From positions 175,688 to 239,687 of the forward strand of contig CAYSSX010000004.1 of assembly GCA_964434115.1 (NCBI GenBank): a stretch of DNA of 64,000 bases. The letters run 5' to 3'. The notes under the pieces were generated by a model, which saw nothing but the letters and a program-made list of their open reading frames with translations, searched no databases and had not been told where the DNA came from. This document shows positions 1 through 64,000 of this stretch, piece by piece. Positions within the stretch are counted from its first letter, which is position 1, and each line of letters starts with the position of its first letter. The DNA is from an uncultured bacterium (GTDB taxonomy: Bacteria; Omnitrophota; Omnitrophia; Omnitrophales; Aquincolibacteriaceae). The position numbers and the translations under genes are program-made.

Positions 1-2048
1 GACGTGTTGAGCAGGATTTCCGTGCAGAGGTTTGAGCTGTGCACCACACCCTGGTGGTCCTGAGGAGAACGGACATTGGACGGATCCTTGAACGTAATCC
101 AGGGATGACCGGTTTCGAAAAGCATGGCCAGCGTCTTGCGCCAGAGCTGGACCGCGGGAATGGTGCGGTGCAGACGGATTTTTCCGTGCTTGGCCATTTC
201 TTCGTATTCCATGTAGCGTTTTTCGAAGGCAGAACCATAAATGTCGTGAAGGTCCGGCACTTCTTCAGGGCTGAAGAGCGTCCAATCCTGGTTGAGAAGC
301 ACGCGCTTCATAAAAAGGTCAGGAATCCACGCGGCCGTGTGCATGTCATGCGTACGGCGGCGGTCATCACCCGTGTTCTTGCGGAGTTCGAGGAATTCTT
401 CAATGTCCCAGTGCCAGACTTCAAGGTACGCGCAAACCGCGCCCTGGCGCTTGCCGCCCTGGTTCACGGCCACGGCCGTGTCATTGGCAACCTTCATAAA
501 GGGAATCAAGCCCTGGCTCTTGCCGTTCGTGCCCTTGATCTGGGCGCCCATACCGCGGACCGGCGTCCAGTCATTGCCAAGACCGCCCGACCACTTCGAG
601 AGCATGGCGTTGTCTTTCACGCACTTGAAGATGTTGTCGAGGTCATCTGAAATCGTGGTGAGGAAGCAGCTGGAAAGCTGGGAATGCAGCGTGCCGGCGT
701 TAAAGAGCGTCGGCGTGGAGCTGACAAACCGGAACGTGGACAGCACATTGTAGAACTCAATGGCGCGGTCGTTCTTCTGATCGCCTTCTTTAATGGCAAG
801 GCCCATGGCCACGCGCATCCAGAAAATCTGGGGCGATTCAAGACGGCGGCCCTTTTCATGGATGAAGTAGCGGTCATAGAGGGTCTGCAGGCCCATGTAG
901 CCGAACTGCAGATCCCGTTCAGGTTTCAGGGCAGCGCCGAGCTGTTCAATGTCGAATTCCAGAAGGGCCGGGCTCATGCGCTGGTAACGGACCCCCGCCT
1001 CAATCGAGGAACGAAGAGCGGCCGGGTACGCGGAACGCATTTCCTTGAGCGTAATCGGACGGCCCACGACCTGCGAATAGCAGGTGCGAAGAAGAAGCCG
1101 GGCCGCAACGTAAGTATAAGAAGGCTCCTTTTCGATCATGGGGCGGACCGAAAGAAGCATGGCTTCTTCGATCTGGGAGGCCTTCATCCCCTTAAAACAG
1201 TTCTTCAGGGTGTTTTCAAGGATGGCTTCCACGGAAACTTCGTCTTCAATACCATGGCAGCATTCCGCCAGCGTCATCTTCAGCTTCTCGATATCAAGCT
1301 TGGCAGGATGACCATCATCACCGACGATCTCCATACCTTCTTTCTCGGCAATGGAAATCTGGATGTCGGTCTGGGTCTTGGGCTTCTCTTCACGTTCCTT
1401 GCGGCGTTCCTCGCGGTAAACGATGTAGCGCTTCGCGATTTCAGGGTGGCCGGACTTCATGAGCGTGCGCTCGACGATATCCTGGATCTCTTCTATATCT
1501 ATTGTATAGATTCCTGAAGAGAGGGCCTTGATCTGGGTCGTGACCCGCTCGGTCATCTCAAGAACGAATTTGCGGGAAGCGCCGTCAAGCGGCTGATCGC
1601 CCCGGAGAGCGGCAAACGCCTTACCCACGGCAATGGAGATCTTCTCAGGCTTAAAGGAAACCACCTTGCCGTCGCGTTTCTTGACCGTGATACGTTCGTT
1701 TTCAAAGCGTTTCAGTTCATGAATGCGGCGGTAAGCGGCATAACGGCTCGAAATCTCGTCAAAGCCCTGTTCTTTCAATTCGCGGACAACGGTATTCTGA
1801 ATATCTTCAATAAAGACAATATGGTTCTTGGCAGCACCCTGGGTTTCACACCACTTCACGACGGCTTCAGTGACTTTGCGGACATTGGCCTTGGAAGAAG
1901 CATCAAGTTCGGATTCAAGCGGGACATTATAGAAGGCCTTAAATGCGCTTTCGATGGCGTTGAAGATGTGGACGTCATAAAAAGGAACTTGCTGGCCGTT
2001 TCTTTTTTTGACCGTCAGTGAAGACACTCCGGGGGTGGATTGAATCAT
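1..2048 (-). CDS. nrdA: Class I ribonucleoside-diphosphate reductase alpha subunit, N-terminal ~680 aa only (C-terminus beyond window start)
   Basis: Minus-strand ATG at 2048..2046 preceded by AGGAGG (revcomp of 2053..2058). Translation MIQSTPGVSSLTVKKRNGQQVPF... has two ATP-cone-like segments, ...VLSTFRFVSSTPTLFNAGT... and the ...SSNLCTEI... active-site loop, and is still open at position 1. Plus-strand ORFs 39..650, 292..753, 684..1517 and 1719..2021 are antisense artefacts. Confidence 0.9.
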   Translation of the reverse strand, partial: MIQSTPGVSSLTVKKRNGQQVPFYDVHIFNAIESAFKAFYNVPLESELDASSKANVRKVTEAVVKWCETQGAAKNHIVFIEDIQNTVVRELKEQGFDEISSRYAAYRRIHELKRFENERITVKKRDGKVVSFKPEKISIAVGKAFAALRGDQPLDGASRKFVLEMTERVTTQIKALSSGIYTIDIEEIQDIVERTLMKSGHPEIAKRYIVYREERRKEREEKPKTQTDIQISIAEKEGMEIVGDDGHPAKLDIEKLKMTLAECCHGIEDEVSVEAILENTLKNCFKGMKASQIEEAMLLSVRPMIEKEPSYTYVAARLLLRTCYSQVVGRPITLKEMRSAYPAALRSSIEAGVRYQRMSPALLEFDIEQLGAALKPERDLQFGYMGLQTLYDRYFIHEKGRRLESPQIFWMRVAMGLAIKEGDQKNDRAIEFYNVLSTFRFVSSTPTLFNAGTLHSQLSSCFLTTISDDLDNIFKCVKDNAMLSKWSGGLGNDWTPVRGMGAQIKGTNGKSQGLIPFMKVANDTAVAVNQGGKRQGAVCAYLEVWHWDIEEFLELRKNTGDDRRRTHDMHTAAWIPDLFMKRVLLNQDWTLFSPEEVPDLHDIYGSAFEKRYMEYEEMAKHGKIRLHRTIPAVQLWRKTLAMLFETGHPWITFKDPSNVRSPQDHQGVVHSSNLCTEILLNT

Positions 2049-2562
2049 ACTGCCTCCTCTAAAAGGGATTTGTATCAGAATAATTTATTAAAACTTTAGA
2101 AAAACCTACGAGAAGTTTCTGCTTTTGTTTCGAGGGTGTAAGTGGCAAAACGGATTGTTGTTTGATGGATGTCAAACCAACCATTTGCGGCTCCTCAAGG
2201 CCTCTCCCCTTTTCCGGGGGAAGCGACTCAAGTTTCGGTTTTGATCCTGGATTTGGGGTCCTCGGAAAATCCTCAAAAAAACGCTTGAAAAAACACCTGC
2301 TTTTTCAGGTCTCTTCAAAGATCGGCAGCTTTAGCCTAAAACCTAAGTCTTGTATCGCGCAGAGGAAAATACAACAAGATGTAGTGGAAGTCAACGGCCT
2401 TTTCAAAAAAAACTTACTTTCCAAATGCGTCAAAAAAGACTTGCTGAACTGTCATAAAAAACAGAATGATTTTAGTGCTTTTTTTTTGAAAAAAATAGTT
2501 GAAAGTTAAAAATTTTTTAATGAAAAAAATTTCGTATGAAGAGAAATTTTCAATTCGTTGAA

Positions 2563-2895
2563 TTATTTTTTAAAAATCAGCGAGTGAATCACAAAAGCAG
2601 CGTAAAGAAGTGCGAACGCACTCGTGTAAGTGAGAAAAAAATTCATCTTCATCCAGCGGTTCAAAAAAAACGGAAGGAAGAAGACAAGCGAGAGCGGAAC
2701 ACCGGCGAGAATCGACACCGCGAACGTGTTGACCTTGTCCATGTCGCGGAATTCGTAATAAGAAAACGCGAGCGAGAGAATCGACATGATCGGAAGCGCG
2801 ATGATGAAGCCCGCGAGCGCGGGATTGCGGCCCGAGAGGTGCGACGCGTAAGCAATCGTGAGACCTGAGAGAATAATTTTAAAAACAAAGAACAT
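2563..2895 (-). CDS. Small integral membrane protein (3 predicted TM helices), function unknown
   Basis: 110 aa hydrophobic ORF; minus-strand RBS AAGGAGG (revcomp of 2898..2904) 2 nt upstream of ATG 2895. Confidence 0.55.
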   Translation of the reverse strand: MFFVFKIILSGLTIAYASHLSGRNPALAGFIIALPIMSILSLAFSYYEFRDMDKVNTFAVSILAGVPLSLVFFLPFFLNRWMKMNFFLTYTSAFALLYAAFVIHSLIFKK

Positions 2896-2968
2896 GAATC
2901 CCTCCTTTTAGATTGGGCATGGTGACTAGCCCCATTCTGCATCATTCAGCGCGGAGGTCCAAGAATAT

Positions 2969-3036
2969 TTGCCGCCGCGAGTTCCGCAGGAACGAAGTGA
3001 CGAGGACTGTCTGAGCGCCGGAAAAGACTTTTGGGA
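2969..3036. repeat. Copy 1 of a ~57-60 bp conserved repeat (GCCGCCGCGAGTTCCGCAGGAACGAAGTGACGAGGACTGTCTGAGCGCCGGAAAA...); candidate structured RNA
   Basis: Near-identical to 5066..5131 (2 substitutions in the 57 bp core). Contains the perfect hairpin GTTCC-GCA-GGAAC. Lies 12 nt 3' of the stop of the minus-strand gene at 3052. Confidence 0.6.
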
Positions 3037-3051
3037 CTGGCAAAAAAAGTG

Positions 3052-3612
3052 CTAGTACAATTCGCGGCGTAAGGCGGGATTCATCTTCGCGGGCGACCAG
3101 GGCGGGTCAAAGGTCAAATCGATCTTGCATTCCTTCACACCCGGCACGGTCAGAATCTTGCGTTCAGCGTCTTTCTTGATCCAATCCCCCATGCCGCAGC
3201 CCGGCGCGGTCAAAGTCATCAGGATCTCTACCTTGTATTCCGCGGGGTTTTCAGGCAGTTCATTCACATCGCAGCGGTAAATCAGGCCCAGATCCACGAT
3301 GTTATGCGCGATTTCAGGGTCATAACAGGAGCGGAGCTTGAGCATGACCTGCTCATCCACGGGTTTGTCGGAGTGATTTGCGTGATATTCCTTGGGGATT
3401 TCGCGTCCCAAGGCGTCCGCATCGCGGCCGGAGAGGCTGGCCATGGTGGATTGATGCGTCAAAATCGTGAAAGTGCCGCCCAAAGCCTGGGTAATACGAA
3501 CCTCGGTGCCGGCATAAAGCGTGATGTCCTGACCGCCTGGAACCGTCACGCCAAGGCAATCGCGTTTAAGGGCAATCCATTCTTCGGGTTTAGCGGATGC
3601 AAAGGGATTCAT
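3052..3612 (-). CDS. DUF59 / MIP18-family Fe-S cluster assembly protein (SufT-like) with a ~70 aa N-terminal extension
   Basis: C-terminal half ...YDPEIAHNIVDLGLIY...VEILMTLTAPGCGMGDWI...DLTFDPPWSP matches the DUF59 architecture. Start ATG 3612 overlaps the stop of the upstream ABC ATPase (ATGA). Confidence 0.65.
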   Translation of the reverse strand: MNPFASAKPEEWIALKRDCLGVTVPGGQDITLYAGTEVRITQALGGTFTILTHQSTMASLSGRDADALGREIPKEYHANHSDKPVDEQVMLKLRSCYDPEIAHNIVDLGLIYRCDVNELPENPAEYKVEILMTLTAPGCGMGDWIKKDAERKILTVPGVKECKIDLTFDPPWSPAKMNPALRRELY

Positions 3613-4520
3613 GCGCGCATTTTAGAACGGTACCGGGTACCATTCAAGGCATTTGGTACCTGGTACCGTTCGGCGGGGACTGTTCCAAAAACTTTTTTCA
3701 GGACAGCGGGCGTAAGAACTTTCTTTTTCTCTCCGCAGGCCGCAAACTTTCCGGCTTTGAGGATCAGGCCATGGGTAAAGAAAGGGAGAATGTCTTCCAG
3801 GTGATGGGTCACAAGCAAAAGAGACGGGGCCTTGGGGCTTCGCGCGAGACGGGACAAAAACCCGTAGAGGGAAAACCGGGCGCCCATATCAAGGGCTGAA
3901 AAAGGTTCATCCAGGATCAAGACTTTGGGTTCTGCCATAAGTGCCCGGGCAATGCCTACTTTGAGCTGTTCCCCTGAAGAAAGATTCTCAAACGGCGTGA
4001 ACTCGAAACGGTACTGGGTACCTTTTGGGCCCTGGTACCCGGTACCGTTCAGGCAGCCGAGCTGGCGAAGTTTAGACCGAACCTTGGAACGCAGCGCGGG
4101 GGTAATTTTGTCATGATACGCGGTGCAGCCCTCGGTTCCGGCAGCCACGACCTCAATCACGGTTTCACCTCCCCGGACATGCTTTGGGACCCACGGCGCC
4201 ACATACCCGATCTTCTTACGGAGTTCCGGAAGGTTGGTCTTGCCATACGTCTCTCCCATGACCTGCACGGTTCCACGCGTGGCCCAGAGATAACCCATGA
4301 CCACTTCCAGAAGCGAAGTCTTGCCGGAACCATTGGGACCCAGGATAAACCAATGTTCCTTGGCCTTTACCGTCCAATTCACGCCCTGAAGGACCTTTCT
4401 TCCAGCTCTCGTTAAATAAATGTTTGAGAGGTGAAGGACAGGCAGATTTGTGGGGACAGGTTTAAAAACCTGTCCCCGATCTCCTCGCTCGGCGGTTCTT
4501 TTGCTTACGGATTTTTTCAC
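3609..4520 (-). CDS. ABC transporter ATP-binding protein (ModF-like, orphan ATPase) carrying two in-frame palindromic-repeat insertions
   Basis: Walker A GPNGSGKTS, signature FENLSSGEQ, Walker B VLILDEPFSALD, H-loop LVTHH. The annotated start GTG 4520 lies 58 nt inside the ArfB coding sequence and reads through palindrome 4452..4477, so the true start is probably downstream (~4443..4470). Residues LNGTGYQGPKGTQYRFEF (element 4010..4046) and the C-terminal GTVPAERYQVPNALNGTRY (element 3629..3667) are encoded by GGTACC repeat elements. Confidence 0.75.
   Translation of the reverse strand: MKKSVSKRTAERGDRGQVFKPVPTNLPVLHLSNIYLTRAGRKVLQGVNWTVKAKEHWFILGPNGSGKTSLLEVVMGYLWATRGTVQVMGETYGKTNLPELRKKIGYVAPWVPKHVRGGETVIEVVAAGTEGCTAYHDKITPALRSKVRSKLRQLGCLNGTGYQGPKGTQYRFEFTPFENLSSGEQLKVGIARALMAEPKVLILDEPFSALDMGARFSLYGFLSRLARSPKAPSLLLVTHHLEDILPFFTHGLILKAGKFAACGEKKKVLTPAVLKKVFGTVPAERYQVPNALNGTRYRSKMRA
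3629..3667. repeat. GGTACC-type palindromic repeat element copy (GGTACCGGGTACC-13 nt-GGTACCTGGTACC), inside the 3' end of the ABC ATPase CDS
   Basis: Two 13-mers, each made of two GGTACC hexamers 1 nt apart; same architecture as the other copies listed below. Confidence 0.8.
4010..4046. repeat. GGTACC-type palindromic repeat element copy (GGTACTGGGTACC-11 nt-GGTACCCGGTACC), in-frame inside the ABC ATPase CDS
   Basis: Imperfect 13 bp terminal inverted repeats. Located between the Q-loop region and the LSGGQ signature of the ABC domain and read through in frame. Confidence 0.8.
4452..4477. repeat. Palindrome GGGGACAGG-TTTAAAAA-CCTGTCCCC (core module shared with 10274..10299 and 55781..55809)
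   Basis: 9 bp arms identical to the arms of the 26 bp palindrome at 10274..10299. Sits in the ArfB/ABC ATPase overlap region. Confidence 0.6.
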
Positions 4521-4836
4521 GTTTTAGTTCCGATGCTGTTTTGAAAGGGGGCATACCTAAAGGCATGCCCCCATGATCCCTTTGCCAAATTTCAAATTTT
4601 TCAAGCATCACCCGGCGCGCAAAAAAGCGGTTCGCATGCTGGGAGCGTTCCTTCTGCATTTTCACTTCAAGACCCGAGGGACGGTGCTTTAGATAAACAC
4701 AGGTCGCGGTCTTGTTCACATTCTGACCTCCGCTGCCCCCGGAACGAATAAACTTCTCTTCAAGGTCGGCTTCCAAAAGCCCGGCCTTCTTCATCTGTTC
4801 CGCGAGTTCCTTCACCTTTTCCGGCCCAACACTCAT
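4462..4836 (-). CDS. arfB: Alternative ribosome-rescue factor ArfB (peptidyl-tRNA hydrolase, class I release-factor-like GGQ domain)
   Basis: 124 aa, ...IRSGGSGGQNVNKTATCVYLKH... GGQ motif plus a basic C-terminal tail KREKIRKQKNRRARR. RBS AGGA upstream of ATG 4836. Confidence 0.8.
   Translation of the reverse strand: MSVGPEKVKELAEQMKKAGLLEADLEEKFIRSGGSGGQNVNKTATCVYLKHRPSGLEVKMQKERSQHANRFFARRVMLEKFEIWQRDHGGMPLGMPPFKTASELKREKIRKQKNRRARRSGTGF
4539..4565. other. Hairpin GGGGGCAT-N10-ATGCCCCC inside the 3' end of arfB
   Basis: 8 bp G-rich stem seen directly. It is translated as ...HGGMPLGMPP... in ArfB, so it may be RNA structure within coding sequence rather than a terminator. Confidence 0.3.
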
Positions 4837-4847
4837 TTTTTCCTAAG

Positions 4848-4913
4848 GGTACCGGGTACCCATTGCTGCTTGCGCTGAAATGCTAACCGATACGTTGAAG
4901 GGTACCCAGTACC
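4848..4913. repeat. GGTACC-type palindromic repeat element copy (GGTACCGGGTACC-40 nt-GGTACCCAGTACC) plus a half-site GGGTACCC at 4934..4941
   Basis: Intergenic, immediately upstream of the arfB start. Same terminal 13-mers as the other copies. Confidence 0.75.
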
Positions 4914-5065
4914 CGTGGTGAACATTTCCTTACGGGTACCCATCAACCTGCTCTTTGCGGAGACGAAACCGTCAAGGTTTCGCGAGCACGATGAAGTCAT
5001 TGGGACTTCATCGCCAGCCTCTACCCCTTGTGGGTAAGGGATCTATAAAGTGCCGGGCCAAAAGT

Positions 5066-5131
5066 TTTCCGCCGCGAGTTCCGCAGGAGCGAAGCGACGA
5101 GGACTGTCTGAGCGCCGGAAAATTCTTTGGA
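5066..5131. repeat. Copy 2 of the ~57-60 bp conserved repeat (see 2969..3036)
   Basis: TCCGCCGCGAGTTCCGCAGGAGCGAAGCGACGAGGACTGTCTGAGCGCCGGAAAA. The internal hairpin is kept as GTTCC-GCA-GGAGC (a U-G wobble if read as plus-strand RNA). 82 nt 3' of the ABC-2 permease stop. Confidence 0.6.
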
Positions 5132-5216
5132 CCGGCACCGTTTCCTCCATTTTGTGAGCCGAACGCTCCAGGAAGACAACTATGCGTCTCAGCGATCCAG
5201 CCATTTCCGCCCCCGC

Positions 5217-6023
5217 CTATTCCATTCCGGCACGTACCAACCGCCCCGTCTCCATCGCCCGCCCATAAACCCAATGAAAGAAAACCACGGCCGCGAGAAA
5301 AAACAGCCCATTCAACCCCAGCCCTGTCCAAAAAGACGACGCGCTGAGCGTTTGCCCGGCCAGCACGGCCCGCATGCCTTCAAACACATACGTGCTCGGC
5401 AGACAAAGCGAAATGGCCTGCACCCACGCGGGCATGACAGAAAGCGGGTAAAAAATCGCGGACAACGGCTGCAGCAAAAATGGAATGCCCCAGATCAGGG
5501 CCTCGGCCGCGTAACCCCACCAAAGAAGCATGGACGAAGTGAAGATGCCGAGGATCCAGGCAAACAAAAGCAAATTAAACACCAAGGGAATCAAAGAAAA
5601 CCCAAGGTCTCCGGCGATATTGAATTGATAAAGGAAAAAACACAGCACGGCCAGCACCGCGGTGATGATCAGGGATTTCAGAAAACCGTAAAGAAAGGTC
5701 GCCATCAGCCATTCCCACAAACGGAGAGGTGAAATCAAAATATTCAGAAGGTTGTGATGCCAGATTTCTTCCATCACGGAAATCGTGACCGCCTGCTGAT
5801 TGCGGTAAAGAATGTCCCAGAAAATCATGCCGCCGAGAAACGCGAACACCAGCCCGCCCTTCAGGCCCGGCGCGAAACTGCGCAGATAAATGGTGAGAAA
5901 GCCCCAGACAAAAAGGTCCATCACGGGCCAGAACACCAGTTCCAAAGTGCGCGGCAGGCTGCGGCGGTGAAGATAAAGGTAGCGGGAAAGCATGGCGTGA
6001 ATGCGGGTCAGGGAACCTTTCAT
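5217..6023 (-). CDS. ABC-2 type exporter permease
   Basis: Start MKGSLTRIHAMLSRYLYLHRR... at ATG 6023 overlapping the ATPase stop (ATGA); 6 predicted TM helices typical of ABC-2 permeases. The ORF-track extension to 6170 is upstream read-through. Confidence 0.8.
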   Translation of the reverse strand: MKGSLTRIHAMLSRYLYLHRRSLPRTLELVFWPVMDLFVWGFLTIYLRSFAPGLKGGLVFAFLGGMIFWDILYRNQQAVTISVMEEIWHHNLLNILISPLRLWEWLMATFLYGFLKSLIITAVLAVLCFFLYQFNIAGDLGFSLIPLVFNLLLFAWILGIFTSSMLLWWGYAAEALIWGIPFLLQPLSAIFYPLSVMPAWVQAISLCLPSTYVFEGMRAVLAGQTLSASSFWTGLGLNGLFFLAAVVFFHWVYGRAMETGRLVRAGME

Positions 6024-6775
6024 GAGGATTCTCCCGAAAAAAGATCGCCGGAGCGGACCATTTTGATAAAGGCCTGTTCCAGCGTTTGGGTCGAGCACAA
6101 TTTCTGAACATCCGCGGGCGTGCCTTCCGCAATGCGCCGGCCTTTGTGAATAAAAATCACACGGTGGCAAAGCTCTTCCACTTCATGCATGTTATGCGAT
6201 GTGTAAATTATGCCCATACTGCGTTCGCGCTGGACACGCATAAGAAGCTGGCGGACTTTGTCAGCCATGTCAGGGTCAAGGCTGGCCGTGGGTTCATCCA
6301 GAATCAAAAGCACGGGGTCATTGAGCAGGCTTTTCGCGAGATTCAGCTTCGTTTTCTCGCCCGCGGAAAGCGCGCCGCACAAACGGTTTTTCAGGGCGCT
6401 CATTTCAAAAAGTTCCAGCAGGCCGTGGATTTTCACTTTCGCATTCTTCACCAGGTAAAGGCGCGAAATAATTTCCAGGTTTTCCATCACGGTCAGGTTG
6501 CCCGGAAGATTTCCGTAAGCGGAGGAAAAATTGAGTTTCATGGCCAGCTCGCAGCGCTCGCGAAAAGGGGAACGCCCCAGAAAGGAAACCGTGCCGGACG
6601 TGGGCTTTAAAAGGCCGAGCAGAATATGAAGGGTGGTGGTTTTGCCCGCGCCATTGGGGCCGAGAAGCCCCAGGATTTCCCCGGTGCGGACTTCAAAGGA
6701 GAGGTTCTCCAGCGCCAGGGTCTCGCCATAAAACTTGGTCAGGCCTTCGGCGCGGAGAAGAAGGTCGGAAGCCAT
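6020..6775 (-). CDS. ABC transporter ATP-binding protein (ABC-2/DrrA-like exporter ATPase)
   Basis: Walker A GPNGAGKTT, signature LSAGEKTKL, Walker B LLILDEPTASLD, H-loop IYTSHNM. Confidence 0.9.
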   Translation of the reverse strand: MASDLLLRAEGLTKFYGETLALENLSFEVRTGEILGLLGPNGAGKTTTLHILLGLLKPTSGTVSFLGRSPFRERCELAMKLNFSSAYGNLPGNLTVMENLEIISRLYLVKNAKVKIHGLLELFEMSALKNRLCGALSAGEKTKLNLAKSLLNDPVLLILDEPTASLDPDMADKVRQLLMRVQRERSMGIIYTSHNMHEVEELCHRVIFIHKGRRIAEGTPADVQKLCSTQTLEQAFIKMVRSGDLFSGESS

Positions 6776-6782
6776 GCGGCTC

Positions 6783-7217
6783 TTAGACCTTTTTCATGGT
6801 AACAATTTCTTTCACCGAGGAATACCAGCGGTCATTGTTCAGGCCATTGGCAAAATCATCCAGCTTGGAGCGGAGCTTATCGGAAACCTTGCCGGTGAGG
6901 ATGACAATAATAATTCCGGGCCACATTTTAAGGCCTTTCAAACGTTCAACCAAGGCCTTGAGCTCAGCGGGTGTGGAAAGGTTATGCTGAAATTCAATGG
7001 CCACTTCTTCAGACACCACGAGGTCCGCGAGCACGCCGCCCGCGTCCGCGCGTTTTTTCATGGGGTAGCCGCCCAATTCCTTCTGGAGATAATCAAAGAG
7101 ATGGTCAATGCGGGCGTCTTTGTCCGCTTTCTTCGGCATTTTCCAGGCCGGAAGCGCGCTGCGGATGCGTGATGCGATGTCATAAATTTCGTAACTGCGA
7201 ACCGGTGCAAGTCCCAT
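6783..7217 (-). CDS. Hypothetical protein (144 aa), first gene of the ABC-2 exporter operon
   Basis: ORF on the same strand 8 nt upstream of the ABC ATPase gene; no recognisable motif. Confidence 0.45.
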   Translation of the reverse strand: MGLAPVRSYEIYDIASRIRSALPAWKMPKKADKDARIDHLFDYLQKELGGYPMKKRADAGGVLADLVVSEEVAIEFQHNLSTPAELKALVERLKGLKMWPGIIIVILTGKVSDKLRSKLDDFANGLNNDRWYSSVKEIVTMKKV

Positions 7218-7298
7218 TTAAAGTCTCCTGAATGAGGCGCTCATCCTAGCCGAGAAGCGGATTGAAGTAAAGTGTGATGGCGGAAGCTGAAGGCTTTT

Positions 7299-7311
7299 GG
7301 TACCGGGTACC
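7299..7311. repeat. Solo GGTACCGGGTACC 13-mer (half element)
   Basis: Identical to the terminal repeat of the GGTACC element family. Intergenic between 7217 and 7314. Confidence 0.6.
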
Positions 7312-7313
7312 GT

Positions 7314-7838
7314 TTAAAGCGTTTCTCCGAGAACGGTTTCGCCGCAGGATTCCGAGGCCGTGGCACAGCTGTCCACACGGGGCGTGGCCAAAGTGGTTTT
7401 CACGGCTTCCAGGTTGGGCCTGTCCGCGGGAATAATGCGGGTCACAAAAAAGCTATCAGGATTATCCAGCGGCCGTTTCACCGCCACAAGGGCCGGAACT
7501 TCTTTATAAATCCGCAGGCTTTCCGGCGATTGCTTATAGGCAAAAGAGGTTTCAGGAGGAATAGAACTCTTCAAATATTCGGGTGTTTGAAAAGTCACGC
7601 GGGTCAAGGGAATGGTCACGCCCCGCTGGACCGTGCGCGCAAGAAAGGCGGTGTCCAGCTTCGCGGTAAAGACCGCGTCCGCGGCGCGGGCTTCGGCCAA
7701 AAAGTTTTCACGGTCTTCGGTGCTGGTGTAGGGCATCTCGGCCGCTGACGCGTCCGCCGGGGCCGGATCCGCGGCAAAGGCCGGGGCAAGGGCTGAGAAA
7801 AAGAGGATTGCGATTGAAGAAAATAAAAGGTTTTTCAT
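7314..7838 (-). CDS. Secreted hypothetical protein with signal peptide (MKNLLFSSIAILFFSALAPAFA)
   Basis: RBS GGAGAGG upstream of ATG 7838. The ORF-track extension to 7973 runs through the next gene. Confidence 0.55.
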   Translation of the reverse strand: MKNLLFSSIAILFFSALAPAFAADPAPADASAAEMPYTSTEDRENFLAEARAADAVFTAKLDTAFLARTVQRGVTIPLTRVTFQTPEYLKSSIPPETSFAYKQSPESLRIYKEVPALVAVKRPLDNPDSFFVTRIIPADRPNLEAVKTTLATPRVDSCATASESCGETVLGETL

Positions 7839-7857
7839 AGCCCCTCTCCGTGAATAG

Positions 7858-8076
7858 TTAAATCGACAAAAAATAAATTCCGGCCGCCACAAGACTGACG
7901 CCTCCCGCCACAAAAAAAACCGTTCCCATCTTCCGCGCGGAATCATCAAAAAAATCAGACGTTTCAAACTCACTGAAATGTTTGTGATAGTTCCTGTAAA
8001 AAAGCAGCGGGCCGATCACGAGCGCAGCGCCGATCAGAACCAGAATCCAGCCCAGTATTTTTGAGGATTGCAGCAT
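7858..8076 (-). CDS. Small membrane protein (72 aa, 2 TM)
   Basis: Hydrophobic ORF starting 7 nt downstream of the acetyl-CoA synthetase stop. Confidence 0.4.
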   Translation of the reverse strand: MLQSSKILGWILVLIGAALVIGPLLFYRNYHKHFSEFETSDFFDDSARKMGTVFFVAGGVSLVAAGIYFLSI

Positions 8077-8082
8077 GCGGCC

Positions 8083-10224
8083 TTAAGCCCCCGGGGGAAG
8101 GTCCACAAGGATGCGGTGATCAATCACCGCGCAGCCTTCACCCTTGTTGTAAACAAAAAGCGGATTGATATCGAGTTCCGCGATTTCAGGACATTCCATC
8201 GCGAGCTGGGAAAGCCGCTGAAGGCATTCGGCGATCTTTTCAAGGTCCGCGGGTTTTTCGCCGCGCACGCCTTCCAGAATTTTAAAACTCTTGATGTCAT
8301 GAATCATATGCTGGGCGCTGAGCTGGACAATCGGCGCAACCCGGAACGTCACGTCCTTCATGACTTCCACATACGTTCCGCCAAGCCCGAACATGAGCGT
8401 GGGGCCAAACAACGGGTCTTTGTTAAGGCCCAGAATCACTTCGCGGCCCTTGGGCGCCATTTTCTGGACCGTGACGCCAAGGATGTTCGCGTCCGGATGA
8501 GACTTGGCGATGCGCGTGATCATTTCTTCCGCTGCCTTTTCGACGTCTTCCGGAGTCTTAATATTCAGGGCCACGCCGCCCACATCAATTTTATGCAGGA
8601 TCTGCGGAGAACTGATCTTCACCACCACCGGACAGCCGATTTCACGGGCCGCTTCGCCCGCGGCCTTGGCGTTAGGCGCGAGTTTCATGGGCAGAAGCGG
8701 GAAACCGTAGGCCTCAAGGACTTCCCTGACTTCATAATCATAAAGGGCGCTGCGCTTTTCCTTCACCGCTTTCTCAACCACCTTCCTCGCGCGCGCTTTA
8801 TCCACGGTGTAGGTGATGACTTGGGTGCGCGGCCGGCTCATCCACTCGCCGTACTGAACCATATGCGACAGGGTACGCGCCGCGGATTCGGGGAAGCGGT
8901 AGGCGGGCATATTCCATTTTTCTTCCAGCACTTTCACGCCGCCGGAAACATCCACAATGCCCATAAAACACGCGAGCACGGGCTTCTCGGATTTACTGCT
9001 GATGCGCCCCACGACTTCGGCGATTTCTTCAATGTCGGTCATGGCCTGCGGTGTCAGAATCACAATGACCGCGTCCACCCCCTCTTCTTTCAAAACAATT
9101 TCAAGCGCGGCTTCATAGCGTTCATGCTGGGCGTCGCCGATCACATCAATCGGGTTATTAAAATTCGCGGTGGAGGGAAGGTGTTTGCGGAGTTCCTGCT
9201 TGGTCGGTTCTGAAATTTCGGCCATCTCAAGGCCGTAGCGCACGCAGGCGTCGGTCGTCATAATGCCCGGCCCGCCGGCGTTCGTGACAATGGCGACGCG
9301 GTTTCCCTTGGGAAGTTTGCGGAGCGCGAACGCCTGGGCGTAATCAAAAAGTTCCTGCACGGTTTCCACGCGGAGAATTCCGCCCTGCTCAAAAATCGCG
9401 TTGTAAATTTCATCCGAACCTGCGAGCGCGCCGGTGTGAGACGACGCGGCCTTGGCGCCCTGCAGCGTACGGCCCGCCTTGATCGCGAGAATGGGTTTGC
9501 AGATTTGGGCATCCCCCGTGATCTTGCGCGCGAGCTGGACCATCTCCCGGGGGTGTGAAAGATTTTCCAGGTACATGAGGATGACATCGGTCTCTTCATC
9601 GTTACCGAGGAATTCCAGAAGCTCCAGCTCCGTGACGTCCGCCTTGTTGCCCATGCTGATAAATTTGGAGAACCCGATGTTCGCGCCCTTCGCGTAATCC
9701 AGCACCGACGTGCAGAGCGCTCCGCTCTGAGAAATAAAGGCAATGCGCCCGCGCTTCGGCATGGCGCGCCCAAAAGAAGCGTTCATCGCGATCTTGGGGT
9801 CGGTGTTGATAAGCCCCAGGCAGTTCGGGCCCAGAAGCGGGATGCCGTTTTTCCGGGCAAGCCCGGTGATTTGTTTTTCAATAAGCGCGCCCGCCTCGCC
9901 CACTTCTTTAAAGCCCGCGGAAATAATCACCGCCGCTTTCACGCCCTTGGCGATACACGCGTTGAAAGTTTCAAGGCTCGCTTCCGCGTGAACAATCAAA
10001 ATCGCAAGATCCACGGGATCGGGAATTTCAGAAACCGATTTGTAACAGCGCACGCCCATGATGCTGAGCGCCTTGGGGTTCACAGGGTAAAGCACGCCCT
10101 GGTAACCGCCCGTGATCAGGTTTTTAAAGACCGCGTGCCCGACGGCCTCGGGCCTGCGGGACGCGCCGATCACGGCAATGCTTTGGGGATTGAAAATAAA
10201 ATGAAGCGGATGTTTCGAGGTCAT
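8083..10224 (-). CDS. Acetyl-CoA synthetase, ADP-forming (fused alpha-beta; CoA-binding + succinyl-CoA-synthetase-like + ATP-grasp domains)
   Basis: ...NPQSIAVIGASRRPEAVGHAVFKNL... CoA-binding N-terminus and a C-terminal ATP-grasp domain. Likely start MTSKHPLHF at ATG 10224. The ORF-track N-terminus MVPFTIGTGNMLPVPAVSGTF (to 10317) is encoded by the repeat element 10258..10315 and is probably not real. Confidence 0.85.
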   Translation of the reverse strand: MTSKHPLHFIFNPQSIAVIGASRRPEAVGHAVFKNLITGGYQGVLYPVNPKALSIMGVRCYKSVSEIPDPVDLAILIVHAEASLETFNACIAKGVKAAVIISAGFKEVGEAGALIEKQITGLARKNGIPLLGPNCLGLINTDPKIAMNASFGRAMPKRGRIAFISQSGALCTSVLDYAKGANIGFSKFISMGNKADVTELELLEFLGNDEETDVILMYLENLSHPREMVQLARKITGDAQICKPILAIKAGRTLQGAKAASSHTGALAGSDEIYNAIFEQGGILRVETVQELFDYAQAFALRKLPKGNRVAIVTNAGGPGIMTTDACVRYGLEMAEISEPTKQELRKHLPSTANFNNPIDVIGDAQHERYEAALEIVLKEEGVDAVIVILTPQAMTDIEEIAEVVGRISSKSEKPVLACFMGIVDVSGGVKVLEEKWNMPAYRFPESAARTLSHMVQYGEWMSRPRTQVITYTVDKARARKVVEKAVKEKRSALYDYEVREVLEAYGFPLLPMKLAPNAKAAGEAAREIGCPVVVKISSPQILHKIDVGGVALNIKTPEDVEKAAEEMITRIAKSHPDANILGVTVQKMAPKGREVILGLNKDPLFGPTLMFGLGGTYVEVMKDVTFRVAPIVQLSAQHMIHDIKSFKILEGVRGEKPADLEKIAECLQRLSQLAMECPEIAELDINPLFVYNKGEGCAVIDHRILVDLPPGA

Positions 10225-10257
10225 GTCAAACCGTGTCTTTCCGGGGGGTTCTAAAAA

Positions 10258-10315
10258 GGTACCGCTTACCGCGGGGACAGGTAACATGTTACCTGTCCCT
10301 ATGGTAAACGGTACC
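10258..10315. repeat. GGTACC-type palindromic repeat element, full copy (GGTACCGCTTACC - 26 bp perfect palindrome GGGACAGGTAACATGTTACCTGTCCC - GGTAAACGGTACC)
   Basis: Imperfect 13 bp terminal inverted repeats flank a perfect 26 bp palindrome at 10274..10299. Intergenic between the pirin stop and the Acd start. Confidence 0.8.
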
Positions 10316-10316
10316 A

Positions 10317-11018
10317 TTACGCGAGATCAAAAATTAAAACTTCAGCACCTGCCGCGCCTGCCTTGAAGGAAATTTCCAATTCGTTTTCAAAAGAGGCCCC
10401 GTCTCCCTGTTTCAGATTTTCCCGGGCCAGGTGAATCTCGCCCTTGGCCACCTGCAGCCACGCGTAACGGGAAGGGTTCATCGGGTAACGAAGTTCCACA
10501 TCGGAACCCGGACGGGCCAAAAGAAGCACGGCATCCTGATGGATTTTCATGGACCCTTCGCGCGCGTCCGGGGAAGCCACCACGCAAAACCCGTCTTTTC
10601 CCGCATCAGCGCCAAAGGCCTTTTGCTCATAGCCCGGTGTCAGCCCGCGTTTGTCCGGCATGATCCAGATTTGCAGGAGGTGAAGGGTCTCCGTGTCCGA
10701 AGGGTTGATTTCGCTGTGCGTGATTCCGGACCCGGCCGTCATGCGCTGGGCCTCGCCTTTTTCAATAATGCCTTTTTGGCCCGTACTGTCCTGATGCTGG
10801 ACCCGGCCTTCCAGAATATAAGTGATGATTTCCATGTCGCGGTGGGAATGCGGGTGAAAACCATTGGAGGGCAGGACCTTGTCATCATTGATCACACGCA
10901 GAGAACGGAACCCCATATACCGCGGGTCATGGTAATCCCCGAAGGAAAAGCTGTGATAACTCTCAAGCCAGTCGATCTTGGTGCGGCCCCGTTCATGGCC
11001 GCGGCGAAGATGAATCAT
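10317..11018 (-). CDS. Pirin-family cupin protein (quercetin 2,3-dioxygenase-like)
   Basis: ...FGDYHDPRYMGFRSLRVINDDKV...HPHSHRDMEIITYILEG... pirin N-terminal cupin His motif. Confidence 0.85.
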   Translation of the reverse strand: MIHLRRGHERGRTKIDWLESYHSFSFGDYHDPRYMGFRSLRVINDDKVLPSNGFHPHSHRDMEIITYILEGRVQHQDSTGQKGIIEKGEAQRMTAGSGITHSEINPSDTETLHLLQIWIMPDKRGLTPGYEQKAFGADAGKDGFCVVASPDAREGSMKIHQDAVLLLARPGSDVELRYPMNPSRYAWLQVAKGEIHLARENLKQGDGASFENELEISFKAGAAGAEVLIFDLA

Positions 11019-11067
11019 TTCGCCCTCTCTTTTTTGTCAGCCTTCAATTGCGTGTAACGCCTGTCCC

Positions 11068-11907
11068 TTAGTTGACGGGAGCATTCGCGTTGGAAAGAAT
11101 CCGGATTTCGCGCTGGGGGTACGGCATCACAATGCCGTTCGCGTTGAACGCTTTCAGAACCATCAAGTTAACGGCGTAAAGCGTTTCAAAATACTTCGTT
11201 GTCGGGACCCAGTAGCGGTATTCAATCGTGATCGCCGAATCCGCGAAATTAAGGATGCCGATCGTGGGTTTTTGAGACTTGTCCACGCAGTCAATAGAAT
11301 CGATAATGCCCCGGATCAAGTTGATGGCCTTTTCGGGGTCGCTTTCATAGCTGATGCCGACCGAACATTCGGCGGCACGGCACAATTTGGAGTTATGGAG
11401 GATCTCGCCGACAATGGATTTGTTCGGGATCACAATCCTGACGCCGTCTTCATTCACGAGAATGGTGCTGGCCAGCTTCACCTCTTCCACAACACCGCTG
11501 ACGCCCGCGACCGTGATGGCGTTACCGACCACAAAGGGCCGGGTCAGAATAATCGAGAGACCTGCCCCATAATTGGAGATCGGCCCCTGAATGGCGATCG
11601 TAGCACCGAAGGCAACCGCGCTCAACGCCGCGATAAAAGGCGCGACGGTAATGCCGAAATTCCCCAGCGCGATAATCACCGTGAAACCCAGCACAATGAT
11701 CCGTATCACGCTTGAAAGAAATTTGGAAAGAGTGACATCAAGGTTCTTTTTCTGGAAAAAGGCGAACAGGACGCGGCCCACCCAATTGGAAACCATGAAA
11801 CCCGCGATCAAAATGATGATGGCGCCGATAACCTGAAAACTGTAATTCACGAAAAATTCAATGAGGGTGTTGATAAGGTTCTGAAGCGTTGAAATGTTTT
11901 CCTTCAT
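11068..11907 (-). CDS. mscS: Small-conductance mechanosensitive channel (MscS family)
   Basis: ...APFIAALSAVAFGATIAIQGPISNYGAGLSIILTRPFVVGNAITVAGVSGVVEEVKLASTILVNEDG... Strong RBS GGAGGAG upstream of ATG 11907. Confidence 0.85.
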   Translation of the reverse strand: MKENISTLQNLINTLIEFFVNYSFQVIGAIIILIAGFMVSNWVGRVLFAFFQKKNLDVTLSKFLSSVIRIIVLGFTVIIALGNFGITVAPFIAALSAVAFGATIAIQGPISNYGAGLSIILTRPFVVGNAITVAGVSGVVEEVKLASTILVNEDGVRIVIPNKSIVGEILHNSKLCRAAECSVGISYESDPEKAINLIRGIIDSIDCVDKSQKPTIGILNFADSAITIEYRYWVPTTKYFETLYAVNLMVLKAFNANGIVMPYPQREIRILSNANAPVN

Positions 11908-12067
11908 ACTTCTCCTCCAGGGGGGGACGACGCCGTTTTTTAATCTGCCTTCACGCAAGACTATTCAAAAGATGGACCGTGGTGCTATGATACCAAAAAT
12001 AAATCCGGTTTTCATCCGTTAGCTTAAAATCCGATGAATTTCCGACATCAAAAAAAAGAGGACGCTC

Positions 12068-13348
12068 GTGAAACCTGCTAAAACACCTCTCTTTGCCCTG
12101 CTGACCGCCTTGCTGCTCCTGGTTATTCTGGAAGCCTTCTCGTATGCGGCTTTGGCCCTTCTCAAACAGCCCGCCAAAACCGAGGAGAGCCTGAAGGCCG
12201 CGGACCACGAATTTGAAGGCGTGGTTGACCAATCGGACCCGAACAAAAAAGACGCGGATTACCGTTCCAGCGAAGTCATTCATCCTTTTACGGGCTTTAT
12301 CAATTATCCCACCCCGGGCGTGGACCCCTACGGGTTCCGCAATGACGTTTACTCCCCGCTTCAGAAAAAGCAGCCCGGCCGTGTCATCATCGGAATTCAG
12401 GGCGGATCCGTGGCTTATTATTTCTGGCATACGGAACGGGAAAATCTGATCCGTATGCTGAAATCCCAGCCTTATTTTCAGGACAAGGAAATTGTCATCG
12501 TCAACCTGACGCTCGGCGGCGGCAAACAGCCCCAGCAATTGATGATTTTAAATTACCTGCTTTCTTTGGGGGCAGAGTTCGACATCATCATCAACATCGA
12601 CGGCTTTAACGATGTGGCGGTCACCGCTTACAATTATCTGAACTGGACACTCTTCCCTGCTTTTCCGAGAGACTGGCCGCTCCGGGTCAATGTCCTCTCC
12701 GCGCCGACTCTTCTTCAGGCCGCGGGAGAAGCCGCGTTCCTCAAGCATTTGAGAAAAGAACTCACCGCGCGCAGGGAAAAATCCGCTCTCGTCAAGGTCA
12801 GCGCCACCGCGCGACTGTTTTATCAGCTCGCCGGCCAATGGCTGGATGCGGCAGTGTACCGCGCGCAGCTCACGCTTTTGCAGCAGGACCTCAGCAAGGA
12901 ACAATCCGTCCTTCTCGGCCCGGAGGTTTCTTTTGAATCTCCGAACGCGGCCCTTGAGGAAGCGGCCCGGATCTGGGAGCGTTCTTCTTTGACCATGGCC
13001 CAGATCTGCAAAGCCAAAGGCATTGCTTATTTCCATTTCCTCCAGCCCAACCAGTATGTGCCGGACAGCAAAAAATTCACGGACGAAGAAAGGAATCTTT
13101 TTTATAAAGAAGACCATGTTTACCGCGACGGCGTGGTCATGGGCTATCCGCTTCTTTTAAAAGCCGGCCTGAATTTAAAAGCTCAGGGCGTTCTTTTCAC
13201 GGACCTCGTGTGGCTGTTCCTGGATGTTCAGGAAGCGGTTTATGGCGACGAGTGCTGCCACCTGAATCCAGCGGGAAACAACCGCATGGCCCTTGCCGTT
13301 GCCTACACCCTTCTTTCCCAAGCCGCGGCACTCCCTCCCTCGTCCTAG
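12068..13348 (+). CDS. Membrane-anchored SGNH / DltD-AlgX-like hydrolase or acyltransferase family protein
   Basis: GTG start with RBS AAGAGGA; N-terminal TM/signal; C-terminal ...YGDECCHLNPAGNNRMA... resembling the SGNH catalytic D-x-x-H block. The minus-strand ORF 11951..12538 is antisense. Confidence 0.5.
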   Translation: MKPAKTPLFALLTALLLLVILEAFSYAALALLKQPAKTEESLKAADHEFEGVVDQSDPNKKDADYRSSEVIHPFTGFINYPTPGVDPYGFRNDVYSPLQKKQPGRVIIGIQGGSVAYYFWHTERENLIRMLKSQPYFQDKEIVIVNLTLGGGKQPQQLMILNYLLSLGAEFDIIINIDGFNDVAVTAYNYLNWTLFPAFPRDWPLRVNVLSAPTLLQAAGEAAFLKHLRKELTARREKSALVKVSATARLFYQLAGQWLDAAVYRAQLTLLQQDLSKEQSVLLGPEVSFESPNAALEEAARIWERSSLTMAQICKAKGIAYFHFLQPNQYVPDSKKFTDEERNLFYKEDHVYRDGVVMGYPLLLKAGLNLKAQGVLFTDLVWLFLDVQEAVYGDECCHLNPAGNNRMALAVAYTLLSQAAALPPSS

Positions 13349-13574
13349 TTTTCGCAGACTCCCCTCGGGAGACGTTGACATTTTTGTCACAACGCTTCCC
13401 TCACCCACGACACTTCTGGCGCAAAGAATCCTTTTCCGGCGCAAACTTCCATTTTTGACTATTTTCATAACTCCTTATTTTACAGATATTTAAAAACATA
13501 TCATTAAGACTTAAATGTTGGCATGCCTTATGCAATCCCTAGGTCAAAACTGTTGGGCAAAGGAGAACGTCACT

Positions 13575-13781
13575 ATGAATGCAACGCGTGAACTTGTGAA
13601 AGTAACCGGGAGCGGAAAAATGAAAAAGTTTTCAACCCTGCTGGCTCTGCGTAAAGCGGTTTTAGATGAACGCTATGAAGATTGCGGGAAGCTTGTCGCC
13701 TCCGCGCTTCGCTTTCACGCTTCACAAGCCGAAGTGGCGAAGATTCTCCAGGACCCTTATTGCAATCTCGAAGGATTTTAA
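13575..13781 (+). CDS. Small hypothetical protein (68 aa)
   Basis: RBS AAGGAGA 5 nt upstream of ATG 13575; followed by a terminator. Confidence 0.4.
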   Translation: MNATRELVKVTGSGKMKKFSTLLALRKAVLDERYEDCGKLVASALRFHASQAEVAKILQDPYCNLEGF

Positions 13782-13788
13782 CCGCCCG

Positions 13789-13840
13789 GGCGCGGGACCG
13801 ATAAACCCCGGCAGAGACCGGAGTCGGTTCCGCGCCTTTT
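13789..13840 (+). terminator. Rho-independent terminator (13 bp imperfect stem GGCGCGGGACCGA...TCGGTTCCGCGCC followed by TTTT)
   Basis: Seen directly downstream of the 13575..13781 ORF. Confidence 0.5.
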
Positions 13841-13849
13841 AAAAAAACC

Positions 13850-15199
13850 GTGGCAGGCCCCACGCCTCTGGCGTATCATCCTTCCATGACCTGCCCCTTC
13901 GAAACTTTTTTTTCTTTCCTGAAACGCATCTCGAATTTTCTTTTTCAAAAGCCCCGCATTTTTCAGATCATCGTCTTCGCTTTTTTTGTAGGCCTGGGAA
14001 TTTCGACGGTCTACCGCGGCGGCATCAGCAAGCATCAGCGGACAGATTTCGCGGTGTTTGTACGCGCCGCCCAGGCCGTGGAGGCGAACCAGAATATCTA
14101 CGATGTCAAAACGGTCCGCCAGTGGAATTACGTGTACCTGCCGCTTTTGGCCATTCTGACCGTTCCCCTGACGTATATCCCTTTTCCGATGGCCGTATTT
14201 TTATGGTATGTCTTTTCCGCAGGCGCGTATGTGCTGGTGTTTAAGCTTGCCATCCGTCTCGGCCCTAATGCCCGGGACGGTTTTTTTGCGGCTTTGGCCG
14301 CGGCCCTGCTTTCTCTGCCCGCTTTCCTGAATACACTGTCGCGCGGGCAGCTGGGCGTGTTAAGCGTCCTCTTCGCGCTCGGCGTGTTCTGGCTTTATTT
14401 GCGCAAAAGAGATTTTCTCGCGGGGATTTTGCTGGCCTTTGGGATTGTCCTGAAAACAAGCCCGCTGGCGCCGCTGGTTTTCTTCTTTCTCTTTAAACGG
14501 AGCTGGCGGGTTTTGGCGGGATGCGCGCTCGGCGCTGTTCTTTTTGTACTTGTGATTCCTTCTCTGCCGCAGGGTTTTTCCAGAAACATGTTCTGGCTCT
14601 CGGAGTATTTCAGAATCACCACCTACGCGGTTTCTGACAAAGGTTATGACGGCCTGTTATGGCAGCAGCTGGTCACCCCTTTCGCGGAAGACAACCAATC
14701 CGCCTACGCGGTGCTGACCCGGCTCAAGTGGGGAACGGAAGCCGCTTTTATCGGGCACTCCAATGAGGCTGTGCGCTGGGTCATGCGGGTGCTGGGAGGC
14801 GTCCTGCTCTTCATCGCGGCCGCGGCGGGAATCAAGCACTCCAAGCGGGCGCCTGTGAAAAGACTTCTTCTGGAATATTCGCTGTTTCCCATGGTCATGC
14901 TTTGGGTCTCGCCCATCACGCAGACGCATCATTACACGGTGCTTTATCTTTTATTTCTCGCCGGGGCTTTTTATCTGATCGAAACTCCGCCCGAGGACAA
15001 ACGCGGCAGGCTCTTCATTCACGCGGGACTTTTGACCGGAGGTTTTAGTTTTCTGGCGGGGCTTGTTTCGGAACCGCTGGCATGGTGGGGTGTTCCGGTG
15101 TGGGGTTCCATGATTTCCCTGGCCTTGCTTTACCCGCCCGCCCTTAAGACTTCAAAAAAAGACGGTCACCGGGAACAGCCGCTTCAGCTTGAGGTTTAA
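13850..15199 (+). CDS. Polytopic membrane protein, DUF2029 / GT87-like (glycosyltransferase-like)
   Basis: About 11 predicted TM helices, 449 aa. GTG 13850 or ATG 13886 are both possible starts and neither has a good RBS. Confidence 0.5.
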   Translation: MAGPTPLAYHPSMTCPFETFFSFLKRISNFLFQKPRIFQIIVFAFFVGLGISTVYRGGISKHQRTDFAVFVRAAQAVEANQNIYDVKTVRQWNYVYLPLLAILTVPLTYIPFPMAVFLWYVFSAGAYVLVFKLAIRLGPNARDGFFAALAAALLSLPAFLNTLSRGQLGVLSVLFALGVFWLYLRKRDFLAGILLAFGIVLKTSPLAPLVFFFLFKRSWRVLAGCALGAVLFVLVIPSLPQGFSRNMFWLSEYFRITTYAVSDKGYDGLLWQQLVTPFAEDNQSAYAVLTRLKWGTEAAFIGHSNEAVRWVMRVLGGVLLFIAAAAGIKHSKRAPVKRLLLEYSLFPMVMLWVSPITQTHHYTVLYLLFLAGAFYLIETPPEDKRGRLFIHAGLLTGGFSFLAGLVSEPLAWWGVPVWGSMISLALLYPPALKTSKKDGHREQPLQLEV

Positions 15200-16629
15200 G
15201 ACGCGCTGATGCGGTGAATCTTGGTCATGTACCGCGCTCCGGGGAGCGCCTGCTTTCCGGAGAGAACCACGACCGGGTCGCCTTCTTCCAGCAAATCCGC
15301 TTTCAACACCGCTTCATCCCCTTGTTTCAGCATCTCATCGGTATTGCGCGCATAATTCACAATCACCGCGGTGACGCCCCGGAGAAGCGTCAGGTGGCGG
15401 GCAATGTGTCCCAGCGGGACCAGCGCAATAATCGGCGCCGAGGGTCTTAGTTTAGACATAAGCACCGCGGTTTTTCCGCTCAAAGTAAAAACCACAATCG
15501 CGCGGGCCTGCAAGGTTGCCGCCGCGTTCCGGGCCGCCAGCGTGATCGCGTTCACGGCCGCGTCCTCCGGTTTGGAATAAAAAGGAATGGTGCGTTCATC
15601 CGCGGGGCGTGAGGAGAGAATGTCGTTCTCCGCTTCCTGAATCACATTGGCCATGACGCGCACACATTCCAAGGGGTATTGCCCCACCGCGGTCTCACCG
15701 GAAAGCATCACCGCGTCTGTACCGTCATAAACGGCATTGGCAATATCGGAAGCCTCGGCACGGGTCGGGCGGAACTGCTTGATCATGGTTTCCAGCATCT
15801 GCGTGGCCGTAATCACGGGAATGCGCATCTGGTTGGCCGAATCGATCAATTGCTTTTGAATCACGGGGACTTTTTCCACACCCAGCTCAATGCCAAGGTC
15901 CCCGCGCGCGACCATGATTCCGTCCGCGACTTTGAGGATCGCGTTGATGTGTTTAAGCGCGCTTGGTTTCTCAATTTTAGCAATAATAGGGATCTGTTTG
16001 TTGCGGCGCTGCATCCATTTCTTGGCGGCAATAATGTCCTGTTCACTGCGGACAAAAGAAAGCGCGATAAAATCAACATCTTCATCAAGGGCCACGGCGA
16101 GGTCCGCCTTGTCTTTGGCCGTGAGCGCGGGAAGCGTAATGGGTGCGTTGGGAATGTTGATTCCTTTGTTTTCCCCAAGAAGTCCGCCGGCCACCACAAG
16201 CGCGCGGAAGCGGCCCTTTTCATGGGCCTGAATCTGGATCTCGATCACACCGTTGTCGAGCATGACATGGTCGCCCGTTTTTACCATCAGCGGAAACTCG
16301 CGGCAGGGCGTGGTCACGACCTTGCCTTCGCCCACAGCCCCGCCTGGAACCACATAAATGGTTTCTCCGGTTTTTAAATCGAGCGGCTTTTTATCTTTCA
16401 GTTTTCCGGTGCGGATACGCGGTCCTTGAAGGTCGACCAGGATCGCGGCTGATTTTCCGGCCCATTTGGAGGCCTGACGGATCAGCTGGATCCACTCGCG
16501 CAGGCCCTCCGGATTCGTGTGGGAGGCATTGATACGGACAACGTCCACGCCCTCCCGCAAAAGAGTGCCTAAACTTTCCTTTTTGTCGCAGGCAGGCCCC
16601 ACGGTTGCAATGATCTTTGTTTTTTTCAT
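15196..16629 (-). CDS. pyk: Pyruvate kinase
   Basis: MKKTKIIATVGPACD... N-terminus, RBS GGAGA upstream of ATG 16629. The ORF-track extension to 16692 is not supported. Confidence 0.9.
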   Translation of the reverse strand: MKKTKIIATVGPACDKKESLGTLLREGVDVVRINASHTNPEGLREWIQLIRQASKWAGKSAAILVDLQGPRIRTGKLKDKKPLDLKTGETIYVVPGGAVGEGKVVTTPCREFPLMVKTGDHVMLDNGVIEIQIQAHEKGRFRALVVAGGLLGENKGINIPNAPITLPALTAKDKADLAVALDEDVDFIALSFVRSEQDIIAAKKWMQRRNKQIPIIAKIEKPSALKHINAILKVADGIMVARGDLGIELGVEKVPVIQKQLIDSANQMRIPVITATQMLETMIKQFRPTRAEASDIANAVYDGTDAVMLSGETAVGQYPLECVRVMANVIQEAENDILSSRPADERTIPFYSKPEDAAVNAITLAARNAAATLQARAIVVFTLSGKTAVLMSKLRPSAPIIALVPLGHIARHLTLLRGVTAVIVNYARNTDEMLKQGDEAVLKADLLEEGDPVVVLSGKQALPGARYMTKIHRISAS

Positions 16630-16650
16630 GCCGCTTCTCCGGTTTTTGTC

Positions 16651-16690
16651 GGGGAGAAATAAAAAATGGCCCGGCATTTCCTGCCGGGCC
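16651..16690 (-). terminator. Rho-independent terminator downstream of cspA (hairpin GGCCCGGCA-TTTCC-TGCCGGGCC followed by TTTTTTATTT on the minus strand)
   Basis: Perfect 9 bp stem plus U-tract. Confidence 0.7.
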
Positions 16691-16711
16691 ATTCCGGGTA
16701 TCCGTGTTTCA

Positions 16712-16912
16712 CTACTTCTTCACAACGTTGACAGCCTGATCGCCCTTGGGACCCTTTTGGATCTCAAATTCGACATCCTGGCCTTCTTCCAGAGTCCTGT
16801 AACCATCGCCCTGGATAGCGGTGTGATGAACGAAAACATCGCTTCCGTTCTCAGGTGTAATGAACCCGTAACCTTTTTGATTGTTAAACCACTTCACTTT
16901 ACCTCGTGCCAT
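16712..16912 (-). CDS. cspA: Cold-shock protein (CspA family)
   Basis: [33 protein letters not shown]... RNP motifs; RBS AAGGAG 8 nt upstream of ATG 16912. Confidence 0.9.
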
Positions 16913-16950
16913 TCCCGCGGCTCCTTTCAACTCGCCGGTGATCCGGACAG

Positions 16951-16990
16951 AAATAAAAAAACCGCAAGGCGGTCGTAAACTGCCTGCGGT
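16951..16990 (-). terminator. Hairpin + U-tract (ACCGCAGGCAGTTTACGACCGCCTTGCGGT TTTTTTTATTT on the minus strand) between the response regulator gene and cspA
   Basis: Shares the GAAATAAAAAA motif with the terminator at 16651..16690. A TTGACA box on the minus strand at ~17055 suggests it may lie within a structured csp 5' leader. Confidence 0.5.
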
Positions 16991-17090
16991 TTAAATCTCG
17001 GGTCTCAGATAATCCGTGCGATACTGCTGTTTCATATTCAATAAAAGAATGCATGAATTCCACGCCTTTGTCAACTGGGTTCCCGGCTTT

Positions 17091-17474
17091 TTAGGGCTTG
17101 CGGACGTGCTTGCGGACGAGCGCCAACAGAGCCTCGGAAGCAATCGGTTTGGATTCGATTACAAGGTTCTTGATCCCGATCTTGTCGATCAGCGCTTTCC
17201 GCTCTTTCGTCGAGACAAAGGCCGTCAGGAAAACCACGGGAATCTGTTTCAGCTCAGGGTCGCGGTGAAGGGCTTCAAAAATGGCGACCCCGTCCATGTC
17301 CGGAAGAATCATATCCAGAATAATCAGGTCCGGGTTCAGGGCCCGGGCAGCGCTCTCAGCCTTGACGCCTTCCCGCTCAACGACAACATCATACTCTTCC
17401 GTGTACTCCAGGTTGAGCTTTACGATGTCGCCAAAGGATTCTTCGTCATCCACAACCAGAATTTTCTTTTTCAT
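17091..17474 (-). CDS. Single-domain response regulator (CheY-like receiver)
   Basis: MKKKILVVDDEESFGDIVKLNL...DLIILDMILPDMDG... Confidence 0.85.
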   Translation of the reverse strand: MKKKILVVDDEESFGDIVKLNLEYTEEYDVVVEREGVKAESAARALNPDLIILDMILPDMDGVAIFEALHRDPELKQIPVVFLTAFVSTKERKALIDKIGIKNLVIESKPIASEALLALVRKHVRKP

Positions 17475-17587
17475 CCGCTCCGGCTTTCCTGAAAAGATTT
17501 GTTCTTCTAATGTAGCGTCATCCCGCCGTGTTTTCTAAACCTGTTTCTTCGTTTGAATTCCTTAAAAGAGTGCCGTACAATGCGCCC

Positions 17588-17995
17588 ATGGTCAACATTG
17601 ATCTCGTTTATGAAGGCAGTCTCCGCTGCCGCCTGAAGCATGAACCTTCGGGAATGGAAATTTCAACCGATGCCCCCAAAGACAATATGGGCAAGGGCGA
17701 AGCTTTTTCTCCGACCGACCTTGTGGCCGCGGGGCTTGTCTCCTGCATGATGACGATTATGGGAATCTTTGCTTCCCGCCACAACATCGCGCTGGAAGGC
17801 GCCAGAGCGCGGGTCACCAAAGAAATGGTTCAGGACCCCCGCCGTATCGGCCGCCTGACCGTCACCTTTCACCTGCCCGGCGGAATTGAAGCCTCAAAAC
17901 GGGAAGCCTTGGAACGCGCGGCCCTCACCTGCCCCGCGCACAAAAGCCTTCGTCCTGACATTGAGGTACCCGTCAAGTTTGAATACGGCAGCTAA
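17588..17995 (+). CDS. OsmC/Ohr-family peroxiredoxin-like protein
   Basis: ...PTDLVAAGLVSCMMTIMGIFASRHNIALEGARARVTKEM...LTCPAHKSL. ATG 17588 gives the typical ~135 aa length. Confidence 0.7.
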   Translation: MVNIDLVYEGSLRCRLKHEPSGMEISTDAPKDNMGKGEAFSPTDLVAAGLVSCMMTIMGIFASRHNIALEGARARVTKEMVQDPRRIGRLTVTFHLPGGIEASKREALERAALTCPAHKSLRPDIEVPVKFEYGS

Positions 17996-18002
17996 CTCGC
18001 TT

Positions 18003-18578
18003 TTAAGCCCCGATTTTCTGCAGAAGTTTCGCGACCTGAGCGCCCACGTTTTCAACCATGCTCTGCATCTTCGCGTCTTTCAAGGACCCATCCGCCTGAA
18101 ACGCCTCATGCGCTGAAGAAACAGCCGCCTGATCGGGCACCACAAGGACTTGGATGTTTCCGAGCATGGCACGCACATGCACCAGCCCGCGAAGGCCGCC
18201 AAGTTTACCCGGAGAGGCGCTCACAAGCCCTGCTGTTTTTCCCGCAAAACAAGCCAGCGATTTTTCGCCCGGCAGAGGGCGCGAAACCCAATCGAGCGTG
18301 TTTTTGAGAAGCGGCGTGATGGAGCTGTTGTATTCGGGGCAGGAAAGAAGCAAGCCCTGATGGGACAGGAAAAGAGCTTTGAGCTTCTTTACATTTTCGG
18401 GAAACCCGCGGGCTTCAAGGTCTTCATCAAATACGGGCAGCGGAAAATCGCGAAGGTCAATCACCAGGACCTCCGCCCCGGCCTTCCGCGCTCCAGCCGC
18501 GGCAATTTGAATCAGTTTTTTGTTAAAAGAATCCTGCCGGGAACTACCGGCAAAAGCAAGGATACGCGGCTGGCTCAT
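18003..18578 (-). CDS. NAD(P)H-dependent FMN reductase (flavodoxin-like fold)
   Basis: MSQPRILAFAGSSRQDSFNKKL... ; RBS AAAAGGGG. Confidence 0.8.
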   Translation of the reverse strand: MSQPRILAFAGSSRQDSFNKKLIQIAAAGARKAGAEVLVIDLRDFPLPVFDEDLEARGFPENVKKLKALFLSHQGLLLSCPEYNSSITPLLKNTLDWVSRPLPGEKSLACFAGKTAGLVSASPGKLGGLRGLVHVRAMLGNIQVLVVPDQAAVSSAHEAFQADGSLKDAKMQSMVENVGAQVAKLLQKIGA

Positions 18579-18644
18579 AAAAACCCCTTTTATGGTTGAA
18601 TGCTGGCAGCGGGGACCTTCCGTGTCAGGCTGCGCCGCCTTGTT

Positions 18645-19370
18645 TTAGGCCGCGGCCGGGGGAACCGTGGAAGCGAATTTCTGCTGGGCCTGCTTGAGAA
18701 TGCCGGTTTCAGCAGCCGGGTATTGTTTAATCATTTTCGAAAGGCTTTCACGGGTTTGGGGAACCACTTTTTTCGTAAACTCCTGGATAAATTCTGCGAA
18801 TGCTTTTTTGAACGCATCGGAGTTCGGCCCGCTGAGGGATTTCACTTCCTCCCCGGCTTTGGCGGAGAGCTGACTGCCCAGATCCTGCTGAAATTTCTCC
18901 GTGAAAAGGCGGTCCAGATCCGCTTCCGCGGCTTTGACCCGAGCCAAGGTGGTGACCGCATTTTTTTCGGGAAATTCAAAAGAAACTCCTATATCCAGAG
19001 GAAGCAGGGCTCCCTGTTTTTCCCGTAAAGTGTAGAAAAAGGTGTACTTCCCAAGCTGAAGGCGGTCCTTTTCCTTCCCCTCTTCATCCGGTATGGAAAG
19101 GATTACTTTTAAACTGATCGTGTACCGGAGTTCCATCTTGTGCACGGCGCTTTGAAGGTCTCTTTTGATTTCCTGTTCGCTCGCAGTGGTCAGAATTTCC
19201 GATTTACGCTCCGCATCCTGCGCAAGAATCTTAAAATTCGGCCCATTCTTCAAGAGTTCTTCCGCACGAAGAAGCGTTGCCTGGCTCTGCGGCTCAGCAG
19301 CCTCAACGGCCGCCTGAGAAAAACTCACCCCTAAAAAAACAGCACTCATGACAACCCAAATCTTTTTCAT
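18645..19370 (-). CDS. Secreted hypothetical protein (signal peptide MKKIWVVMSAVFLGVSFSQA)
   Basis: Strong RBS AAGGAGG upstream of ATG 19370. Confidence 0.5.
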   Translation of the reverse strand: MKKIWVVMSAVFLGVSFSQAAVEAAEPQSQATLLRAEELLKNGPNFKILAQDAERKSEILTTASEQEIKRDLQSAVHKMELRYTISLKVILSIPDEEGKEKDRLQLGKYTFFYTLREKQGALLPLDIGVSFEFPEKNAVTTLARVKAAEADLDRLFTEKFQQDLGSQLSAKAGEEVKSLSGPNSDAFKKAFAEFIQEFTKKVVPQTRESLSKMIKQYPAAETGILKQAQQKFASTVPPAAA

Positions 19371-19384
19371 TATTTCCTCCTTGA

Positions 19385-20182
19385 TTAACGGAACCAGCTT
19401 TGGAGCGTCTGACGGGCCTGGTCCACCATGACCTTGGCCTGATTTTCAAGACTGTGCTGCAGATCATCGAGCTGGGCGTTTACAGCCATAAGGCCCAGCT
19501 TCTTCAGCACCATCACTACAATCTGCTCGGTCACGCTTGCCGGATCCGTGACATTCTGGAGCTGAAAGTTCTGAATGTTCACGTTCAAGCTTCTCTCCAC
19601 GAATTTATCCTTCGAAGTATCCACATACCTCGCGCGGCCGATACTCACCATCACCCGGTCCACCTGGGTTGTAATCCTGCGCCCGGGTTTCGGTTTTGCG
19701 GGCCCTTTGCTTTCCGGAGGCGGACCGCCCGGAGCGGGAGCCTTCCCCTGATTTTGCGCGTCTTTTTTGTTCTGATTCAGTTTTTGAATCAACTCGTTCA
19801 GATTGATTTTGCCCTGCGCATTTTTTTCAATCGTGATCTCTTCAATGTGGATCCTGATTTCCCGCACGTGAATGCGGCCTTTCAGAATGGCCAGCGGATT
19901 CATTTCAAAATAAATTTCGGGCAGCGACGCAAGGACGGGTTCACGGAACCCCTTCGGATTATGGATCTTGATCCCGTACAGGCCAAGCTTAACCGGATAA
20001 AGATTGACGTAAAAGCGGCTCACCGACACACGCGTGCCAATCGCCTGTTCCAGCATGCGGCCTGTAATTTCGCTCACCGCCGCCTGCGATGAAAAAATAG
20101 CGGCGAGTAAAAAGCCGCCCGTCAAAAACCAGCGCTTCCGCGGAAAAATCCAGTTAAAAAGAGAAAGCGTAAACGGTCCCAT
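19385..20182 (-). CDS. Membrane-anchored hypothetical protein (N-terminal TM, Pro/Lys-rich linker)
   Basis: RBS GAGGAG upstream of ATG 20182. Confidence 0.5.
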   Translation of the reverse strand: MGPFTLSLFNWIFPRKRWFLTGGFLLAAIFSSQAAVSEITGRMLEQAIGTRVSVSRFYVNLYPVKLGLYGIKIHNPKGFREPVLASLPEIYFEMNPLAILKGRIHVREIRIHIEEITIEKNAQGKINLNELIQKLNQNKKDAQNQGKAPAPGGPPPESKGPAKPKPGRRITTQVDRVMVSIGRARYVDTSKDKFVERSLNVNIQNFQLQNVTDPASVTEQIVVMVLKKLGLMAVNAQLDDLQHSLENQAKVMVDQARQTLQSWFR

Positions 20183-20191
20183 AAAAACTCC

Positions 20192-20746
20192 TCAAACCGG
20201 GGGCTTCTCCGGCAATGGATGAAGGTAGAACATAAGCCCGGCAAGGGCGAACCCGTCCACCACTCGCCGTTCCGCGAGAAGGGTCTGAACTTCCGAACGG
20301 GTGAACCACCGGGTTTGACGGACTTCATTGGCATCAAATTCAGCGGTTTTACGGCCCGCTTGTCCGCGCAGAATGTGAAACGTACAATTCGAAATCCCGA
20401 TAATCGGGTAATACGTATAAACCGGCTTCAGGGGGCCGGTCTCATAGCCGGTCTCTTCCAGGACTTCGCGCCGGGCCGCGGCTTCCACAGTTTCTTCGGA
20501 AGGCGTAAAACCTCCCGCGGGAATTTCCCAATCCACAAGATCATGCAGGTAGCGGTAAGACTCGATCAGGAGCACTTCATCGCGTTCATTGGTAATCACG
20601 GCAGCCACACCCTGGTGGGGAAAATCAAGAAAATGATGTTCTTCGGCAATGCGTCCCGCGGGATAAAGCACCCGGTCCACGTGAAGGCGTATCCAAGGGC
20701 TTTCATAAATCGTTTTTCTTGAAAGCGCTTTTGGCCTTGAACTCAT
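20192..20746 (-). CDS. NUDIX hydrolase
   Basis: Nudix box ...GGFTPSEETVEAAARREVLEETGYE... Confidence 0.8.
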   Translation of the reverse strand: MSSRPKALSRKTIYESPWIRLHVDRVLYPAGRIAEEHHFLDFPHQGVAAVITNERDEVLLIESYRYLHDLVDWEIPAGGFTPSEETVEAAARREVLEETGYETGPLKPVYTYYPIIGISNCTFHILRGQAGRKTAEFDANEVRQTRWFTRSEVQTLLAERRVVDGFALAGLMFYLHPLPEKPPV

Positions 20747-21258
20747 AGGGTCGTTGTGACCTCAGATTTTTCACCCGGAACCAGGATCTTCACAGACTCT
20801 GTTTCCGCTTTCCCGTCATCAACCGTACTTTCTTTTGCGGGAGCGGTTTCTTTTTTCTTTTCGCGGTCTTTCTTTTCTTCATGCGCCTTGCCGCGGAGTT
20901 TTTTGACTTCCTCCACCTTTTCGCGCTTTTGCTGCTTGAGTTCTTCCATACGGGCCTTGCGGACCGCTTTGTCTTTCTCTTCCCAGTCGCGCCGGCCTTT
21001 TTCAGTGGTCAGATCCGCCTTCGCCAGCTCCTTTTGCACATGCCCGCGGAGATCCTCCTGGGTTTCCCTCTTTTTCTTCACCGCGTCCGTGGGCTCAATC
21101 CGGGGCTTTCCCGCATACTCCGAATCAGGAGTGTCCTTTTCTTCTGTTTTGGCCCAAAAGCCCCAGGGACGGTCTTCCGCTGCGGCGGGATTGATCGGGG
21201 AAAATAAAAAACAGAGGCTCAAGAAGAAAAGTCCGGACCCGCGGCGGAGGGCATTCAT
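20743..21258 (-). CDS. Secreted Lys/Glu-rich coiled-coil protein
   Basis: Signal peptide MNALRRGSGLFFLSLCFLFSPINPAAA from ATG 21258 with RBS GGAAAGGG; 4 nt overlap with the downstream NUDIX start. Confidence 0.5.
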   Translation of the reverse strand: MNALRRGSGLFFLSLCFLFSPINPAAAEDRPWGFWAKTEEKDTPDSEYAGKPRIEPTDAVKKKRETQEDLRGHVQKELAKADLTTEKGRRDWEEKDKAVRKARMEELKQQKREKVEEVKKLRGKAHEEKKDREKKKETAPAKESTVDDGKAETESVKILVPGEKSEVTTTL

Positions 21259-21494
21259 TTTTCCGCACCCTTTCCAGCGTAGCGGAAACGAGGCACCTGT
21301 TTTCCCTCTACCGTCACTTCGCCGGAGAACATGGACTCGGGGCGGACCCAAAGGGAATCTTTTCCGAATTTCGTTTCATAAAGCGCGCGGTAAACCACCA
21401 AAGGCTCCAGGGTTTCACTGTGATGGGCAAGGCCGATCACTTCATAGGACTTTCCTTTGTAGTGATGATAAAGACCGGGCTTAAGCTCTGTCAC
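21255..21494 (-). CDS. DUF1653 domain protein
   Basis: ...YHHYKGKSYEVIGLAHHSETLEPLVVYRALY...; GTG start overlapping the upstream stop. Confidence 0.6.
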   Translation of the reverse strand: MTELKPGLYHHYKGKSYEVIGLAHHSETLEPLVVYRALYETKFGKDSLWVRPESMFSGEVTVEGKQVPRFRYAGKGAEK

Positions 21495-22015
21495 GGGTTG
21501 GCCGGTTCCACGGGTTCTGTGAGGGATTTTAAAGCTGTCTCAAGACGCGTGATTGCCGCGGCATCCGGCTGCGCCTGTTTTTTGCGGATAGCCAAGGCTT
21601 TTTCCAGTTTCACCCGGGCCTTGGAAGTCTCCTTGCGGTACAAGTCGAGCATGGCAAAATTATAAAGACTGTCGGCGACTTCAAGGCTTTCCAGCCCCAG
21701 GTTTTTTTCTTCAATGCGGATGGCGTCTTCATACATCCACTCGGCTTCATCGGAACGCCCGGCGCGGAAGTAGAGGTTGGCAAGATTGTTGAGGGCCTTC
21801 GCGGTGTTGATATGATCGGGGCCGAAATTGGCTTTGGCGTACCCCAGGGATTCCTCCGCAAGATGCACGGCGTTTTCGATATCCCCCTGCCGGTAGAGAT
21901 TAGCCACTTCTTCATTCAGATGATGCCAGGCTTCTTCATTAGCCTGAAGGGGCGGGAGAACGGAAAGCGTCAAAGACAAAAACAAGACAGCGGAAAACAC
22001 AAAAGGGGAATTCAT
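21491..22015 (-). CDS. Secreted tetratricopeptide-repeat protein
   Basis: Signal peptide + TPR-like ...AKALNNLANLYFRAGRSDEAEWMYEDAIRI...; RBS AGAGGAG. Confidence 0.7.
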   Translation of the reverse strand: MNSPFVFSAVLFLSLTLSVLPPLQANEEAWHHLNEEVANLYRQGDIENAVHLAEESLGYAKANFGPDHINTAKALNNLANLYFRAGRSDEAEWMYEDAIRIEEKNLGLESLEVADSLYNFAMLDLYRKETSKARVKLEKALAIRKKQAQPDAAAITRLETALKSLTEPVEPANP

Positions 22016-22120
22016 CGAAAGGGCTCCTCTTTTCCTGAAGTTGAAGAAAAAGCGGAGCCATTATACCGCCCGGAGGCCTAAAACAAAAACGCTTTTGAAA
22101 AAGAAAAGGCCTGTCCTGGG

Positions 22121-22140
22121 AAAACAGACGGGGCCGTCTG
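22121..22140 (-). terminator. Hairpin CAGACGG-CC-CCGTCTG followed by TTTTCC on the minus strand
   Basis: 7 bp stem with a short U-tract, downstream of the 22170..22394 ORF. Confidence 0.4.
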
Positions 22141-22169
22141 AAAAGATATTTAAGGGCGGGATTCTTCGT

Positions 22170-22394
22170 TTAATTCAGACTGGGGTCTTCGTGGGACCTG
22201 CTTTGCGGCTTGGCCCAGCGCACCCTGGGGCTGTAACCGGCCTTGCGATGCAAATGATCCCGGGTATTTTGAAACTCACTGACGGCCTCTTCGAGTCTTT
22301 CAAGAAGCGTTTCAACATCCACCAGTTTTTTTTCGATCGAGTGAATCTGCTTTTTCTTTTGTTCTTTCTGAGTAGCTTTCGGCCACCGATTCAT
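22170..22394 (-). CDS. Small coiled-coil hypothetical protein (74 aa)
   Basis: Strong RBS CAGGAGG 3 nt upstream of ATG 22394. Confidence 0.45.
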   Translation of the reverse strand: MNRWPKATQKEQKKKQIHSIEKKLVDVETLLERLEEAVSEFQNTRDHLHRKAGYSPRVRWAKPQSRSHEDPSLN

Positions 22395-22483
22395 GAGAAC
22401 CTCCTGAGTTGTCTGAAGATTACCCAGACGCGAGGAGGTTCAAATACCGGCGATGTAAAATCTGTGTAATCGCCGGGGAGGGG

Positions 22484-23155
22484 CTAAACAGCGGCCGCCT
22501 TTTCATACTTGGCGATGACTTCTTTTTCTTCGCGGGCCGCTCTCACCCATTCCTGCATGGCCGGAAGATTCATGACGGCCCGGACATACGCCACGGAAAT
22601 TTCATCCAGCCTCGGTTCATAGGCCGTGAAACGGACGCAGACAGGCGCGTACATCGCATCCGCGATACTGAAGCGGCCGAACAGAAAATCGCCGCCCCGC
22701 CCATGCGTTTTACGGCACTGATTCCAAATTTCACAGACGCGGGCAATATCCTCTGCCACTTCGGGGGTCATGCCTTGTCCGGGATACCTGCGGCTCGCAT
22801 TCATGGGCATGTTCTGCCGCAGCGCCTGAAAGCCCGCGTGCATCTCATGGGAAATGGAGCGTGCCAAGGCCCGTGCCCGGAGGTCTTCGGGCCAGAGTTT
22901 CTTTTCCGGATAACACTCCGCGGCATACTCACAAATCGCAAGCGATTCCCAAACCGTAAAATCCCCTTCCCGAAGGACCGGAACACGGCCTGACGGGGAA
23001 AGGCGCGCGACTTTTTCAGCCGTATCCGGAAGATGGAGAGGGATCCGGACTTCTTCGAAAGGAATGCCGGCTTGTTTAAAAAGAAGCCAGGGCCTCAGCG
23101 ACCAGGAGGAATAATTTTTATTGGCAATCACCAGGGTCCATGAATTTTTGTTCAT
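22484..23155 (-). CDS. Glutathione S-transferase family protein
   Basis: Thioredoxin-like GST N-domain ...SSWSLRPWLLFKQAGIPFEEV...RVPVL.. Confidence 0.8.
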   Translation of the reverse strand: MNKNSWTLVIANKNYSSWSLRPWLLFKQAGIPFEEVRIPLHLPDTAEKVARLSPSGRVPVLREGDFTVWESLAICEYAAECYPEKKLWPEDLRARALARSISHEMHAGFQALRQNMPMNASRRYPGQGMTPEVAEDIARVCEIWNQCRKTHGRGGDFLFGRFSIADAMYAPVCVRFTAYEPRLDEISVAYVRAVMNLPAMQEWVRAAREEKEVIAKYEKAAAV

Positions 23156-23532
23156 TTTAATTCTCCCTCTTCAGCGGATTTCGTAAACGGATAAACCCAA
23201 AGAATAAAAACAAGCTGCACCGGAAGTCTCATCCACAAAATGAAGGGAGGGACGCCCGGAAAAATTTCAGGATGAAGCGCGAGATGAATATTGGCAGGGA
23301 AAACCGCAAGAAGAAGAGCAATCAATCCCCAGGCGGAGAGACGGCGGGTTTTTTCCCATAGAACCAGGCCGCCCAAAAGAATCTCCGCGGCTCCGCTAAG
23401 ATAAACAAGGGCCAGCGGGGCTGGAAGGTAAGAAGGCATCATGCGCAGATAATAATCAGGATTCAGAAAGTGCAGGGTTCCGGCGGCCGCAAAAAAAAGG
23501 CTCAAAAAAATCTTGAGAAGACGTCTTTTCAT
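23152..23532 (-). CDS. DoxX-family membrane protein
   Basis: 4 TM, ...GAAEILLGGLVL...ALLLAVFPANI... Confidence 0.7.
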   Translation of the reverse strand: MKRRLLKIFLSLFFAAAGTLHFLNPDYYLRMMPSYLPAPLALVYLSGAAEILLGGLVLWEKTRRLSAWGLIALLLAVFPANIHLALHPEIFPGVPPFILWMRLPVQLVFILWVYPFTKSAEEGELK

Positions 23533-24008
23533 TCCTTTCCCAAAGCCTCCGTGACGGTCCGGAGAAAAAACTCCCCGAAATCTTCGGCAAGGATTTCAAT
23601 CTCCGCGCCGGGCTGGGAATAACCCGAGGGAAGCAGAAGCACCGGCCCCTCATCCCCTTTTTCTGCCGGGGAGGTATCAAGCGCAAGCAGCTCGCCGTCT
23701 CCTAAGGCGCCAATAATGACGTAAGGTTTTGGGAGGGCGCCGGATTTGCGTTCTTCAAGCGTAAACCAGACCGCGTCCGGGATCGCGGAGTTTTCAAAAT
23801 TTTCATCAATGATTCCGTAGAACTCTTCGCCCGCCACATCGCCGCAGCCCAGGTTCTTTAAAAAGGCGCGGTAGGTCGGCGGGAACTTGACCCCCAGCAG
23901 GCTTTCCGCCTTCTCGACAAGCGCCTCGGGTTTAGGGCCTTCAAAATCAGACTCGTCCCGGTGCTTGGCAATCAACGCCAGGGCATCACTCAAAGCCTCC
24001 ATGCTCAT
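23529..24008 (-). CDS. SMI1/KNR4 (SUKH-superfamily) protein
   Basis: ...LGVKFPPTYRAFLKNLGCGD... motif typical of SMI1/KNR4. Confidence 0.65.
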   Translation of the reverse strand: MSMEALSDALALIAKHRDESDFEGPKPEALVEKAESLLGVKFPPTYRAFLKNLGCGDVAGEEFYGIIDENFENSAIPDAVWFTLEERKSGALPKPYVIIGALGDGELLALDTSPAEKGDEGPVLLLPSGYSQPGAEIEILAEDFGEFFLRTVTEALGKE

Positions 24009-24415
24009 GACAGGTTTCTGGTGGCAAGGTCTTCAAAAACAGCATTCACCAGCTTCTGCGCAAGGTCCTGATGCGGAAAAAGGCCTTCCGCACGGCGCGC
24101 CTTGATACGGAAACGCACAGACACGGTTGTCGCCGGCTCAATGGACGCTTTCACTTCGGAGTCCTGAATCACGGCCTCCAGCGTGCGGGTGGTGCGGTTA
24201 CGGGAGGTAATCAGCCCCTTTTGCCCCAGCACATGTTCAACAGTCTCGTAAACGTCATCGATCGGCGCATCGGTAAGCCCTTCGATTTCATCGTCAGAAA
24301 CCGCGTACCCTCCGGCAGCCCCGCCACCGAGAAGGAAAAGGGCGCAGCCGGAATTTGCAAAACCCAAACCAAAAAGGAGGAGTAAAAGAGGCAGTGATTT
24401 TTTAAAAGCAATCAT
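24005..24415 (-). CDS. Lipoprotein (lipobox LGFANSGC)
   Basis: Signal peptide + Cys; RBS AAGGAAAA. Confidence 0.55.
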   Translation of the reverse strand: MIAFKKSLPLLLLLFGLGFANSGCALFLLGGGAAGGYAVSDDEIEGLTDAPIDDVYETVEHVLGQKGLITSRNRTTRTLEAVIQDSEVKASIEPATTVSVRFRIKARRAEGLFPHQDLAQKLVNAVFEDLATRNLS

Positions 24416-24509
24416 GGATTTTTCCTTATCTGGGGAAGGGAGAAAAACGATTAGAATTTAAGTCTTTGCCCTTTAGCATAATGATTTAGACGGAAAGCGC
24501 AAGCAGGGA

Positions 24510-24896
24510 TTAGGATTTGACGGCTTTCCGGATCTCCCGGACCAGCGGCAGGAAATAATTCTCGCTCGGCAGGTATTCGACGGCCGGGAGTTTGGGGGTT
24601 CCGGGAAGTTCCCCTCTCCGGAGCGCGTCAAAAACCTCGCTGATCACCAGCTGTTTCATTTTCTGAATGGAGGTTGCGGGAAAAAGGACCGATCCGTGGG
24701 CTGTCTTGAGCTTGACGCCTTCCCGCGACTCGGACTCAAATTCTCCGATCACGGCCGGGCCGGTTCTCATTTCAATACGGCGGTAATCCTTATGGATCAG
24801 GATCTCCGCGTAGTCTTTGAAAACCTCCGGGTAAACACGGATCCCCGCAGCCCAAACGCATCCTGCGGCAAGCAAAAGAAGCAAAATCTTTTTCAT
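24510..24896 (-). CDS. Putative lipoprotein (MKKILLLLLAAGC...)
   Basis: ATG 24896 with RBS GGAG. The ORF-track extension to 24941 is unsupported. Confidence 0.5.
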   Translation of the reverse strand: MKKILLLLLAAGCVWAAGIRVYPEVFKDYAEILIHKDYRRIEMRTGPAVIGEFESESREGVKLKTAHGSVLFPATSIQKMKQLVISEVFDALRRGELPGTPKLPAVEYLPSENYFLPLVREIRKAVKS

Positions 24897-24962
24897 CCAA
24901 ACTCCAGGTTTTTTAGGAAAGGGCCATGCCCAAACAGGCACAGCCCCAAGAACCGGCAGCGA

Positions 24963-25253
24963 TTAAGAAAAACTTTTAAGCACCGTAAACAGGCACCGCG
25001 GCGTGTCGACGATGCGGATGTACCCGTAAGACTCCCAGGTTTTCAAAATGTCCCGGAAACGCGCATCGCGGATATCCGCCGAGTAACCCATGACCACAAA
25101 AACATCCTGAGCATTCCAGTCTCTTTCCCCGCATTCAAAGTACCTTGCCATGACCGACTTCAAATCTCCGATGCCCTCATAAAACGGCTTTCTTTGAGAT
25201 CCCCTGCGTCTGATTTTATCCAGCCTTCTCATCACTCTCTGGTAGTCGTGCAT
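24963..25253 (-). CDS. Hypothetical protein (96 aa)
   Basis: RBS GGAGG 5 nt upstream of ATG 25253. Confidence 0.4.
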   Translation of the reverse strand: MHDYQRVMRRLDKIRRRGSQRKPFYEGIGDLKSVMARYFECGERDWNAQDVFVVMGYSADIRDARFRDILKTWESYGYIRIVDTPRCLFTVLKSFS

Positions 25254-25339
25254 GCGCACCTCCGTGAGATTCGAGATTAAGGTAGATCTTGTCTGCTTTT
25301 ATATCGTCACGGCAGAAATTTTCGGGAGGGTGTTTTTCA

Positions 25340-25371
25340 AAAAAAAAGGCAGGCTGTTTGGGCAGCCTGCC
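25340..25371 (-). terminator. Rho-independent terminator (GGCAGGCTG-N-CAGCCTGCC followed by T9 on the minus strand) closing the polyphosphate operon
   Basis: 9 bp stem plus a 9 nt U-tract. Confidence 0.7.
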
Positions 25372-25397
25372 GGAAACCTTAAAACCAGCCGATCGGA

Positions 25398-25535
25398 TCA
25401 GCCTTTTTTCTTGAGAAGCTCCTCGATAAGGACATTGGTTTTTTCCTGGGTCTTACGGCACTTCATCACTTCAATGGCCGTGACTGCCGTAGGGACAAAG
25501 ATAATCATAAACAAGGCTGCGATTAAGGGGGTCAT
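25398..25535 (-). CDS. Small single-TM peptide (45 aa, MTPLIAALFMIIFVPTAVTAIEVMKCRKTQEKTNVLIEELLKKKG)
   Basis: RBS AAGGAG 5 nt upstream of ATG 25535; last ORF before the terminator, directly after ppk. Confidence 0.4.
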   Translation of the reverse strand: MTPLIAALFMIIFVPTAVTAIEVMKCRKTQEKTNVLIEELLKKKG

Positions 25536-25613
25536 GACAGCTCCTTTGCTTCCCTTTCGGGAGGGTTTGATTTCTAGCCTACCTGCCTTCTTTGGAAAAA
25601 GCAAACCCTAGTC

Positions 25614-27758
25614 TCAGGACGGCGGAATAATCCGGATGTCCCGGGAAGAGTGCTGAGACTTTTTGGCCGGAGCAGGCACCGGGGCCTCAGGTTCGTCAGC
25701 CTTGGGTTTCTGCGGCTTTAACTCCCGGACCGTGACGGCTCTGGGGGCGCTTTCCGCGGCCTGCTGGGCCTTTTTGCAAAGGTAGTCCTGAATACGGAAG
25801 CGCTTTTCCTTATCGCCCTCATTCTTTTTCCATTCTCCGTCCGGCTGAAGGTGCCAGGCCTTGACGTTTTCCTTGAAGTAAAGACGGAGAAGGTCACTCA
25901 GGTTTTTTTTGATTTTTTTGTCTTCCACCGGAAACAGAAGCTCAAGACGGCGGTCAAAATTTCTTGGCATCCAGTCGGCGCTCGAAAGATAAACCTCTTC
26001 ATCGCCGTCATTGGAAAAATAAAAAATACGGCTGTGTTCCAAAAACATATCCACGATGCTGACCACTTCGATGTTTTCGCTCAGCCCTTTGACGCCGGGC
26101 TTGAGGCGGCAGATGCCGCGGACATTCAGCTTGATCTGAACACCGGCCTGGGACGCGTGGTAAAGCGCATCAATCACCTCCGGGTCCACAAGCGAATTCA
26201 TCTTGGCCATGATCAAACCGGGCCTTTCTTTCTGAGACCTCATCGATTCCCGGAGAATCAGCCGCTCGATTTTTTTCCGGAGCGTGTACGGGGCAATATC
26301 AATCTTGGAAAATCCCACGGGATGGGAAAAGCCGGTAATGACATTGAAAAACGCGGCAACGTCTCCGCTTAAGGCGTCGTTGCCCGTGAAAAGTCCGATG
26401 TCCGTGTAAAGGCGCGCGGTCTTTTCATTGTAATTACCCGTGGAAAGATGCAGGTAGCGCTTGATCCCCTCCACCTCGCGGCGGACCACGAGGCAGGCCT
26501 TGGCATGCGTCTTAAGTCCCGCGACGCCGTAAAGAACCGTGGCCCCGGCATTCACGAGCCTGCGCGCCCACTCAATGTTGCGCTGCTCATCAAAACGGGC
26601 CTTGAGTTCCACAAGGACCGTCACCTGTTTCCCGTTCTCAAGCGCGCGTTCAAGACAGCTGATCACCGCCGAAGGTTCCGCGGCGCGGTAAAGCGTCTGT
26701 TTGATGGCCAGCACATCGGGGTCTTTGGCCGCTTCATTTAAAAAATGGAGAAACGCATCAAAGGATTCATACGGGTGATGAACCATGACATCGCGCTCCT
26801 TGAGGAGGGCCCAAAGGTCAGGGTTTTCCAGAAAATCCTGGCAGGGTTTCGGCACCCACGCGGGTCTTTTGAGATTTTCAAATATCGGCTGGAACGAGAG
26901 CTGCGAGATGCTCTTCAGATCAATCCATGCTCCGGTTCGGTAAACCTTGTGGTCCGGGAGTTTCAGCTGTTCCTTCAAATACTCCGTCATGTCTTCCGGC
27001 GCGGAAACTTCAAGCCTGACAATATAACTGCGCCTCCTGCTGCGCAGCGCTTCGGTCATCACCTTGGCAAAATCCTCGTCTTTTTCCTCATTCAGGGAAA
27101 GTTCTGCGGCGCGCGTGAGGCGGATAAACCCGTGCTGGAGAATTTCGTAACCCGGAAAAAGTTCTTTGGCAAAAAGGGCCACCACATCTTCGAGAAGAAT
27201 AAACGCATACCCTGTTTCCGAGGCCAAAGCAATGACACGCGCATAATTTCTCGGCATTTCCACCACCGCGTAATGGCGGGAATCTTTCACCGCGGGATCC
27301 GTAAGCTGGAAAACGCAGTATATGCTCATATTCACAAGCGAGGGCAGCGTGTTTTCATCACGAATGGCAATCGGGGTAAGGAGCGGCATGAGCTCCTGGT
27401 GCAGAAGGGTTTTAAGATACTCCAGCTGGCGTTCCGTGAGCGCGTGAGGGCGAATCCGCACAAGCCCCGCCTTTTCCATATCCGGAGCAAGGCTCTTCCC
27501 AAAATCTTCCCGCTGCCGCTCCATCAAGGCAAAGGATTTGGCATAAACATCCTGGAGGACCGGACTGGTGTCCGGCAGGCTCGCGACACGCACCATGAAA
27601 AATTCGTCAAAATTAGCGCTGACAATCCCTGTAAATTTCAGGCGCTCCAGGAGGGGATTCGAGGTGTCCATGGCCTCGGCAAGAACGCGGGCATTGAAAT
27701 CAATCCATGAAAGCTCCCGGTCAAAATACTTTTCTTTTTTTGTTTCCGGCTGGCTCAC
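25614..27758 (-). CDS. ppk: Polyphosphate kinase 1
   Basis: MSQPETKKEKYFDRELSWIDFNARVLAEA... and PLD-like C-domains (...LKTHAKACLVVRRE...). Confidence 0.95.
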   Translation of the reverse strand: MSQPETKKEKYFDRELSWIDFNARVLAEAMDTSNPLLERLKFTGIVSANFDEFFMVRVASLPDTSPVLQDVYAKSFALMERQREDFGKSLAPDMEKAGLVRIRPHALTERQLEYLKTLLHQELMPLLTPIAIRDENTLPSLVNMSIYCVFQLTDPAVKDSRHYAVVEMPRNYARVIALASETGYAFILLEDVVALFAKELFPGYEILQHGFIRLTRAAELSLNEEKDEDFAKVMTEALRSRRRSYIVRLEVSAPEDMTEYLKEQLKLPDHKVYRTGAWIDLKSISQLSFQPIFENLKRPAWVPKPCQDFLENPDLWALLKERDVMVHHPYESFDAFLHFLNEAAKDPDVLAIKQTLYRAAEPSAVISCLERALENGKQVTVLVELKARFDEQRNIEWARRLVNAGATVLYGVAGLKTHAKACLVVRREVEGIKRYLHLSTGNYNEKTARLYTDIGLFTGNDALSGDVAAFFNVITGFSHPVGFSKIDIAPYTLRKKIERLILRESMRSQKERPGLIMAKMNSLVDPEVIDALYHASQAGVQIKLNVRGICRLKPGVKGLSENIEVVSIVDMFLEHSRIFYFSNDGDEEVYLSSADWMPRNFDRRLELLFPVEDKKIKKNLSDLLRLYFKENVKAWHLQPDGEWKKNEGDKEKRFRIQDYLCKKAQQAAESAPRAVTVRELKPQKPKADEPEAPVPAPAKKSQHSSRDIRIIPPS

Positions 27759-29317
27759 GACTTCGCCTCCTGAACCTGCTTAAGCTCGATCGGAGCCCCA
27801 AAAACATCCGCAAACATATCGCCTTTTTCACGGAGCGACGCGCGTTCCATGGAAATATCCCCAAGTTCCGCGGGAACCCAGAGCGTGTAGGATTCCTCCG
27901 AAAATTCCAGCGTGAGTGACCGCACGCGCTGCTGATGCCCAGGGTCCAGCGCATCGGCCACGCGCAGAATCGCGGCAAGCTTGGAGACCGTGGCCCGGTC
28001 AAGCTTCGGCAGGGACATATAAGGCTCGTGCGTGGGCCGCGGCGAGGAGCGGCGGTGGTAGCGGACGACGTTGGACACAATGTTTTTCTCGGCTTTCCGG
28101 AGTCCGAAGATTTCCGCGGCATCCACCAGGTAACTGGAATGCTTGTGGTGCTGGTTGGGTGAAATGTAGGTGCCGATGTCATGAAGGATCGCGGACACTT
28201 CCAGAAGCAGGCGCTCCTTGGATCCCATTCCGTGATCCTGCACCAGCGCATCAAAAATTTTCAGCGCGAGCGAGGAAACCGCCGCGACATGATTTTTATC
28301 GTACTTGTATTTTTCCGCAAGGTGGCGCGCGGAATTCAGTACCTGCTTGGAAAAATCCGTCCGCTTGTAGCGCGAAATCATCTGAGCGAATTCAAGCAGA
28401 AGTCCGTCACGGATGCTGTACATCGGGACGATCACCCGGTCAGCCTTGGTTTCACCAAGAAAGTTCGCGTAAACCAGGAGAGTCGGGTAAAGCGTTTCCG
28501 CCTGCGGGTAAGAAATGCTGTATTTGCTCACGAGTTCTTCCGGCGTGAGTTTGGACATTTTCTGTACAAAATCCAGAAAGGCCTTGGATTCCAGCGTCAG
28601 GAAAGGGTGCTCGCTTTTTTCGCAGAGCTGCTGCGCGACAAACCGCATGTCGCCGCCCAAAGCCACAAATGTGTCGATCTGATCAAGGTTGTATTCCCGC
28701 GCCGCATACACAGCCACTTCATGAATGTTGCGTTTAAGAACCCTCTGCATGACTGCCGGATCGGTTTTCCCGGGGATGGCCTGTTCGGGAAGGCGCATGG
28801 ACCCGAGAGAAAGCGTGCGCGTGATTTCAACCTGCCCTTGATTCAGGATAATCATTTCCGTACTGCCGGACCCAACCTCCACGATAAGGCAGTTTTTCGT
28901 GCTGAGGTCGACTTGGTCCCCCAGCGCATGCTCCACGGCGATCAATTCAAGACGGTTTTCTTCCGGACCCTCGAGGACTTCCACATCAATACCTGTCCGG
29001 ACATAAATGCGGTCAATGAAATTGTCCCTGTTCAAAGCCTCACGGACCGCGCTTGTGCCAATGGCCTGGATCCGGTCAACGCCGTAGCTTTCCGTCACGC
29101 TCTTATAATTCCTGAGAATCGCAATCGCTTCGCGCATGGCGGTGTTGCTGATGCGCCCTGTCGTAAAAACGTCTTTTCCGAACCGGACGGGCTTCTGAAG
29201 ATTTTCCAGATAACGGATATCCGTTTGCGGCGTAATTTCCGCAACGACCATGCGGATAGCGCTGGTCCCGATATCAATCACTGCGACGATTTGTTTTTGA
29301 GAGGTTCCGTCTTTCAT
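27755..29317 (-). CDS. ppx: Exopolyphosphatase / guanosine pentaphosphate phosphohydrolase (Ppx/GppA) with C-terminal HD domain
   Basis: ...IVAVIDIGTSAIRMVVAEI... actin-like ATPase fold; C-terminal ...ILHDIGTYISPNQHHKHSSYLV... Confidence 0.9.
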   Translation of the reverse strand: MKDGTSQKQIVAVIDIGTSAIRMVVAEITPQTDIRYLENLQKPVRFGKDVFTTGRISNTAMREAIAILRNYKSVTESYGVDRIQAIGTSAVREALNRDNFIDRIYVRTGIDVEVLEGPEENRLELIAVEHALGDQVDLSTKNCLIVEVGSGSTEMIILNQGQVEITRTLSLGSMRLPEQAIPGKTDPAVMQRVLKRNIHEVAVYAAREYNLDQIDTFVALGGDMRFVAQQLCEKSEHPFLTLESKAFLDFVQKMSKLTPEELVSKYSISYPQAETLYPTLLVYANFLGETKADRVIVPMYSIRDGLLLEFAQMISRYKRTDFSKQVLNSARHLAEKYKYDKNHVAAVSSLALKIFDALVQDHGMGSKERLLLEVSAILHDIGTYISPNQHHKHSSYLVDAAEIFGLRKAEKNIVSNVVRYHRRSSPRPTHEPYMSLPKLDRATVSKLAAILRVADALDPGHQQRVRSLTLEFSEESYTLWVPAELGDISMERASLREKGDMFADVFGAPIELKQVQEAKS

Positions 29318-30300
29318 GACTTTTTCCCCAGTGTATCCACCGCGAGTTTGGCGGCGCCTTTCACAATCGCATAATCGCCAAGCTTGGCCGCAGCCACCTT
29401 CACATGGGCCGCAAGCGGCTTCATGGCATAGTCGTGCATGGTCTGCCGGGCCACGGGAAGAAGAATGTCCCCCAGCGCCTCCACAAGACCGCCGCCCAGC
29501 ACAATGAGTTCCGGACTGAGAAGATTCACCACGTTGGCCATCCGGATTCCAAGGAGCACGGCCTTGTCCGTGATCAATTCCCGCACGGCTTCATCGCCGC
29601 CCTCGATAGAACGGGCGAGCGCCTTGCTCTTTACTTTGCGGATATCGTAGTCCGTAAGTTCCAAAAGTTTCGGGGCCTTCTGCTTCATCACAAGCAGCAT
29701 GGCTTCCGAGGCAATGCGGAGCCGCCCCATGAAATCTTCCACGGTTCCAGCCTTTTGGCCGCCGGGTAAAAAGGTGGGCAGTGTCAAAAACGTATGCCCG
29801 ATTTCCCCGGCCGCGCCGGTGGCCCCGCGGTAAAGCTTGCCGTCAAGAATCAAGGCGCCGCCCACGCCGGTTCCCAGAAAAATACCCGCAACGTGCTTGA
29901 ACCCTCGCGCGGCCCCGAATTGCTGCTCACCGTAAAGCCCTGCATTAACATCGTTTTCCACGGTTACGGGCACTTTAAAATGACGCGCCAGTTTTTCACG
30001 GAGCGGATAATTTTTAAGAAAGGAAATATTCGGGGAAATACGCACCACGCCTTCCGGAAGTTCAATGATTCCGGGGCAGCCGACCCCGATCGCGCGGATA
30101 TCCTTCACGGAAACCTTGCCGGAAAGAAGCGTTTCAATGCTGTCCACAAAGTTTTTGAAAAAATAGCGCTCTCCGCGGTTCGGTTCCACCGCGGTCTTGT
30201 AGAGCGCCTTTACTTGGAATTTTTCATCGAGGAGACCGGCCAGCATTTTCGTGCCGCCAAGATCCACTCCAAGAACATACTTTTTACGGGCATTTGCCAT
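29314..30300 (-). CDS. ROK-family sugar kinase (candidate polyphosphate/ATP glucokinase)
   Basis: ...VLGVDLGGTKMLAGLL... with no N-terminal HTH, embedded in the ppk/ppx operon. Confidence 0.8.
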   Translation of the reverse strand: MANARKKYVLGVDLGGTKMLAGLLDEKFQVKALYKTAVEPNRGERYFFKNFVDSIETLLSGKVSVKDIRAIGVGCPGIIELPEGVVRISPNISFLKNYPLREKLARHFKVPVTVENDVNAGLYGEQQFGAARGFKHVAGIFLGTGVGGALILDGKLYRGATGAAGEIGHTFLTLPTFLPGGQKAGTVEDFMGRLRIASEAMLLVMKQKAPKLLELTDYDIRKVKSKALARSIEGGDEAVRELITDKAVLLGIRMANVVNLLSPELIVLGGGLVEALGDILLPVARQTMHDYAMKPLAAHVKVAAAKLGDYAIVKGAAKLAVDTLGKKS

Positions 30301-30410
30301 GAGTCCCTTTCTTCCGCTCTCAAACGCTTCAAGCGGAGAAGATTAAAAACCCTTCATTCCGTTGACGGTTCCGTTGTGTAATGTTTAGGTAAAGCTTCTT
30401 CATTTTCCGC

Positions 30411-30908
30411 CTAAGCAGCGGCTTCAATTAATTTCGGCGATGTCAGCCAATGCAGGACCGCAGGGCCGCTTTGTCCCGCCCCCGGCACCGCCATTTTGCA
30501 AAGTCCCGCTTTTTTGAATTCAATGCCCGCAGAAATGTTTCCCGTCAGGAGATACGCGGCCAGTTTTCCCAGCAAAGGTTCATGCCCCGCGATCAAGATC
30601 CGTTTATGTTTTTTTCCGGAACGCGCCAAAGCTTGAGCTGCGGAACGGGGAGAACCTTCCGGCACCAGCCCTTTTGAAATCCGGACTGGAACATGCGGGT
30701 AAAATTCCTGGATGACTTCAAGGGTTTGACGGGCGCGGAGCAAGGGGCTGGTAAGAAACAGATCCAGCTCAATCCCCTGGGCTTTCATCCACCGGCCCAT
30801 GATCCGGACTTTCTTCGCGCCCTTTCGCGTCAAAGCCCGGTCTTCGTCGGCTTGTCCGTCCCGGCCTCTTTCCTCGGCCAGCCCATGTCTTAGCAAGTAA
30901 ACTTCCAT
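30411..30908 (-). CDS. sixA: Histidine phosphatase family protein (SixA-like phosphohistidine phosphatase)
   Basis: MEVYLLRHGLAEE...RALTRKG...IAGHEP... Confidence 0.75.
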   Translation of the reverse strand: MEVYLLRHGLAEERGRDGQADEDRALTRKGAKKVRIMGRWMKAQGIELDLFLTSPLLRARQTLEVIQEFYPHVPVRISKGLVPEGSPRSAAQALARSGKKHKRILIAGHEPLLGKLAAYLLTGNISAGIEFKKAGLCKMAVPGAGQSGPAVLHWLTSPKLIEAAA

Positions 30909-31191
30909 TATTCCGGTATCCCGAACACAAAAAAAAGCTGTTTTGAAATCCGTCCCCTGCGGCCCGGATTTCCCTAAAAACGTTTCCCAGGGCTCATTAA
31001 ATGCCTGTCAAAGCATAACTTAAGATAACGCATTCACCAAGGAAAAACCCTTCTAAAATAAGGATAAATCCCCTTCTATCAGGGACTCGCTCAAAATACT
31101 TTCTTAAGCTCTTGAAAAACTCGGATTGCCATGGAAAGCTTAAATTAAGCATACTTCTTAAAGTGCTTAAAAATCTCTCTCGGAGAAGGTT

Positions 31192-31431
31192 ATGAACCCT
31201 TCAAAAAGCAAAGGCTGTTTGGGACAGGCCATGGTGGAGTACGCGATGATTCTCGGCATGATCGCGATGGTAGGAATGGTTGCGCTCGAAGCCCTTGGCA
31301 CCAACATGCAAAACGCATTGCGCCAATACAGCATTGGCGGTGCTGCCCGCGACGGAGGCCCCGGCGACCACATCCCGCTTCAGGGTGACACCCTGGGAAC
31401 CCGTGCGAACCCGGAAAGCCTTAGCGTATAA
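31192..31431 (+). CDS. flp: Flp/Fap-family type IVb pilin precursor
   Basis: ...KGCLGQAMVEYAMILGMIAMVGMVALEALGT... class III signal + Flp motif; RBS GGAGAAGG. Confidence 0.65.
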   Translation: MNPSKSKGCLGQAMVEYAMILGMIAMVGMVALEALGTNMQNALRQYSIGGAARDGGPGDHIPLQGDTLGTRANPESLSV

Positions 31432-31540
31432 CCGGCATTCTCTTCACAAGGCTGGGAAATATCTTTCCAGATACTGACTTCGTGGAAAGCGGAGTCACCC
31501 TCCGGACAAATCCTTCATCCCTGTAAAATGAAACTTTTGA

Positions 31541-34033
31541 TTATTCCGCAGCAGATTTATCGAAGAGGTGCTTGAGGCCATGGGTCGAGAGACCAAAACG
31601 GGTCATGAGCTGGGCCATGTGCTTGGAGTACTCGGAAAAATTTACAGGGATGGACGCGGGGTCCTGCGTCCACTTCCGGATCAGGGAAAACAAATCATTC
31701 TGCGGCTGTAAGAGTTCCAGTTCGACCCCGAGTTTTTTGGAGAGTTTGTGCAGGTAGATGCATTCCGCGATCATTTTGTCTTCCTGATTCTGCACAAATC
31801 TTGCGACACGGCTGCTCAGTTCCTGACTGAGAAACTGCGCAACCGGCCCTTTCTGAATCTCCACGTTAAAGGCCTTTGCCGTGTCCATCATCCGGTAAGC
31901 GACCGTCGCTTTCTTCTGAAACCCTGAAGCGGCAAGTTTGTGAAGCTCTTCCAGGAGACGGCGGCTTAACACGTGCTGGGCCGCGTAGCGAAACTCCGCG
32001 GGAATGGGAAGATGGATGGACCCGTAAATTTCATTGATGCGGCGGCTCTCTTCGTACACGCGTTCATAAAACTTGCTGATGCTGTCGATCTGGCGCCTTG
32101 TCAGACGGGAAATAATATTCATGCGGTCTTCAAGCACCAGTTCCTTAAGGGTAAAATAACGCTCTCCAAACCGCATATCGATTTTCTTAAAAACTTCCAC
32201 AATGTGGGAATTGTACAAATCTTCAAAGGTGGCCTGTTCCAGCGCTTCAAAATCATCTCCGCTTTCAAAAGGTTTCACGGAGCACCGGAAATCGTAAAGC
32301 CCGGTCTGGAGCGCGAGAAAAATAATATCTTTTTCCTCCAGCGTGATTTTGGAAATAATTTTGACGCGGCCGAAATTCAGGGTCAGCCCGCCGAAACTCT
32401 CCTTGCGCTGATACATCACCTGAAGATTGAAACAGTAAATATCGAGGCTTTCCCTCTGCGGGTAATAGTCCTCAAAAATCGACCCCATGGCGTAGTAGCT
32501 CACAATGTGTTCCAGCGTCGCCACGGAGGATTTCACAAGCTTTTCATAAACACCCCGGCCGTCACGGTAGGTCTCGACATTGCTTTTTGCCTTTTCCAGG
32601 CGCTGAAGGAACTCTTCCTCGTAACTCGCGCCCGTGACTTCGCGCACCAGCTGAATGGCACGCGCGGCGTACTGCAAGATCTGCACGGTTTCAATGCCTG
32701 AAAGTTCGGTAAAAAACCAGCCGCAGCTCGTGTACATGAGCATGGCATGGCGCTGCATCTCCAAAAGTTTCAGGCAAAGGGTCATCTCCGCGCTCGTGAG
32801 GTCATGCTTGCGGTGGCAGTCAAAGAAACTCTGGATACTGGGCTCGCGGCGGTCCAGCACGACTTTGATGTAATCGTCGCGGGCATCCCAGGGATTTTTT
32901 AAATACGCTGAAATGCGGTCTTCATAAACCTTTGCCAGCTCGTCCCGCAGCCAGTCAAGCGAGTCCCGGAGAGGTTTGCGCCAATTCTGATTCCACTCCG
33001 CGGGGCCGCCGCCCCGGCATCCGCAATGGTCTTTCCAGCGGCGCACGCCATGAGCACAGCTCCACGCCGTGCCTTCGTTGTTTTCACCTTCGTGAAGCCG
33101 CGCCTCAAACTCCGGGGGGTATTCTTCCAGGAATTCCCCGTAGTTGACAATCCGGTAACCCCGCGCCGGCGCCTCAACATGAGTCAGATACGCAGCGGCC
33201 CTGTCTCCAAACGCCTTGTGGTGCCCGTAAGTTTCGCCGTCCGTCGCAATGTGAATCAGCTGAGGTTTGTTCCCGTAATCCACAACCGCCCCGTCAATGC
33301 GGGACATAAAAATTTTGGCGTCAAAAAGAAGGTTTTCGAAACCCGCGGCCTTTGAAATAGGGCCGTCATAGAAAAAAATATCAATGAACTTTTCGGGGTT
33401 TGACTTCAAGAAACAGCGGTAGGGACGGCGCGGATCGATCCGGCCCGGAGTCGCATCCAGCCATTCCCCTCCGAAAGGGCGGAAGGCCTGGGCCTGATGC
33501 GGCTCAAGAATAATGAATTTTATTTTCTCTTCCACCAGGACTTCCAGCGTGGCCTCATTGCAGGCCGTTTCAGGAAGCCAGATCGCTTCCGGCTCGCGGC
33601 TGAAACGGTGCCGGAACTCGGCCACTCCCCAGCGAACCTGGGTCACCTTGTCGCGCCGGTTGGCCAGCGGCATAATCATGTGATTATAAACCTGGGCAAT
33701 CGCGTTTCCGTGGCCGTGATGCCGTTTCCGGCTCTCGTGGTCGGCTTCAATGATGCGCAGGTAGGTATCAAAATGTTTTGCTTCAAGCCAGGACATCAAA
33801 GTCGGCCCGAAATTGAAACTCATCTTCTCGAAATTATTGACGATGTCGGCGATCTTGCCGTCCGGCCCGAGGACACGGGCGCGGGAATTGGGAAGGTAGC
33901 ACTCCGAATGAATGCGTTCATTCCAGTCATGGAAAGGCGCGGCGCTCTCCTGGGGCTCAATTTCTTCGATCCAGGGATTTTCGCGGGGAGGCTGGTAAAA
34001 ATGACTATGGATGCAGAGACAGGCTTTAGTCAC
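31541..34033 (-). CDS. GH57-family glycoside hydrolase (alpha-amylase / 4-alpha-glucanotransferase-like) with a large C-terminal domain
   Basis: N-terminus CLCIHSHFYQPPRENPW... (H-x-H-x-Y-Q-P GH57 motif), 830 aa. Confidence 0.75.
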   Translation of the reverse strand: MTKACLCIHSHFYQPPRENPWIEEIEPQESAAPFHDWNERIHSECYLPNSRARVLGPDGKIADIVNNFEKMSFNFGPTLMSWLEAKHFDTYLRIIEADHESRKRHHGHGNAIAQVYNHMIMPLANRRDKVTQVRWGVAEFRHRFSREPEAIWLPETACNEATLEVLVEEKIKFIILEPHQAQAFRPFGGEWLDATPGRIDPRRPYRCFLKSNPEKFIDIFFYDGPISKAAGFENLLFDAKIFMSRIDGAVVDYGNKPQLIHIATDGETYGHHKAFGDRAAAYLTHVEAPARGYRIVNYGEFLEEYPPEFEARLHEGENNEGTAWSCAHGVRRWKDHCGCRGGGPAEWNQNWRKPLRDSLDWLRDELAKVYEDRISAYLKNPWDARDDYIKVVLDRREPSIQSFFDCHRKHDLTSAEMTLCLKLLEMQRHAMLMYTSCGWFFTELSGIETVQILQYAARAIQLVREVTGASYEEEFLQRLEKAKSNVETYRDGRGVYEKLVKSSVATLEHIVSYYAMGSIFEDYYPQRESLDIYCFNLQVMYQRKESFGGLTLNFGRVKIISKITLEEKDIIFLALQTGLYDFRCSVKPFESGDDFEALEQATFEDLYNSHIVEVFKKIDMRFGERYFTLKELVLEDRMNIISRLTRRQIDSISKFYERVYEESRRINEIYGSIHLPIPAEFRYAAQHVLSRRLLEELHKLAASGFQKKATVAYRMMDTAKAFNVEIQKGPVAQFLSQELSSRVARFVQNQEDKMIAECIYLHKLSKKLGVELELLQPQNDLFSLIRKWTQDPASIPVNFSEYSKHMAQLMTRFGLSTHGLKHLFDKSAAE

Positions 34034-34037
34034 CGGC

Positions 34038-34259
34038 TCAATACTTGTCCGTGCTCAAGAGTGAAATTTTGACGGTTTTTCCCGACCACTTCATGCTGAT
34101 CTTGTCCTCACGGGCAAGCCAGCCAAGGGCCTGATGAAAAAGGTCGGCGTTCACCGGAACGGCCTTATGCAATTTGACCGCGGTGGTTTCTCCGCTTTCC
34201 TCAAGGGCCTTGTAGATTTTGCCTGCGGTTTCGCCAATCAAATAATATTCATCCTGCAT
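34038..34259 (-). CDS. Small winged-helix protein (DUF2582-like), paralog of 47260..47481
   Basis: MQDEYYLIGETAGKIYKALE...FHQALGWLAREDKI... ; RBS GAGGTG. About 55% identical to the paralog, which has the same RBS. Confidence 0.6.
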   Translation of the reverse strand: MQDEYYLIGETAGKIYKALEESGETTAVKLHKAVPVNADLFHQALGWLAREDKISMKWSGKTVKISLLSTDKY

Positions 34260-34293
34260 GGAGCACCTCGCTTAAGTCCGGATTTCCGGACAA

Positions 34294-35877
34294 TTAATTC
34301 TCCGAGTAAACGCGGTAATCAATTCCCGGGAAAATGTTGTTTCGGCTTTCAAGACCCGCCAGCCAGCCTTCATCGACCGTGCCGCGGCGAACATCCTCAT
34401 AAAGCTTCGTAAAGTTTAGCAGATGGTCCTTGGTCCGTTTTTCCGCGTAAGGGACCATGGTTCCCGTATGCATAATAAAAGCCCAGTCGCTTGACTGCGC
34501 GAGCAGAAGTTCGCGGGCCGCCTGATTGAGCGCGCGGTTCGTAAGCCCGTCCGAGTTCCGGTAGGAGGAAGCCAGCTCCCCCATTCTCAGCGCGGCCTTA
34601 TGCAGGTGCCGGTAAATCCAGTGATTCGACCCCGAGAGCCATGTCTCCGCGTACCCTTTCCAGCCCCAGCTTGAAAAAGACGGCGTTGAGACCTGGTTCA
34701 CCGGGTACTCCCGCAGATAATCCGACGGGGTCGCCAGACGGATGGTTTTCTGGTCAAACGCGGTTTTACGGATCAGGAAATTTAAAAAATCAGGGCCTTC
34801 ATACCACCAATGCCCGTAAAGCTCCGCATCGTACGGAGCTACAATGATCGGCTTTCTTCCCAGAAAATCGTAGAGGTATTCCGCCTGTTTTTCGCGGTTG
34901 AAAATAAAATTGGCGGCATGGCTTGCGGCTTTGGCCATGGCGTGTTCACGCACATAAGGCTGTTTGTCATTCGAGGGGCCTGTGATCCGGTGGTACTTGA
35001 TACCGGTCGAAACACGCAGGCCGTCCGGCGAAATGTAGGGCTTGATGTATTCAAAGTCGAGATCAAACCCGATGTCGCGGTAAAATTCGCGGTAATCAAA
35101 ATCTCCCGGATAGCCTTCCGCCGCAGACCAGACCTGCTTGGAAGATTCCGCGTCGCGGCCAAACGCGGCCACACCCGTCGGGCAGTAAACCGGGGCAAAC
35201 ACCCCGTACTTGGGCCGGGGTGAAGCATGAAGAATCCCGTGCGTATCGGTGAGAAAATAGCGGATGCCTGATTCTTTCAAAAAGCGGTCAGCCCCGGGGT
35301 AATAACCGCATTCCGGAAGCCAGATGCCGAGCGGCTTACGCCCGAACGTTTGTTCATACTGGCTGACGGCGGTGACCACCTGTGCGCGGATGGAACCTTC
35401 GGTGCGGTTGATCAGCGGGAAAAAGCCATGCGTGGCGCCGCAGGTAATGATTTCAAGACATCCCAGGTCCTGGTATTTCCGGAACGCCTGCGTGAGGTCT
35501 CTCGCGTAACGCAGAAAGGTTTCACGGGTTTGCGTGAACTGCCAGAAATAATGAAGGGCCGTGCCATGATATTCGGGAAGGAAACGCGTGCGGTCCACTT
35601 CCTTGTTCGCAAGCTCAATAAGTTTATCGAGATGCCGGATGTAACGCTCCTGAAGCAGCGGGTCGCGCAGCATGGAAATCAAAGGCGGCGTCATGGACAT
35701 CGTGATGCGGTAAGGAACCCGGTCGCGTTCCAGGCCTTCAAACATATGGATCAGCGGGACATAAGTTTCCGTGATCGCTTCGTAGAGCCAGTTTTCTTCG
35801 AGGAAATACTCGTGTTCAGGATGGCGGACAAAAGGCAGATGCGCGTGAAGAACAATCGAGAGCAGTCCCTTTTCCAT
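34294..35877 (-). CDS. GH57-family 1,4-alpha-glucan branching enzyme
   Basis: ...LSIVLHAHLPFVRHPEHEYFLEENWLYEAITETY... GH57 branching-enzyme signature, ~527 aa. Confidence 0.85.
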   Translation of the reverse strand: MEKGLLSIVLHAHLPFVRHPEHEYFLEENWLYEAITETYVPLIHMFEGLERDRVPYRITMSMTPPLISMLRDPLLQERYIRHLDKLIELANKEVDRTRFLPEYHGTALHYFWQFTQTRETFLRYARDLTQAFRKYQDLGCLEIITCGATHGFFPLINRTEGSIRAQVVTAVSQYEQTFGRKPLGIWLPECGYYPGADRFLKESGIRYFLTDTHGILHASPRPKYGVFAPVYCPTGVAAFGRDAESSKQVWSAAEGYPGDFDYREFYRDIGFDLDFEYIKPYISPDGLRVSTGIKYHRITGPSNDKQPYVREHAMAKAASHAANFIFNREKQAEYLYDFLGRKPIIVAPYDAELYGHWWYEGPDFLNFLIRKTAFDQKTIRLATPSDYLREYPVNQVSTPSFSSWGWKGYAETWLSGSNHWIYRHLHKAALRMGELASSYRNSDGLTNRALNQAARELLLAQSSDWAFIMHTGTMVPYAEKRTKDHLLNFTKLYEDVRRGTVDEGWLAGLESRNNIFPGIDYRVYSEN

Positions 35878-35879
35878 GC

Positions 35880-37187
35880 TCAGGAACCCTTGGCTGGGCG
35901 TATCACAGGTTCAGGGCGGTAGGTTTCGCGCTGAACAACCGGCGTGATCACGCGTTCCTCAATGCCGTCGGCAGATTCCGCCTTGGCGTCAAAAACAAAT
36001 TTTCCATCGGGTAAGGCAAACCGGAAAGAAAAAGTTCCGTCCGGACGCAGCTGGATGACTTTTCCCTGAAAGGTCACTTTGGCATCCGGCTCGGTACCCC
36101 CGTAGACAATGACTTCACAGTCCAGCCAGAACCAGAACTTGCGGTCCTTGCCGGGAGGTCCTTTCGCGCCCGGACTCGACATGCTGGAAAGAAGGCCTGC
36201 CCCGGACCCGGAAGAAATATTGCCCTGAATCTTATCTTCCATCAATTTCCGGACTTCCATGGAGCTTTTTCCCGGATCAAAGCCGCCTGAGAGTGCGTAA
36301 ACCTTGTCAAAATCAATATCCATCCACTGTTCATCCAGCACATCCGACATCTGGGAACGCGGCATCAGGACCTGATTGGATTTCGCAAGGGCCAAAAACC
36401 GTCCATCTTTGTGCAGAACGCCGATCTCGACAAAATAACGCCGGTTCGGCTGTGTGTTGACATACCAGTGGTTCGTAATCCCGCCCAGATAAAGGTCATG
36501 AAAAACGCCTTCTTTTTCAGTCGTATCATAAACGCGGAGGATAACGCACACGTCTTCCCAGGATCCGCCCAGGCGCGCACGCGCGTTTTCCACATAATCC
36601 CGCTGCAATTCCCAATAGGCATAAGCCCAGCAAGGGTCGCGGACCATAAAATAAATCATGTTGTCGCCGTAATTCTGGGGAAGCTCCGCGGGCCGGGCTT
36701 CATGCACCACCGGCGCGGGCGGAGATTTTGGCTTCTTGCGCAAAGACACCCGGACAGCGCCGAGAAGATCCAAAGCCTTCTGCCTTTTTAATCCGGCGGA
36801 TATCGCCGATGACTTGACGCGCATTTTTTGCGGTGCCGCAGGCTTAACAGCGGTCTTTTGCAGAGACTTTTTGGCCGCGGGCATAGATTTTTTCTTCGCG
36901 GTTTCCGGTTTCGTTTTCAGCTTGGGAGCGGACACCGCTTTTTTCACTTTCGGAGAAACCGCCGGCTTCAAAACCGTTTTACGGACTGAAGACGTTTTAA
37001 AACTGAGTTTCACCGGAGCTGCGGAACGGACTTTTGCTGGAGAGGCCTTTTTAAGAGGAGGCTTTTTGCGGACTTGCGGCTTGACTGCTTTTTTGCTCTT
37101 GGTAACAACCGCTCTTTTCACCTGCTTTTTAGCAGGCTTGCGAGTGACATTTTTGGCTTTCTTTTTTGTCTTTCCGGCACGCACCAT
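35880..37187 (-). CDS. DUF4912 domain protein with a ~170 aa Lys/Ala/Pro-rich (histone H1-like) N-terminal tail
   Basis: ...YFMVRDPCWAYAYWEL... DUF4912 core; RBS AGGAAA. Confidence 0.7.
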   Translation of the reverse strand: MVRAGKTKKKAKNVTRKPAKKQVKRAVVTKSKKAVKPQVRKKPPLKKASPAKVRSAAPVKLSFKTSSVRKTVLKPAVSPKVKKAVSAPKLKTKPETAKKKSMPAAKKSLQKTAVKPAAPQKMRVKSSAISAGLKRQKALDLLGAVRVSLRKKPKSPPAPVVHEARPAELPQNYGDNMIYFMVRDPCWAYAYWELQRDYVENARARLGGSWEDVCVILRVYDTTEKEGVFHDLYLGGITNHWYVNTQPNRRYFVEIGVLHKDGRFLALAKSNQVLMPRSQMSDVLDEQWMDIDFDKVYALSGGFDPGKSSMEVRKLMEDKIQGNISSGSGAGLLSSMSSPGAKGPPGKDRKFWFWLDCEVIVYGGTEPDAKVTFQGKVIQLRPDGTFSFRFALPDGKFVFDAKAESADGIEERVITPVVQRETYRPEPVIRPAKGS

Positions 37188-37334
37188 ACAACAATTTCCT
37201 AAGGGGGGTCATGAAAAGTTGGTCAGCCTTTCTTTGACTGTGCCTACTATACTGCAACGAACGTGCCTTTTAAATAAAAACTTTCCAAAACTCTTGCCGA
37301 CGGTCCCTCCCCTTCGAAAGGGCTCCCCAAGACC

Positions 37335-39821
37335 TTAACGGGCCTTTGGCTTGGAAAAAGGGATTTTCCAGATCTCCCGGGCGTATTCGGTAATCGTCCG
37401 GTCACTTGAAAATTTGCCGGAACGGGCCACGTTCAGAATGGCCTTTTTCGTCCATTCCTCGGGGTTGAGGTAAGCGGCGGAGATTTTCTGCTGAATGGCG
37501 CAATAGGCATCAAAATCCGCGCAAACCAGAAAAGGGTCGGAGTGCATGAGGTTATCGATAAGCGGCATGAACATCCCCGGATCCACGGGAGAAAAAAAGC
37601 CGCTTTTGAGCATTTTGAAGATCTCTGCCAATACCGGAGAGCGGGCAATAAAATCCTGCGGGACATACCCTTTTTCCTGAAGGGCCCGGACTTCATCCGC
37701 CTTAAGGCCAAAAGTGAAAATATTCTCCGCGCCTACGGCCTTGGCCATTTCGATGTTCGCACCATCCAGCGTTCCCACGGTCAAAGCGCCATTGACCATA
37801 AACTTCATGCATCCGGTTCCGGAAGCTTCCGTCCCCGCCGTGGAAATTTGCTCTGAAAGATCACTGGCCGGAAAAACGTTCTCCGCCAGGGAAACCCTGT
37901 AATTCTCCAGGAAAATAATTTTCATCTTATCGCCGATGGCTTTGTCGTGATTCACCACATCCGCAATATTGGAGATAAATTTGATTATGAGTTTCGCCAT
38001 GGCGTAACCCGGCGCCGACTTGCCCGCGAATAAAAAAGTCCTCGGCACGTGCGGCTTCTTGCTGTTTTCCTTGATCTTCAGATACTCGGAAATAATGTAG
38101 AACGCAAAAAGGGTCTGCCGCTTGTATTCGTGGATGCGTTTGATCTGAACGTCAAAAATAGATTCCGGGTTCACACGGACCCCGTTCAAATCAAGAATCG
38201 TCTTCGCGAAATCCGCCTTGTTGGCCTGTTTGATCTTTGCCCATTTTTCGCGGAACGCCGCGTCATCTTTATGCGGGGTAAGCTTTTCAAGCTCGTAAAG
38301 ATCCGTGACCCAGCTGCCGCCGATGGTTTCATCGATCAGGGAGGAAAGTCTCGTATTGGCGTTTTTCAGCCACCGCCGCTGCGTGATGCCGTTGGTTTTG
38401 TTGTTGAATTTCTCCGGATAAAATTCGTGGAAATCCCGGAAAAGGTCGGTTTTAAGAAGCGTGGAATGCAGTTCCGAAACGCCGTTGACGGAATGACTGC
38501 CAACGATCGCGAGGTAAGCCATCCGCACGCGCTTCTGATTCCCTTCTTCAATAATCGACATCCGCTTCAAGCGCGCCGTGTCGCCGGGATAATGGTTCGC
38601 GACCTCGCGCAAAAAACGGGCGTTGATTTCATAAATCAACTGCATGTGGCGGGGCAGGAGCTTTTCAAAAAGCGGCGCGGCCCAGCACTCCAAAGCTTCG
38701 GGCATCACCGTGTGGTTGGTATAGGCAAAGGTGCGCACGGTCGTGTCCCAGGCCGTTTCCCAGTCCAGACGCTCTTCATCCAGAAGAACGCGCATGAATT
38801 CCACCACCGCGAGCGCGGGATGCGTATCGTTAAGCTGAATGGCCGCCTTTTCGGGAATCTCGCGAAGGTCCGTGTTCTCCGCCTTGAAGCGGCGGATAAT
38901 ATCCGTGACCGCCGCGGCCGTAAAAAAGTACTCCTGTTTCAGACGGAGTTCACGCCCCATCGAATTGGCATCATTCGGATAAAGAACCTTGGAGATGTTT
39001 TCTGAAAACATCTTGTTGTAGACGGCCTTTTCATAGTCCCCGTGGTTGAAATACTCGAAATCAAATTCTTCGGAACCCCGGGCGGACCAAAGACGGAGCG
39101 TGTTAACCACATCGTTCTGGTATCCGGGCACCGGCGTGTCATAAGGCATGGCGACGACGTCCTGGGTGTTCCGCCACTCCACGCAAAGTTTTCCGTTCTT
39201 GTCGTGGTACATGTACGTGTCGCCGTAGAAACGGACGGTCACGGCATATTCCGGTCTCGGAAACTCCCAAGGGTTGCCGTGCTTGAGCCATTCATCGGGA
39301 AATTCCACCTGATGGCCTTCGACAATTTTCTGATTAAAAATGCCGTAGTCATACCGGATCCCGTAACCGTGCCCGGGAATCCCCAGCGTGGCCATGGAAT
39401 CGAGAAAACACGCGGCCAAACGGCCAAGCCCGCCGTTACCAAGACCCGCGTCCGGTTCTTCGTCGCGGATAAATTCAAAATCCAGATTCATTTCCTTCAG
39501 CGCTTCCTTGGCCGGCTGAAGCAGGTTGAGATTAAGCATGTTGTTGCTCAGAAGACGTCCGATCAAAAACTCCATCGAAAGATAATAAACTCGCTTCGCA
39601 TTTTTCTTGTGATATTCCTGCTGGGTTTTGATCCAGCGTTCCACGATGCGGTCGCGGACAGCAATGGAAAGCGCCATAAAATCATCATGCGTCGTGGTGG
39701 TGAATCGGTCTTTGGCGAGCTGGTAAAAAAGGCTGGAGCTGAAGGAGGTCCGCATGCCCTCTTTGGTCATGTCTTTGTAAACGACTTCCCAGGGTTCCTG
39801 AGCGGGCTTATGCTTTGACAT
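37335..39821 (-). CDS. glgP: Glycogen/maltodextrin phosphorylase (GT35)
   Basis: 828 aa; ...EFPDEWLKHGNPWEF..., ...TNHTVMPEALE..., PLP-site region ...EASGTGCMKFMVNGALTVGTLDGANIE... Confidence 0.95.
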   Translation of the reverse strand: MSKHKPAQEPWEVVYKDMTKEGMRTSFSSSLFYQLAKDRFTTTTHDDFMALSIAVRDRIVERWIKTQQEYHKKNAKRVYYLSMEFLIGRLLSNNMLNLNLLQPAKEALKEMNLDFEFIRDEEPDAGLGNGGLGRLAACFLDSMATLGIPGHGYGIRYDYGIFNQKIVEGHQVEFPDEWLKHGNPWEFPRPEYAVTVRFYGDTYMYHDKNGKLCVEWRNTQDVVAMPYDTPVPGYQNDVVNTLRLWSARGSEEFDFEYFNHGDYEKAVYNKMFSENISKVLYPNDANSMGRELRLKQEYFFTAAAVTDIIRRFKAENTDLREIPEKAAIQLNDTHPALAVVEFMRVLLDEERLDWETAWDTTVRTFAYTNHTVMPEALECWAAPLFEKLLPRHMQLIYEINARFLREVANHYPGDTARLKRMSIIEEGNQKRVRMAYLAIVGSHSVNGVSELHSTLLKTDLFRDFHEFYPEKFNNKTNGITQRRWLKNANTRLSSLIDETIGGSWVTDLYELEKLTPHKDDAAFREKWAKIKQANKADFAKTILDLNGVRVNPESIFDVQIKRIHEYKRQTLFAFYIISEYLKIKENSKKPHVPRTFLFAGKSAPGYAMAKLIIKFISNIADVVNHDKAIGDKMKIIFLENYRVSLAENVFPASDLSEQISTAGTEASGTGCMKFMVNGALTVGTLDGANIEMAKAVGAENIFTFGLKADEVRALQEKGYVPQDFIARSPVLAEIFKMLKSGFFSPVDPGMFMPLIDNLMHSDPFLVCADFDAYCAIQQKISAAYLNPEEWTKKAILNVARSGKFSSDRTITEYAREIWKIPFSKPKAR

Positions 39822-39912
39822 TGTTTACCTTTCTTCCTCGAAGGAAATTCACGGGGGAAGATTAACAGATTTAAAAGGAACCATTCAAGAATGAATTCTT
39901 AGCACCTGGAGT

Positions 39913-41889
39913 CTAACCCTCGTGCAAAAAGAAAACCGCCGAAAGCGGCGGAAGATCCAGATGCAAAGAATGCGGCTGATGATGCCACGGCACGGATTCC
40001 CCGGGGCGTCCGCCCTGGTTGCCGCTGCCGCTGCCTCCGTAATCATCCGCGTCGCTGTTGAAAATCTCCCGGTACCATCCGTCCCACGGAACCCCCACAC
40101 GGTACCCCAGCCGGGGAACGGGCGTCATGTTAAAAACACACACCACCGGTTTGCTGCGCCCTTTCGCCCAGCGCACAAAACTCACCACGCTGGAATCCCG
40201 GTCGGAAAAATCAATCCACTGAAATCCCTCCGGCGAAAAATCCAGCTCATGAAATGCGGCGAGATCGCGGTGGCAGCGGTTTAAATCGCGGACAAGACGG
40301 CCCCAGGCCTTAAAAATAGGCACGGGCGCAAGATGCCAATCCATGGAATGGCGGCAATTCCACTCCGCCGGCTGGCCGACATCCGCGGTCATAAATAAAA
40401 GCTTTTTTCCCGGGTGCGCGTACATATAAGAAAGGAAGAGCCTCGCGTTGGCCCAGCGCTGCCAGTCATCGCCCGGCATTTTTTCAAGAAGCGATTTTTT
40501 TCCATAAACCACTTCGTCATGCGAAACCGGAAGAATAAAGTTCTCGGTGAACGCGTAGAGCATGGAAAAGGTCAGCATGTCCTGATGAAACCGGCGGTGC
40601 ACGCATTCTTTGGAAAAATAATCCAGCGTGTCATGCATCCAGCCCATGTTCCATTTCATGCTGAAGCCGAGCCCACCCGCGTAGGTCGGCCTTGAAACAC
40701 CGGTCCAGGCGGTGGACTCCTCGGCAATCGTCAAGACTCCGGGATACCGCTCATGCACCACTTCATTGAACCGTTTGAGAAAACTGATCGCCTCAAGGTT
40801 CTCATTGCCGCCGTATTGATTCGGCTGCCACTCTCCCGGCGCGCGGGAATAATCCAGGTAAATCATGGAAGCCACCGCATCCACACGCAGTCCGTCGAGG
40901 TGATACTGATCCAGCCAGAACAGCGCGTTGGACATAAGAAAGTTCCGGACCTCGTTACGTCCGTAATCAAAAACCAGGGTTCCCCACTCCCGGTGCTCGC
41001 CCTTTTTCCAATTGTCATAGGCGTAAATCTGGCGGCCGTCAAAATCCGCGAGGCCGTGAGCGTCTTTTGGAAAATGCGCGGGAACCCAGTCCAGGATCAC
41101 GCCCAGCCCATGACTGTGGCAGGTGTCCACAAAAAACATAAAATCTTCCGGAGATCCAAAACGGCTGGTCGGCGCAAAGTAGCTGATGACCTGATAACCC
41201 CAGGATTCATCCAGCGGATGCTCGCTGATCGGCATCAATTCAAGGTGCGTATAACCCCGCTCAATCGCAAAAGGAATAAGTCTTTCGGCCAGTTCCCGGT
41301 AAGTCAGAAAGTCCTCTCCCTTTTCTCCGGTCCGCATCCAGGAACCCAAATGCACTTCATAAATGGAGACAGGCCCTTCCAAAGGGTTGCGCGCCGCGCG
41401 GGTTTTCATCCAGGCGTCATCGTTCCATTTGAACTTTTGAAGGGCTGCCACCACCGAAGCGGTCCGGGGACGGACTTCGGTCTGAAAGGCATAGGGATCG
41501 GATTTAAAAAAAACATGCCCTTCCGGCGTCTCGACCGCGAACTTATAAAAGGTTCCTTCCACGAGACCGGGAATAAAGCCGTCCCAAAAACCCGACCCGG
41601 GAAGGCGGCGAAGGGGGTTCGCTCCGGACTTCCACAGGTTAAAATCACCCACCACACTGACAGAACGGGCGTTCGGCGCCCAGAGCGAAAAATAAGTTCC
41701 CGGTTTTTTTTCCGTCACGCAGACATGCGCGCCCAGTTTCCGGTAACTATCGAAATGGTTTCCCTCGCCCAGCAAATGGAGGTCAAAACCCGTCAGCCTT
41801 GTTTCTTCCAAAAGAGGAAGGGTTTTGGAGACAGCCGCCGCTTTCGGGCGCCTTACGGCACGTGCTGGGGGACGCGTTTTTCTTTTCAC
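39913..41889 (-). CDS. glgB: 1,4-alpha-glucan branching enzyme (GH13_9)
   Basis: ...GFDLHLLGEGNHFDSYRKLGAH..., ...LGVILDWVPAHFPKD..., ...YDYGRNEVRNFL...; the GGTACC hexamers at 40069..40110 are coding coincidences (GY/WY codons). Confidence 0.9.
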   Translation of the reverse strand: MKRKTRPPARAVRRPKAAAVSKTLPLLEETRLTGFDLHLLGEGNHFDSYRKLGAHVCVTEKKPGTYFSLWAPNARSVSVVGDFNLWKSGANPLRRLPGSGFWDGFIPGLVEGTFYKFAVETPEGHVFFKSDPYAFQTEVRPRTASVVAALQKFKWNDDAWMKTRAARNPLEGPVSIYEVHLGSWMRTGEKGEDFLTYRELAERLIPFAIERGYTHLELMPISEHPLDESWGYQVISYFAPTSRFGSPEDFMFFVDTCHSHGLGVILDWVPAHFPKDAHGLADFDGRQIYAYDNWKKGEHREWGTLVFDYGRNEVRNFLMSNALFWLDQYHLDGLRVDAVASMIYLDYSRAPGEWQPNQYGGNENLEAISFLKRFNEVVHERYPGVLTIAEESTAWTGVSRPTYAGGLGFSMKWNMGWMHDTLDYFSKECVHRRFHQDMLTFSMLYAFTENFILPVSHDEVVYGKKSLLEKMPGDDWQRWANARLFLSYMYAHPGKKLLFMTADVGQPAEWNCRHSMDWHLAPVPIFKAWGRLVRDLNRCHRDLAAFHELDFSPEGFQWIDFSDRDSSVVSFVRWAKGRSKPVVCVFNMTPVPRLGYRVGVPWDGWYREIFNSDADDYGGSGSGNQGGRPGESVPWHHQPHSLHLDLPPLSAVFFLHEG

Positions 41890-41956
41890 AACAGAGCCCT
41901 CACAGGCTTCACTAGGTTTTAGGGGGGAATAGGATGAGAGCTTCGTAATTTTTGTA

Positions 41957-43054
41957 TTATGTTACAGGCATATGCACTTTCGGAAGAGAAAAAATAAATT
42001 TCGATCCCTTCCCCGCTTTGCTTTCAACACGAATACTGCCGCCATGAGCGGTCATAATGCCTTTACAAATGGCAAGGCCAAGCCCCGTTCCCTTTTCGCC
42101 TCCGGCCGGAGTATGCCCAAATTGCTCGAATTTATTGAAAAGCTTTTCAAGGCCTTCCTCGGGAATGCCCGCGCCCGTATCGGAAACACTGCACTCAATC
42201 GCGCCGCCCCGGTCCTCAATGCCGACACGGATTGTCCCCTGCGGGGTGAACTTCAGCGCGTTGCTCAGAAGATTGATAAAGACCTGCGAAATTTTTTCGC
42301 GGTCCGCTTCCACAAGAATGCCGGGATCCGGATAAACCTGCTGAAGTTCCAGACCGCGTGAAGCGATACTCTGCTTAAAACTCGCGCACACCTCCTGCGC
42401 CAGCGCCGCCATATTGAAGCTGGTTTTTTTAAGCTTCATTTTTCCGATTTCGATCTTGGTGAGGTCAAGCAGGTCATTGATCAAAAGGTTGAGGCGCTCC
42501 ATGTTTTTAAGCACCATGTCCAGAAAGAAGCGCTGATCTTCGGAAACCGTTCCAAGGATCCCCTCCAGGATCTGACGCAGCCCTTCGATCGAGACTGTAA
42601 GCGGCGAGCGCAGCTCATGCACCACCATGCCCATAAATTCCTCGCGGAGTTCCTGGATTTTTCTGCGTTCAAGGGCATAGCGCAGGACCCTTTCAAAAAG
42701 CTCCGGCGACATCTGGTCCTTCATCATGTAATCCTGCGCTCCTCCGGCCACCGCATCCGCGGCAATGTTTTCATCGGTAATGCCGGAACAAACAACGATG
42801 GGAACGCCTGCCGCCGACGGCTGAAGCCGGCGCAGGGTGTCCAGGCCCCGGCTGTCGGGAAGCTGAAGGTCCAGCAAAATCAGATCGAAGTGTTTCTGCG
42901 TGAGGAGTTCCAGCGATTTTTCCAGCGACGGGGCCCGCACAACGCGGTAATGGTTCACTGATTTACCAAGCCTTGACAGGAGTTTACCCATAATCAACGC
43001 ATCATCATCGTCATCTTCCACAAGCAGAACTTCAAAATCATGCTGATCCATCAT
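41957..43054 (-). CDS. Hybrid sensor histidine kinase (N-terminal receiver + HisKA + HATPase_c)
   Basis: ATG 43054 overlaps the stop of the upstream RR; ...VLLVEDDDDDALIMGKLLS...MVVHELRSPLT..., G-boxes. Confidence 0.85.
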   Translation of the reverse strand: MMDQHDFEVLLVEDDDDDALIMGKLLSRLGKSVNHYRVVRAPSLEKSLELLTQKHFDLILLDLQLPDSRGLDTLRRLQPSAAGVPIVVCSGITDENIAADAVAGGAQDYMMKDQMSPELFERVLRYALERRKIQELREEFMGMVVHELRSPLTVSIEGLRQILEGILGTVSEDQRFFLDMVLKNMERLNLLINDLLDLTKIEIGKMKLKKTSFNMAALAQEVCASFKQSIASRGLELQQVYPDPGILVEADREKISQVFINLLSNALKFTPQGTIRVGIEDRGGAIECSVSDTGAGIPEEGLEKLFNKFEQFGHTPAGGEKGTGLGLAICKGIMTAHGGSIRVESKAGKGSKFIFSLPKVHMPVT

Positions 43055-43509
43055 GGTCTCTCTTTGGGAAGTGAAACAATTCCAAACCAATAGGCATAAA
43101 TAATTTTGACGATTTCGACAAGCTCTTCAAACGTGACGGGTTTACGGATAAAGGAATTGCTGCCCAGCCCGTAAGTGTTGCCGATATCGTCTTCGGACTC
43201 GGAAGTCGTAAAAACCAGAACCGGGATTTTTTGAAACCTGGCATCGCGCTTGATTTCACGCAGCGCCTCACGGCCGTCTTTCCGGGGCATGTTTAGATCC
43301 AAGAGCATCAGGTCCGGCGCGGGAAACCTTTCAGCGCCGGAAAAAACACCGCGGTTTTCCAAATAATCCAGAAGCGCCTCGCCATCCACCGCGCGGAAAA
43401 GCCTCACGTCAAGGCGGGCCTTTTTGAAGGCCTTCTCGACCAGCATAAAATCATCGTCATCATCTTCCGCCATCAAAACAACAGGCAAAGCATGAGGTTC
43501 ATTCGGCAT
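43051..43509 (-). CDS. Single-domain response regulator
   Basis: ...VVLMAEDDDDDFMLVEKAFK...LLDLNMPRKDG...; RBS AAGGAG. Confidence 0.85.
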   Translation of the reverse strand: MPNEPHALPVVLMAEDDDDDFMLVEKAFKKARLDVRLFRAVDGEALLDYLENRGVFSGAERFPAPDLMLLDLNMPRKDGREALREIKRDARFQKIPVLVFTTSESEDDIGNTYGLGSNSFIRKPVTFEELVEIVKIIYAYWFGIVSLPKERP

Positions 43510-43518
43510 CGGTACTCC

Positions 43519-46500
43519 TTAGGGTGCCAGAGGAAGCGTAAAAATAAAAGCAGCGCCTTCTCCCGGTTTGCTTCGAGCGGTAATTTCACCGCCGTGGCGA
43601 TGGACGATTTTCTGGCATATGGAAAGGCCAATGCCTGTCCCTTCGTATTCCGATCGCGTGTGAAGTCTCTGAAAAGGAACAAAAATCCGGTCCAGGTATT
43701 TTTCATCAAACCCGATTCCGTTGTCCTTGATTCTAATTTCCTGGAAACCATTGTTCAAGGACACTCCTTCAATCTCCACGCACGGCACTTCTCCCGGCCG
43801 GCTGAATTTAAGCGCGTTTCCAAGCAGGTTCAGGAACAGCTGACTGACCTGCCCGGGATCGGCCATCACGGGAAGAAGTGTTTTCACGCTGATCCGGGCC
43901 TCGGTTTCAAGGATGCGGATTTCAAGGTCTGACAAGACTTCCGCCACCAGGGCGTTAAGGTCAACCTTCTCAAAGGGCTTGATCTTACGCATGACCCTGG
44001 AATAGGTCAGCAGGTCTTCGATGAGCTGGCGCATGCGCATCGCCCCTCCGACAATCCGGTTCAGATAGTCGTGCGCTTCATCATCCAGCCGGGATTTCTC
44101 TTTCTCTTCCAGCAGCTTGGAAAAAGAAATGATTTTTCTCAGCGGCTCCTGAAGGTCATGCGACGCCACACAGGCAAACTCTTCCAGTTCTTTATTGGAG
44201 CGCGCCAGTTCAAGGGATTTTTGCTGGAGCTGCTGCACGGCATTTCTTCTCTCGGTAATGTCTTTGACCTGCGCCACAAAAACAAGCGGCGCTCCCTGCT
44301 CATCGCGCACAAGAGATACGGCAAGGAGGCCCCAGACATAATGGCCCTTTTTATGGATATACCGTTTTTCCATGTGGTAAAAATCGATTTTCCCGGCAAG
44401 GAGCTGATTGACATTTTCCAGATCCGCATTCAAGTCGTCCGGATGAGTGATTTTTTGAAAAGTCGTTTTTAAAAGCTCTTCCTCCGAGTAGCCCAGAATC
44501 CCGCAAAGCGAACGGTTCACTTCCAGCCAGCGGCCGTCAATCCCCACAAGAGCCATGCCGATCGCGGAATGCGTAAAGGCCTCGCGGAAGCGTTCCTCAC
44601 TCTGCCGGAGTGCGATCTCGGTCTTTTTTCTTTCGGTAATGTCCTGGGAAATCCCGAGAAGGTAAAGCGGCTGGTTGTTGTCATCATAAACCGGGACTTT
44701 GATGGTATGAAGGTAACGCTCGCCCTGGTTATGGCTTTCGATTTTTTCGGAAGGAATATCCAGCGGCTTTCCGGAATCAAAAACTTCCTGGTCTTTGGCC
44801 CTGAAAAAATCCGCCTGTTCTTTGGGAAAAAAATCATAGTCCGTTTTTCCGATCACATCTTCCGCCTTCCAGCCCAGAATTTTTTCCGCGGTCGTATTCC
44901 AAAGTTCAAACATTCCAAAAAGTTCAGGTTTCGCGCTTTTGACAAACACCGAAACCGGCAGATTGTCGATCATGCTTTTCAGAAAAGTCCGGTTTTGACG
45001 AAGCGCTTGCTCCGTCTTCCGGAAATCAGAAATATCGGTGATCGTTCCCAAATACCCCTTGAGTTTGCCGCCCTTGTCTAAAACCGGAATAGCGGTTCCG
45101 AGCGCCCAGCGGACCTCTCCCTCCGAAGTTAGAACGCGCCCATCCATCACCAGGGGCCCGCCGCTTTTCAGCGCTTCTGCCCAGGCCCGAAGAACCTTTC
45201 CGCGGTCTTCCGGATGAACCGCCTGGATCCATCCATTGCCCATCATTTCCTGGTAAGAACGGCCCGCAATTTGAAGGTAGCGCTCATTGGCGAAAAAGCA
45301 GCGCCCCATGTCGTCGGTTTCAAAAATTCCAACAGGGGCATTCGTCACCAGGGTCCGGAAACGGTTTTCGCTCTCAAGAAGGGCTTCGGTCCGTTCCTGA
45401 ACGGTTTTGCGGATCACTCTTTCGCGGCTGGTCATAAGAGAAACATACTGCGAAATCATAAGGACAAAGAAAAGCACACTCCAGCAGGCCACCCAAGGCA
45501 TCCAGGAATTGATTGACCGCAAATAAGCGGCAGACGGCACACAGACAAACTCCAGGACCCGGTCGCCGATCCTCACCGTCTCTGAATAAAAAAACGGGCT
45601 ACGCGCAGCAGGCTGGCCCTGAGAAATCGGAGTCTGCCCCGCCAGCAGGGCTTCCGCATTGTAGTAATAAAGAAACTGTTTCTCCCGCGGATCCGTCTTA
45701 TCATAAATCAGCATGTTGATGGCCTTCCGCTCAGGCCGCACAAAAGTTTCTTCAAGGATGGCGCCGAGGTAGAAGGTACCCATCACAAACCCGCTAAGAC
45801 CGGCCTCTTTCTGATCCTCAGTGTCAAGCGGGACGCCCCCTTTATAAATGGGGTTTAAAATAACCAGTTTGAAATTATGCTCAGCATCATCAAAGCGCAA
45901 AAGGGGCGCCACGGTTCCCAGGCTTCCGCTTCGCGCAATTCGCCGCATGGCTTCATGACGGGTGGGATCGCTCGATACGTCAAACCCGAGGCGGTGTTTA
46001 TTGTCTTCAAAAGGAACCGTAAAAAAAATAGGGAAATAGCGGTCCTTGGCTGCGATTTCTTCGGGTTTGCCCTCCCGGTCTTTCTGATAGAAACGATAGC
46101 CTTCCAGTCCGCCGGCCCTTGCCTGCTGTTCGAAACTCTCCCTTTCCGCGCCGGAGACAAGCGGAAGCCAATCCATAGCTTTGACGCTTTTGTTCGCGGC
46201 AATACTTTCCCCGGCAAAGATGCGGAACTCATCCCTGTCGACCTGGCTGGAGCCTTTGTAAAAGGCTTTTAGGGCATTCATGACCTGAAGGTCTGCATCC
46301 ACATAGCGGCGGAAAAGAGTAATCCGGTCCTGGGCATCAGAACTGAACTGCATATAAAAACTCTTCTGCTGCTCCGCCAGAAGAATGTAATAAGTTTGCG
46401 CGGCCAGCGTCACGCCAAAAACAAAAACAAAAAACTGCGGCATCATACGGCTTCCTAAACACCAGGATTCGTACACGAGAAAAATACCCACGAGTACAAA

Positions 46501-47076
46501 ACCCAATGCCGTGTGGAAAGCCACGAGAGTAAAGAAGGCCCAGATAGAAGAACCATGCCCGCCGCTGAGGTAGCCGATCATGGAAGCACTGCCCAAGGCA
46601 AAAAGAGCGGTCCCAATGCCGCCGGTCAGAAAATGCCTGCGGGAGGCCTTGCTCCGGTCTGAAATTAAAAACGCCAGGCAAATAAGACAGAAGCAAAGCG
46701 CCGTTGTCGGCGCCATCCGCACCGGCTGAGGACTGCAGAGCGCGGCCCAAGCAGGAAGCAGCGCATCGTTGATCCCGGTTTTGGCATGAAAAAGATATTC
46801 CGCGAGCGTGAGAGCGCCCACAAAGCCCGGCACGCAGGAAAAGACCGTGTAAAAAATTCTTTTTTGCAAGGCGGCGGTAAGGACTGCGGCTCCCGTAAAA
46901 ACAAAGCAAAGCGCGGTATTGGGATGCATGTGGGCAAAAGCCGGGTTGATCTGAGTCAGCACCTCCAAATGGAAAATCCATCCGAACAGAGCCGTCAATC
47001 CAAGAAGAGTGCAAAAAGAACCGGCCGTAAGGCGCGCGCGGTTCAGACCTTTCACATCACGCATTGATTGCAGCAT
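43519..47076 (-). CDS. Large membrane sensor histidine kinase (multi-TM N-terminus, periplasmic sensor, 3-4 PAS domains, HisKA, HATPase_c)
   Basis: ~1185 aa; repeated PAS segments, ...VASHDLQEPLRKI... H-box; probable start ATG ~47076 (alternative 47064). Confidence 0.85.
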   Translation of the reverse strand: MLQSMRDVKGLNRARLTAGSFCTLLGLTALFGWIFHLEVLTQINPAFAHMHPNTALCFVFTGAAVLTAALQKRIFYTVFSCVPGFVGALTLAEYLFHAKTGINDALLPAWAALCSPQPVRMAPTTALCFCLICLAFLISDRSKASRRHFLTGGIGTALFALGSASMIGYLSGGHGSSIWAFFTLVAFHTALGFVLVGIFLVYESWCLGSRMMPQFFVFVFGVTLAAQTYYILLAEQQKSFYMQFSSDAQDRITLFRRYVDADLQVMNALKAFYKGSSQVDRDEFRIFAGESIAANKSVKAMDWLPLVSGAERESFEQQARAGGLEGYRFYQKDREGKPEEIAAKDRYFPIFFTVPFEDNKHRLGFDVSSDPTRHEAMRRIARSGSLGTVAPLLRFDDAEHNFKLVILNPIYKGGVPLDTEDQKEAGLSGFVMGTFYLGAILEETFVRPERKAINMLIYDKTDPREKQFLYYYNAEALLAGQTPISQGQPAARSPFFYSETVRIGDRVLEFVCVPSAAYLRSINSWMPWVACWSVLFFVLMISQYVSLMTSRERVIRKTVQERTEALLESENRFRTLVTNAPVGIFETDDMGRCFFANERYLQIAGRSYQEMMGNGWIQAVHPEDRGKVLRAWAEALKSGGPLVMDGRVLTSEGEVRWALGTAIPVLDKGGKLKGYLGTITDISDFRKTEQALRQNRTFLKSMIDNLPVSVFVKSAKPELFGMFELWNTTAEKILGWKAEDVIGKTDYDFFPKEQADFFRAKDQEVFDSGKPLDIPSEKIESHNQGERYLHTIKVPVYDDNNQPLYLLGISQDITERKKTEIALRQSEERFREAFTHSAIGMALVGIDGRWLEVNRSLCGILGYSEEELLKTTFQKITHPDDLNADLENVNQLLAGKIDFYHMEKRYIHKKGHYVWGLLAVSLVRDEQGAPLVFVAQVKDITERRNAVQQLQQKSLELARSNKELEEFACVASHDLQEPLRKIISFSKLLEEKEKSRLDDEAHDYLNRIVGGAMRMRQLIEDLLTYSRVMRKIKPFEKVDLNALVAEVLSDLEIRILETEARISVKTLLPVMADPGQVSQLFLNLLGNALKFSRPGEVPCVEIEGVSLNNGFQEIRIKDNGIGFDEKYLDRIFVPFQRLHTRSEYEGTGIGLSICQKIVHRHGGEITARSKPGEGAAFIFTLPLAP

Positions 47077-47194
47077 CCTGATTTTCCACTCTCTTTTAAA
47101 ACACTCATGACGCTTTGGGATACAGCTCCGCCGCGCGAGAAAACTCATTTTTTTATCGGCTTTATAAGGTTTGAACTAACGCTGCATTTAGAAG

Positions 47195-47232
47195 AAAAAA
47201 AAAGCCCCCTGCCGTTTAAAACGGCAGAGGGC
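47195..47232 (-). terminator. Rho-independent terminator (GCCCTCTGCCGT-TTTAA-ACGGCAGGGGGC followed by T9 on the minus strand)
   Basis: Downstream of the wHTH gene 47260..47481. Confidence 0.7.
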
Positions 47233-47259
47233 CGGATCCCCATCAAAAGCAGAAGGTTT

Positions 47260-47481
47260 TTAGACGCCTGAAGTCAGAAGTGAGACCTTGACGCCCTTGC
47301 CTTGCTTTGCGACATTGATTTTGTCTTCCCTCGCAAGCCAGCCAATGGCCTGGTTAAAGAGAGCCGTGTCTTCGACACCGACTTCTTTCTGAAGTTTCGA
47401 GGGCGTCAGAGCGCCTTGTTTTTCAAGGATCTGAAAAATTCTTCCCGCTGTTTCACCGATGAAATAATAATTTTCCTGCAT
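47260..47481 (-). CDS. Small winged-helix protein (DUF2582-like), paralog of 34038..34259
   Basis: MQENYYFIGETAGRIFQILEK...FNQAIGWLAREDKI...; RBS GAGGTGA. The ORF-track extension to 47736 is unsupported. Confidence 0.6.
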   Translation of the reverse strand: MQENYYFIGETAGRIFQILEKQGALTPSKLQKEVGVEDTALFNQAIGWLAREDKINVAKQGKGVKVSLLTSGV

Positions 47482-47542
47482 AAACTCACCTCGCGTTTGA
47501 AAGTTCAAACATAGGTTCATTATAGGCCTGTAAAGACGGCTG

Positions 47543-49030
47543 TCAAAAGGCATAATGCCGCAAAGGCTTAAAAAAATGGACTTCTCCGGGCCCCAGCTCC
47601 ACATACAGCCCATGCGCCTTAAGCTCGCTTTGACTTCTCTGATACACCACCCCTGAAAAAAGGTCTTCCAGATAAAGATTTTCCGATAAATCCGGGAAAA
47701 CCCAGGGAATGCGCGCAGAGCAGCGGCCCTCGGCAAGGTTCAGCACGCCAAGCCGCCAATCTTCCCCCAAGGTCCAGGCTGTGACCATAATATGATGGTA
47801 AGAGGGGTCCGCGTCCCAGGAGGGACGGGGTTGAAGAATTTGCCACAACCCTTTCTTTAACAAAGGCTTAGAACATTCATTCCAGAGTTTTTCATAAAAC
47901 CCTTTAAGAGCCTCATGCACAGGCTCTTCCGGCCCCCGGGCCAGCTGCACAGGGATGTGGCGGGCGGCCCCTTCCGCCTGCCCGTCATGAAAAAAGCGCA
48001 TTCCGGGCTGAAGCGCGCAGGCCAGCGCCGCGGCTTTGGAGCGCTCTCCGAGGAACACCTCCGCGGCCCGCATTTCATCATGATTTTCAATAAACCGGAC
48101 CATGCGCGTCTCCAGGCCCTCCTGAGAAAGCAGATGCCTTCTCGCTCCGTCCGCAGACCCTGCCCGCAATTGATCGTAAAATTTTTTGTCGTACACAAGG
48201 TCAAACCCAAGGTCCAAAAGTTTTTTTTCCAGGTCCCAGTAAACTTCCGCCATAAAAAGAAACTTCGGGTAGCGGGCTTTCACGGTCCGGATGGCTTCTT
48301 TCCAAAACTCTTCGGCAGGCGCCTTCAAACGCACGGTTTCTCCCCAGACGCGTGAAAAGACCTCGTTCAGCCCGAGCATCGCCATATCGCAGCGGACACC
48401 GTCAGCCACCGCGGCAATATGAAGAAGCTCCCCGGTCATTTTCTCCCGCATCTCGGCGGAAAAAAAATTCACCTGGACCGTATCAATCCAGGGTTCAAAA
48501 TAAGGGTCACGGCCGTGGGCCAGCCACGCGCCGCCCTCAGTTTTAAAAAACCAGCCCGGGTGATTCTTGAGATCGGTTTTGGAAGCGCGCACAAAAAGTT
48601 CGGGATGAGAAAGCGTCCAGGGGTGGTCAAAGGCAAGGTGGTTGGGAACAAAGTCCAGAATCACTTTCAGGCCTGCTGCGTTCAGTTTCTTTTTGATTTT
48701 CACCAAAACACTGGGCGGGCCCAAAAAGGGATCGCGCTCATAACCGTAAACCGCGTAGGGAGACCCTGTAATATCAGCCTCGGTCCAGCCGGGTAAAAGC
48801 GCGTCATAAATTTTGATTTGATTCGGGTGGGTCAGCGCGATTTTCCGCGCGCCGGGACTTCTTTTCCACACGCCCATGAGCCAGACATAATCAAACCCCT
48901 TTTGCTTCAGGCTTTCCCATTCGGCATCGGAAACTTCGTCAAGCGTGAGGGCTCGCCCCGCCTCACGGCGTTTCCGGTTCAGCCAGACAAAGGTATTGAG
49001 TTCCATCATCTGCGCGGATTCCAAAAGCAC
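47543..49030 (-). CDS. GH13-family alpha-amylase-like enzyme (cytoplasmic glycosidase / transglucosidase)
   Basis: GH13 regions: ...VILDFVPNHLAFDHPW..., ...GVRCDMA..., ...FIENHDE... . Start uncertain (GTG 49030, TTG ~49020 after AAGGAG, or ATG at MMELNTF). Confidence 0.7.
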   Translation of the reverse strand: MLLESAQMMELNTFVWLNRKRREAGRALTLDEVSDAEWESLKQKGFDYVWLMGVWKRSPGARKIALTHPNQIKIYDALLPGWTEADITGSPYAVYGYERDPFLGPPSVLVKIKKKLNAAGLKVILDFVPNHLAFDHPWTLSHPELFVRASKTDLKNHPGWFFKTEGGAWLAHGRDPYFEPWIDTVQVNFFSAEMREKMTGELLHIAAVADGVRCDMAMLGLNEVFSRVWGETVRLKAPAEEFWKEAIRTVKARYPKFLFMAEVYWDLEKKLLDLGFDLVYDKKFYDQLRAGSADGARRHLLSQEGLETRMVRFIENHDEMRAAEVFLGERSKAAALACALQPGMRFFHDGQAEGAARHIPVQLARGPEEPVHEALKGFYEKLWNECSKPLLKKGLWQILQPRPSWDADPSYHHIMVTAWTLGEDWRLGVLNLAEGRCSARIPWVFPDLSENLYLEDLFSGVVYQRSQSELKAHGLYVELGPGEVHFFKPLRHYAF

Positions 49031-49036
49031 TCCTTT

Positions 49037-50683
49037 TTATTTTTGCGGCTTACGGCCCTTGTCAGAAACCCAGAATTCCAGATACCGGCCCAGCATCAGC
49101 CGGGTCTGCGCATCCAAAGCCGGGAGAGCGCTGAAGAAAATAACAATCGGCGGGACGAGAAACCACTCAAAGGCATGAATGGCGCGGATAAAAAGAGACT
49201 GTTTGGTTTTGCTTTTGGGAAGAAGAAAAAGGCTCAGGATAATCGTTGCCAAAAGCGATACAAAGGCCAGGTTGAAAATCGTCGTGCTGATACGCGGCGC
49301 GCTGTAATACAAAACAGAGTTGGCGTATTCGCGGCTCGCAAAAAGCGCGGGCATCCACCCGATCACGGCCAGCAGAAAAGGCCACGTGGCCCAGGCCAGA
49401 TGCCCCTCAAAAAGCTTGAACCCGTAAAGAACTTTGGAGCGGAACGGAATGCCTTTGGAGCGCAGAAAACCGCGCATGACAATCGGAAAATTCTCAACCC
49501 CCCAGGCCCAGCGGCGTTTCTGTTTATACACATGCACCGCTGTTTTAAAAAGACTGCCCGCGTCAATCACATCCATTGAGACCGTGATGTACATGGGAAC
49601 GGCCCGGTAGTCGCCGTCATAGTGAAGAAGGGATTTCCAGAAAATCGCGGAGTCATCCGAGATCATGTCCACCGGCCAGTAATCCACTTCGACGAGCGCC
49701 TTGAAACTCATGCTGTGGCTTGAAAAAGTCACCAGCTTGTCGGGGTCTGTCGCTTCCGTAAGCTGGAAAAAAGAGGCCCCGGTTTCCAGCACCCGCGCGA
49801 ACCCCGGGACATCCCAGATGTTGTTGTGATACACCGGGACCGGCTGAAAGCTGGCGCGGAAACGGTTGGGACAAATCATAAAACTATACGTCAGGCACGC
49901 GAAGTAATTCATGCTGACCACGGTGTCCGCGTCGAAACAGGAAATGACAATATTTTCGAAGGCCACTTCTCTTTCCTTAAAATACTCCGCGGCCTGGCGC
50001 GCGGCATAAGTGATGTTCGCGCCTTTGACGCGCGCTTCCCCCGGAATGCCCGAGGGGTGATAGATCACGAGAAAATCCCGGAAGTCTTTCTTGTATTTTT
50101 TCTTCAGCTCTTCGGCGCCCTGCTTCACATCGTCCTTGGCCCTGTCCTCAAGCGCCAGCACCATCACGATACGCGAAGCGGGGTAACTTCCCCTCGCAAT
50201 GCTCTCAATACCCGGCTCCAGAACATCCCGGCTTTCCTTGATCGCGGGAATCACCACCAGATGCACGATTTCATCGGATTGGGGCGGAGGAAAAACGCTT
50301 TCTTTGATCCGCTCGATCTCCTGCCGGTAAATCCACGCTGAAATCTTGCGCTTGAGGTTCCAGCCTTTCACGCGCGGCGGATTTAATTCTCCTCCCGCGA
50401 GAAAAACATCCAAAGCCTTGACCCGGCCAAACCAATCTGTTTTTTCTTCAAGCGAAAGGCGGAAGTAGGAAAGACAAAGAAAAATCGTGATGTAAAACAT
50501 CCTCAGCAGCCAGTAGAAATTGAAAACAATCATCACAATCGCGGCCGCGACCGGTTTGGTAAAAGAAAGCGTGATCATTCCCAGAATCACAAACCAGCTG
50601 GCGGCCCCGGGAAGAATTTCAAAAAGCCTTTCCAGCCGGGCTTCGCGGGGCGAAAGGTTGTGCCGTGAAAAATGAAATTTCAT
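49037..50683 (-). CDS. Processive family-2 glycosyltransferase (cellulose-synthase-like membrane-embedded polysaccharide synthase)
   Basis: N- and C-terminal TM bundles, ...ISCFDADTV... (DxD), ...QKRRWAWG... (QxxRW). Confidence 0.8.
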   Translation of the reverse strand: MKFHFSRHNLSPREARLERLFEILPGAASWFVILGMITLSFTKPVAAAIVMIVFNFYWLLRMFYITIFLCLSYFRLSLEEKTDWFGRVKALDVFLAGGELNPPRVKGWNLKRKISAWIYRQEIERIKESVFPPPQSDEIVHLVVIPAIKESRDVLEPGIESIARGSYPASRIVMVLALEDRAKDDVKQGAEELKKKYKKDFRDFLVIYHPSGIPGEARVKGANITYAARQAAEYFKEREVAFENIVISCFDADTVVSMNYFACLTYSFMICPNRFRASFQPVPVYHNNIWDVPGFARVLETGASFFQLTEATDPDKLVTFSSHSMSFKALVEVDYWPVDMISDDSAIFWKSLLHYDGDYRAVPMYITVSMDVIDAGSLFKTAVHVYKQKRRWAWGVENFPIVMRGFLRSKGIPFRSKVLYGFKLFEGHLAWATWPFLLAVIGWMPALFASREYANSVLYYSAPRISTTIFNLAFVSLLATIILSLFLLPKSKTKQSLFIRAIHAFEWFLVPPIVIFFSALPALDAQTRLMLGRYLEFWVSDKGRKPQK

Positions 50684-52158
50684 ACTTCCCGGATCTCGCT
50701 TTCTTTGCGTTCTTCCAAAAGATTGGGCAGTGTTAAAAATTTGATTTTCCGTTTCGGCAGGATCTCAAGCGCTGAAAGCGCTCCGCCGGATTCGGCCAGG
50801 TAGTAAAGCTTACCGGTATCATCGGAATAATAGATCATGCTGTCTTTTTTAACGTCCACGATGGGGTTGACCTGGGATTGGCCAAAACCTTCCAGTTCCA
50901 GAAGCGAGACATGCTGCCCGTCCCGGAAAAGAATATGCGCGCCTTCAAAGACCCAAAAGGCCTGGCGGATATCCGAGCCGTCACGAAACACTGAAATCAA
51001 GCGGACCCCTTTTTCAAAAATTTCCTTTTCCGCCGGCATGCGCCTGAAATCCAGAACACTGATGCTGTCCGGCCCCCAGGCCAAAACCTTACGCGGGCCT
51101 ACCAAAAAAGTCCCGCCGTAAAACTCCATTCCGGAAACCCCTGTCTCCGTGTGCACATAAGGAAGGCGGTTGCTGACCAGCTTCCCGTCCCGGCCCAGGA
51201 AGAGAACAAGGTCACGGGAAAACACATGAAGGGAGTACTCGTCCGTCTCACCCAGCAGGGTTTTCACAAGGTCGGCATCGCGGGACAAAAGCTTCCGGCC
51301 TTCCCCGTCCATTTCCTGCATGAGGAGGGTGTTATCTTTTTTCAGGGCATACACCCCCTTTTCAAAAAGCCCGATGCCCCGCACGTCTTTGAGAAAACCC
51401 GGAGACACCGTATTTTTTCCGGCATCCACCCGGTTCACAGTCCCTTCCCGGACCGCGAAAAGAACATCCTCGGCGGCCCCGTTCCAGACCACGGTTTCCG
51501 GCGATTCTAAAAACAACGGCGTCAAGTCTTGGGGGACTTCGTCATCAGCCTTGAAAAGAAGGTAGCGGTGCTTATTCGAGGCTTCGTCGGTTTCAAAAAG
51601 AATCAGCGGGCTGTCTTCCCTGACAAAAAATCTTGAGAAGCGAACACCGGCCATCCCTGCTTTCGAAGACACCAGCGGACGGACTTCCTCGCTCCGGGTA
51701 TCAAACACCTGGACATCCGAAAGCTTTGAAGTGCGGGTGAGGAGAAGCCGGGTGCCGCGGGCAAACGGGACAAAGTCCCGGAAACTCTCTTCGGCCAAAA
51801 TTTCCGGCTTGAATTCCTCGGGAAGCAGAAGGATTTTGTCGATAACCGTAGCCTTGCCGGCTTCCACGGGAAGGTTTTGGTTCCACGGCTTATAACCTTT
51901 AAGGGAAAGGGTCAGAGGGTATTCGCCCGGCATCAGGTCAAGCATCAGGGAGGGGGTCGGCTGCTCCAGTAGTTTTCCGGACAAAGTGACCGAGGCCCCT
52001 GCCGGCACGGTCGCGGCATAGATCAAGCCTGTCTTCACAATCCCCTGTTCATGCCCTGGTTTAAACAAATACCCCAAGGCATAGAGTACAATTAAAGGAC
52101 AGAAGACAATAAAGATCAGGGAAAAAAAGTAGAAAACAATTTTTCGAAGCAGTCCCAT
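50680..52158 (-). CDS. Membrane-anchored PEGA-domain protein with a C-terminal beta-rich domain
   Basis: N-terminal TM, then PEGA-like ...ATVPAGASVTLSGKLLEQPTPSLMLDLMPGEYPLTLSLKGYKPW...; 4 nt overlap with the GT2 synthase start. Confidence 0.6.
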   Translation of the reverse strand: MGLLRKIVFYFFSLIFIVFCPLIVLYALGYLFKPGHEQGIVKTGLIYAATVPAGASVTLSGKLLEQPTPSLMLDLMPGEYPLTLSLKGYKPWNQNLPVEAGKATVIDKILLLPEEFKPEILAEESFRDFVPFARGTRLLLTRTSKLSDVQVFDTRSEEVRPLVSSKAGMAGVRFSRFFVREDSPLILFETDEASNKHRYLLFKADDEVPQDLTPLFLESPETVVWNGAAEDVLFAVREGTVNRVDAGKNTVSPGFLKDVRGIGLFEKGVYALKKDNTLLMQEMDGEGRKLLSRDADLVKTLLGETDEYSLHVFSRDLVLFLGRDGKLVSNRLPYVHTETGVSGMEFYGGTFLVGPRKVLAWGPDSISVLDFRRMPAEKEIFEKGVRLISVFRDGSDIRQAFWVFEGAHILFRDGQHVSLLELEGFGQSQVNPIVDVKKDSMIYYSDDTGKLYYLAESGGALSALEILPKRKIKFLTLPNLLEERKESEIREV

Positions 52159-52222
52159 GAATCCGCACTTTGTTTTTTAAGGAAAGAGCCGTAGTATAAC
52201 CAACTTCCTGGGCCCATACAAA

Positions 52223-53545
52223 ATGATTCAAAAATATAGTTCAACGCCTTACTATCGAAGCCTTGACGCCTCCTGGAAAGAAGGGGTCGCGGCCAGCGTC
52301 ATGCTGGCAGTGTCCGAATACTACCTTATTCCCTTCGGCCTGGTGCTTGGAGCATCGTCCCTTGAGATCGGCCTTTTGGTCGCGATTCCTCAGCTGCTCG
52401 GTTCCTTTGCCCAGCTTTTAGCCGTCCGCCTTGTCAAACTTTTGGGAAGCCGCCTTCTGTTTCTGGTTCAGGGAGTGTACCTGCAGGCCGCAATCCTGAT
52501 TCCCATGGCCATGGCGCCTCTTTTTCCCGATGAGTGGCGCGTGGGAATGTTCATTGCTTTGGCAACGGCCTTCCGTATTGTCGGCAATTTGATCGGTACG
52601 GTCTGGGGCAGTTTGGCCAGCGATTACCTTCCGGCCGAGGAGCGCGGGCAGTATTTCGGATGGCGCGCCCGGATCACCGGAATCGCCGGGGTTCTCAGCA
52701 CGCTGGGCGGCGGGATTCTCCTTTATTTTTCCAAGCAATGGACCCATGCCGCGGCAGGCTTCACGGTCCTTTTTCTAGTGATTTCCTTTGCCCGCTTTGT
52801 TTCAGGTTCCCTGATGGCCCGCATGCAGGACATTCCTTTTGAACATGAGCAGGGCGGCAGCTTTACTTTCATCCGCTTTCTGATCCGCTCCCGGGAAAGC
52901 AACTTTTTCAAATTCCTGATTTACGTGGCCAGCATTACTTTTGCCGTGCAGCTGGCCGGCCCTTATTTCAGCGTTTACCTTCTGCGGGATCTCAAATTCG
53001 ATTATCTTTCTTTCACCGGCGTTCAGCTGGCCTCCGTCATCGGCGGGCTCGTGGCCTTTCCCATCTGGGGCCGCCACGCGGACCATGTCGGAAACGCGAC
53101 GCTTTTAAAACTGGGAAGTTTTCTGATTCCTCTGATTCCGTTTCTCTGGCTGATTTCCCCGCACCCCTTCTACCTCATGGCGGTGGAAACTTTTTCAGGA
53201 TTCGTTTTCGGAGGGTTTGGTTTGTGCGCGGTGAATTTTATTTTTGATGCGGTCAGCCAGCCCAAACGCGTTCAATGCCTGAGTTATTTCGCGCTCTTCT
53301 GCGGCATCTCGATTTTTGCGGGCGCCGCGCTCGGCGGTATTTTGGCGGACCGTCTTCCCCTGTTCGGGGGTTCAAGCCTGGGTTCGCTGTTTATTATCTC
53401 AGGAGTTTTGAGAGGGCTTTCTCACTTCGCGCTCGCGGGAAAATTCACGGAAGTCCGGACCAACACGAAAAAAGTTTCCAGCAGCCAGCTCTTCTTCAGT
53501 GCCTTTGGCGTCAAATCCCTTTTCAGGAGATCCCGGGAGACCTGA
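52223..53545 (+). CDS. MFS transporter
   Basis: 12 predicted TM helices, 440 aa. Confidence 0.8.
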   Translation: MIQKYSSTPYYRSLDASWKEGVAASVMLAVSEYYLIPFGLVLGASSLEIGLLVAIPQLLGSFAQLLAVRLVKLLGSRLLFLVQGVYLQAAILIPMAMAPLFPDEWRVGMFIALATAFRIVGNLIGTVWGSLASDYLPAEERGQYFGWRARITGIAGVLSTLGGGILLYFSKQWTHAAAGFTVLFLVISFARFVSGSLMARMQDIPFEHEQGGSFTFIRFLIRSRESNFFKFLIYVASITFAVQLAGPYFSVYLLRDLKFDYLSFTGVQLASVIGGLVAFPIWGRHADHVGNATLLKLGSFLIPLIPFLWLISPHPFYLMAVETFSGFVFGGFGLCAVNFIFDAVSQPKRVQCLSYFALFCGISIFAGAALGGILADRLPLFGGSSLGSLFIISGVLRGLSHFALAGKFTEVRTNTKKVSSSQLFFSAFGVKSLFRRSRET

Positions 53546-53562
53546 CAGAGCAGACAGGCCCT

Positions 53563-53784
53563 TCAGAAATGAAAGGCCTGATCTTCCACCAGTTTATATT
53601 TGATCTTCACTTCGTTTAATTTCTTCTCAATGGCCAGGAACATGGCCTTGATCTCATCCGCGGTATATTCGTAGGTATGCCGGTTGGCGCAGTGGCCGAG
53701 AATATCCAGCTTCTTAAGAACTTCATTGGTGCGGCTTCCCGCAAGCCTCTTGAAACGCTCGCGCCTGACTTCAGGTGTTTCCAT
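53563..53784 (-). CDS. Small hypothetical protein (73 aa)
   Basis: RBS AAGGAGG 5 nt upstream of ATG 53784. Confidence 0.45.
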   Translation of the reverse strand: METPEVRRERFKRLAGSRTNEVLKKLDILGHCANRHTYEYTADEIKAMFLAIEKKLNEVKIKYKLVEDQAFHF

Positions 53785-53894
53785 AAATTCCTCCTTATAG
53801 AATAGGTTCCTAACGGGTTATGAATAGAACCTTACCCTATGGATTGGGTTCTTTCCAGTCACGCGCTGTTTCTTTTTTAAGGGGAATTCCGGGG

Positions 53895-54431
53895 TTAGCT
53901 GTGTTCAACTTTGACGAGGATATAACTGTCTTCCTGGCCGGGGATTTTTTTGAGGAACAATTTCATTTTATCTTTGCCCGGAGAGTCCCAGGACTTGATG
54001 CCGAAGGTTTCAATGGGGTTGCGAACCGCGACCTTGAGCCATTCTTTTTCTTCTTCCTGCTCAGGCTCTTCAAAATCCAGGGTCAGAAGTTTAAGCGCCT
54101 TACGGCCTTTGGCCGCTTCTTTCATTTGTTGAAACTTGGTGGGGCCTTGAAGTTTAATCTTTCCAAACTGCCCGCGGAAGGTTCTTTTAATCAGGAAAGA
54201 CACCACAGCCTGCGGATTGGCACGGTTCTCGGGATTATTTTCAACAGCATCGATCACTGTTTTCGGACTTAACGCTTTGACCCGCACGGGAACAGCCACA
54301 ACACCAATGTCATAATCCGAGGCGTCATAAACAGGCAAACCGTCAGGGGCGGTTTCCGCGGCTGCCGGTAAAACTTGAAAAATAAAGACCGCAAAAAAAA
54401 CAGCGGCAAAGCTCAAAAGGGTCTTTTTCAT
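53895..54431 (-). CDS. Secreted hypothetical protein (signal peptide)
   Basis: MKKTLLSFAAVFFAVFIFQVLPAAA... Confidence 0.5.
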   Translation of the reverse strand: MKKTLLSFAAVFFAVFIFQVLPAAAETAPDGLPVYDASDYDIGVVAVPVRVKALSPKTVIDAVENNPENRANPQAVVSFLIKRTFRGQFGKIKLQGPTKFQQMKEAAKGRKALKLLTLDFEEPEQEEEKEWLKVAVRNPIETFGIKSWDSPGKDKMKLFLKKIPGQEDSYILVKVEHS

Positions 54432-54495
54432 ATTTCTCGCTTTCGCAGGGAATCCGGAATTTTATCCTCAAAACCTTTTCATGCCAAGGAAAAGA

Positions 54496-55752
54496 CTAGG
54501 TATTTTTGACCCGCCGGGCGGCTCCGGCCGCGGCCGTGACACCGCTCGACCAGGCCCATTGAAAGTTAAACCCCCCGATACGGCCGTCCACATCCAGGAT
54601 CTCCCCGGCAAAGAAAAGGCCCGGCTGCAGGCGTGATTCCATGGTGGCGTCATCGACTTCTGTCAAATCCACGCCCCCGGCCGTCACTTCAGCCTTGGCA
54701 TAGCCGGCGGACCCGCTGACCGAAAGAGAAGCCCGGAGAATTCCCTTCACCAGCGCTTCGCGTTCCTCCCGGGACACCTGATTCATAATCCGGTTCTCCG
54801 GAAGCCCTGCCTTTTTAATCAGCATGACCGCCAGTTTTTCCGGAAGTTCCAGGGCCAGAAAATTTTTCACCATCATTTTCGGATTTTCTGAGAGGGCCCC
54901 GGCCAGCGCCTTGCGTAAATCATCTTCATGAAGCGCGGGCAGAAAATTCGCGGTCAGAACCGCGGACGCATCGTTAAGACGGATCCAATGCCTGCTGATA
55001 TTCAAAACCACAGGGCCGCTGTAGCCCGTATGTGTAAAAAGAAACGAGCCTTCATACTCGACGTTTTTTTCTTTTCCCGCGTAAAGCGTGAGGCGCACCG
55101 GTAAGGTCACGCCGGACAGGCTTTTCCAATCCGCATCAGCGGTCAAAAGCGGGGTCAGCGAAGGCGATGTCGGAATAAGCGAATGCCCAAAGGCCTGTGC
55201 CAGCGCGTAACCCGATCCATCAGAACCGCTGGTAGGAAAAGACAACCCTCCGGTGCAAAGCACCACGGTTTTCGCCTGACACACTGCCCCGGCCTGGGCT
55301 TTCACGTTAAAAACAGAACCTTCCCGCTGAACACTCTCCACTTTAAAACCGGTCACAAGATTGACACCTATACGGGCCGCTTCGCGCGTCAGTGCTTCAA
55401 GCACCGTACGGCCTGAATGCGTGGCCGGAAAATACTTTCCGCCCGGTTCCAGCACCAGCTCCACCCCCAATTTTTGGAAAAACTCCACGGCCTTAGGCGC
55501 GGGAAAAGCCCTCAGCACATTCCTCACCTGCCTGATCTGCATGCTTTGAAAATCCCGCTCGCTGACCTTTTCATTCGTCACATTACAGCGGGTGCCGCCG
55601 GACATGAGAATTTTGGCGCCGATCTTTTCCCTTCCATCCAGAAGGAGCACGCTCAACCCCTGGGTTCGGGCCGAAATCGCGGTCATAAGGCCGGCCGCGC
55701 CGGCGCCTACCACCGCCATATCCGCCACTTCAGCCAGATTGTCTTGCATCAT
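54496..55752 (-). CDS. NAD(P)/FAD-dependent oxidoreductase, HI0933/BaiN-like family
   Basis: ...VVGAGAAGLMTAISARTQGLSVLLLDGREKIGAKILMSGGTRCNVTN...; likely start ATG 55752 (RBS GAAAGG). The ORF-track N-terminus MSPRYPVPLRKA (to 55788) is encoded by the repeat element. Confidence 0.85.
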   Translation of the reverse strand: MMQDNLAEVADMAVVGAGAAGLMTAISARTQGLSVLLLDGREKIGAKILMSGGTRCNVTNEKVSERDFQSMQIRQVRNVLRAFPAPKAVEFFQKLGVELVLEPGGKYFPATHSGRTVLEALTREAARIGVNLVTGFKVESVQREGSVFNVKAQAGAVCQAKTVVLCTGGLSFPTSGSDGSGYALAQAFGHSLIPTSPSLTPLLTADADWKSLSGVTLPVRLTLYAGKEKNVEYEGSFLFTHTGYSGPVVLNISRHWIRLNDASAVLTANFLPALHEDDLRKALAGALSENPKMMVKNFLALELPEKLAVMLIKKAGLPENRIMNQVSREEREALVKGILRASLSVSGSAGYAKAEVTAGGVDLTEVDDATMESRLQPGLFFAGEILDVDGRIGGFNFQWAWSSGVTAAAGAARRVKNT

Positions 55753-55765
55753 TGCCTTTCTTAAA

Positions 55766-55827
55766 GGTACCGGGTACCTAGGGGACACGTAACTTTGTTA
55801 CATTTCCCCAAGCAGGTACCCGGTACC
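55766..55827. repeat. GGTACC-type palindromic repeat element, full copy (GGTACCGGGTACC - GGGGACACGTAAC..GTTACATTTCCCC - GGTACCCGGTACC)
   Basis: Perfect 13 bp terminal inverted repeats; the central degenerate palindrome 55781..55809 is related to 10274..10299. Confidence 0.8.
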
Positions 55828-56442
55828 ATTTTATTTTCATTTTTACACACTCTTTACTTCAGTCCCGGGCCGGACCGTGCCGAAACATTAGATGCAACAA
55901 AGGAGGACATTATCGTCGAATTCGATTGGATTCTCCATCTCATGACCTTTCTTAATTGCCCTGAGAAAAAACCGCATGACCCGCGCGCCGAAGAGCAAGA
56001 GCCTTTGGCAGCCTGAAGCGGGCCGGCCGGAGCAGTCCCGTCCGGCAGCCGGCAGCGGCAAATCCCCTCACGAATCCCCATACCCTTTTTTCGAACGAGC
56101 GTCTTTTAACAGCGGGGGAATTCCCTTGTCTCATAAAAGGAGTTTCTCTGTCAACCTCCGGAGGCATCTCTATGACGAGCCTTAAACGTTTTTTCATGAT
56201 GCGTTCCCTGCTCAAAGTCAAAGCCCCGTCGAATAAATACCGCCGGGACAAAAGCTGTTAAAACAGAAGTAACCGCTCTTTAATCACCCTGTCAGGTTAA
56301 ACCCGCAGCATTTATTTTAGGCTGTCCCGGGTGGTGAATTTTATACCCTTCCCCGCGTCTTAAAGCTGGAGCCTTCCCCAAGTTTCAATTATAATGCGCC
56401 TTCTTATAAATGATGATTCGTTTTTTACCTGGAGCGCTTCCG

Positions 56443-57186
56443 ATGAAAAATAAAAAAATCTCCTCTTTCCTTGTTTTCTCCTTCATGATTTTTGCCTTTG
56501 CCGCAGCTATTCCCTTCGCGCTCGCGCAGGCCCCGGAAACCGCAGGAACTTCACCCTCGCTTTCAACCGCCATCAAAGGCATGACGCTTTGGCAGGTCAT
56601 TCAGGCCGGCGGCATTGTCATGGCGGCGCTCGGAGTCCTCTCTCTTCTGATGACGGCCCTTGTTATTTTTATGTTCCTGCGGTTCAATCAGGAAAAACTT
56701 CTCCCAGTTGAAAGCACCCGCCGCCTTATCGCCCTTTTAAGACAAAAGCGTTTCGACGAAGCGGAAAAGGTCTGCGCCACGGATGATTCCCCGGTCTCCA
56801 ACATTGTCAAAGCCGGGTTGAGCACCAAGGGTGACCTCAGCCTGTCGCGTGAGTATGTTGAAATGGCGGCCCGTAAAGAAGTGACTTCGCTCTGGACCCT
56901 CATGAACTACCTTTCCGAAGTGGCCCAGATTTCTCCGATGATGGGACTTCTCGGAACCGTGCTCGGTATGATCCAGGCCTTCAACACCATTGCCTTTGAT
57001 TCCGGCGTGGTTAAACCGATCATGCTTGCGGGCGGTGTTGCCAAGGCCATGATCACAACGGCCGGCGGCCTCACCATCGCCATCGCGGCCATGATTTTCT
57101 ATTCCTTGTTAAGACCGCGGGTTCAGAACATCACGAACCTGCTTGAAACCATTACCACCCAGATCTCGGAGAGTTTTTCAAAATGA
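56443..57186 (+). CDS. exbB: MotA/TolQ/ExbB proton-channel family protein with an N-terminal signal/extension
   Basis: ...MTLWQVIQAGGIVMAALGVLSLLM...SPMMGLLGTVLGMIQAF...; ATG 56443 has RBS GGAG. Confidence 0.85.
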   Translation: MKNKKISSFLVFSFMIFAFAAAIPFALAQAPETAGTSPSLSTAIKGMTLWQVIQAGGIVMAALGVLSLLMTALVIFMFLRFNQEKLLPVESTRRLIALLRQKRFDEAEKVCATDDSPVSNIVKAGLSTKGDLSLSREYVEMAARKEVTSLWTLMNYLSEVAQISPMMGLLGTVLGMIQAFNTIAFDSGVVKPIMLAGGVAKAMITTAGGLTIAIAAMIFYSLLRPRVQNITNLLETITTQISESFSK

Positions 57187-57611
57187 TCCGCCTTGATCCG
57201 CCGGAGACACGCAAGGCTTTCCCCACCGTCCAGATCGCGCCTTTCATCGACATTGTTTTCATGACGCTCATCTTCTTCATGACGCTCTCGGTTTATTACC
57301 AGCTTGAAAACGAAGTTTCGATCAGCGTTCCGAAAGCCGAGGAATCCAAGGAAGTCACCCGCAGCCCGGGCGAAATTATAATCAACGTGGACAGCAAGGG
57401 CGCGATGATTGTCAACCAGCGGGTCCTTGATCAGGCGGGTCTGGCCGAAATGCTCAAACGTGTTTCCTCCCTCTACCCGAACCAGCCGGTCATTATCCGG
57501 GCGGACAGAAAAACCCATCATGAAAATGTGATGCGGGTCCTGGACGCCTGCGCCTCCGCGCATATCTGGAACATCGCTTTCGCCACTGTCAAAGAAGAAC
57601 CCAAGCATTAA
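57183..57611 (+). CDS. exbD: ExbD/TolR biopolymer transport protein
   Basis: ...APFIDIVFMTLIFFM... single TM plus periplasmic domain; overlaps the exbB stop. Confidence 0.85.
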   Translation: MIRLDPPETRKAFPTVQIAPFIDIVFMTLIFFMTLSVYYQLENEVSISVPKAEESKEVTRSPGEIIINVDSKGAMIVNQRVLDQAGLAEMLKRVSSLYPNQPVIIRADRKTHHENVMRVLDACASAHIWNIAFATVKEEPKH

Positions 57612-57631
57612 GCTCGATCTGAGGGCGTTCT

Positions 57632-60007
57632 ATGAGCCAAGAAAAATTCCGCTTTTTTTCAGCCATGCTTCTTTGCGCCTGTCTCCTGCCGCCGGCGGCC
57701 CGGGCCGAAGACCCGGCCCCTGTTCCTCCGGCCTCTCAGCCCGCGCCTCAACCGGAAGCCGGCTCTGACCGTTTTGATTTTGCCGACGGACTTTATGCTC
57801 GAAGCATGTACGACATGGCCGCGGCGGAATACGAGAAACTCATCGCCGAAATGCCCGCGCACAGCCGCGCCCCGGACGCATTGTTCCGCCTCGCGGAATG
57901 CTTCTTTTTCCTGGAACAAAATGATCAGGCCGCGGCCCTTTATGAAAAATTTATCGCCTCTTACGGTGACCGCCCGCAGGCTGAAACCGCGAAACTGAGA
58001 AGCGCGGAACTCTTTGAACGCGCGGGCAAAAATGAAGAGGCCTTGGCCGCCCTTGAACCTTTGACGCAAAGCGCCGCGGGCAGCATTAAAAACTCCGCGC
58101 TTTTCCGCAAAGGCAAAATTCTTTTCGGCCTGGGAAAATTCCCGGAAGCCGCCGCGGCTTTTGAACCTCTTGCCGCGGCCCCTTCCGCAGAGGACAACCC
58201 CTTCAACAGCATCGCGCACTACTACCTTGGAGAGATCGCTTCCAAGGGAAAAGATTTCGCGAAAGCCTCTGAACACTTTGAGGCCGCGCGGCAGACGGAT
58301 AAAAAAGACATGCAGCAGCTCGCGGGGTCCGGTCTCGGTCAAGCCCTTCTGCTGGCCGGCAATCTCGAAAAAGCCCGCGATGCTTTTTTTCAGGCCTATC
58401 AAATCAAGGCCGATCCGGCCGCGACCCAGGAAACCTTTTATTATTACGCAAAGACCTTGTATGACCTGAAGCAGTACGAAGAAGCCCTGAAAGCCATTCA
58501 AGCGGAGAGCGCTGCCACGCCGGCTTCTCCGCCCATCCGTTTCGTAGAGGCTGCCGCGCTCGAAGCCTTGAACCGTTCCCCTGAAGCACTCCAGGTTTTT
58601 GACGCGGTCCTGGCCATTCCGGATTTAAAGCCGGAAGAAAAAGAAACCGCGGAGCTTGGAAAAATCGAAACCTTTCTGCACATGAACCAGCCCGCCGAGG
58701 CCTTAAAAACCGCGCAGGCCGCCCCGCAGGAACGCGCCTTTTACAAAGACCGCTGGGCCTATCTCATGGCGGAAACCCTGCGCAGAAATAATCAGCCCAA
58801 AGAAGCCCTGACCTGGCTGGATAAAATGATGGCTGAATTTCCAGAATCCCCTTACACTTCGCAGGCCGCGCTGAACCGCGGTTACATTCTTTATGAAGCC
58901 GGTGACCCTCAAAACGCGCGCTCGGCTTTTGACAACTACCTTCTCGCCCATCCGGGTGACGCGGAAACGCTTCCCACTTTAAAGAACCGGATCACGCTGG
59001 ACATCAAACTCGAAGACTGGCAGGCCGCGATTCAGACCTCCACCACGTTTCTTGAATTGTTCGGCACCTCTCCCGAGGCCCAGGATGTTCAAGCCCAGCT
59101 CGCGTCCCTATACCTCCAGGTTGAAGATTATGAGTCCGCGGTTAAAACCTTTGAGGCGTTTTTAATGCAGTACCCGGAATCCCCGAAAAAAGGCGAGATC
59201 CGTTTTTTTCTCGCTTACGCGAATCAATTGGCCGGGCATCTTGAAAAGGCCGTGAGTATTTACCGCGAAGTGACCAAGGAAAGCGTGACGCCGGACCTTT
59301 ACAGCGCGGCCCTGAAAAACACGGGCTACTGCCTGGTCCGCCTTGAGAAAATCAAAGAAGCCGCGGCCGCTTACCGCCGCTGGATTTCTGAAATTCCCGA
59401 CGCGGACGCAAGCCCGGAAGTTTTTTTCTGGCTTGCGGAACAGGAACTTCGCGACGGCGACGGCGACAACCTTTTAAAAGTCATGGAGGCCTTTCAAAAA
59501 AGACCCGGCTCTGAAACCTCCAAAGGCGCGGTCGAGTATTACCTCGGCGAGGCCTACCGTTTTAAGAAAGACGCGGATCAGGCCGTGGCTCATTACGATG
59601 CATCGCTCGCGGAACCCAATGACTACCGGGCCAAAGCAGTCTTCGGCAAAGCCCTCGCGGACGCCGTGCGCGGTCATTTCGATGAAGCCGCCGCGGGATT
59701 TGAAAGCGCCATCCATGAAGGCAGCGGCGACAACAACCTGACCCTTGAGGCCCGTCTTGAACTTGGAAAATTACACGCGGCCCAAAACCATTACCTGGAC
59801 GCGGCCAAGGCTTTTTTCGCGGCAGGCATTTTGTACGAAGATCTTGAGCGCGTTCCTGAGGCCCTTTTCAAAGCGGGTGAAATGTTTGAAAAGGCGGGAA
59901 AACCGCAGGACGCGGTGAAGGCTTACGACGAACTCATCAAACGTTTTCCGAATCATCCTTTGGCCAAAGACGCGGGCGCAAAATCCGCCGCCGCTCAAAC
60001 AGCATGA
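57632..60007 (+). CDS. Secreted tetratricopeptide-repeat protein (791 aa)
   Basis: Signal peptide, many TPR-like repeats. Confidence 0.8.
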   Translation: MSQEKFRFFSAMLLCACLLPPAARAEDPAPVPPASQPAPQPEAGSDRFDFADGLYARSMYDMAAAEYEKLIAEMPAHSRAPDALFRLAECFFFLEQNDQAAALYEKFIASYGDRPQAETAKLRSAELFERAGKNEEALAALEPLTQSAAGSIKNSALFRKGKILFGLGKFPEAAAAFEPLAAAPSAEDNPFNSIAHYYLGEIASKGKDFAKASEHFEAARQTDKKDMQQLAGSGLGQALLLAGNLEKARDAFFQAYQIKADPAATQETFYYYAKTLYDLKQYEEALKAIQAESAATPASPPIRFVEAAALEALNRSPEALQVFDAVLAIPDLKPEEKETAELGKIETFLHMNQPAEALKTAQAAPQERAFYKDRWAYLMAETLRRNNQPKEALTWLDKMMAEFPESPYTSQAALNRGYILYEAGDPQNARSAFDNYLLAHPGDAETLPTLKNRITLDIKLEDWQAAIQTSTTFLELFGTSPEAQDVQAQLASLYLQVEDYESAVKTFEAFLMQYPESPKKGEIRFFLAYANQLAGHLEKAVSIYREVTKESVTPDLYSAALKNTGYCLVRLEKIKEAAAAYRRWISEIPDADASPEVFFWLAEQELRDGDGDNLLKVMEAFQKRPGSETSKGAVEYYLGEAYRFKKDADQAVAHYDASLAEPNDYRAKAVFGKALADAVRGHFDEAAAGFESAIHEGSGDNNLTLEARLELGKLHAAQNHYLDAAKAFFAAGILYEDLERVPEALFKAGEMFEKAGKPQDAVKAYDELIKRFPNHPLAKDAGAKSAAAQTA

Positions 60008-61689
60008 AAAAAAGAAATCTCTTTGCGGTCTCCGCATCCATTTCTGTTTTCGTTCACGCGCTTCTGCTGGCCGCGGTTTACTTTCTCCAGCTCCCCGGCC
60101 TCACGGCAAGCATCACGCCGCCTTTGCAGCCCGAGAAAATTTTTCAGGTCAAAACCGTGACCCTGCCGCCGGTTCCTCCGGCCGAAAACGCGTCCGCCGA
60201 GCGCCGCACAGAAACCTACGTCCAGAAAGTCCAGTTTGAAAAACCTGCCGCGGGCATGGCGCAAAAAATTAAAGGGGCTTTGACTGAAGGCCCGCAGTTA
60301 AAAGCGCCGGAGAACCTGGCTCCCGCGCCTCTGCAGAAATTGACGCTTGAAGATTTCGCGCCGCGCAAACTCCCGTCTTTTAATGAGACGGGGGAATCGT
60401 TGAAAGAATCCGTCCAGCTTCCCAAGCGCCTCACGCCGGCCCCGTCCGCAATTCATCAGCCCGTGCTTCCGGTCTCGCCTGAAAAAATCCTTCCGGAGGA
60501 TGACGTCTTGGAAGCGCCGCAGGATTTTCTCGAACACATGCCGGCCTTTACACCGGAAAGCATTTCACGTTCGCCGGGCTCCAAAAAACTGACCTCGGAC
60601 GCGTTGGGAATTTTTTCCGGCAGCAGCGTCTATCAATCCAACCCGAACTTTCAGCCGCTCGACCAATACCTGGGCGTCAAGATTCAGACCTACCGCGACC
60701 CGGGCGACGGCCAGGGTTATTACCGCATTTCTATTTATCCTTTTGCCGAGGCCAAGGTCCTGACCGTTTTACCCAAGGAAGTTCTTTTCCTGGTCGACGC
60801 CTCGCTCAGCATTCAGGCCCGGCGCTTGTATGCCTTTAAAGAGGGCATCAAGCACGCCCTGCAGAATCTGAACCCCGGCGACCTTTTCAATATTTACGTT
60901 TTCAAAAATGACATTGCGCCTTTTGCTCCAAAATCCCTTTCCGCCGGCCCCGCGGAAATTCAAAGCGCCATGGAATTTCTGGACGAATTAAAACCCAGCC
61001 AGACCACCGATATTTATCAGGCCTTTTTTGATACGCTCCAGCAGCCAGCGCCGGCCATGCCCTCTTACATGATGCTTCTCAGTGACGGCAAACCCACGGC
61101 CGGTGAAGGCTCCACAACAAAACTCATCGCGGAAATCACCAAGGCGAACAACCACATCCGCCCCATCTTTGCTTTCAGCGGCGGCGCGCGCGTCAACCGC
61201 TTCCTGCTTGATTTTCTGGCCTATCCCAACCGGGGCTGGTCGGAATACGCGTCCTCCAACGCCCAGATCAAACAGCGGCTGATGGAATTCACGGATAAAA
61301 TCCAGAACCCCGTGCTCACGCATGTCCGCTATCAATTGACTCCGCTCAGTGAAGATGAGGTTTATCCCAAACACCTGACCGACATTTATCAGGACACGTT
61401 TTTCACGATTTATGGGCGGTTCAAGGATGAGACACGGTTTTCCGTGCGCGTCACCGGAGAGGCTGGGGACGTGAACAAGGAATTTATTTTTTCAGGCGAT
61501 TTGACTCAGGCCCCGCAGGGCGACCGTGACATCGCGCGTTTCTGGGCCTTTAACAAGGTCTATCACTTGATCAGCAAGATGGTGCTCGAAGGTGCCACGG
61601 ATGGGGAGAAAAAAGAAATTCAGGACCTCATCACTCATTTCCAGCTGGAAATTCCCTACAACATTGAAGAGATCGAAAAGAAAAGCTAA
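60004..61689 (+). CDS. TonB-anchor-like N-terminus fused to a von Willebrand factor A (VWA) domain protein
   Basis: N-terminal TM SASISVFVHALLLAAVYF (S-x3-H as in TonB anchors); Pro-rich linker; VWA ...VLFLVDASLSIQA...MMLLSDGKPTAG...; overlaps the TPR gene stop. Confidence 0.65.
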   Translation: MKKRNLFAVSASISVFVHALLLAAVYFLQLPGLTASITPPLQPEKIFQVKTVTLPPVPPAENASAERRTETYVQKVQFEKPAAGMAQKIKGALTEGPQLKAPENLAPAPLQKLTLEDFAPRKLPSFNETGESLKESVQLPKRLTPAPSAIHQPVLPVSPEKILPEDDVLEAPQDFLEHMPAFTPESISRSPGSKKLTSDALGIFSGSSVYQSNPNFQPLDQYLGVKIQTYRDPGDGQGYYRISIYPFAEAKVLTVLPKEVLFLVDASLSIQARRLYAFKEGIKHALQNLNPGDLFNIYVFKNDIAPFAPKSLSAGPAEIQSAMEFLDELKPSQTTDIYQAFFDTLQQPAPAMPSYMMLLSDGKPTAGEGSTTKLIAEITKANNHIRPIFAFSGGARVNRFLLDFLAYPNRGWSEYASSNAQIKQRLMEFTDKIQNPVLTHVRYQLTPLSEDEVYPKHLTDIYQDTFFTIYGRFKDETRFSVRVTGEAGDVNKEFIFSGDLTQAPQGDRDIARFWAFNKVYHLISKMVLEGATDGEKKEIQDLITHFQLEIPYNIEEIEKKS

Positions 61690-61694
61690 AAGGC

Positions 61695-62279
61695 TTAATC
61701 GGTCGAAGGTTCCCGCACCGGAGGCTGAATCATCTTGTCGATTTTTTGCGCCTCCCGGATTTCATGAGACCCTGACTTCAAATCAAAATCATTCTGATGC
61801 GGATTGGGTCTCGACTTCAGCCACACACCGGAAGCTGTTCCCGTAATCACCCCAACACCGGCCGCGCCGTAAAGACCCGCTCCCCCCGCCGCCCCTGTCG
61901 AAGCCGTCGCCGCGGGAATCGCGGTTGAAGCCGCAAGACTCCCCGCAACACCTACGGTCGCAAGGGTTCCCGCGAGAATGTAAACTTTTTTACGGTCACT
62001 AACAGGCCCGTGATACGGAATCTGTCCGGATTTTACTTTCGGGTCCAGCATGCGGTAGTCAGGCCGCGCGATCTGCTCAATCTTTCCGGTCAGCGCGGGG
62101 CTGGTGCGCGTGCCGTCTTTTCCAATAATCGTGACATAGGGTTTTCCGGTTTTGGGATGCTCGCGCACCGCCACCTGGGTCCCGGTAGGACGAAAGACTT
62201 CAGAGCCTTCCTCGGCCCGAATCCCAGGCTGAAAAACCAGAGAACTTACGAGAAAAAAAACTGCCGCGCGATTTTTCAT
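61695..62279 (-). CDS. Secreted Gly/Ala-rich hypothetical protein
   Basis: Signal peptide MKNRAAVFFLVSSLVFQPGIRA. Confidence 0.45.
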   Translation of the reverse strand: MKNRAAVFFLVSSLVFQPGIRAEEGSEVFRPTGTQVAVREHPKTGKPYVTIIGKDGTRTSPALTGKIEQIARPDYRMLDPKVKSGQIPYHGPVSDRKKVYILAGTLATVGVAGSLAASTAIPAATASTGAAGGAGLYGAAGVGVITGTASGVWLKSRPNPHQNDFDLKSGSHEIREAQKIDKMIQPPVREPSTD

Positions 62280-62902
62280 GGCTGAGGCGCCTCGGGCGCG
62301 GGAAATTTCCCGGTCGTAATTCCATCCTGCACATACTGCAGAACCGCGATGATATTTCTTTCAAGGGCCGCGTTGAGGTTCACTTCCGGCCCGCCCTTTT
62401 TCGCGAAAACTTTCTGGGCGTCACTCACGCCGCTGGATTCAAAATAACTCAGCACGTTTAAATTTGTGTCATAAACCACGGCCTCTGTGGTCAACGCCAC
62501 GGCCTGGCCTTTCAGGGTCACCCGATTCCCCAGGTCCTTGATCCCCACCACCACCAAATACGGAATCCCGTATTGGCGAAGCACATCCGGCGTGGGCTCC
62601 ACTTCCACCAGTACGAATTCTTTAAACGCGGCCTGAAAACCTTCGATCAGCATGGGCGCGTACGCCTCGCCCACATAATACGTTTGAGGGTCCGCGAATT
62701 TCCCTCCCCGGTTTGTTGACTTGTAAGTAAGGAGCTGGGGCGGAAGGTAAAGGGCCACGCGCTGGTCAAGCTCAGGCACTTCCTGCGCGAATTGCGCGGA
62801 AAGAATTCCCGGCGCGTGAATGTTCCAGCCAAAAAGAGTGGCGCATCCCGCGAGCAGCGGCAGCAGCAAAATCAAAAACAGTTTTTTATCGTTAAGTCTC
62901 AT
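62276..62902 (-). CDS. Lipoprotein (lipobox LLAGC), function unknown
   Basis: MRLNDKKLFLILLLPLLAGC... Confidence 0.5.
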   Translation of the reverse strand: MRLNDKKLFLILLLPLLAGCATLFGWNIHAPGILSAQFAQEVPELDQRVALYLPPQLLTYKSTNRGGKFADPQTYYVGEAYAPMLIEGFQAAFKEFVLVEVEPTPDVLRQYGIPYLVVVGIKDLGNRVTLKGQAVALTTEAVVYDTNLNVLSYFESSGVSDAQKVFAKKGGPEVNLNAALERNIIAVLQYVQDGITTGKFPAPEAPQP

Positions 62903-62929
62903 AAAATTAGGCTTTTACGGAATTTCTGT

Positions 62930-62979
62930 TTGACGCTCCAAGACTTCGTCCGTATATTAGACCGACTGATAGGTCTAAT
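62930..62979 (+). promoter_or_regulatory. Sigma-70-like promoter (TTGACG-17 nt-TATATT) with an overlapping palindromic operator ATTAGACC-N8-GGTCTAAT
   Basis: -35 at 62930..62935, -10 at 62953..62958, 8 bp perfect inverted repeat at 62956..62979. Upstream of the TolC-like gene. Confidence 0.5.
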
Positions 62980-63059
62980 AATACACCTTCCGGCTGAGAT
63001 CTGAAACTCCCCGTTCTTCCTCTCCGGAAAAACAAGCACAAATCTTATACGGCTGGCCC

Positions 63060-64000
63060 ATGAAAAAATTCACTGCCTTGCTGGCTTTTCTTTTCTTACT
63101 GCCGGTTTGCGCCTGGTCCATGGCCCAGCGGCCTCCCTTGCCCGAAACAAAAACCCCGGCCGAGGAACCGCAGCTGCCCCCGCTTTCCCTTGAGGAATGC
63201 TACGAACTTGCCTTGAAACAAAGTGAAACCATTGCCATCAAAAATCTCGACATTGAAAAATCGTGGTCGGATTTCCTCAAAGCCACGGGGGAAGTGATCG
63301 GCGACGGCAAATTCGTGATGACCGATTACTTTATTGAACCTCAGGGAAACAACGGCAGTGCGGACTCCGGCGCCACGGGAAATGCCTTCCGCCCGGAAAG
63401 CCGCGCTAAAACCTTTGTGATTTCCCAGCCGCTTTTCCAGGGCCTCAAAGAAGTGGCCGCGGTCGCGGGCGCGGGCAATCTCCGCAAGCAGCGCGAAAAC
63501 GAAGCCAAACGCGCGCGGCAGCTTTTGTTCAACGATGTTTCAAGCGCCTTTTTTTCCGTGCTGAAATCCCAGCATGACCTGGCCATCAATCAGGAAATCC
63601 TCACGCTTTATCAAGACAGGATCAAAGACCTGGATGAACGCGAAAAAATCGGAAAGTCCCGTTCCAGCGAAGTGGCCACGGCAAAATCCCGTATGAAAGC
63701 CATTGAAGCCGATGTCTCGGGCATCCGCGGAACACTGGCTTTTCAAAAACGACTGCTCGAATTCCTCACCGGAACCCCCTTGAAAAACCGCGGTCTTGTC
63801 GATGATCAGCAGCAGCTTGACCGTCCCGGAGACCTGGACACCTACCTTGAAAGTGTGGATGAACGCGCGGATGTGCGGGCCGCCCATCACGCGGCCAAAG
63901 TCCGTTTTCAAAATATTGTCTCCACCCAAAGCGCGATCTGGCCCCAGCTTTCACTCGACGCCAATCTCTATGAACAGCGTGAAGGTTTTCAGTCCGGCAT
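63060..64000 (+). CDS. TolC-family outer-membrane efflux protein (N-terminal part; continues beyond window end)
   Basis: MKKFTALLAFLFLLPVCAWS signal peptide, ...LSLEECYELALKQSETIAIKNLDIEKS... TolC/OprM-type N-terminal repeat. Not in the ORF track because it is open at the window end. Confidence 0.7.
   Translation, partial: MKKFTALLAFLFLLPVCAWSMAQRPPLPETKTPAEEPQLPPLSLEECYELALKQSETIAIKNLDIEKSWSDFLKATGEVIGDGKFVMTDYFIEPQGNNGSADSGATGNAFRPESRAKTFVISQPLFQGLKEVAAVAGAGNLRKQRENEAKRARQLLFNDVSSAFFSVLKSQHDLAINQEILTLYQDRIKDLDEREKIGKSRSSEVATAKSRMKAIEADVSGIRGTLAFQKRLLEFLTGTPLKNRGLVDDQQQLDRPGDLDTYLESVDERADVRAAHHAAKVRFQNIVSTQSAIWPQLSLDANLYEQREGFQSG

Follow-up and report, generated by a model that had tools for sequence, protein, structure and literature searches.

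A dispersed, hairpin-forming GGTACC repeat of probable REP/REPIN kind

The window, i.e. the whole 64-kb stretch of DNA that was analysed, contains 11 GGTACC-N-GGTACC arms arranged as five inverted pairs and one solo copy. These elements constitute a repeat family whose pairs form hairpins, whose insertions are polymorphic, whose copies are partly in-frame within genes, whose subfamilies occur at different loci and in both orientations, and whose stem is widely distributed. They are probably copies of a dispersed repeat of the REP/REPIN kind that is non-autonomous and folds into hairpins. The data support the view that the GGTACC hairpins add a new case to the small selfish palindromic repeats, REPINs and Rickettsia palindromic elements (RPEs) being the closest fit.

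Results

Number and architecture of the arms

Nine matches to GGTACCSGGTACC with at most one mismatch were detected, at 3629, 3655, 4010, 4034, 4848, 4901, 7299, 55766 and 55815. The mean of 100 dinucleotide shuffles was 0.02, and none of the 100 reached nine. The pair at 10258/10303 was also genuine, with two mismatches per arm (GGTACCGCTTACC and GGTAAACGGTACC). The clustered tandem arms described in the initial annotation are thus real, whereas its tally of seven perfect and four one-mismatch arms has to be corrected to seven perfect, two one-mismatch and two two-mismatch arms, since both arms at 10258/10303 carry two mismatches. Its expectation of about 15 GGTACC hexamers in 64 kb was too high as well: 4.5 were expected by dinucleotide shuffles of the window and 24 were observed. 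Nineteen of the 24 lay within or beside the elements, the remaining five corresponding to the chance level. When three mismatches were allowed, the window gave 21 matches versus 8 expected; the known arms made up the excess and no copies beyond chance were found.

The arm spacers were 13, 11, 40, 32 and 36 nt, resulting in elements of 39, 37, 66, 58 and 62 bp, respectively, in agreement with the ranges of 11–40 and 37–66 bp given earlier. The annotated positions were likewise correct: five loci lie at 3.6–10.3 kb and the sixth at 55.8 kb, either at the edge of a gene or within an ORF. Five of the six loci fell within one 7-kb stretch. The first 12 kb of the window held seven arms (≤1 mismatch) and the other 52 kb held two. 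The same DNA was recovered in independent assemblies.

The central base was G in every left arm and C in the right arms (T in one case). The arms, 13–18 nt long and 84–100% complementary, are terminal inverted repeats as in MITEs, and the arrangement of five inverted doublets, each forming a hairpin around a spacer, and one singlet corresponds to that of REPINs. The flanks prolonged the palindrome (AAC..GTT, AAG..CTT). The arms started with (A)AC/AAG-GGTACC, and GTAG was absent from their 5' ends. The 13-mer is free of stop codons in all six frames, and no ORF was present in the 11–40-nt spacers. In RNA folding, which had been proposed as a check, the pairs reached -26 to -45 kcal/mol with z-scores of -3.8 to -9.0. 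A search for target-site duplications had been suggested too; no flanking direct repeat was detected at the six window copies or in the comparisons of filled and empty sites.

Individual elements

E1 (3625..3671; gaac-GGTACCGGGTACC-13 nt-GGTACCTGGTACC-gttc) has 18-nt arms with 94% complementarity and folds with -29.2 kcal/mol (z -6.2). It codes for part of the C-terminal tail of an ABC ATPase and ends 16 nt 5' of the ATG of an FeS-assembly (DUF59) gene. Its ortholog is present in the relatives L123 and L196 and decayed in L122. E2 (4007..4049; aac-GGTACTGGGTACC-11 nt-GGTACCCGGTACC-gtt; -26.3 kcal/mol) is located inside the same ABC ATPase gene (3609–4520, minus strand). The long form E3 (4848..4913; GGTACCGGGTACC-40 nt-GGTACCCAGTACC; -34 kcal/mol) ends 11 nt 5' of the ATG of an RF-1-domain (ArfB-like) gene (4462–4836, minus strand). 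Orthologs of E3 with a conserved interior occupy the same site in L122, L123 and L196 and are absent in L125; two further E3-type copies were found at other loci of L196.

The solo 13-mer GGTACCGGGTACC at 7299..7311, which is REP-singlet-like, lies 2 nt past the stop of an ORF (7314–7973, minus strand) and alone gave no stable fold (-8.4 kcal/mol, z -1.4). E5 (10255..10318) consists of the variant arms GGTACCGCTTACC-32 nt-GGTAAACGGTACC, forms 32-nt inverted-repeat arms with a nested palindrome GGGGACAGGTAAC..GTTACCTGTCCC, and folds with -42.6 kcal/mol (z -8.3); it ends 33 nt 5' of position 10224, where the ADP-forming acetyl-CoA synthetase (ACS) gene probably starts. E6 (55763..55830; GGTACCGGGTACC-36 nt-GGTACCCGGTACC) has the inner palindrome GGGGACACGTAAC..GTTACATTTCCCC and the most negative fold, -45.3 kcal/mol (z -9.0). 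Its end is 13 nt 5' of the ATG (55752) of a gene annotated by Pfam as an HI0933-like flavoprotein.

Copies inside proteins

The elements are not confined to extragenic DNA as expected of REPs: all of E2 and part of E1 are contained in an ORF, and in-gene copies occur also in relatives and in L176. E2 is a 39-nt in-frame insertion coding for NGTGYQGPKGTQY(R). According to the protein alignment, the 13-aa segment is found only in the window protein and P0002. The insertion is restricted to the window and L122 (84% identity) and is missing in the homologs with 74–81% identity and in all more distant ones; in the DNA alignment the site is empty in L123, L124 and L125. The PDB homolog 2ihy lacks the segment. 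In the AF2 model the E2 peptide forms a surface loop or hairpin, and the element-encoded residues fall in a loop and disordered tails, which supports the prediction that they are tolerated by the ABC ATPase fold.

Between close relatives, the linker of the ArfB-like protein contains either none, a solo, as the singlet in L124, or in-frame pairs of GGTACC units. In L176, in-frame copies were detected in two squalene/phytoene synthase paralogs. The in-gene copies are readable in different frames and encode the loop peptides GTGY.. or ..VPGT... As with RPEs, E2, the ArfB-like linker and the L176 synthases are instances of tolerated in-frame insertion into unrelated genes.

Variation among relatives

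In the syntenic relative L196, 10 arms (≤1 mismatch) were counted in 20.7 kb, which confirmed the enrichment in relatives, and the clustered copies occupy one syntenic block in both genomes. Four sites without an element in the window are occupied in L196, and three that are occupied in the window are empty in L196. L196 and L197 carry an E5-type element where pyruvate kinase and GT87 adjoin and, downstream of the ACS gene, a solo together with an E3-type element; both of these sites are empty in the window. Conversely, the L196 positions orthologous to E5 and to the solo at 7299 are empty. The E5-type variant-arm subfamily was found at two other loci of L196 in both orientations.

Whole elements appeared as 37–135-nt insertions versus the empty sites. 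The filled/empty pairs showed neither a clean boundary of insertion nor a target-site signature; recombination or gene conversion is not separable from transposition as the route of gain. Judged from these alignments, the copies have been gained and lost between close relatives.

The arms change in a paired manner. E5-type arms carry the changes GCTTACC/GGTAAGC, by which they remain complementary to each other and each 13-mer is no longer palindromic; the flank of E2 is AAC..GTT in the window versus AAG..CTT in L122. Among the paired positions at which both arms deviate, taken over all loci, there were 45 Watson-Crick pairs, 5 wobble pairs and 10 mismatches.

Distribution and candidate mobilising enzyme

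JGI metagenomes contained 69 perfect inverted pairs that share the 13-bp stem and have lineage-specific loops. Pairs with this stem were present also in genomes of Halanaerobium, Planctomycetia, Omnitrophota, Gemmatimonadota and Elusimicrobia, partly in-frame within genes, and the 13-mer word was seen in many phyla at 30% to 75% GC. In a subfamily of about 65% GC from metagenome contigs, the loop flips between GGAAC and GTTCC among its elements. Much of the output of a loose genome scan consisted of GGTACC heptad arrays and of peptide-coding repeats that include the 13-mer, from unrelated genomes. No match was obtained in Rfam, in the literature searched, or in plasmid, E. coli and viral collections, consistent with the earlier remark that the motif was not recognised from any described family.

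No transposase was identified by Pfam among the 50 window ORFs scanned, none was enriched among 130 ORFs adjoining elements elsewhere, and neither a RAYT nor another transposase was seen in the window's own lineage within the 64 kb and about 25 kb of relatives. A parent IS with matching ends was absent from the window and the collected loci. Across 1.3 Mb of these loci, a RAYT (Y1/HUH) gene was found only in L072, an unrelated MAG. It scored 30.3 bits on Pfam Y1_Tnp (cut-off 23) and had an E-value of 1.7e-18 on NCBIfam REP_Tyr_transpos, and is flanked by single GGTACCAGGTACC units recurring at least 6 times in 8 kb. By its sequence this RAYT-like Y1 transposase gene is a possible lead to a mobilising enzyme, and the only one. 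The units in L072 have a central A and occur singly, in direct orientation, and the RAYT homologs in L199 and L200 have kept only GGTACCAGCTTC upstream; the RAYT link may therefore be lineage-specific.

Discussion

Proposed behaviour of the elements

In the REP/REPIN-like reading, the repeat unit would be the near-palindromic 13-mer GGTACC-G-GGTACC and the mobile form its inverted doublet around a variable spacer, with solos as remnants or singlets. Copies would come and go as species diverge and persist where the harm is small. Most occupy short intergenic gaps, typically 11–33 nt before a start codon and beside the ribosome-binding site. Others are found within genes, when the insert is a multiple of three and stop-free, and add short loop peptides as RPEs do.

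A tentative suggestion is that an HUH/Y1 (RAYT-like) transposase, with its gene at another place in the genome, mobilises the elements in trans in the form of single-stranded DNA hairpins, which would leave no target-site duplication. More speculatively still, the GGTACC-S-GGTACC stem could be what a single hairpin-specific mobilisation system recognises. This system (a distinct RAYT/HUH clade or another enzyme), horizontally spread or very old, would seed REPIN-like families particular to each lineage in at least six phylum-level groups (30–75% GC) and routinely remodel proteins by in-frame insertion. If true, one such system would be a pan-bacterial counterpart of RPEs. Transcribed hairpins could perhaps have REP-like effects: as stem-loops in intercistronic or 5'-proximal positions, they might influence the mRNA stability or translation of flanking genes.

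Other explanations

The hairpins could instead be selected cis-acting RNA modules (intercistronic or 5'-UTR stabilisers, RNase processing sites or attenuators), kept or recreated for their effect on downstream transcripts. Four of the five pairs end 11–33 nt before a start codon, by the Shine-Dalgarno (SD) region; three E3-type copies of L196 are each directly 5' of an SD (GGTACC-CTTAGGAG / CTTTAAAGGAG); E3 is conserved with its interior at the same site in three relatives, and every pair folds very stably. However, the copies in coding sequence (E2, the ArfB-like linker and the L176 synthases) are not so positioned. In two elements the arm mismatches could form wobble pairs on the sense strand, in two others on the antisense strand, and so neither strand is favoured. 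Origin de novo fails to account for identical 13-mers and an identical variant subfamily at different loci, and the data are equally compatible with exaptation of a mobile repeat. Selected RNA modules are accordingly regarded as an unlikely primary explanation.

A lower probability still is assigned to an uptake-signal-like or recombination/repair motif that spread by biased gene conversion, the inverted pairs being secondary as in the DUS pairs of Neisseria. The short conserved word, its inverted pairs with unrelated spacers between and inside genes, the clustering in one syntenic block of two genomes, and the finding of neither transposase nor target-site duplication are in line with such a motif. 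But what differs between filled and empty sites are whole insertions of 37–135 nt, not words built by point substitutions, and outside the one block the density is low, two arms in 52 kb. The same word at 30% to 75% GC in many phyla would moreover be unexpected for lineage-specific uptake receptors.

That the 13-mers are operators of a dimeric transcription factor, paired for cooperative repression of downstream genes, is very improbable. The 13-mer is a near-perfect palindrome, most copies are just 5' of genes, and a promoter-like match, TTGAAT-17-TAAAAT, overlaps E1; yet such matches occur at chance level (3 found versus 3.4 expected), and the centre-to-centre arm spacings of 24, 26, 45, 49 and 53 bp lack helical phasing. 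E5-type arms have lost the internal palindrome and remain mutually complementary. Some copies lie within coding regions, close relatives have gained and lost sites, and the adjacent genes have unrelated functions.

GGTACC heptad arrays and 13-mer-containing peptide-coding repeats do exist in unrelated genomes, but the probability is negligible that the motif is an artefact of chance or low complexity, or that the arms terminate a larger IS or transposon, as the initial annotation had kept in mind. This reading was rejected: nine matches stand against 0.02 expected, identical DNA occurs in independent assemblies, Pfam scans of the 50 window ORFs gave no transposase, and arms only 11–40 nt apart with an ORF-free spacer are not the ends of a larger IS.

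Comparison with known systems

DUS of Neisseria and USS of Pasteurellaceae share with the GGTACC elements a conserved 10–13-mer, inverted pairs, unrelated spacers, and positions at gene ends and inside genes. They differ in that the GGTACC hairpins are inserted whole versus empty sites, at a low and clustered density, and use a word common to many phyla.

The likeness to REP/REPIN-RAYT systems, e.g. of Pseudomonas fluorescens and E. coli, lies in the short imperfect palindromic unit, the doublet around a spacer that gives a long hairpin, and the singlets; the GGTACC-N-GGTACC units flanking the RAYT-like gene of the L072 MAG add to it. A GTAG-type 5' tetranucleotide is a common feature of classical REPs, whereas the GGTACC arms have no GTAG head, are only 13–17 nt long, are built as a tandem palindromic hexamer, and are in some copies in-frame within genes. 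In PMC3337134 and PMC3116915, the REPIN is described as an inverted doublet of a short imperfect palindrome, non-coding, non-autonomous and without target-site duplication; the last three properties are common to both families. REPIN-RAYT systems are characterised as mostly vertically inherited and lineage specific (bioRxiv 10.1101/2022.05.22.493013), to which a GGTACC stem identical across many phyla is an ill fit.

E2 in the ABC ATPase, the ArfB-like linker and the L176 squalene synthases are in-frame palindromic insertions and in this respect resemble RPEs. RPEs are about 100–150 bp long, restricted to Rickettsia, and encode a conserved peptide; in contrast, the GGTACC elements are 37–66 bp, use several reading frames and are mostly intergenic. 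RPEs insert in-frame into unrelated housekeeping genes, adding a peptide that is tolerated by the fold (PMC10969869). No sequence relation between the two is indicated, by an indirect comparison only (Rfam and annotated collections, no match).

Bacterial MITEs (Correia/NEMIS, Nezha, RUP) are short, non-autonomous and strain-polymorphic, have terminal inverted repeats, and are often beside promoters or ribosome-binding sites. The GGTACC elements are similarly short, non-autonomous and polymorphic, with terminal inverted repeats and often near ribosome-binding sites, but they are several-fold smaller, the whole element is essentially a stem-loop, and neither a target-site duplication nor a parent IS with matching ends was found for them. 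The architecture proposed initially, MITE- or REP/RPE-like, is upheld by presence and absence at orthologous sites, in-frame insertion, one subfamily at different loci in different genomes, and stable hairpins. Because no target-site duplication and, in the window and the collected loci, no parent IS was found, and because of the far smaller size, the REP/REPIN and RPE labels fit the GGTACC elements better than that of a classical MITE.

Architecture of the repeat in the window

Matches to GGTACCSGGTACC were found nine times in the window at no more than one mismatch. Dinucleotide-preserving shuffles of the window contained 0.02 matches on average, and none of the 100 shuffles reached nine, so the enrichment of the 13-mer over shuffled sequence that the initial annotation proposed to test is confirmed for the window. 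The locus at 10258/10303, with two mismatches in each arm, was the sixth. The arms and their pairing had been described correctly in that annotation, but its tally of seven perfect and four one-mismatch copies was corrected to seven perfect, two one-mismatch and two two-mismatch copies. The GGTACC hexamer was observed 24 times compared with 4.5 expected; 19 of the 24 are located in or beside elements and the remaining five correspond to the chance level. Searching the window at three mismatches revealed nothing further above chance.

The arms (GGTACC-N-GGTACC) form five inverted pairs: E1 (3629-3667, spacer of 13 nt), E2 (4010-4046, 11 nt), E3 (4848-4913, 40 nt), E5 (10258-10315, 32 nt) and E6 (55766-55827, 36 nt). 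In addition, an unpaired solo 13-mer is located at 7299-7311. On the plus strand the central base is G in every left arm and C in the right arm (T in E1), which indicates that the pairs are truly inverted despite each 13-mer being nearly palindromic. The doublets have the hairpin form GGTACCGGGTACC-loop-GGTACCCGGTACC. When folded as RNA, as suggested earlier, they were very stable (-26 to -45 kcal/mol, z -3.8 to -9.0), whereas no stable fold was obtained for the solo 13-mer. Read directly in all six frames, the 13-mer is free of stop codons. A second palindrome (GGGGACAGGTAAC..) is nested within E5 and E6 and occurs alone at 4452-4477. A strand-specific RNA structure was also sought from G-U wobbles and was rejected: the window had two cases per strand, and the wider set was confounded by multi-register heptad arrays.

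Gene context of the elements

The genes neighbouring the elements are all encoded on the minus strand. E1 is flanked by the ABC ATPase ORF (3609-4520) and the DUF59/FeS-assembly gene (3052-3612). Because the ATPase ORF continues through E1, its final ~20 residues are encoded by the element. E2 is situated in frame within the same ATPase ORF. Three elements end upstream of a gene: the gap is 11 nt between E3 and the ATG of the RF-1-domain (ArfB-like) gene, 33 nt between E5 and the probable start of the ADP-forming acetyl-CoA synthetase gene, and 13 nt between E6 and the start of the HI0933-like flavoprotein gene. RBS-like sequences (CTTAGGAAAAA-ATG, TTTAAGAAAGGCA-ATG) follow directly 3' of the hairpin in gene sense. 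The mechanical ORFs 8083-10317 and 54496-55788 begin inside E5 and E6, which produce false N-terminal extensions; translation probably begins at 10224 and 55752, respectively.

The initial annotation had not recognised the motif from any described family, and Rfam gave no match on the elements, either at the gathering level for the window or at the E-value level for the element regions and seven loci. No tRNA genes were present in the window, no transposase was detected among the 50 window ORFs scanned, and the counts of the promoter/terminator scan were at chance. One promoter-like match, TTGAAT-17-TAAAAT at 3619-3647 (minus strand), has its -35 box in the E1 loop and an E1 arm as the spacer; it would put the transcription start near the FeS-assembly ATG (possibly leaderless), such matches being at chance level overall. 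A 300-nt hairpin-rich intergenic region at 4914-5216 (minus strand; -121.5 kcal/mol, z -3.2) had no Rfam match, and a 64-nt direct repeat of 92% identity was found in two intergenic regions, at 2968-3031 and 5065-5128. The segment 25614-41889 (minus strand), with polyphosphate kinase, Ppx/GppA, ROK kinase, GH57 enzymes, glycogen phosphorylase and branching enzyme, is an ordinary storage-polymer cluster devoid of GGTACC elements.

In-frame copies in the ABC ATPase and the ArfB-like protein

The homologs of the ABC ATPase were gathered and aligned (alignment A1). The nearest named homologs of the window's proteins were Omnitrophota and Verrucomicrobiota MAG proteins with 45-57% identity. The 13 residues encoded by E2, NGTGYQGPKGTQY(R), were shared by two proteins only, that of the window and one of 84% identity (P0002), while in the ATPases of 74-81% identity and in all more distant ones ..GCL(H) is directly joined to YEF... 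The same was observed at the DNA level: the window and the related locus L122 share a 39-nt insert, and three other relatives (L123, L124 and L125) have the empty site GGxTGCCTxCxxTAxGAxTT. Between the window and L122 the arms are identical and the loops different, and the flanking triplets read AAC..GTT (window) and AAG..CTT (L122), a paired change that preserves the extended stem. The solved homolog 2ihy is without the E2 segment. In the AlphaFold model of the ATPase (mean pLDDT 80), this segment is predicted to form a small, hairpin-like loop with helix 141-153 on one side and the signature motif on the other, and the E1-encoded tail and the N-terminal part encoded by the other palindrome are predicted to be disordered.

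The linker preceding the basic tail of the ArfB-like protein is an insertion hot spot as well. Among close relatives it is either uninterrupted or contains, in frame in every case, a solo 13-mer, a GGTACC doublet or other palindromes; in homologs below ~65% identity the linker is without an insert. Several palindrome families contribute to this hot spot. The second family, GGGGACAGGT..ACCTGTCCCC, is nested at 10272-10300 and 55780-55809; its free copy at 4452-4477 is an in-frame insertion (amino acids RGDRGQVFKPVP) located where the ArfB-like and ABC ATPase genes overlap. The free copy was found at this site only in the window and L125, and L122 has one at the E1 site. A third palindrome, GGGGGCATACCTAAAGGCATGCCCCC (4547-4572), is in frame in the ArfB-like linker (HGGMPLGMPPF); L125 has copies resembling it, as does L123 at a position downstream of the ATPase gene.

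Gain and loss in a syntenic relative

From the pyruvate kinase to the FeS-assembly gene, the gene order of the window is conserved in a 20.7-kb contig that was obtained twice (L196 and L197). The DNA of the source MAG is also represented in SRR16481186/87, and ERZ27233592 k141_112352 and Ga0209573_1000792 belong to its relatives. E1 and E3 are common to the window and L196. L196 is empty at the E2, E5 and solo sites of the window and carries elements of its own. Two are of the E5 type and have opposite orientations, one at the pyruvate kinase/GT87 junction and one near 1597; two are of the E3 type, one accompanied by a solo downstream of the ACS gene and one upstream of the BV97-family gene. 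At all these sites the window is empty. In both genomes the copies are concentrated in one syntenic block of ~12 kb. No target-site duplication was readable at four filled/empty pairs, because the flanks were too diverged or extended the palindrome.

The presence of E5-type arms at different loci in the two genomes indicates that GGTACCGCTTACC / GGTAAACGGTACC is a subfamily signature and not the result of local decay. The changes in these arms are compensated between the arms, and the internal symmetry of each 13-mer is lost; this points to pairing between the arms and not to a pair of independent palindromic sites for proteins.

L196 also contains a 226-nt block (84% identical), including an E3-type element, repeated upstream of the ArfB-like and BV97-family genes. 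Adjacent RnlA-toxin-like and SIR2-like genes (18004-20248), possibly a defence pair, follow the ribonucleotide reductase genes of L196; the synteny with the window stops before them.

Distribution outside the lineage

Perfect doublets, defined by 26 specified bases and a spacer of 4-34 nt, were found in 69 stretches of JGI metagenome contigs, compared with an estimate of far less than one by chance; the viral contigs contained no such doublet. The plasmid and E. coli collections gave nothing relevant, and the literature search for the 13-mers gave only primers and ribozyme or tRNA constructs. A looser scan of genome contigs (13-mer + N10-40 + GGTACC) has an estimated ~130 chance matches. The matches listed were mostly heptad tandem arrays, peptide-coding repeats and chance, and only true inverted pairs were retained; the source genome of the window was absent among them. 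Doublets were present, among the matches listed, in Halanaerobium isolates and MAGs, Planctomycetia, Omnitrophota, Gemmatimonadota, Elusimicrobia and an unclassified MAG. In Acidobacteriota/Thermoanaerobaculia, arrays of GGTACCG heptads face CGGTACC heptads.

The same 13-bp stem thus recurs across phyla in genomes from 30% to 75% GC, and it is the loops and outer flanks that are lineage specific. The group of ~65% GC has the form GAAACATC[13]GGAAC[13]GATGTTTC with both loop orientations, and this type is in frame (ETVPGTGTVPGTD) in two squalene/phytoene synthase paralogs of one locus (L176). Contigs of 53-57% GC carry (G/A)AAC[13]AAATCTTAAA[13]GTTC, the type of E1 and E2 of the window. TGGAAATAATTTCCA loops were found at 30-38% GC, TTTTCGGCCGAAAA loops at 44% GC and long loops at 70-75% GC. 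The neighbours of the elements elsewhere are ordinary housekeeping genes, and the Pfam enrichment of 130 ORFs adjoining elements resulted in housekeeping families only.

Tandem arrays of four to seven GGTACCG/GGTACCC heptads occur at L093, L100, L101, L115, L117 and L120, which are unrelated MAGs (Planctomycetota, Chitinophaga, Acidobacteriota, Luteitalea), and at L053, L062 and L080 such arrays face complementary arrays, giving heptad-built hairpins. In a metagenome contig of 44% GC (L165), a GGTACC doublet is separated by ~2 kb from group II intron domains (1267-1786; Rfam RF02001, RF01998, RF00029; E-values as low as 1e-13).

Candidate mobilising enzyme

The collected loci were searched by local tblastn with approximate sequences of IS200 TnpA and the E. 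coli RAYT. The single match was in L072, an unrelated MAG of 41% GC. The ORF, of 309 aa, scores above the Pfam Y1_Tnp cut-off (30.3 bits vs 23) and matches NCBIfam REP_Tyr_transpos with an E-value of 1.7e-18, below the equivalog cut-off of that model; the homologs form a family of ~300 aa labelled RayT by JGI. Copies of ATGAAATA-GGTACCAGGTACC-TTTTGAAAGGGG stand on either side of the gene, at distances of 189 nt (upstream) and 570 nt (downstream), and this unit is repeated at least six times in 8 kb. The GGTACCGGGTACC unit on the downstream side is immediately followed by four tandem units of 15-17 nt, GGGTACCTTTTGAAAGG (5148-5228). At two RAYT homologs (L199, L200) the tandem 13-mer was absent and only GGTACCAGCTTC was present upstream. 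The link between GGTACC-N-GGTACC and a RAYT was accordingly seen once, in an unrelated lineage and with singlets; for the lineage of the window it is putative.

Discussion

Small palindromic repeats are a recurrent yet poorly understood layer of bacterial genome evolution. The GGTACC elements are best read as a REPIN-like, non-autonomous hairpin repeat whose behaviour in genes matches that of RPEs. A purely RNA-functional role of the hairpins is weakened as an alternative, since identical subfamilies at different loci would be left unexplained; an exapted RNA role is plausible because the hairpins consistently stand immediately 5' of ribosome-binding sites. The reading of the 13-mers as operator sites is weakened by the copies inside coding sequence, by spacings that show no phasing and by the compensation between the arms of the E5 type. 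An uptake sequence is disfavoured by the insertion of whole elements and by the low and clustered density.

The REPIN-like family offers clean filled and empty sites within essential-type genes of an uncultured lineage far outside Rickettsia, and these bear on how frequently proteins are lengthened by selfish hairpins. For annotation, such repeats break assemblies, generate false long ORFs (e.g. 8083-10317) and lengthen gene calls, as in the tail of the ABC ATPase. The identical 13-bp stem in very different phyla is contrary to the prediction of lineage-specific REP-RAYT co-evolution. If a shared enzyme were responsible, a horizontally moving hairpin-mobilising system would be revealed; convergence would indicate a special property of GGTACC heptads.

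A GTAG head is a common feature of REPs; the GGTACC elements are without it and, in contrast to REPs, are not strictly extragenic. Of the features needed for a MITE, no target-site duplication was seen at the copies and filled/empty pairs compared, and no parent IS in the window or the collected loci. A REPIN, as described in PMC3337134 and PMC3116915, consists of two REPs inverted around a spacer and is mobilised by a RAYT. In Rickettsia, RPEs are palindromic repeats whose insertions into genes keep the reading frame (PMC10969869); indirect checks, against Rfam and the annotated collections, showed no sequence relation to them. Since formal membership in the REP, RPE or MITE classes fails on several points, the claim is restricted to the elements working like these systems. 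The stem shared across phyla would surprise a specialist, because REPIN-RAYT systems are described as vertically inherited and lineage specific (bioRxiv 10.1101/2022.05.22.493013). The GGTACC family is best filed as new within the general REP/REPIN-RPE kind.

Follow-up and report, generated by a model that had tools for sequence, protein, structure and literature searches.

An in-frame GGTACC palindrome within an ABC ATPase gene of an uncultivated Omnitrophota bacterium

The window referred to throughout is the whole 64-kb stretch of Omnitrophota DNA that was analysed, and the features that bear on the inserted element are collected in Table 1. Named homologues of its glycogen phosphorylase gave the assignment to Omnitrophota. 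The product of the host gene was matched by Pfam ABC_tran (PF00005, E=9.7e-25). Its best NCBIfam match was ModF-like and was broken into two stretches by the insert described below, and the nearest solved folds were the orphan ABC ATPases 2IHY and 4HZI (Foldseek against 2IHY, E=1e-25). All ABC motifs were intact and in canonical order, their columns were invariant in the homologue alignment, and the ordered Walker A, signature, Walker B, and H-loop, together with the ABC fold, place the protein among the ABC ATPases. Within the first 50 codons, in-frame start codons were present only at codon 1 and codon 47.

Table 1. Features of the ABC ATPase locus and other palindromic element sites in the window
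Feature	Position	Strand	Description
Host gene, orphan-type ABC ATPase ORF	3609..4520	minus	303 aa, GTG start; from the ORF list
ABC ATPase motifs			Walker A GPNGSGKT, residues 61-68; LSSGEQ, 180-185; LILDEP, 201-206; THH (H-loop), 238-240
Internal palindromic element	4006..4050		Flank AAAC, arm 4010-4022, loop 4023-4033, arm 4034-4046, flank GTTC; 4010..4046 reads GGTACTGGGTACC-TTTTGGGCCCT-GGTACCCGGTACC
Second copy of the GGTACC element	3625..3671		Arms 3629-3641 and 3655-3667, 13-nt loop; encodes the ABC ATPase C-terminal tail ERYQVPNALNGTRY
ATGA overlap	3609..3612	minus	ABC ATPase TGA stop (3609-3611) on the ATG (3610-3612) of the SufT-like gene (3052..3612)
Second-family palindrome GGGGACAGGTTTAAAAACCTGTCCCC	4452..4477		Read in two overlapping frames: ArfB-like C-terminal SGTGF and stop; ABC ATPase RGQVFKPVP (residues 15-23)
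Long form of the GGTACC element	4845..4916		40-nt loop; directly upstream of the RBS and ATG of the ArfB-like gene (4462..4836)
Solo arm	7295..7315	minus	AAAC GGTACCCGGTACC AAAA; TAA stop of ORF 7314..7973 in its flank
Composite element	10255..10318		Degenerate GGTACC arms around a GGGGACAGGTAAC palindrome; between pirin and acetate-CoA-ligase-like genes
Composite element	55763..55830		Perfect GGTACCSGGTACC arms around a GGGGACACGTAAC-type palindrome; upstream of a FAD-enzyme gene

The internal element has two GGTACYSGGTACC arms and a loop of 11 nt. As a preliminary description of this DNA had already read from the sequence, the ABC ATPase ORF continues across the palindrome, giving ...LRQLGCLNGTGYQGPKGTQYRFEFTPFENLSSGEQ..., and the corresponding hairpin in the sense-strand RNA had a dG of -26.1 kcal/mol (z = -4.4). 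An independent Logan assembly (L001) differed from window positions 447..5014 by 1 mismatch in 4568 nt, so the insert cannot be put down to misassembly in a single record. Tryptic peptides predicted for translation across the element include QLGCLNGTGYQGPK and FEFTPFENLSSGEQLK.

Comparison with orthologues placed the net insertion at 4008..4046, which amounts to 39 nt or 13 codons (residues 159-171, GTGYQGPKGTQYR). That an insertion separates the motifs had been proposed from their spacing, and this part of the proposal stood. Its measurements did not: the insert, put at ~12 codons, is exactly 13, and the distance from Walker A (G61) to the signature (L180), put at ~112 residues against ~95, is 119 residues in the window protein and 106 in insert-free orthologues. 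In the homologue alignment, the insert segment comprised 20 residues in 117 of 119 sequences and 33 only in the window protein and P0002, its nearest relative (84% identity), which comes from an independent ENA metagenome and carries the same 13-codon insert. P0003, P0004, and P0005 (74-82% identity) and all 114 more distant homologues had 20 residues and no insert. At the DNA level, empty sites read TGC CTT CAT TAC GAG and the filled site TGC CTG AAC (39 nt) TTC GAG; the protein and DNA comparisons agree, as had been anticipated, that exactly these residues are missing from orthologues in which the element is absent. No target-site duplication was readable at the ABC ATPase site against comparison genomes at dS above 1, and 6 nt of the empty site were replaced, not merely interrupted.

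Selection on the host gene was assessed with dN/dS, which was 0.145 at dS ~1.0 between the two insert-bearing genes (window versus P0002/L002) and 0.07-0.11 between the window gene and insert-free orthologues. Judged by its sequence, the host gene remains functional and under purifying selection, and the protein is presumably produced in the cell. The AlphaFold model had a mean pLDDT of 88.9, and 10-residue blocks averaged 93-97 across residues 121-150 and 95-97 from residue 171 onwards. Between these confident core regions the insert, for which a surface loop had been envisaged, was modelled in a loop as a beta-hairpin (strands E162-163 and E169-170, mean pLDDT 78 for residues 161-170) joining the last helix of the helical subdomain to the LSSGEQ signature. 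From the predicted secondary structure and its confidence, the hairpin would lie outside the conserved core, solvent-exposed and harmless. The tail of the protein (residues 281-303) had pLDDT below 60 and was predicted to be disordered.

This tail is encoded by the second copy of the element, whose translation, ...PAERYQVPNALNGTRYRSKMRA followed by the stop, ends the ABC ATPase; both this and the overlap of that stop with the start of the next gene were correctly noted before. The RNA hairpin of this copy had a dG of -29.2 kcal/mol. Its orthologue in L002 is decayed, with the right arm matching at 8/13 positions after disruption of the left arm, and in L003/L087 a stop codon lies inside the loop. 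A second palindrome family (GGGGACAGG...) also supplies coding sequence to the ABC ATPase gene through the copy at 4452..4477, which corresponds to a 7-8 aa indel relative to P0002 and P0003 and is common to P0004. One ATPase of 303 aa holds three palindrome-derived segments: the N-terminus, the internal hairpin, and the C-terminal tail. For the long form upstream of the ArfB-like gene, orthologous copies were found in L002 and L003, and paralogous copies stand before other genes in L087.

Each arm consists of two GGTACC hexamers one base apart (GGTACC-S-GGTACC), mostly flanked by AAS...STT, and loops range from ~10 to 40 nt. Since the hexamer pair is self-palindromic, each arm repeats the other in direct as well as in inverted orientation. 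The short form measures 37-47 bp (37-72 nt for the elements overall), and the dG values of the hairpins, -26 to -45 kcal/mol, indicate high stability. Reading the arms in all six frames bore out the earlier statement that the GGTACC pairs contain no stop codon in any frame, and this applied for any central base; the arms read as GTGY, VPGT, or RY(R/P/Q)VP. The element occupies six sites in the window, for which ~0.1 would be expected by chance, and four of the six lie in spacers that separate co-directional genes. Allowing 1 mismatch at most, the motif GGTACNNGGTACC was matched 22 times in the window, both strands counted, against 0.13 expected from shuffles. GGTACC itself was present at 24 sites (4.5 expected), 18 of them inside elements and 6 outside, the latter being about chance. 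Searches of the window and L087 against Rfam at gathering thresholds gave no match, no IS element was found in the window, and Pfam or NCBIfam scans of ~45 window ORFs detected no transposase or RAYT-like gene, so that mobility of the element is deduced from its distribution only. A role as an intrinsic terminator was rejected for the in-gene copies, as neither hairpin is followed by a U-run.

Contigs from relatives carried many copies of the GGTACC element at non-orthologous places. L087 has one in the spacer that separates the SufT-like gene from the next, a place that is empty in the window, and the window element at 10255..10318 is missing from the orthologous spacer in L087. In the ArfB-like gene, independent in-frame elements were present in L003 and L004 and absent from four orthologues, and the linker of this protein held different palindromes in L002, L003, L004, L006, and the window. 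In the single pair that differs by a recent gain or loss (L003 and L088, dS 0.11), the change looked not like a clean insertion but like a recombination tract that had displaced another palindrome. On another Omnitrophota contig, an AddB-like protein contained MVPGTFEPNDQKVPGT in the variable linker between its ADDB_N and UvrD_C domains; homologues ~55% identical had linkers of 35-53 aa, which is consistent with insertion, not with an exact indel. A pattern scan of metagenomes returned 120 loci, ~34 of the true inverted type; most of the 120 were instead tandem (GGTACCS)n heptads, 30-nt tandem arrays, or other palindrome families. Apparent long ORFs spanning the element in contigs of at least 70% GC were rejected as coding because they translate to Arg/Gly/Pro-rich nonsense. 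A genome collection scanned with patterns back-translated from the ABC ATPase, which amounted to generic ABC motifs, gave 80 unrelated loci, proteobacterial and other. The element pattern was unmatched in viral contigs. It was also absent from the glycogen-cluster loci of relatives (L209-L212), an absence that is uninformative on the spread of the family since the glycogen cluster of the window is likewise element-free. Literature searches on the 13-mer and on Omnitrophota repeats turned up nothing beyond primers, tRNA constructs, and broad reviews of repeats.

The two insert-bearing genes were compared within the element. Between the window and L002, the arms were identical at 25/26 positions, including all eight third-codon positions (P ~0.009 at overall identity), compared with a third-codon identity of only 0.55 elsewhere in the gene; at dS ~1, such conservation is not expected of a purely passive passenger. 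The loop was reverse-complemented between the two (7/11 identical when flipped, 0/11 direct), and the flanks had changed in a compensatory way (AAC..GTT versus AAG..CTT). Counted by eye, the P0002 element matched that of the window at 36/43 positions with the whole element reverse-complemented and at 29/43 in direct orientation. The residues encoded by the loop were wholly different in the two lineages (QGPKG versus RSGFG), and only the arm-encoded GT.Y persisted. The flipped insert in a second lineage, the second palindrome family in the ABC ATPase gene, and the elements found in the ArfB-like gene of relatives go beyond what the preliminary description contained.

The comparisons directly show the exact indel, the dispersed family of small palindromes in this genome, the intact and constrained host gene, the stop-free arms, and insertions in other genes of relatives. 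We consider it very probable that one 39-nt copy of this family entered the ABC ATPase gene in-frame, with the ORF surviving. The copy would have entered most likely in the common ancestor of the window and P0002 organisms, probably by transposition-like or recombinational spread of the element, and its landing site would have been the loop that leads from the final helix of the helical subdomain to the LSSGEQ signature. Survival of the ORF would be due to a net length divisible by three and to arms that are stop-free in every frame, which left only the short loop as a possible source of a stop. The 13 extra residues would then form a small beta-hairpin outside the conserved core of a protein that has remained under purifying selection. 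The other copy, which is older and lies at the 3' end of the gene, would have been absorbed into the frame, producing the disordered C-terminal tail that ends in the ATGA overlap.

Several other explanations were weighed against this one. That the ABC ATPase is a decaying pseudogene, a possibility raised at the outset, or that the insert is an assembly artefact, is hardly credible: palindromes can in principle cause mis-assemblies, and nothing else was found to support either idea, whereas the ORF is single and intact with invariant motifs and low dN/dS (0.07-0.15), the NCBI contig and the Logan assembly agree, and the same insert is present in an unrelated ENA metagenome. It is unlikely, though deserving of more weight, that the in-gene copy is kept for a function of the nucleic acid and is not a neutral passenger, the 13 residues being a tolerated by-product; the element might be bound or cut by a sequence-specific protein, serve as a recombination or inversion site, or form an mRNA hairpin that modulates translation or decay in the operon. 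Such a role would account for the near-identity of the arms down to their third codon positions, the compensatory flanks around a reverse-complemented loop, and the stability of the hairpins. The hexamer sequence moreover does not vary between copies, suggesting that the sequence itself is recognised and not just its pairing, the long form stands immediately before an RBS and ATG in 4/4 cases, and its 40-nt loop is identical at 38/40 positions between the window and L002 (counted by eye) despite dS ~1. However, gene conversion among copies or re-insertion could give the same conservation, the decay of the C-terminal copy in L002 indicates that maintenance of the element is not universal, and both in-gene copies have an A-C mismatch, not a G-U pair, in the sense mRNA. 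The element also has no Rfam match and no known binding protein.

The number of insertion events and the level of selection were considered in the same way. Independent gains by the window and P0002 lineages at one hot spot, in opposite orientations, would fit the better match of the P0002 element when reverse-complemented and the repeated hits at other sites such as the ArfB-like linker. We nevertheless regard them as less probable than a single ancestral insertion followed by inversion, since the window and L002 are mutually closest for the ABC ATPase (dS 1.0, against 1.36-2.1 for others) and both inserts are exactly 39 nt at an identical codon boundary, for which one event with a flip between inverted arms is more economical. 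Protein-level selection of the 13-residue hairpin, which might for instance offer a partner of the orphan ATPase a new surface to bind, appears quite improbable. The insert has been kept in two lineages at dS ~1 and is modelled as an ordered hairpin, not as disordered coil, but the loop residues share nothing between the lineages and 117 homologues function without the insert. The GT.Y that does persist is conserved at synonymous sites too, which argues for a DNA-level cause rather than a protein-level one.

The element was compared with known repeat systems. The Rickettsia palindromic elements (RPEs) are described as dispersed palindromic repeats lying in-frame inside unrelated, still-functional housekeeping genes and also in intergenic regions (Ogata et al. 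2000/2002, via PMC10969869 and PMC3733652), with lengths of ~100-150 bp that add 30-50 residues in a peptide compatible with the fold (PMC10969869, PMC3733652). The Omnitrophota element is likewise dispersed, in-frame in a working gene, also intergenic, and apparently compatible with the fold through its added peptide; the analogy with RPEs drawn in the preliminary description is sound as a functional one. It differs in its arms, which are a self-palindromic hexamer pair, and in its insert of 39 nt or 13 residues; length (39-72 nt) and taxon set it apart from the RPE families, whose host, unlike that of the present element, is an obligate intracellular alphaproteobacterium.

REP/BIME sequences, imperfect palindromes 20-40 bp long, are found chiefly in spacers of co-directional or convergent genes, and their ends sometimes provide stop codons (Di Nocera et al. 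2013, PMC3733652). Some REP copies lie wholly within ORFs, units pair into larger structures, and two superfamilies are defined by a GTAG or CGTC tag (PMC3733652). In shape and location, in stop codons at some ends, in intragenic copies, and in paired units they are matched by the Omnitrophota element, whose short form is a palindrome of 37-47 bp and which has four of its six window sites in spacers of co-directional genes. Unlike REPs, the copies have no GTAG/CGTC tag (flanks AAS/STT, core GGTACC, hence GTAC and not GTAG), no RAYT (Y1/HUH transposase), a gene that REPs typically flank, was found among the ~45 ORFs scanned in the 64 kb, and the loops are long and variable, often with the second palindrome family nested inside. 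Bacterial MITEs (Correia, ERIC, BOX) are non-autonomous, have terminal inverted repeats, and occasionally form in-frame fusions with host ORFs; they measure 70-300 bp and have target-site duplications and a recognisable parent IS (PMC10969869). Inverted repeats at the ends and an in-frame fusion with a host ORF are shared by the Omnitrophota element, which differs in its size (37-47 bp for the short form, 37-72 nt overall) and in the lack of an IS in the window; at the ABC ATPase site, compared with genomes at dS above 1, no duplication could be read. The second analogy that had been drawn, with HIP1, was rejected. HIP1 (GCGATCGC) of cyanobacteria is a single octamer palindrome, abundant in coding sequence, that is enriched genome-wide by substitution, whereas GGTACC outside the elements is at chance (6 versus 4.5 expected) and the Omnitrophota coding copy is a block insertion. 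The phenomenon thus belongs with RPEs and intragenic REPs, but the element family behind it is new and much smaller.

To our knowledge, it was in Rickettsia that palindromic repeats were first seen in-frame inside working genes; most documented cases come from there, and a few REP examples come from other bacteria. The ABC ATPase gene provides a clean, orthologue-verified case in the uncultivated phylum Omnitrophota, with a much smaller element. A repeat with stop-free arms can add peptide segments to essential-type enzymes, here a hairpin, a tail, and an N-terminal stretch in two overlapping frames. Such inserts split HMM matches, as in the two-stretch NCBIfam match of this protein, and can mislead gene callers at the starts and ends of genes. 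With the conserved 13-mer, metagenomes can easily be searched for the family and for its presumed mobilising enzyme. A bolder reading, which we hold to be decidedly unlikely on present evidence, is that the double-GGTACC palindromes form an actively maintained, sequence-recognised Omnitrophota system in which a dedicated protein keeps the arms, flips the loops, and nests the families, so that coding copies would act as renewable, invertible peptide modules. If this were true, the Omnitrophota lineage would be the second independent case, after Rickettsia, of palindromic repeats serving as a regular source of protein sequence.

A minus-strand ORF of 303 aa, identified as an ABC ATPase (Pfam PF00005), reads through one copy of the GGTACC element without leaving its frame (...LGCLN-GTGYQGPKGTQYR-FEFTPFENLSSGEQ). 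A second copy codes its C-terminal tail (...PAERYQVPNALNGTRYRSKMRA*), and the TGA stop shares bases with the ATG of the downstream SufT-like gene; both points had been made in the preliminary description and both held. The internal copy consists of two 13-nt arms, each a KpnI-type hexamer pair with 1-base spacing, around an 11-nt loop, and complementary flanks (AAAC/GTTC) lengthen the palindrome to 4006..4050. The best NCBIfam matches were ModF-like and similar importer-type ATPases, many NCBIfam matches were broken at the insert into two stretches, and the nearest solved folds were the orphan ABC ATPases 2IHY and 4HZI. The GTG at 4520 is the sole usable start ahead of the conserved domain. 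All four ABC motifs are present, and their columns in an alignment of 119 sequences are invariant. The Nei-Gojobori dN/dS for the pair of genes with the insert was 0.145 at dS 1.0, and comparisons with orthologs lacking it gave 0.07-0.11, so the gene has been kept under purifying selection while the insert was present and, with its motifs intact, is not a pseudogene. An assembly artefact was ruled out by an independent Logan assembly (1 mismatch in 4568 nt against the window) and by recurrence of the insert in an unrelated ENA metagenome.

Coordinates and sequences of the elements, motifs and other repeats (L-numbers are DNA loci of relatives or metagenomes)
Feature	Locus	Position	Sequence or remark
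ABC ATPase ORF	window	3609..4520 (-)	
ABC motifs	window protein	residues 61-68; 180-185; 201-206; 238-240	Walker A; LSSGEQ; LILDEP; THH
Internal copy, arms and loop	window	4010..4046	GGTACTGGGTACC TTTTGGGCCCT GGTACCCGGTACC; coding, GTGY...GTQY
Second (C-terminal) copy	window	3625..3671	coding, RYQVP...GTRY
Coding copy, ArfB-like gene	L004		RYQVPKDGRVPGT
Coding copy, AddB-like protein	L148		MVPGT...VPGT
Long form (40-nt loop in window)	window	4845..4916	
Long form	L002	1293-1358	
Long form	L087	6336-6401; 9398-9462; 11945-12009	
Solo arm, 13 nt with flanks	window	7295..7315	AAAC GGTACCCGGTACC AAAA on minus strand
Composite elements	window	10255..10318; 55763..55830	GGTACC arms around GGGGACAGGTAAC-type second palindrome
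Second-family palindrome	window	4452-4477	GGGGACAGGTTTAAAAACCTGTCCCC; inside 59-nt overlap of ArfB-like and ABC genes
ArfB-like linker	window; L003; L004; L006	4547-4572; 1006-1063; 348-386; 244-256	
Tandem heptad arrays	among L089-L208		(GGTACCS)n
30-nt tandem arrays	among L089-L208		GGTACCGGGTACC + NGAAAAACCAGAANNGC
Low-GC palindrome family	among L089-L208		TGGAAATAATTTCCA core
High-GC family	among L089-L208		inner stem like GGGGACAGG

Close relatives of the ABC ATPase were found by protein search in other metagenomes (P0002, 84% identity; P0003-P0005, 74-82%). Between the helix end ...KLRQLGC and the signature, 117 of the 119 aligned sequences have 20 residues; the two exceptions, the window protein and P0002, have 33. 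The empty site in ortholog DNA is TGC CTT CAT TAC GAG TTC and the filled site is TGC CTG AAC GGTACCGGGTACC AGGGCCCAAAA GGTACCCAGTACC GT TTC GAG TTC, longer by a net 39 nt or 13 codons; the exact indel anticipated against orthologs was thus found, at 13 codons rather than the proposed 12 or so. No target-site duplication was visible in this empty/filled comparison, and 6 nt were replaced. With the 119-sequence alignment as input, AlphaFold2 gave a model (mean pLDDT 88.9, pTM 0.84) that runs from helix 141-153 through coil into short strands 162-163 and 169-170 with a turn, followed by signature helix 182-194. The insert is predicted to form a beta-hairpin, probably in a surface loop; block means of pLDDT were 93-97 (residues 121-150), 88 (151-160), 78 (161-170) and 95-97 (171 onward). 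Since model confidence is low over the last ~23 residues, as over the first 20, the element-encoded tail is probably disordered. The second-family palindrome is read in two frames, as the last ArfB-like residues SGTGF with the TAA stop and as ABC residues 15-23 (RGQVFKPVP); the 7-8 residues derived from it are absent in P0002 and P0003 and present in P0004.

Stop-free arms had been suggested as a possible basis of tolerance, and enumeration of GGTACC-N-GGTACC with any central base gave zero stop codons in six frames; the loop alone can therefore bring a stop. By frame, the arms translate as GTGY, VPGT and RY(R/P/Q)VP, all of which occur in actual coding copies. The loop of the C-terminal copy in L003 and L087 holds a stop, and AAGGCCTGAAA ends the ABC ORF. 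A net length in multiples of three would then suffice to keep the frame, and such lengths would be favoured by selection. When coding copies of the window, L003, L004 and L175 were compared with L002, the A-rich loop orientation (e.g. AGGGCCCAAAA, AAATGCCTTGAAT, AAAAGCCGGAAT) lay on the sense strand in 6 of 8, the L002 internal copy being a clear exception and the L148 copy mixed. In these few cases (n=8) the bias could reflect stop avoidance or strand-specific insertion.

The internal copy was compared with that of L002, the locus encoding P0002. The arms are identical at 25 of 26 positions, every third-codon position included, against a third-position identity of 0.55 elsewhere in the gene (P ~0.009). 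The 11-nt loop matches at 0/11 positions directly and at 7/11 when reverse-complemented, the flanks change in a compensatory manner (AAC..GTT vs AAG..CTT), and by our own count the whole element matches at 36/43 flipped vs 29/43 direct. This points either to an inversion between the inverted arms or to two separate hits at the site. Both lineages inherited the C-terminal copy from a common ancestor (L002 2500-2620 vs window 3600-3690). Its left arm in L002 is interrupted by an inserted GGGGACAGG-type palindrome that now codes the ABC C-terminus (RQGTGSGALPVP*), and the right arm left behind has degenerated (GGCACTCCTCACC, 8/13) with the loop kept at 13/13, so that arm upkeep seems to require both arms together. 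The conserved arms and flipped loop suggest that the element may be more than mere debris.

With both strands counted, GGTACNNGGTACC at <=1 mismatch occurs 22 times in the window, and shuffled sequence predicts 0.13; the element family is thus far above chance. The hexamer GGTACC was counted 24 times against 4.5 expected, with only 6 outside elements; by itself it is not enriched, and in this the element differs from HIP1, to which it had been likened. Of the six element sites, five cluster inside 6.7 kb at one window end (3600-10320), and the 45 kb from 10320 to 55760 (glycogen, polyphosphate and two-component genes) holds none. Named homologs of the glycogen phosphorylase place the window in Candidatus Omnitrophota, with 79% identity to the homolog of an Omnitrophica MAG. 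Because GGTACC is itself palindromic, the arms repeat each other both directly and in inverted orientation, which makes solo arms explicable: slippage between arms would leave exactly those at 7299 and in L006. The ORF 7314..7973 has its TAA stop inside the flank of the window's solo arm. The computed sense-strand RNA hairpins are strong, at -26 kcal/mol for the internal copy and -29 for the C-terminal one, and composites reach -45; for the in-gene copies a role as intrinsic terminators was ruled out, as no U-run follows them.

The same arms are abundant in relatives' contigs, at sites partly different from the window's. Between the SufT-like gene and the one following it, L087 carries a long-form copy that the window lacks. 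In the window a composite separates the pirin gene from the CoA-ligase gene; in L087 these two genes are set apart by a 41-nt spacer. A further composite (L087 239-296) occupies a site non-orthologous to the window's; compared with 10255-10318, it has its inner part in reverse complement with respect to the arms. In the ArfB-like gene, which has an RF-1 domain, the linker is a palindrome hot spot whose versions all keep the frame. It carries palindrome GGGGGCATACC..GGTATGCCCCC in the window, L087, L088 and L004, independent in-frame GGTACC elements in L003 (replacing the GGGGGCATACC palindrome) and L004 (just upstream of it), a single arm in L006 and another sequence again in L002. The near-identical L003 and L088 (dS 0.11) differ by this replacement (L003 995-1070 vs L088/L087 and L006), the sole recent polymorphism found. 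A fresh insertion or transposition is disfavoured, the L003 flanks being closer to those of L006, a third lineage, than to L088; the sequences suggest a recombination tract, with allelic exchange by homologous recombination. In all cases seen, the long form directly preceded a ribosome-binding site and ATG and had one orientation. Window and L002 agree at 38/40 of its loop positions, with flanking genes at dS ~1. Paralogs inside L087 are more alike than orthologs, pointing to concerted evolution or to recent spread; the long form may act in a 5'-UTR or between cistrons.

On L148, a separate Omnitrophota contig, an element lies in the variable ADDB_N/UvrD_C linker of an AddB-like helicase-nuclease; homologs are only ~55% identical with variable linker length, which is consistent with insertion, and an exact indel was not seen. 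Candidate in-frame copies were noted between M16 peptidase halves on a 64% GC contig (L128 7720-7759, SVPGTDLQSSVPGT) and in a 544-aa ORF without Pfam match (L175 2363-2398, GTGYQDLKVPGT). Exact GGTACCSGGTACC pairs occur in metagenome loci L089-L208, on contigs of 30% to 75% GC.

As functional analogies, the element resembles Rickettsia palindromic elements (RPE), a likeness proposed earlier that holds, and the intragenic REPs in the catalogue of Di Nocera and colleagues (PMC3733652): all are dispersed palindromes lying in frame, within working genes for RPE and sometimes supplying stop codons for REPs. It differs from RPE in size (39-72 nt vs 100-150 bp) and phylum, from typical REPs in having no GTAG/CGTC tag, and from typical MITEs in being too small, with no target-site duplication visible and no parent IS found in the window. 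No transposase was present among ~45 ORFs scanned in the window, Rfam gave no match to the element, and no description of its 13-mer or of Omnitrophota repeats was found in the literature. Both the earlier observation and the reading given to it are supported. In principle the phenomenon was already known, so the surprise is limited; the element is unusually small and oddly built, and the case is clean and well-controlled. Three features stand out: a loop that is flipped, arms that are conserved, and one small protein, the ABC ATPase, with three palindrome-derived segments.

Follow-up and report, generated by a model that had tools for sequence, protein, structure and literature searches.

A perfect 26-bp palindrome between pirin and acd as a probable module of a REP- and RPE-like repeat family in an Omnitrophota-like bacterium

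Introduction

In the 64-kb stretch of DNA analyzed here (the window), a perfect 26-bp palindrome, GGGACAGGTAACATGTTACCTGTCCC, lies at positions 10274-10299 between the pirin gene and acd, which are co-directional and 92 nt apart. Two readings of it were offered in the original prediction, the central module of a composite element and the operator of a dimeric regulator, and the locus raises the question which of them fits the copies of the palindrome in the window, in relatives and in metagenomes. According to a homologue search, the nearest named homologues of Acd belong to Candidatus Omnitrophica. The genes adjoining the elements (hairpins H1 to H3 and GGTACC elements, see below) are:

3609..4520, minus strand: ABC transporter ATPase with three elements (H1 and two GGTACC elements), from domain search and homologue alignment
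4462..4836, minus strand: arfB-like RF-1 domain gene, the last 5 codons and stop of which are encoded by H1
8083..10224, minus strand: acd, ADP-forming acetate-CoA ligase, downstream of the 10255-10318 composite
10317..11018, minus strand: pirin, its stop codon overlapping the outer arm of the composite
54496..55752, minus strand: HI0933-like oxidoreductase, from domain and ORF assignment

The palindrome and its copies in the window

Re-reading of the sequence bore out that the palindrome at 10274-10299 (H2) is perfect and sits within an element at 10258..10315. It is the center of a larger, imperfect palindrome of 64 bp (10255-10318), the arms of which (10255-10286 and 10287-10318) are 84% complementary and which is bounded by GGTACC at 10258 and 10310. 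The second copy of the arms, claimed for positions 4452..4477 in the arfB/ABC ATPase overlap, is indeed read there as GGGGACAGGTTTAAAAACCTGTCCCC (H1), and the degenerate version at 55781..55809 as GGGGACACGTAACTTTGTTACATTTCCCC (H3), with one and two mismatches in its arms; H3 is enclosed by an GGTACCGGGTACC...GGTACCCGGTACC element (55763-55830). The palindromes measure 26-29 bp and their stems open with GGG(G)/CCC(C), that is, they are short stem-loops with a G-C-rich foot. The hairpins and the composites around them, given without strand, are:

4452..4477: H1 hairpin module GGGGACAGGTTTAAAAACCTGTCCCC without arms, a 24-nt in-frame insert with the arfB TAA in its loop; fold -21.2 kcal/mol
10274..10299: H2 hairpin module, perfect 26-bp palindrome GGGACAGGTAACATGTTACCTGTCCC; the orthologous site of the relative L125 reads GGGGACAGGTCACTTGTGCCCTGTCCCC, with one compensatory change
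10255..10318: composite with outer arms AAAGGTACCGCTTACC / GGTAAACGGTACCATT around H2, from inverted-repeat search, GGTACC spacing and RNA fold
55781..55809: H3 hairpin module, degenerate, GGGGACACGTAAC-TTT-GTTACATTTCCCC, from arm search and shuffles
55763..55830: composite AAAGGTACCGGGTACC ... GGTACCCGGTACCATT around H3; fold -45.3 kcal/mol, z -8.4

Arms paired at a distance of up to 24 nt, with at most one mismatch each, occur twice in the window and in none of 200 shuffles; if two mismatches per arm are allowed, three pairs are found, against a shuffle mean of 0.5. The 64 kb thus hold only three hairpin copies, about zero being expected by chance. Single half-sites are not enriched (17 matches to GGGGACAGG with at most one mismatch in the window, 15.7 expected), and for this reason the remnant that had been suspected near 11043 is not counted as a copy; the sequence concerned, GTAACGCCTGTCCC, actually stands at 11054-11067 and is a lone half-site indistinguishable from chance.

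Two of the copies do lie beside gene starts, as had been pointed out, namely the ATG of acd at 10224 and that of the HI0933-like gene at 55752. The composite at 10255-10318 starts with the pirin stop codon, is separated by 31 nt from the acd ATG downstream and folds on the minus strand with -42.6 kcal/mol (z -7.5). The composite at 55763-55830 is located in a divergent spacer, with 11 nt between its end and the downstream ATG of the HI0933-like gene. The public Acd model (P0001, 734 amino acids) begins at ATG 10285-10287, which is the exact center of the palindrome; the N-termini of homologues favor ATG 10224. The listed ORF of the HI0933-like gene likewise opens inside the 55763-55830 element (GTG 55788). 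Between this gene and a divergent MotA/ExbB gene extend about 580 bp (55831-56409), unusually long for a compact genome, in which neither the 99-amino-acid ORF at 55952-56251 nor any other ORF matches Pfam.

An operator, through which a dimeric transcription factor would co-regulate acd, the HI0933-like oxidoreductase gene and others, would account for the perfect dyad and for two copies 43-62 nt upstream of start codons, but hardly for a best-preserved second copy within two overlapping coding sequences or for the lack of enrichment of half-sites; moreover, a promoter scan of about 9900-11300 gives no sigma-70-like promoter around the acd copy on the strand of the genes.

A second module with GGTACC arms

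The hexamer GGTACC occurs 24 times in the window, against 4.5 expected, and the arrangement GGTACC-N20-50-GGTACC nine times, against 0.00 expected. The elements so formed are palindromes with arms (AAC)GGTACCNGGTACC / GGTACCNGGTACC(GTT) and variable cores, the core of both window composites being the GGGGACAGG hairpin. Further elements of this kind, again without strand, are:

3625..3671: GGTACC-armed element with an 11-nt loop, encoding the C-terminal extension of the ABC ATPase (ERYQVPNALNGTRYRS...)
4007..4049: GGTACC-armed element with an 11-nt loop and no hairpin core, adding 39 nt (13 codons, GTGYQGPKGTQYR) in frame to the ABC ATPase gene
4847..4947: compound GGTACC elements upstream of arfB, consisting of a unit at 4847-4914 and a second GGGTACCC hairpin at 4894-4947
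7299..7311: solitary GGTACCGGGTACC arm that follows the stop of the minus-strand ORF 7314-7973 at a distance of 2 nt

The 13-codon insert directly precedes the LSSGEQ signature of the ATPase, the ABC_tran domain of which is stretched to 164 amino acids versus a 137-position profile. The C-terminal extension comprises about 17 residues and extends into the beginning of the following gene. In the unit at 4847-4914, a core of 38 nt is conserved in the relatives L243 and L242. Contigs of relatives break off about 100 nt after the stop codon of the gene that corresponds in position to ORF 7314-7973. The GGTACC pair at 40071-40106 has no palindromic context and was rejected as an element. Seven of the about eight to nine window elements fall within 7 kb (3625, 4007, 4452, 4847, 4914, 7299, 10255), and outside the cluster at 3600-10320 there is one clear window element (55763).

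The two kinds of sequence occur both apart and together. The hairpin occurs without arms at 4452-4477, in L125 and in L243; GGTACC arms surround other cores at 3625-3671, 4007-4049, 4847-4914 and at 12427-12493 of L125; arms and hairpin stand together in two window copies, in the Omnitrophota contig L029 and on at least nine metagenome contigs. Since it also occurs alone at the first three of these places, the hairpin is, judged from its distribution, a separable module and one of several possible cores of GGTACC-armed elements. Its reading as the central module of a composite element is supported by the recurrence of the same core between GGTACC(N)GGTAC arms at the places where both are found.

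Gain and loss among relatives

In both L125 and L127, Acd is 86% identical to that of the window and the MscS-pirin-acd synteny is the same, and the pirin-acd spacer occurs in three states: with the composite in the window, with the hairpin alone in L125 and, in L127, with no such hairpin. In L125 and L121 the hairpin GGGGACAGGTCACTTGTGCCCTGTCCCC follows the pirin stop codon and has no GGTACC arms; the change in L125 is from A-T to C-G in the inner stem. Symmetric changes that keep the dyad in one relative could be expected of an operator; the absence of the acd copy from the syntenic L127 could not.

At the N-terminus of the ABC ATPase, H1 forms an 8-codon insert (DRGQVFKPVPT), which corresponds to a 24-nt indel in the DNA alignment. 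Among close homologues it is also present in P0124 (73% identity) and missing from P0122 (84% identity), P0123 and P0125. The hairpin of P0124 has C-G in place of T-A at an inner pair and a G·T pair at one stem position, and in both hairpin-bearing genomes, that of the window and that of P0124, the arfB stop codon is found in the hairpin loop. The true start of the ABC ATPase is GTG 4520, because relatives keep the N-terminus MKKS.SKR. The overlap with arfB then measures 59 nt (4462-4520, in different frames); as the relatives L242 and L243, hairpin-free at this site, also have an overlap of about 50 nt, it is probably ancestral, and H1 would have landed within it.

Among the aligned homologues, the 13-codon GGTACC insert (4007-4049) is restricted to the window and P0122. 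Conversely, a 20-nt spacer of the window corresponds to a GGTACC element in L125, and L243 carries two GGGGACAGG hairpins at a site where the window has none; further hairpin copies are located on the contigs of the close relatives L125, L243 and L244. Comparison of filled with empty sites, and of metagenomic copies, gave no consistent direct repeat that could be a target-site duplication, divergence limiting the resolution. As far as these alignments go, presence and absence among relatives agree with dispensable elements subject to gain and loss, not with a conserved operator.

The loop of the 4007-4049 insert (window 4018-4033) matches positions 2161-2171 of L243 at 7 of 11 positions as reverse complement and at 0 of 11 directly, which suggests that the 11-nt loop, or possibly the whole element, was flipped between the two genomes. 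Downstream of the ABC ATPase of L242 (1960-2100), variant hairpins with the related arms GGGGGCAGGTCTTTAGCCCTGCCCCC and GGGGACATACCTTCAGGTGTGTCCCC are present; arm sequence would therefore covary within the family.

The composite on other contigs and inside genes

A metagenome scan for GGTACC near the hairpin returned 80 loci. The architecture shared by at least nine metagenome contigs and by the Omnitrophota contig L029 is AACGGTACCNGGTAC, 4-6 nt, GGGACAGGTTC, loop, GAACCTGTCCC, 4-5 nt, GTACCNGGTACCGTT; the composite thus consists of GGTACCNGGTAC arms and a GGGACAGGT hairpin core and comprises about 66 bp, or 22 codons. Long ORFs pass through its copies. The 22-codon peptide TVPGTAGTGSQNLSRNVPGT is encoded in frame inside LeuRS (L319), a Kdo transferase (L314) and a heavy-metal efflux adaptor (L029), it forms the C-terminus of QueC (L291), and a variant of it is found in a GatA-type amidase (L253). 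Lnt (L323) and, at its C-terminus, a LipA-like radical-SAM enzyme (L267) use other frames of the composite. In an alignment, the LeuRS insert lies opposite a gap in the Thermus enzyme 1h3n. The conserved arms are stop-free in every frame, stops being confined to loops and spacers, and on account of the latter the statement that the whole element is free of stops in all six frames was rejected.

Judged from these reading frames, the presence of one element in many unrelated genes amounts to protein-coding behavior like that of the Rickettsia palindromic elements (RPE), which were reportedly described by Ogata et al. in 2000 and 2002 and by Claverie and Ogata in 2003. An operator would scarcely be placed in frame, and in both orientations, in LeuRS, GatA, Lnt and other genes. 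With such copies in housekeeping genes, a copy in the coding region of the window, the absence from L127 and no promoter near the acd copy, the operator for a dimeric regulator is largely refuted by the sequence comparisons and retains next to no probability.

The stems of the composite are well kept. Across nine copies, 94.4% of the stem cells are paired and six pairs are changed on both sides; the covariation score is reached by none of 500 shuffles. The central arm position, for example, is split evenly between A-U and G-C, with four copies each. The hairpin is likewise kept with a compensatory change at two orthologous sites, for which selection for RNA structure could alternatively be responsible. 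The element would then be mainly a selected RNA element, acting as 3' stabilizer, partial terminator or translation modulator between co-transcribed genes, and would owe its repetition to recruitment for this function. This would agree with the very stable folds (-21 to -45 kcal/mol, z -4.6 to -8.4), with a composite (10255-10318) that lies between the pirin stop, at which it starts, and a UUUUU stretch directly behind it on the sense strand, with the compensatory changes, including a G·U-compatible sense-strand change in L244, and with the location of REPs close to the 3' ends of upstream ORFs, for which a role as RNA has been proposed (PMC3733652). Many copies, however, lie inside ORFs, where termination would be harmful, and the corresponding operon junction of L127 has no hairpin. 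A U-tract is lacking from the stand-alone hairpins, at which the terminator scan found nothing; in the region 9900-11300, the promoter and terminator scan gave nothing on the gene strand at the element, the UUUUU-followed composite included. There is no consistent sense-strand G·U bias, the mismatches of the elements E1 and E2 being A·C on the sense strand, and Rfam gave no match at the gathering threshold over the whole window. Quasipalindrome template-switch repair is an established mutational mechanism that also yields apparent compensatory changes. RNA function as the main role is thus unlikely; a secondary effect on the 3' end of the pirin mRNA or on acd expression is possible.

Common origin of the copies

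Perfect hairpins with 9-bp arms of arbitrary sequence are common. In a control on viral contigs, the real arms found 36 loci and two scrambled versions of them 57 and 20, and raw counts of such hairpins are therefore uninformative; the at least 120 loci from the scan of genome contigs for the arms were rejected as proof of a pan-phylum family. The evidence used is accordingly the extended 28-mer family (see below), the genomes with multiple copies and the shared composite architecture. The scrambled control GGAGGCAGT...ACTGCCTCC had many matches on viral contigs (L165-L221) with a constant length of 30-32 nt, apparently a conserved hairpin of one environmental virus group.

Many single arm matches, some with terminator-like A/T-run flanks, are probably unrelated to the palindrome, and one might go further and hold that none of the copies was transposed, that they are independent hairpins (e.g., terminators) or palindromes from local template-switching or gene conversion, and that the shared arms are coincidental. 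This is quite improbable in view of three copies in 64 kb that share arms of 9-10 nt, where about none is expected, of the same outer stem, internal loop, inner stem and loop on at least nine contigs, and of multicopy families in some genomes (JAUYEC01). Likewise, the composites of L314 and L319 differ at only 2 of about 64 positions, although they are located on different contigs in host genes that are unrelated.

Relation to REPs and RAYT transposases

The 28-mer GTAGGGACAGGTCGCGACCTGTCCCTAC is a "double-foot" REP with the same hairpin stem and GTAG/CTAC feet. It accounts for 35 of the 128 genome matches listed and for 6 of the 36 viral matches, in many phyla. At five loci it is found inside, and often also beside, Y1_Tnp/RAYT-like genes, within which it always lies between the HuH motif and the Tyr helix, in two reading frames. 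RAYT-like (subclass 2.4-type) genes with an in-frame GGGACAGGT...ACCTGTCCC are those of L050, L075, L087, L306 and L024, and the palindrome reads GTGRDLSL or RDRSRPVPT in them; the corresponding peptide is present in 77 of the best 120 members of the RAYT-like family, a figure biased by the query words. The Omnitrophota MAG JAUYEC01 has at least ten copies of GTAGGGACAGGTTTYAAACCTGTCCCTAC, which by its sequence appears intermediate between the 28-mer and H1 of the window. In the Bacteroidota contig L026 (1950-2200), three double-foot REP 28-mers are arranged in tandem with a period of 88 bp.

TnpA_REP proteins of subclass 2.4 (group 4 of Bertels) are characterized by the motifs NH[IFV]H, WQ and YIxNNP and are associated with "double-foot" REPs (5' GT[AG]G and 3' C[TC]AC); REPs in frame within tnpA_REP have already been published (PMC6006769). 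REPs inside genes and in frame have been described too, with the largest number in Opitutus terrae, a PVC bacterium, as have stop codons provided by REP ends (PMC3733652). The palindrome string itself gave nothing relevant in a literature search and is absent from the supplements of PMC3733652 and from PMC12306157; in the searchable literature, no report of the palindrome or composite family or of Omnitrophota REPs was found.

Agreement of the window hairpins with the GT[AG]G foot is partial. On the plus strand H1 fits (GTGG|GGACAGG); H2 has GCGG (plus strand) and ATAG (minus strand), three of four positions each; the foot is absent from H3 and from L125, and most composite copies have GTTAC, GGCC, AGAA and similar sequences instead. 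The linkage to RAYT is confined to other phyla and to a relative of the hairpin with GTAG feet, and a tblastn search of the 64-kb window returned no RAYT-like gene.

Discussion

The palindrome is probably a module of a REP/RPE-like family of selfish palindromic repeats in an Omnitrophota-like bacterium. Observed directly are the repetition of the elements, their modularity, their presence or absence at orthologous positions, copies read in frame within genes, and the preservation of stem pairing. The GGGGACAGGT...ACCTGTCCCC palindrome would be a short REP-type hairpin, and this GGGACAGG-type hairpin one of two separable modules, the second being the GGTACC(N)GGTACC arm pair. The hairpin either stands alone or is nested centrally in a GGTACC-armed element, giving a long hairpin of 64-68 bp. 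Between close relatives, copies come and go; they would land at gene ends, where they sometimes supply the stop codon, and inside genes, where those with a length divisible by three and an open frame would persist and be translated, as predicted, into short loops rich in Gly, Thr and Pro. Transcribed hairpins (-21 to -45 kcal/mol) may incidentally stabilize or attenuate the neighboring mRNA.

With respect to mobilization, we infer spread via a single-stranded DNA hairpin that would be recognized in trans by a RAYT-type transposase (HuH/Y1, subclass 2.4-like), and nesting may result from the exposed hairpin loop being a permissive landing site. Three points count against the RAYT step, namely the window without a RAYT gene, the imperfect GT[AG]G foot and the GGTACC arms, for which we know of no cognate enzyme. 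It is a tentative idea, rather doubtful at present, that the GGTACC composite represents an undescribed, recently active family of protein-coding palindromes which captured a RAYT-type REP hairpin as mobilization handle for a subclass 2.4-like Y1 transposase. If true, such a capture would explain near-identical copies in essential genes, e.g., LeuRS, and imply that elements land preferentially in hairpin loops, as in nesting.

With the REPs of the GTAG superfamily (subclass 2.4) the window elements share a stem-loop of 20-40 bp with a G-C foot of at least three pairs (PMC3733652; PMC6006769), multiple copies with a common consensus, presence that varies between relatives, a position adjoining ORF 3' ends, where the stop codon is sometimes supplied, and in-frame intragenic copies. 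The window hairpin has the identical stem, GGGACAGGT/ACCTGTCCC, as the double-foot REP that occurs within and next to subclass 2.4-like RAYT genes in the loci examined. Unlike these REPs, the elements lack a perfect GT[AG]G foot in two of three window copies and in most composite copies, have loops of TTTAAAA or AACATGTT in the window in place of CGCG, are unaccompanied by a RAYT gene in the 64 kb, and are often nested inside a second, unrelated palindromic module.

RPE are likewise palindromic repeats that stand in frame in many unrelated genes, essential ones included, add short peptides to the products and have no known mobilizing enzyme; the inserts seen here against homologues lacking them comprise 8 and 13 codons (ABC ATPase) and 22 codons (LeuRS and others). 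RPE-1 measures about 100-150 bp and is restricted to Rickettsia, while the present elements are unrelated in sequence, are 24-66 bp long, modular and nested, and reside in free-living or uncultured Omnitrophota-like bacteria.

REPINs or BIMEs, i.e., REP doublets forming a long hairpin (PMC3116915, PMC3337134), resemble the composite in their long imperfect hairpin of inverted copies and in covariation that preserves pairing. A REPIN, however, is made of a single kind of REP in two inverted copies with a spacer between them, while the composite has one REP-like hairpin between arms that belong to a different repeat (GGTACCNGGTACC). MITEs (e.g., Correia/NEMIS, ERIC, Nezha) are also small and non-autonomous, have terminal inverted repeats and are sometimes co-transcribed or translated; they differ in that the window-type elements are much shorter than typical MITEs, have no consistent target-site duplication and could not be assigned to a parent IS with GGTACC-type ends.

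These repeats matter foremost for annotation, as they create false N-terminal extensions, such as the public Acd start at the palindrome-center ATG, add peptide inserts to real proteins and supply stop codons. No new regulatory system is indicated. In-frame "protein-coding palindromes", such as those of Rickettsia and of some REP families, are extended to Omnitrophota-like bacteria, and a tractable case is provided of two palindromic modules that nest, with a stem common to the REPs of a widespread RAYT subclass. The repeats also appear to break assemblies of related genomes.

Apart from these elements, contig ends of relatives (L125 13020-13121; L244 1-100 and 1260-1427) carry runs of GAAACAnGAAAC with the palindrome CCCCCGCAGGCGGGGGAGG, which look like another, assembly-breaking repeat family.
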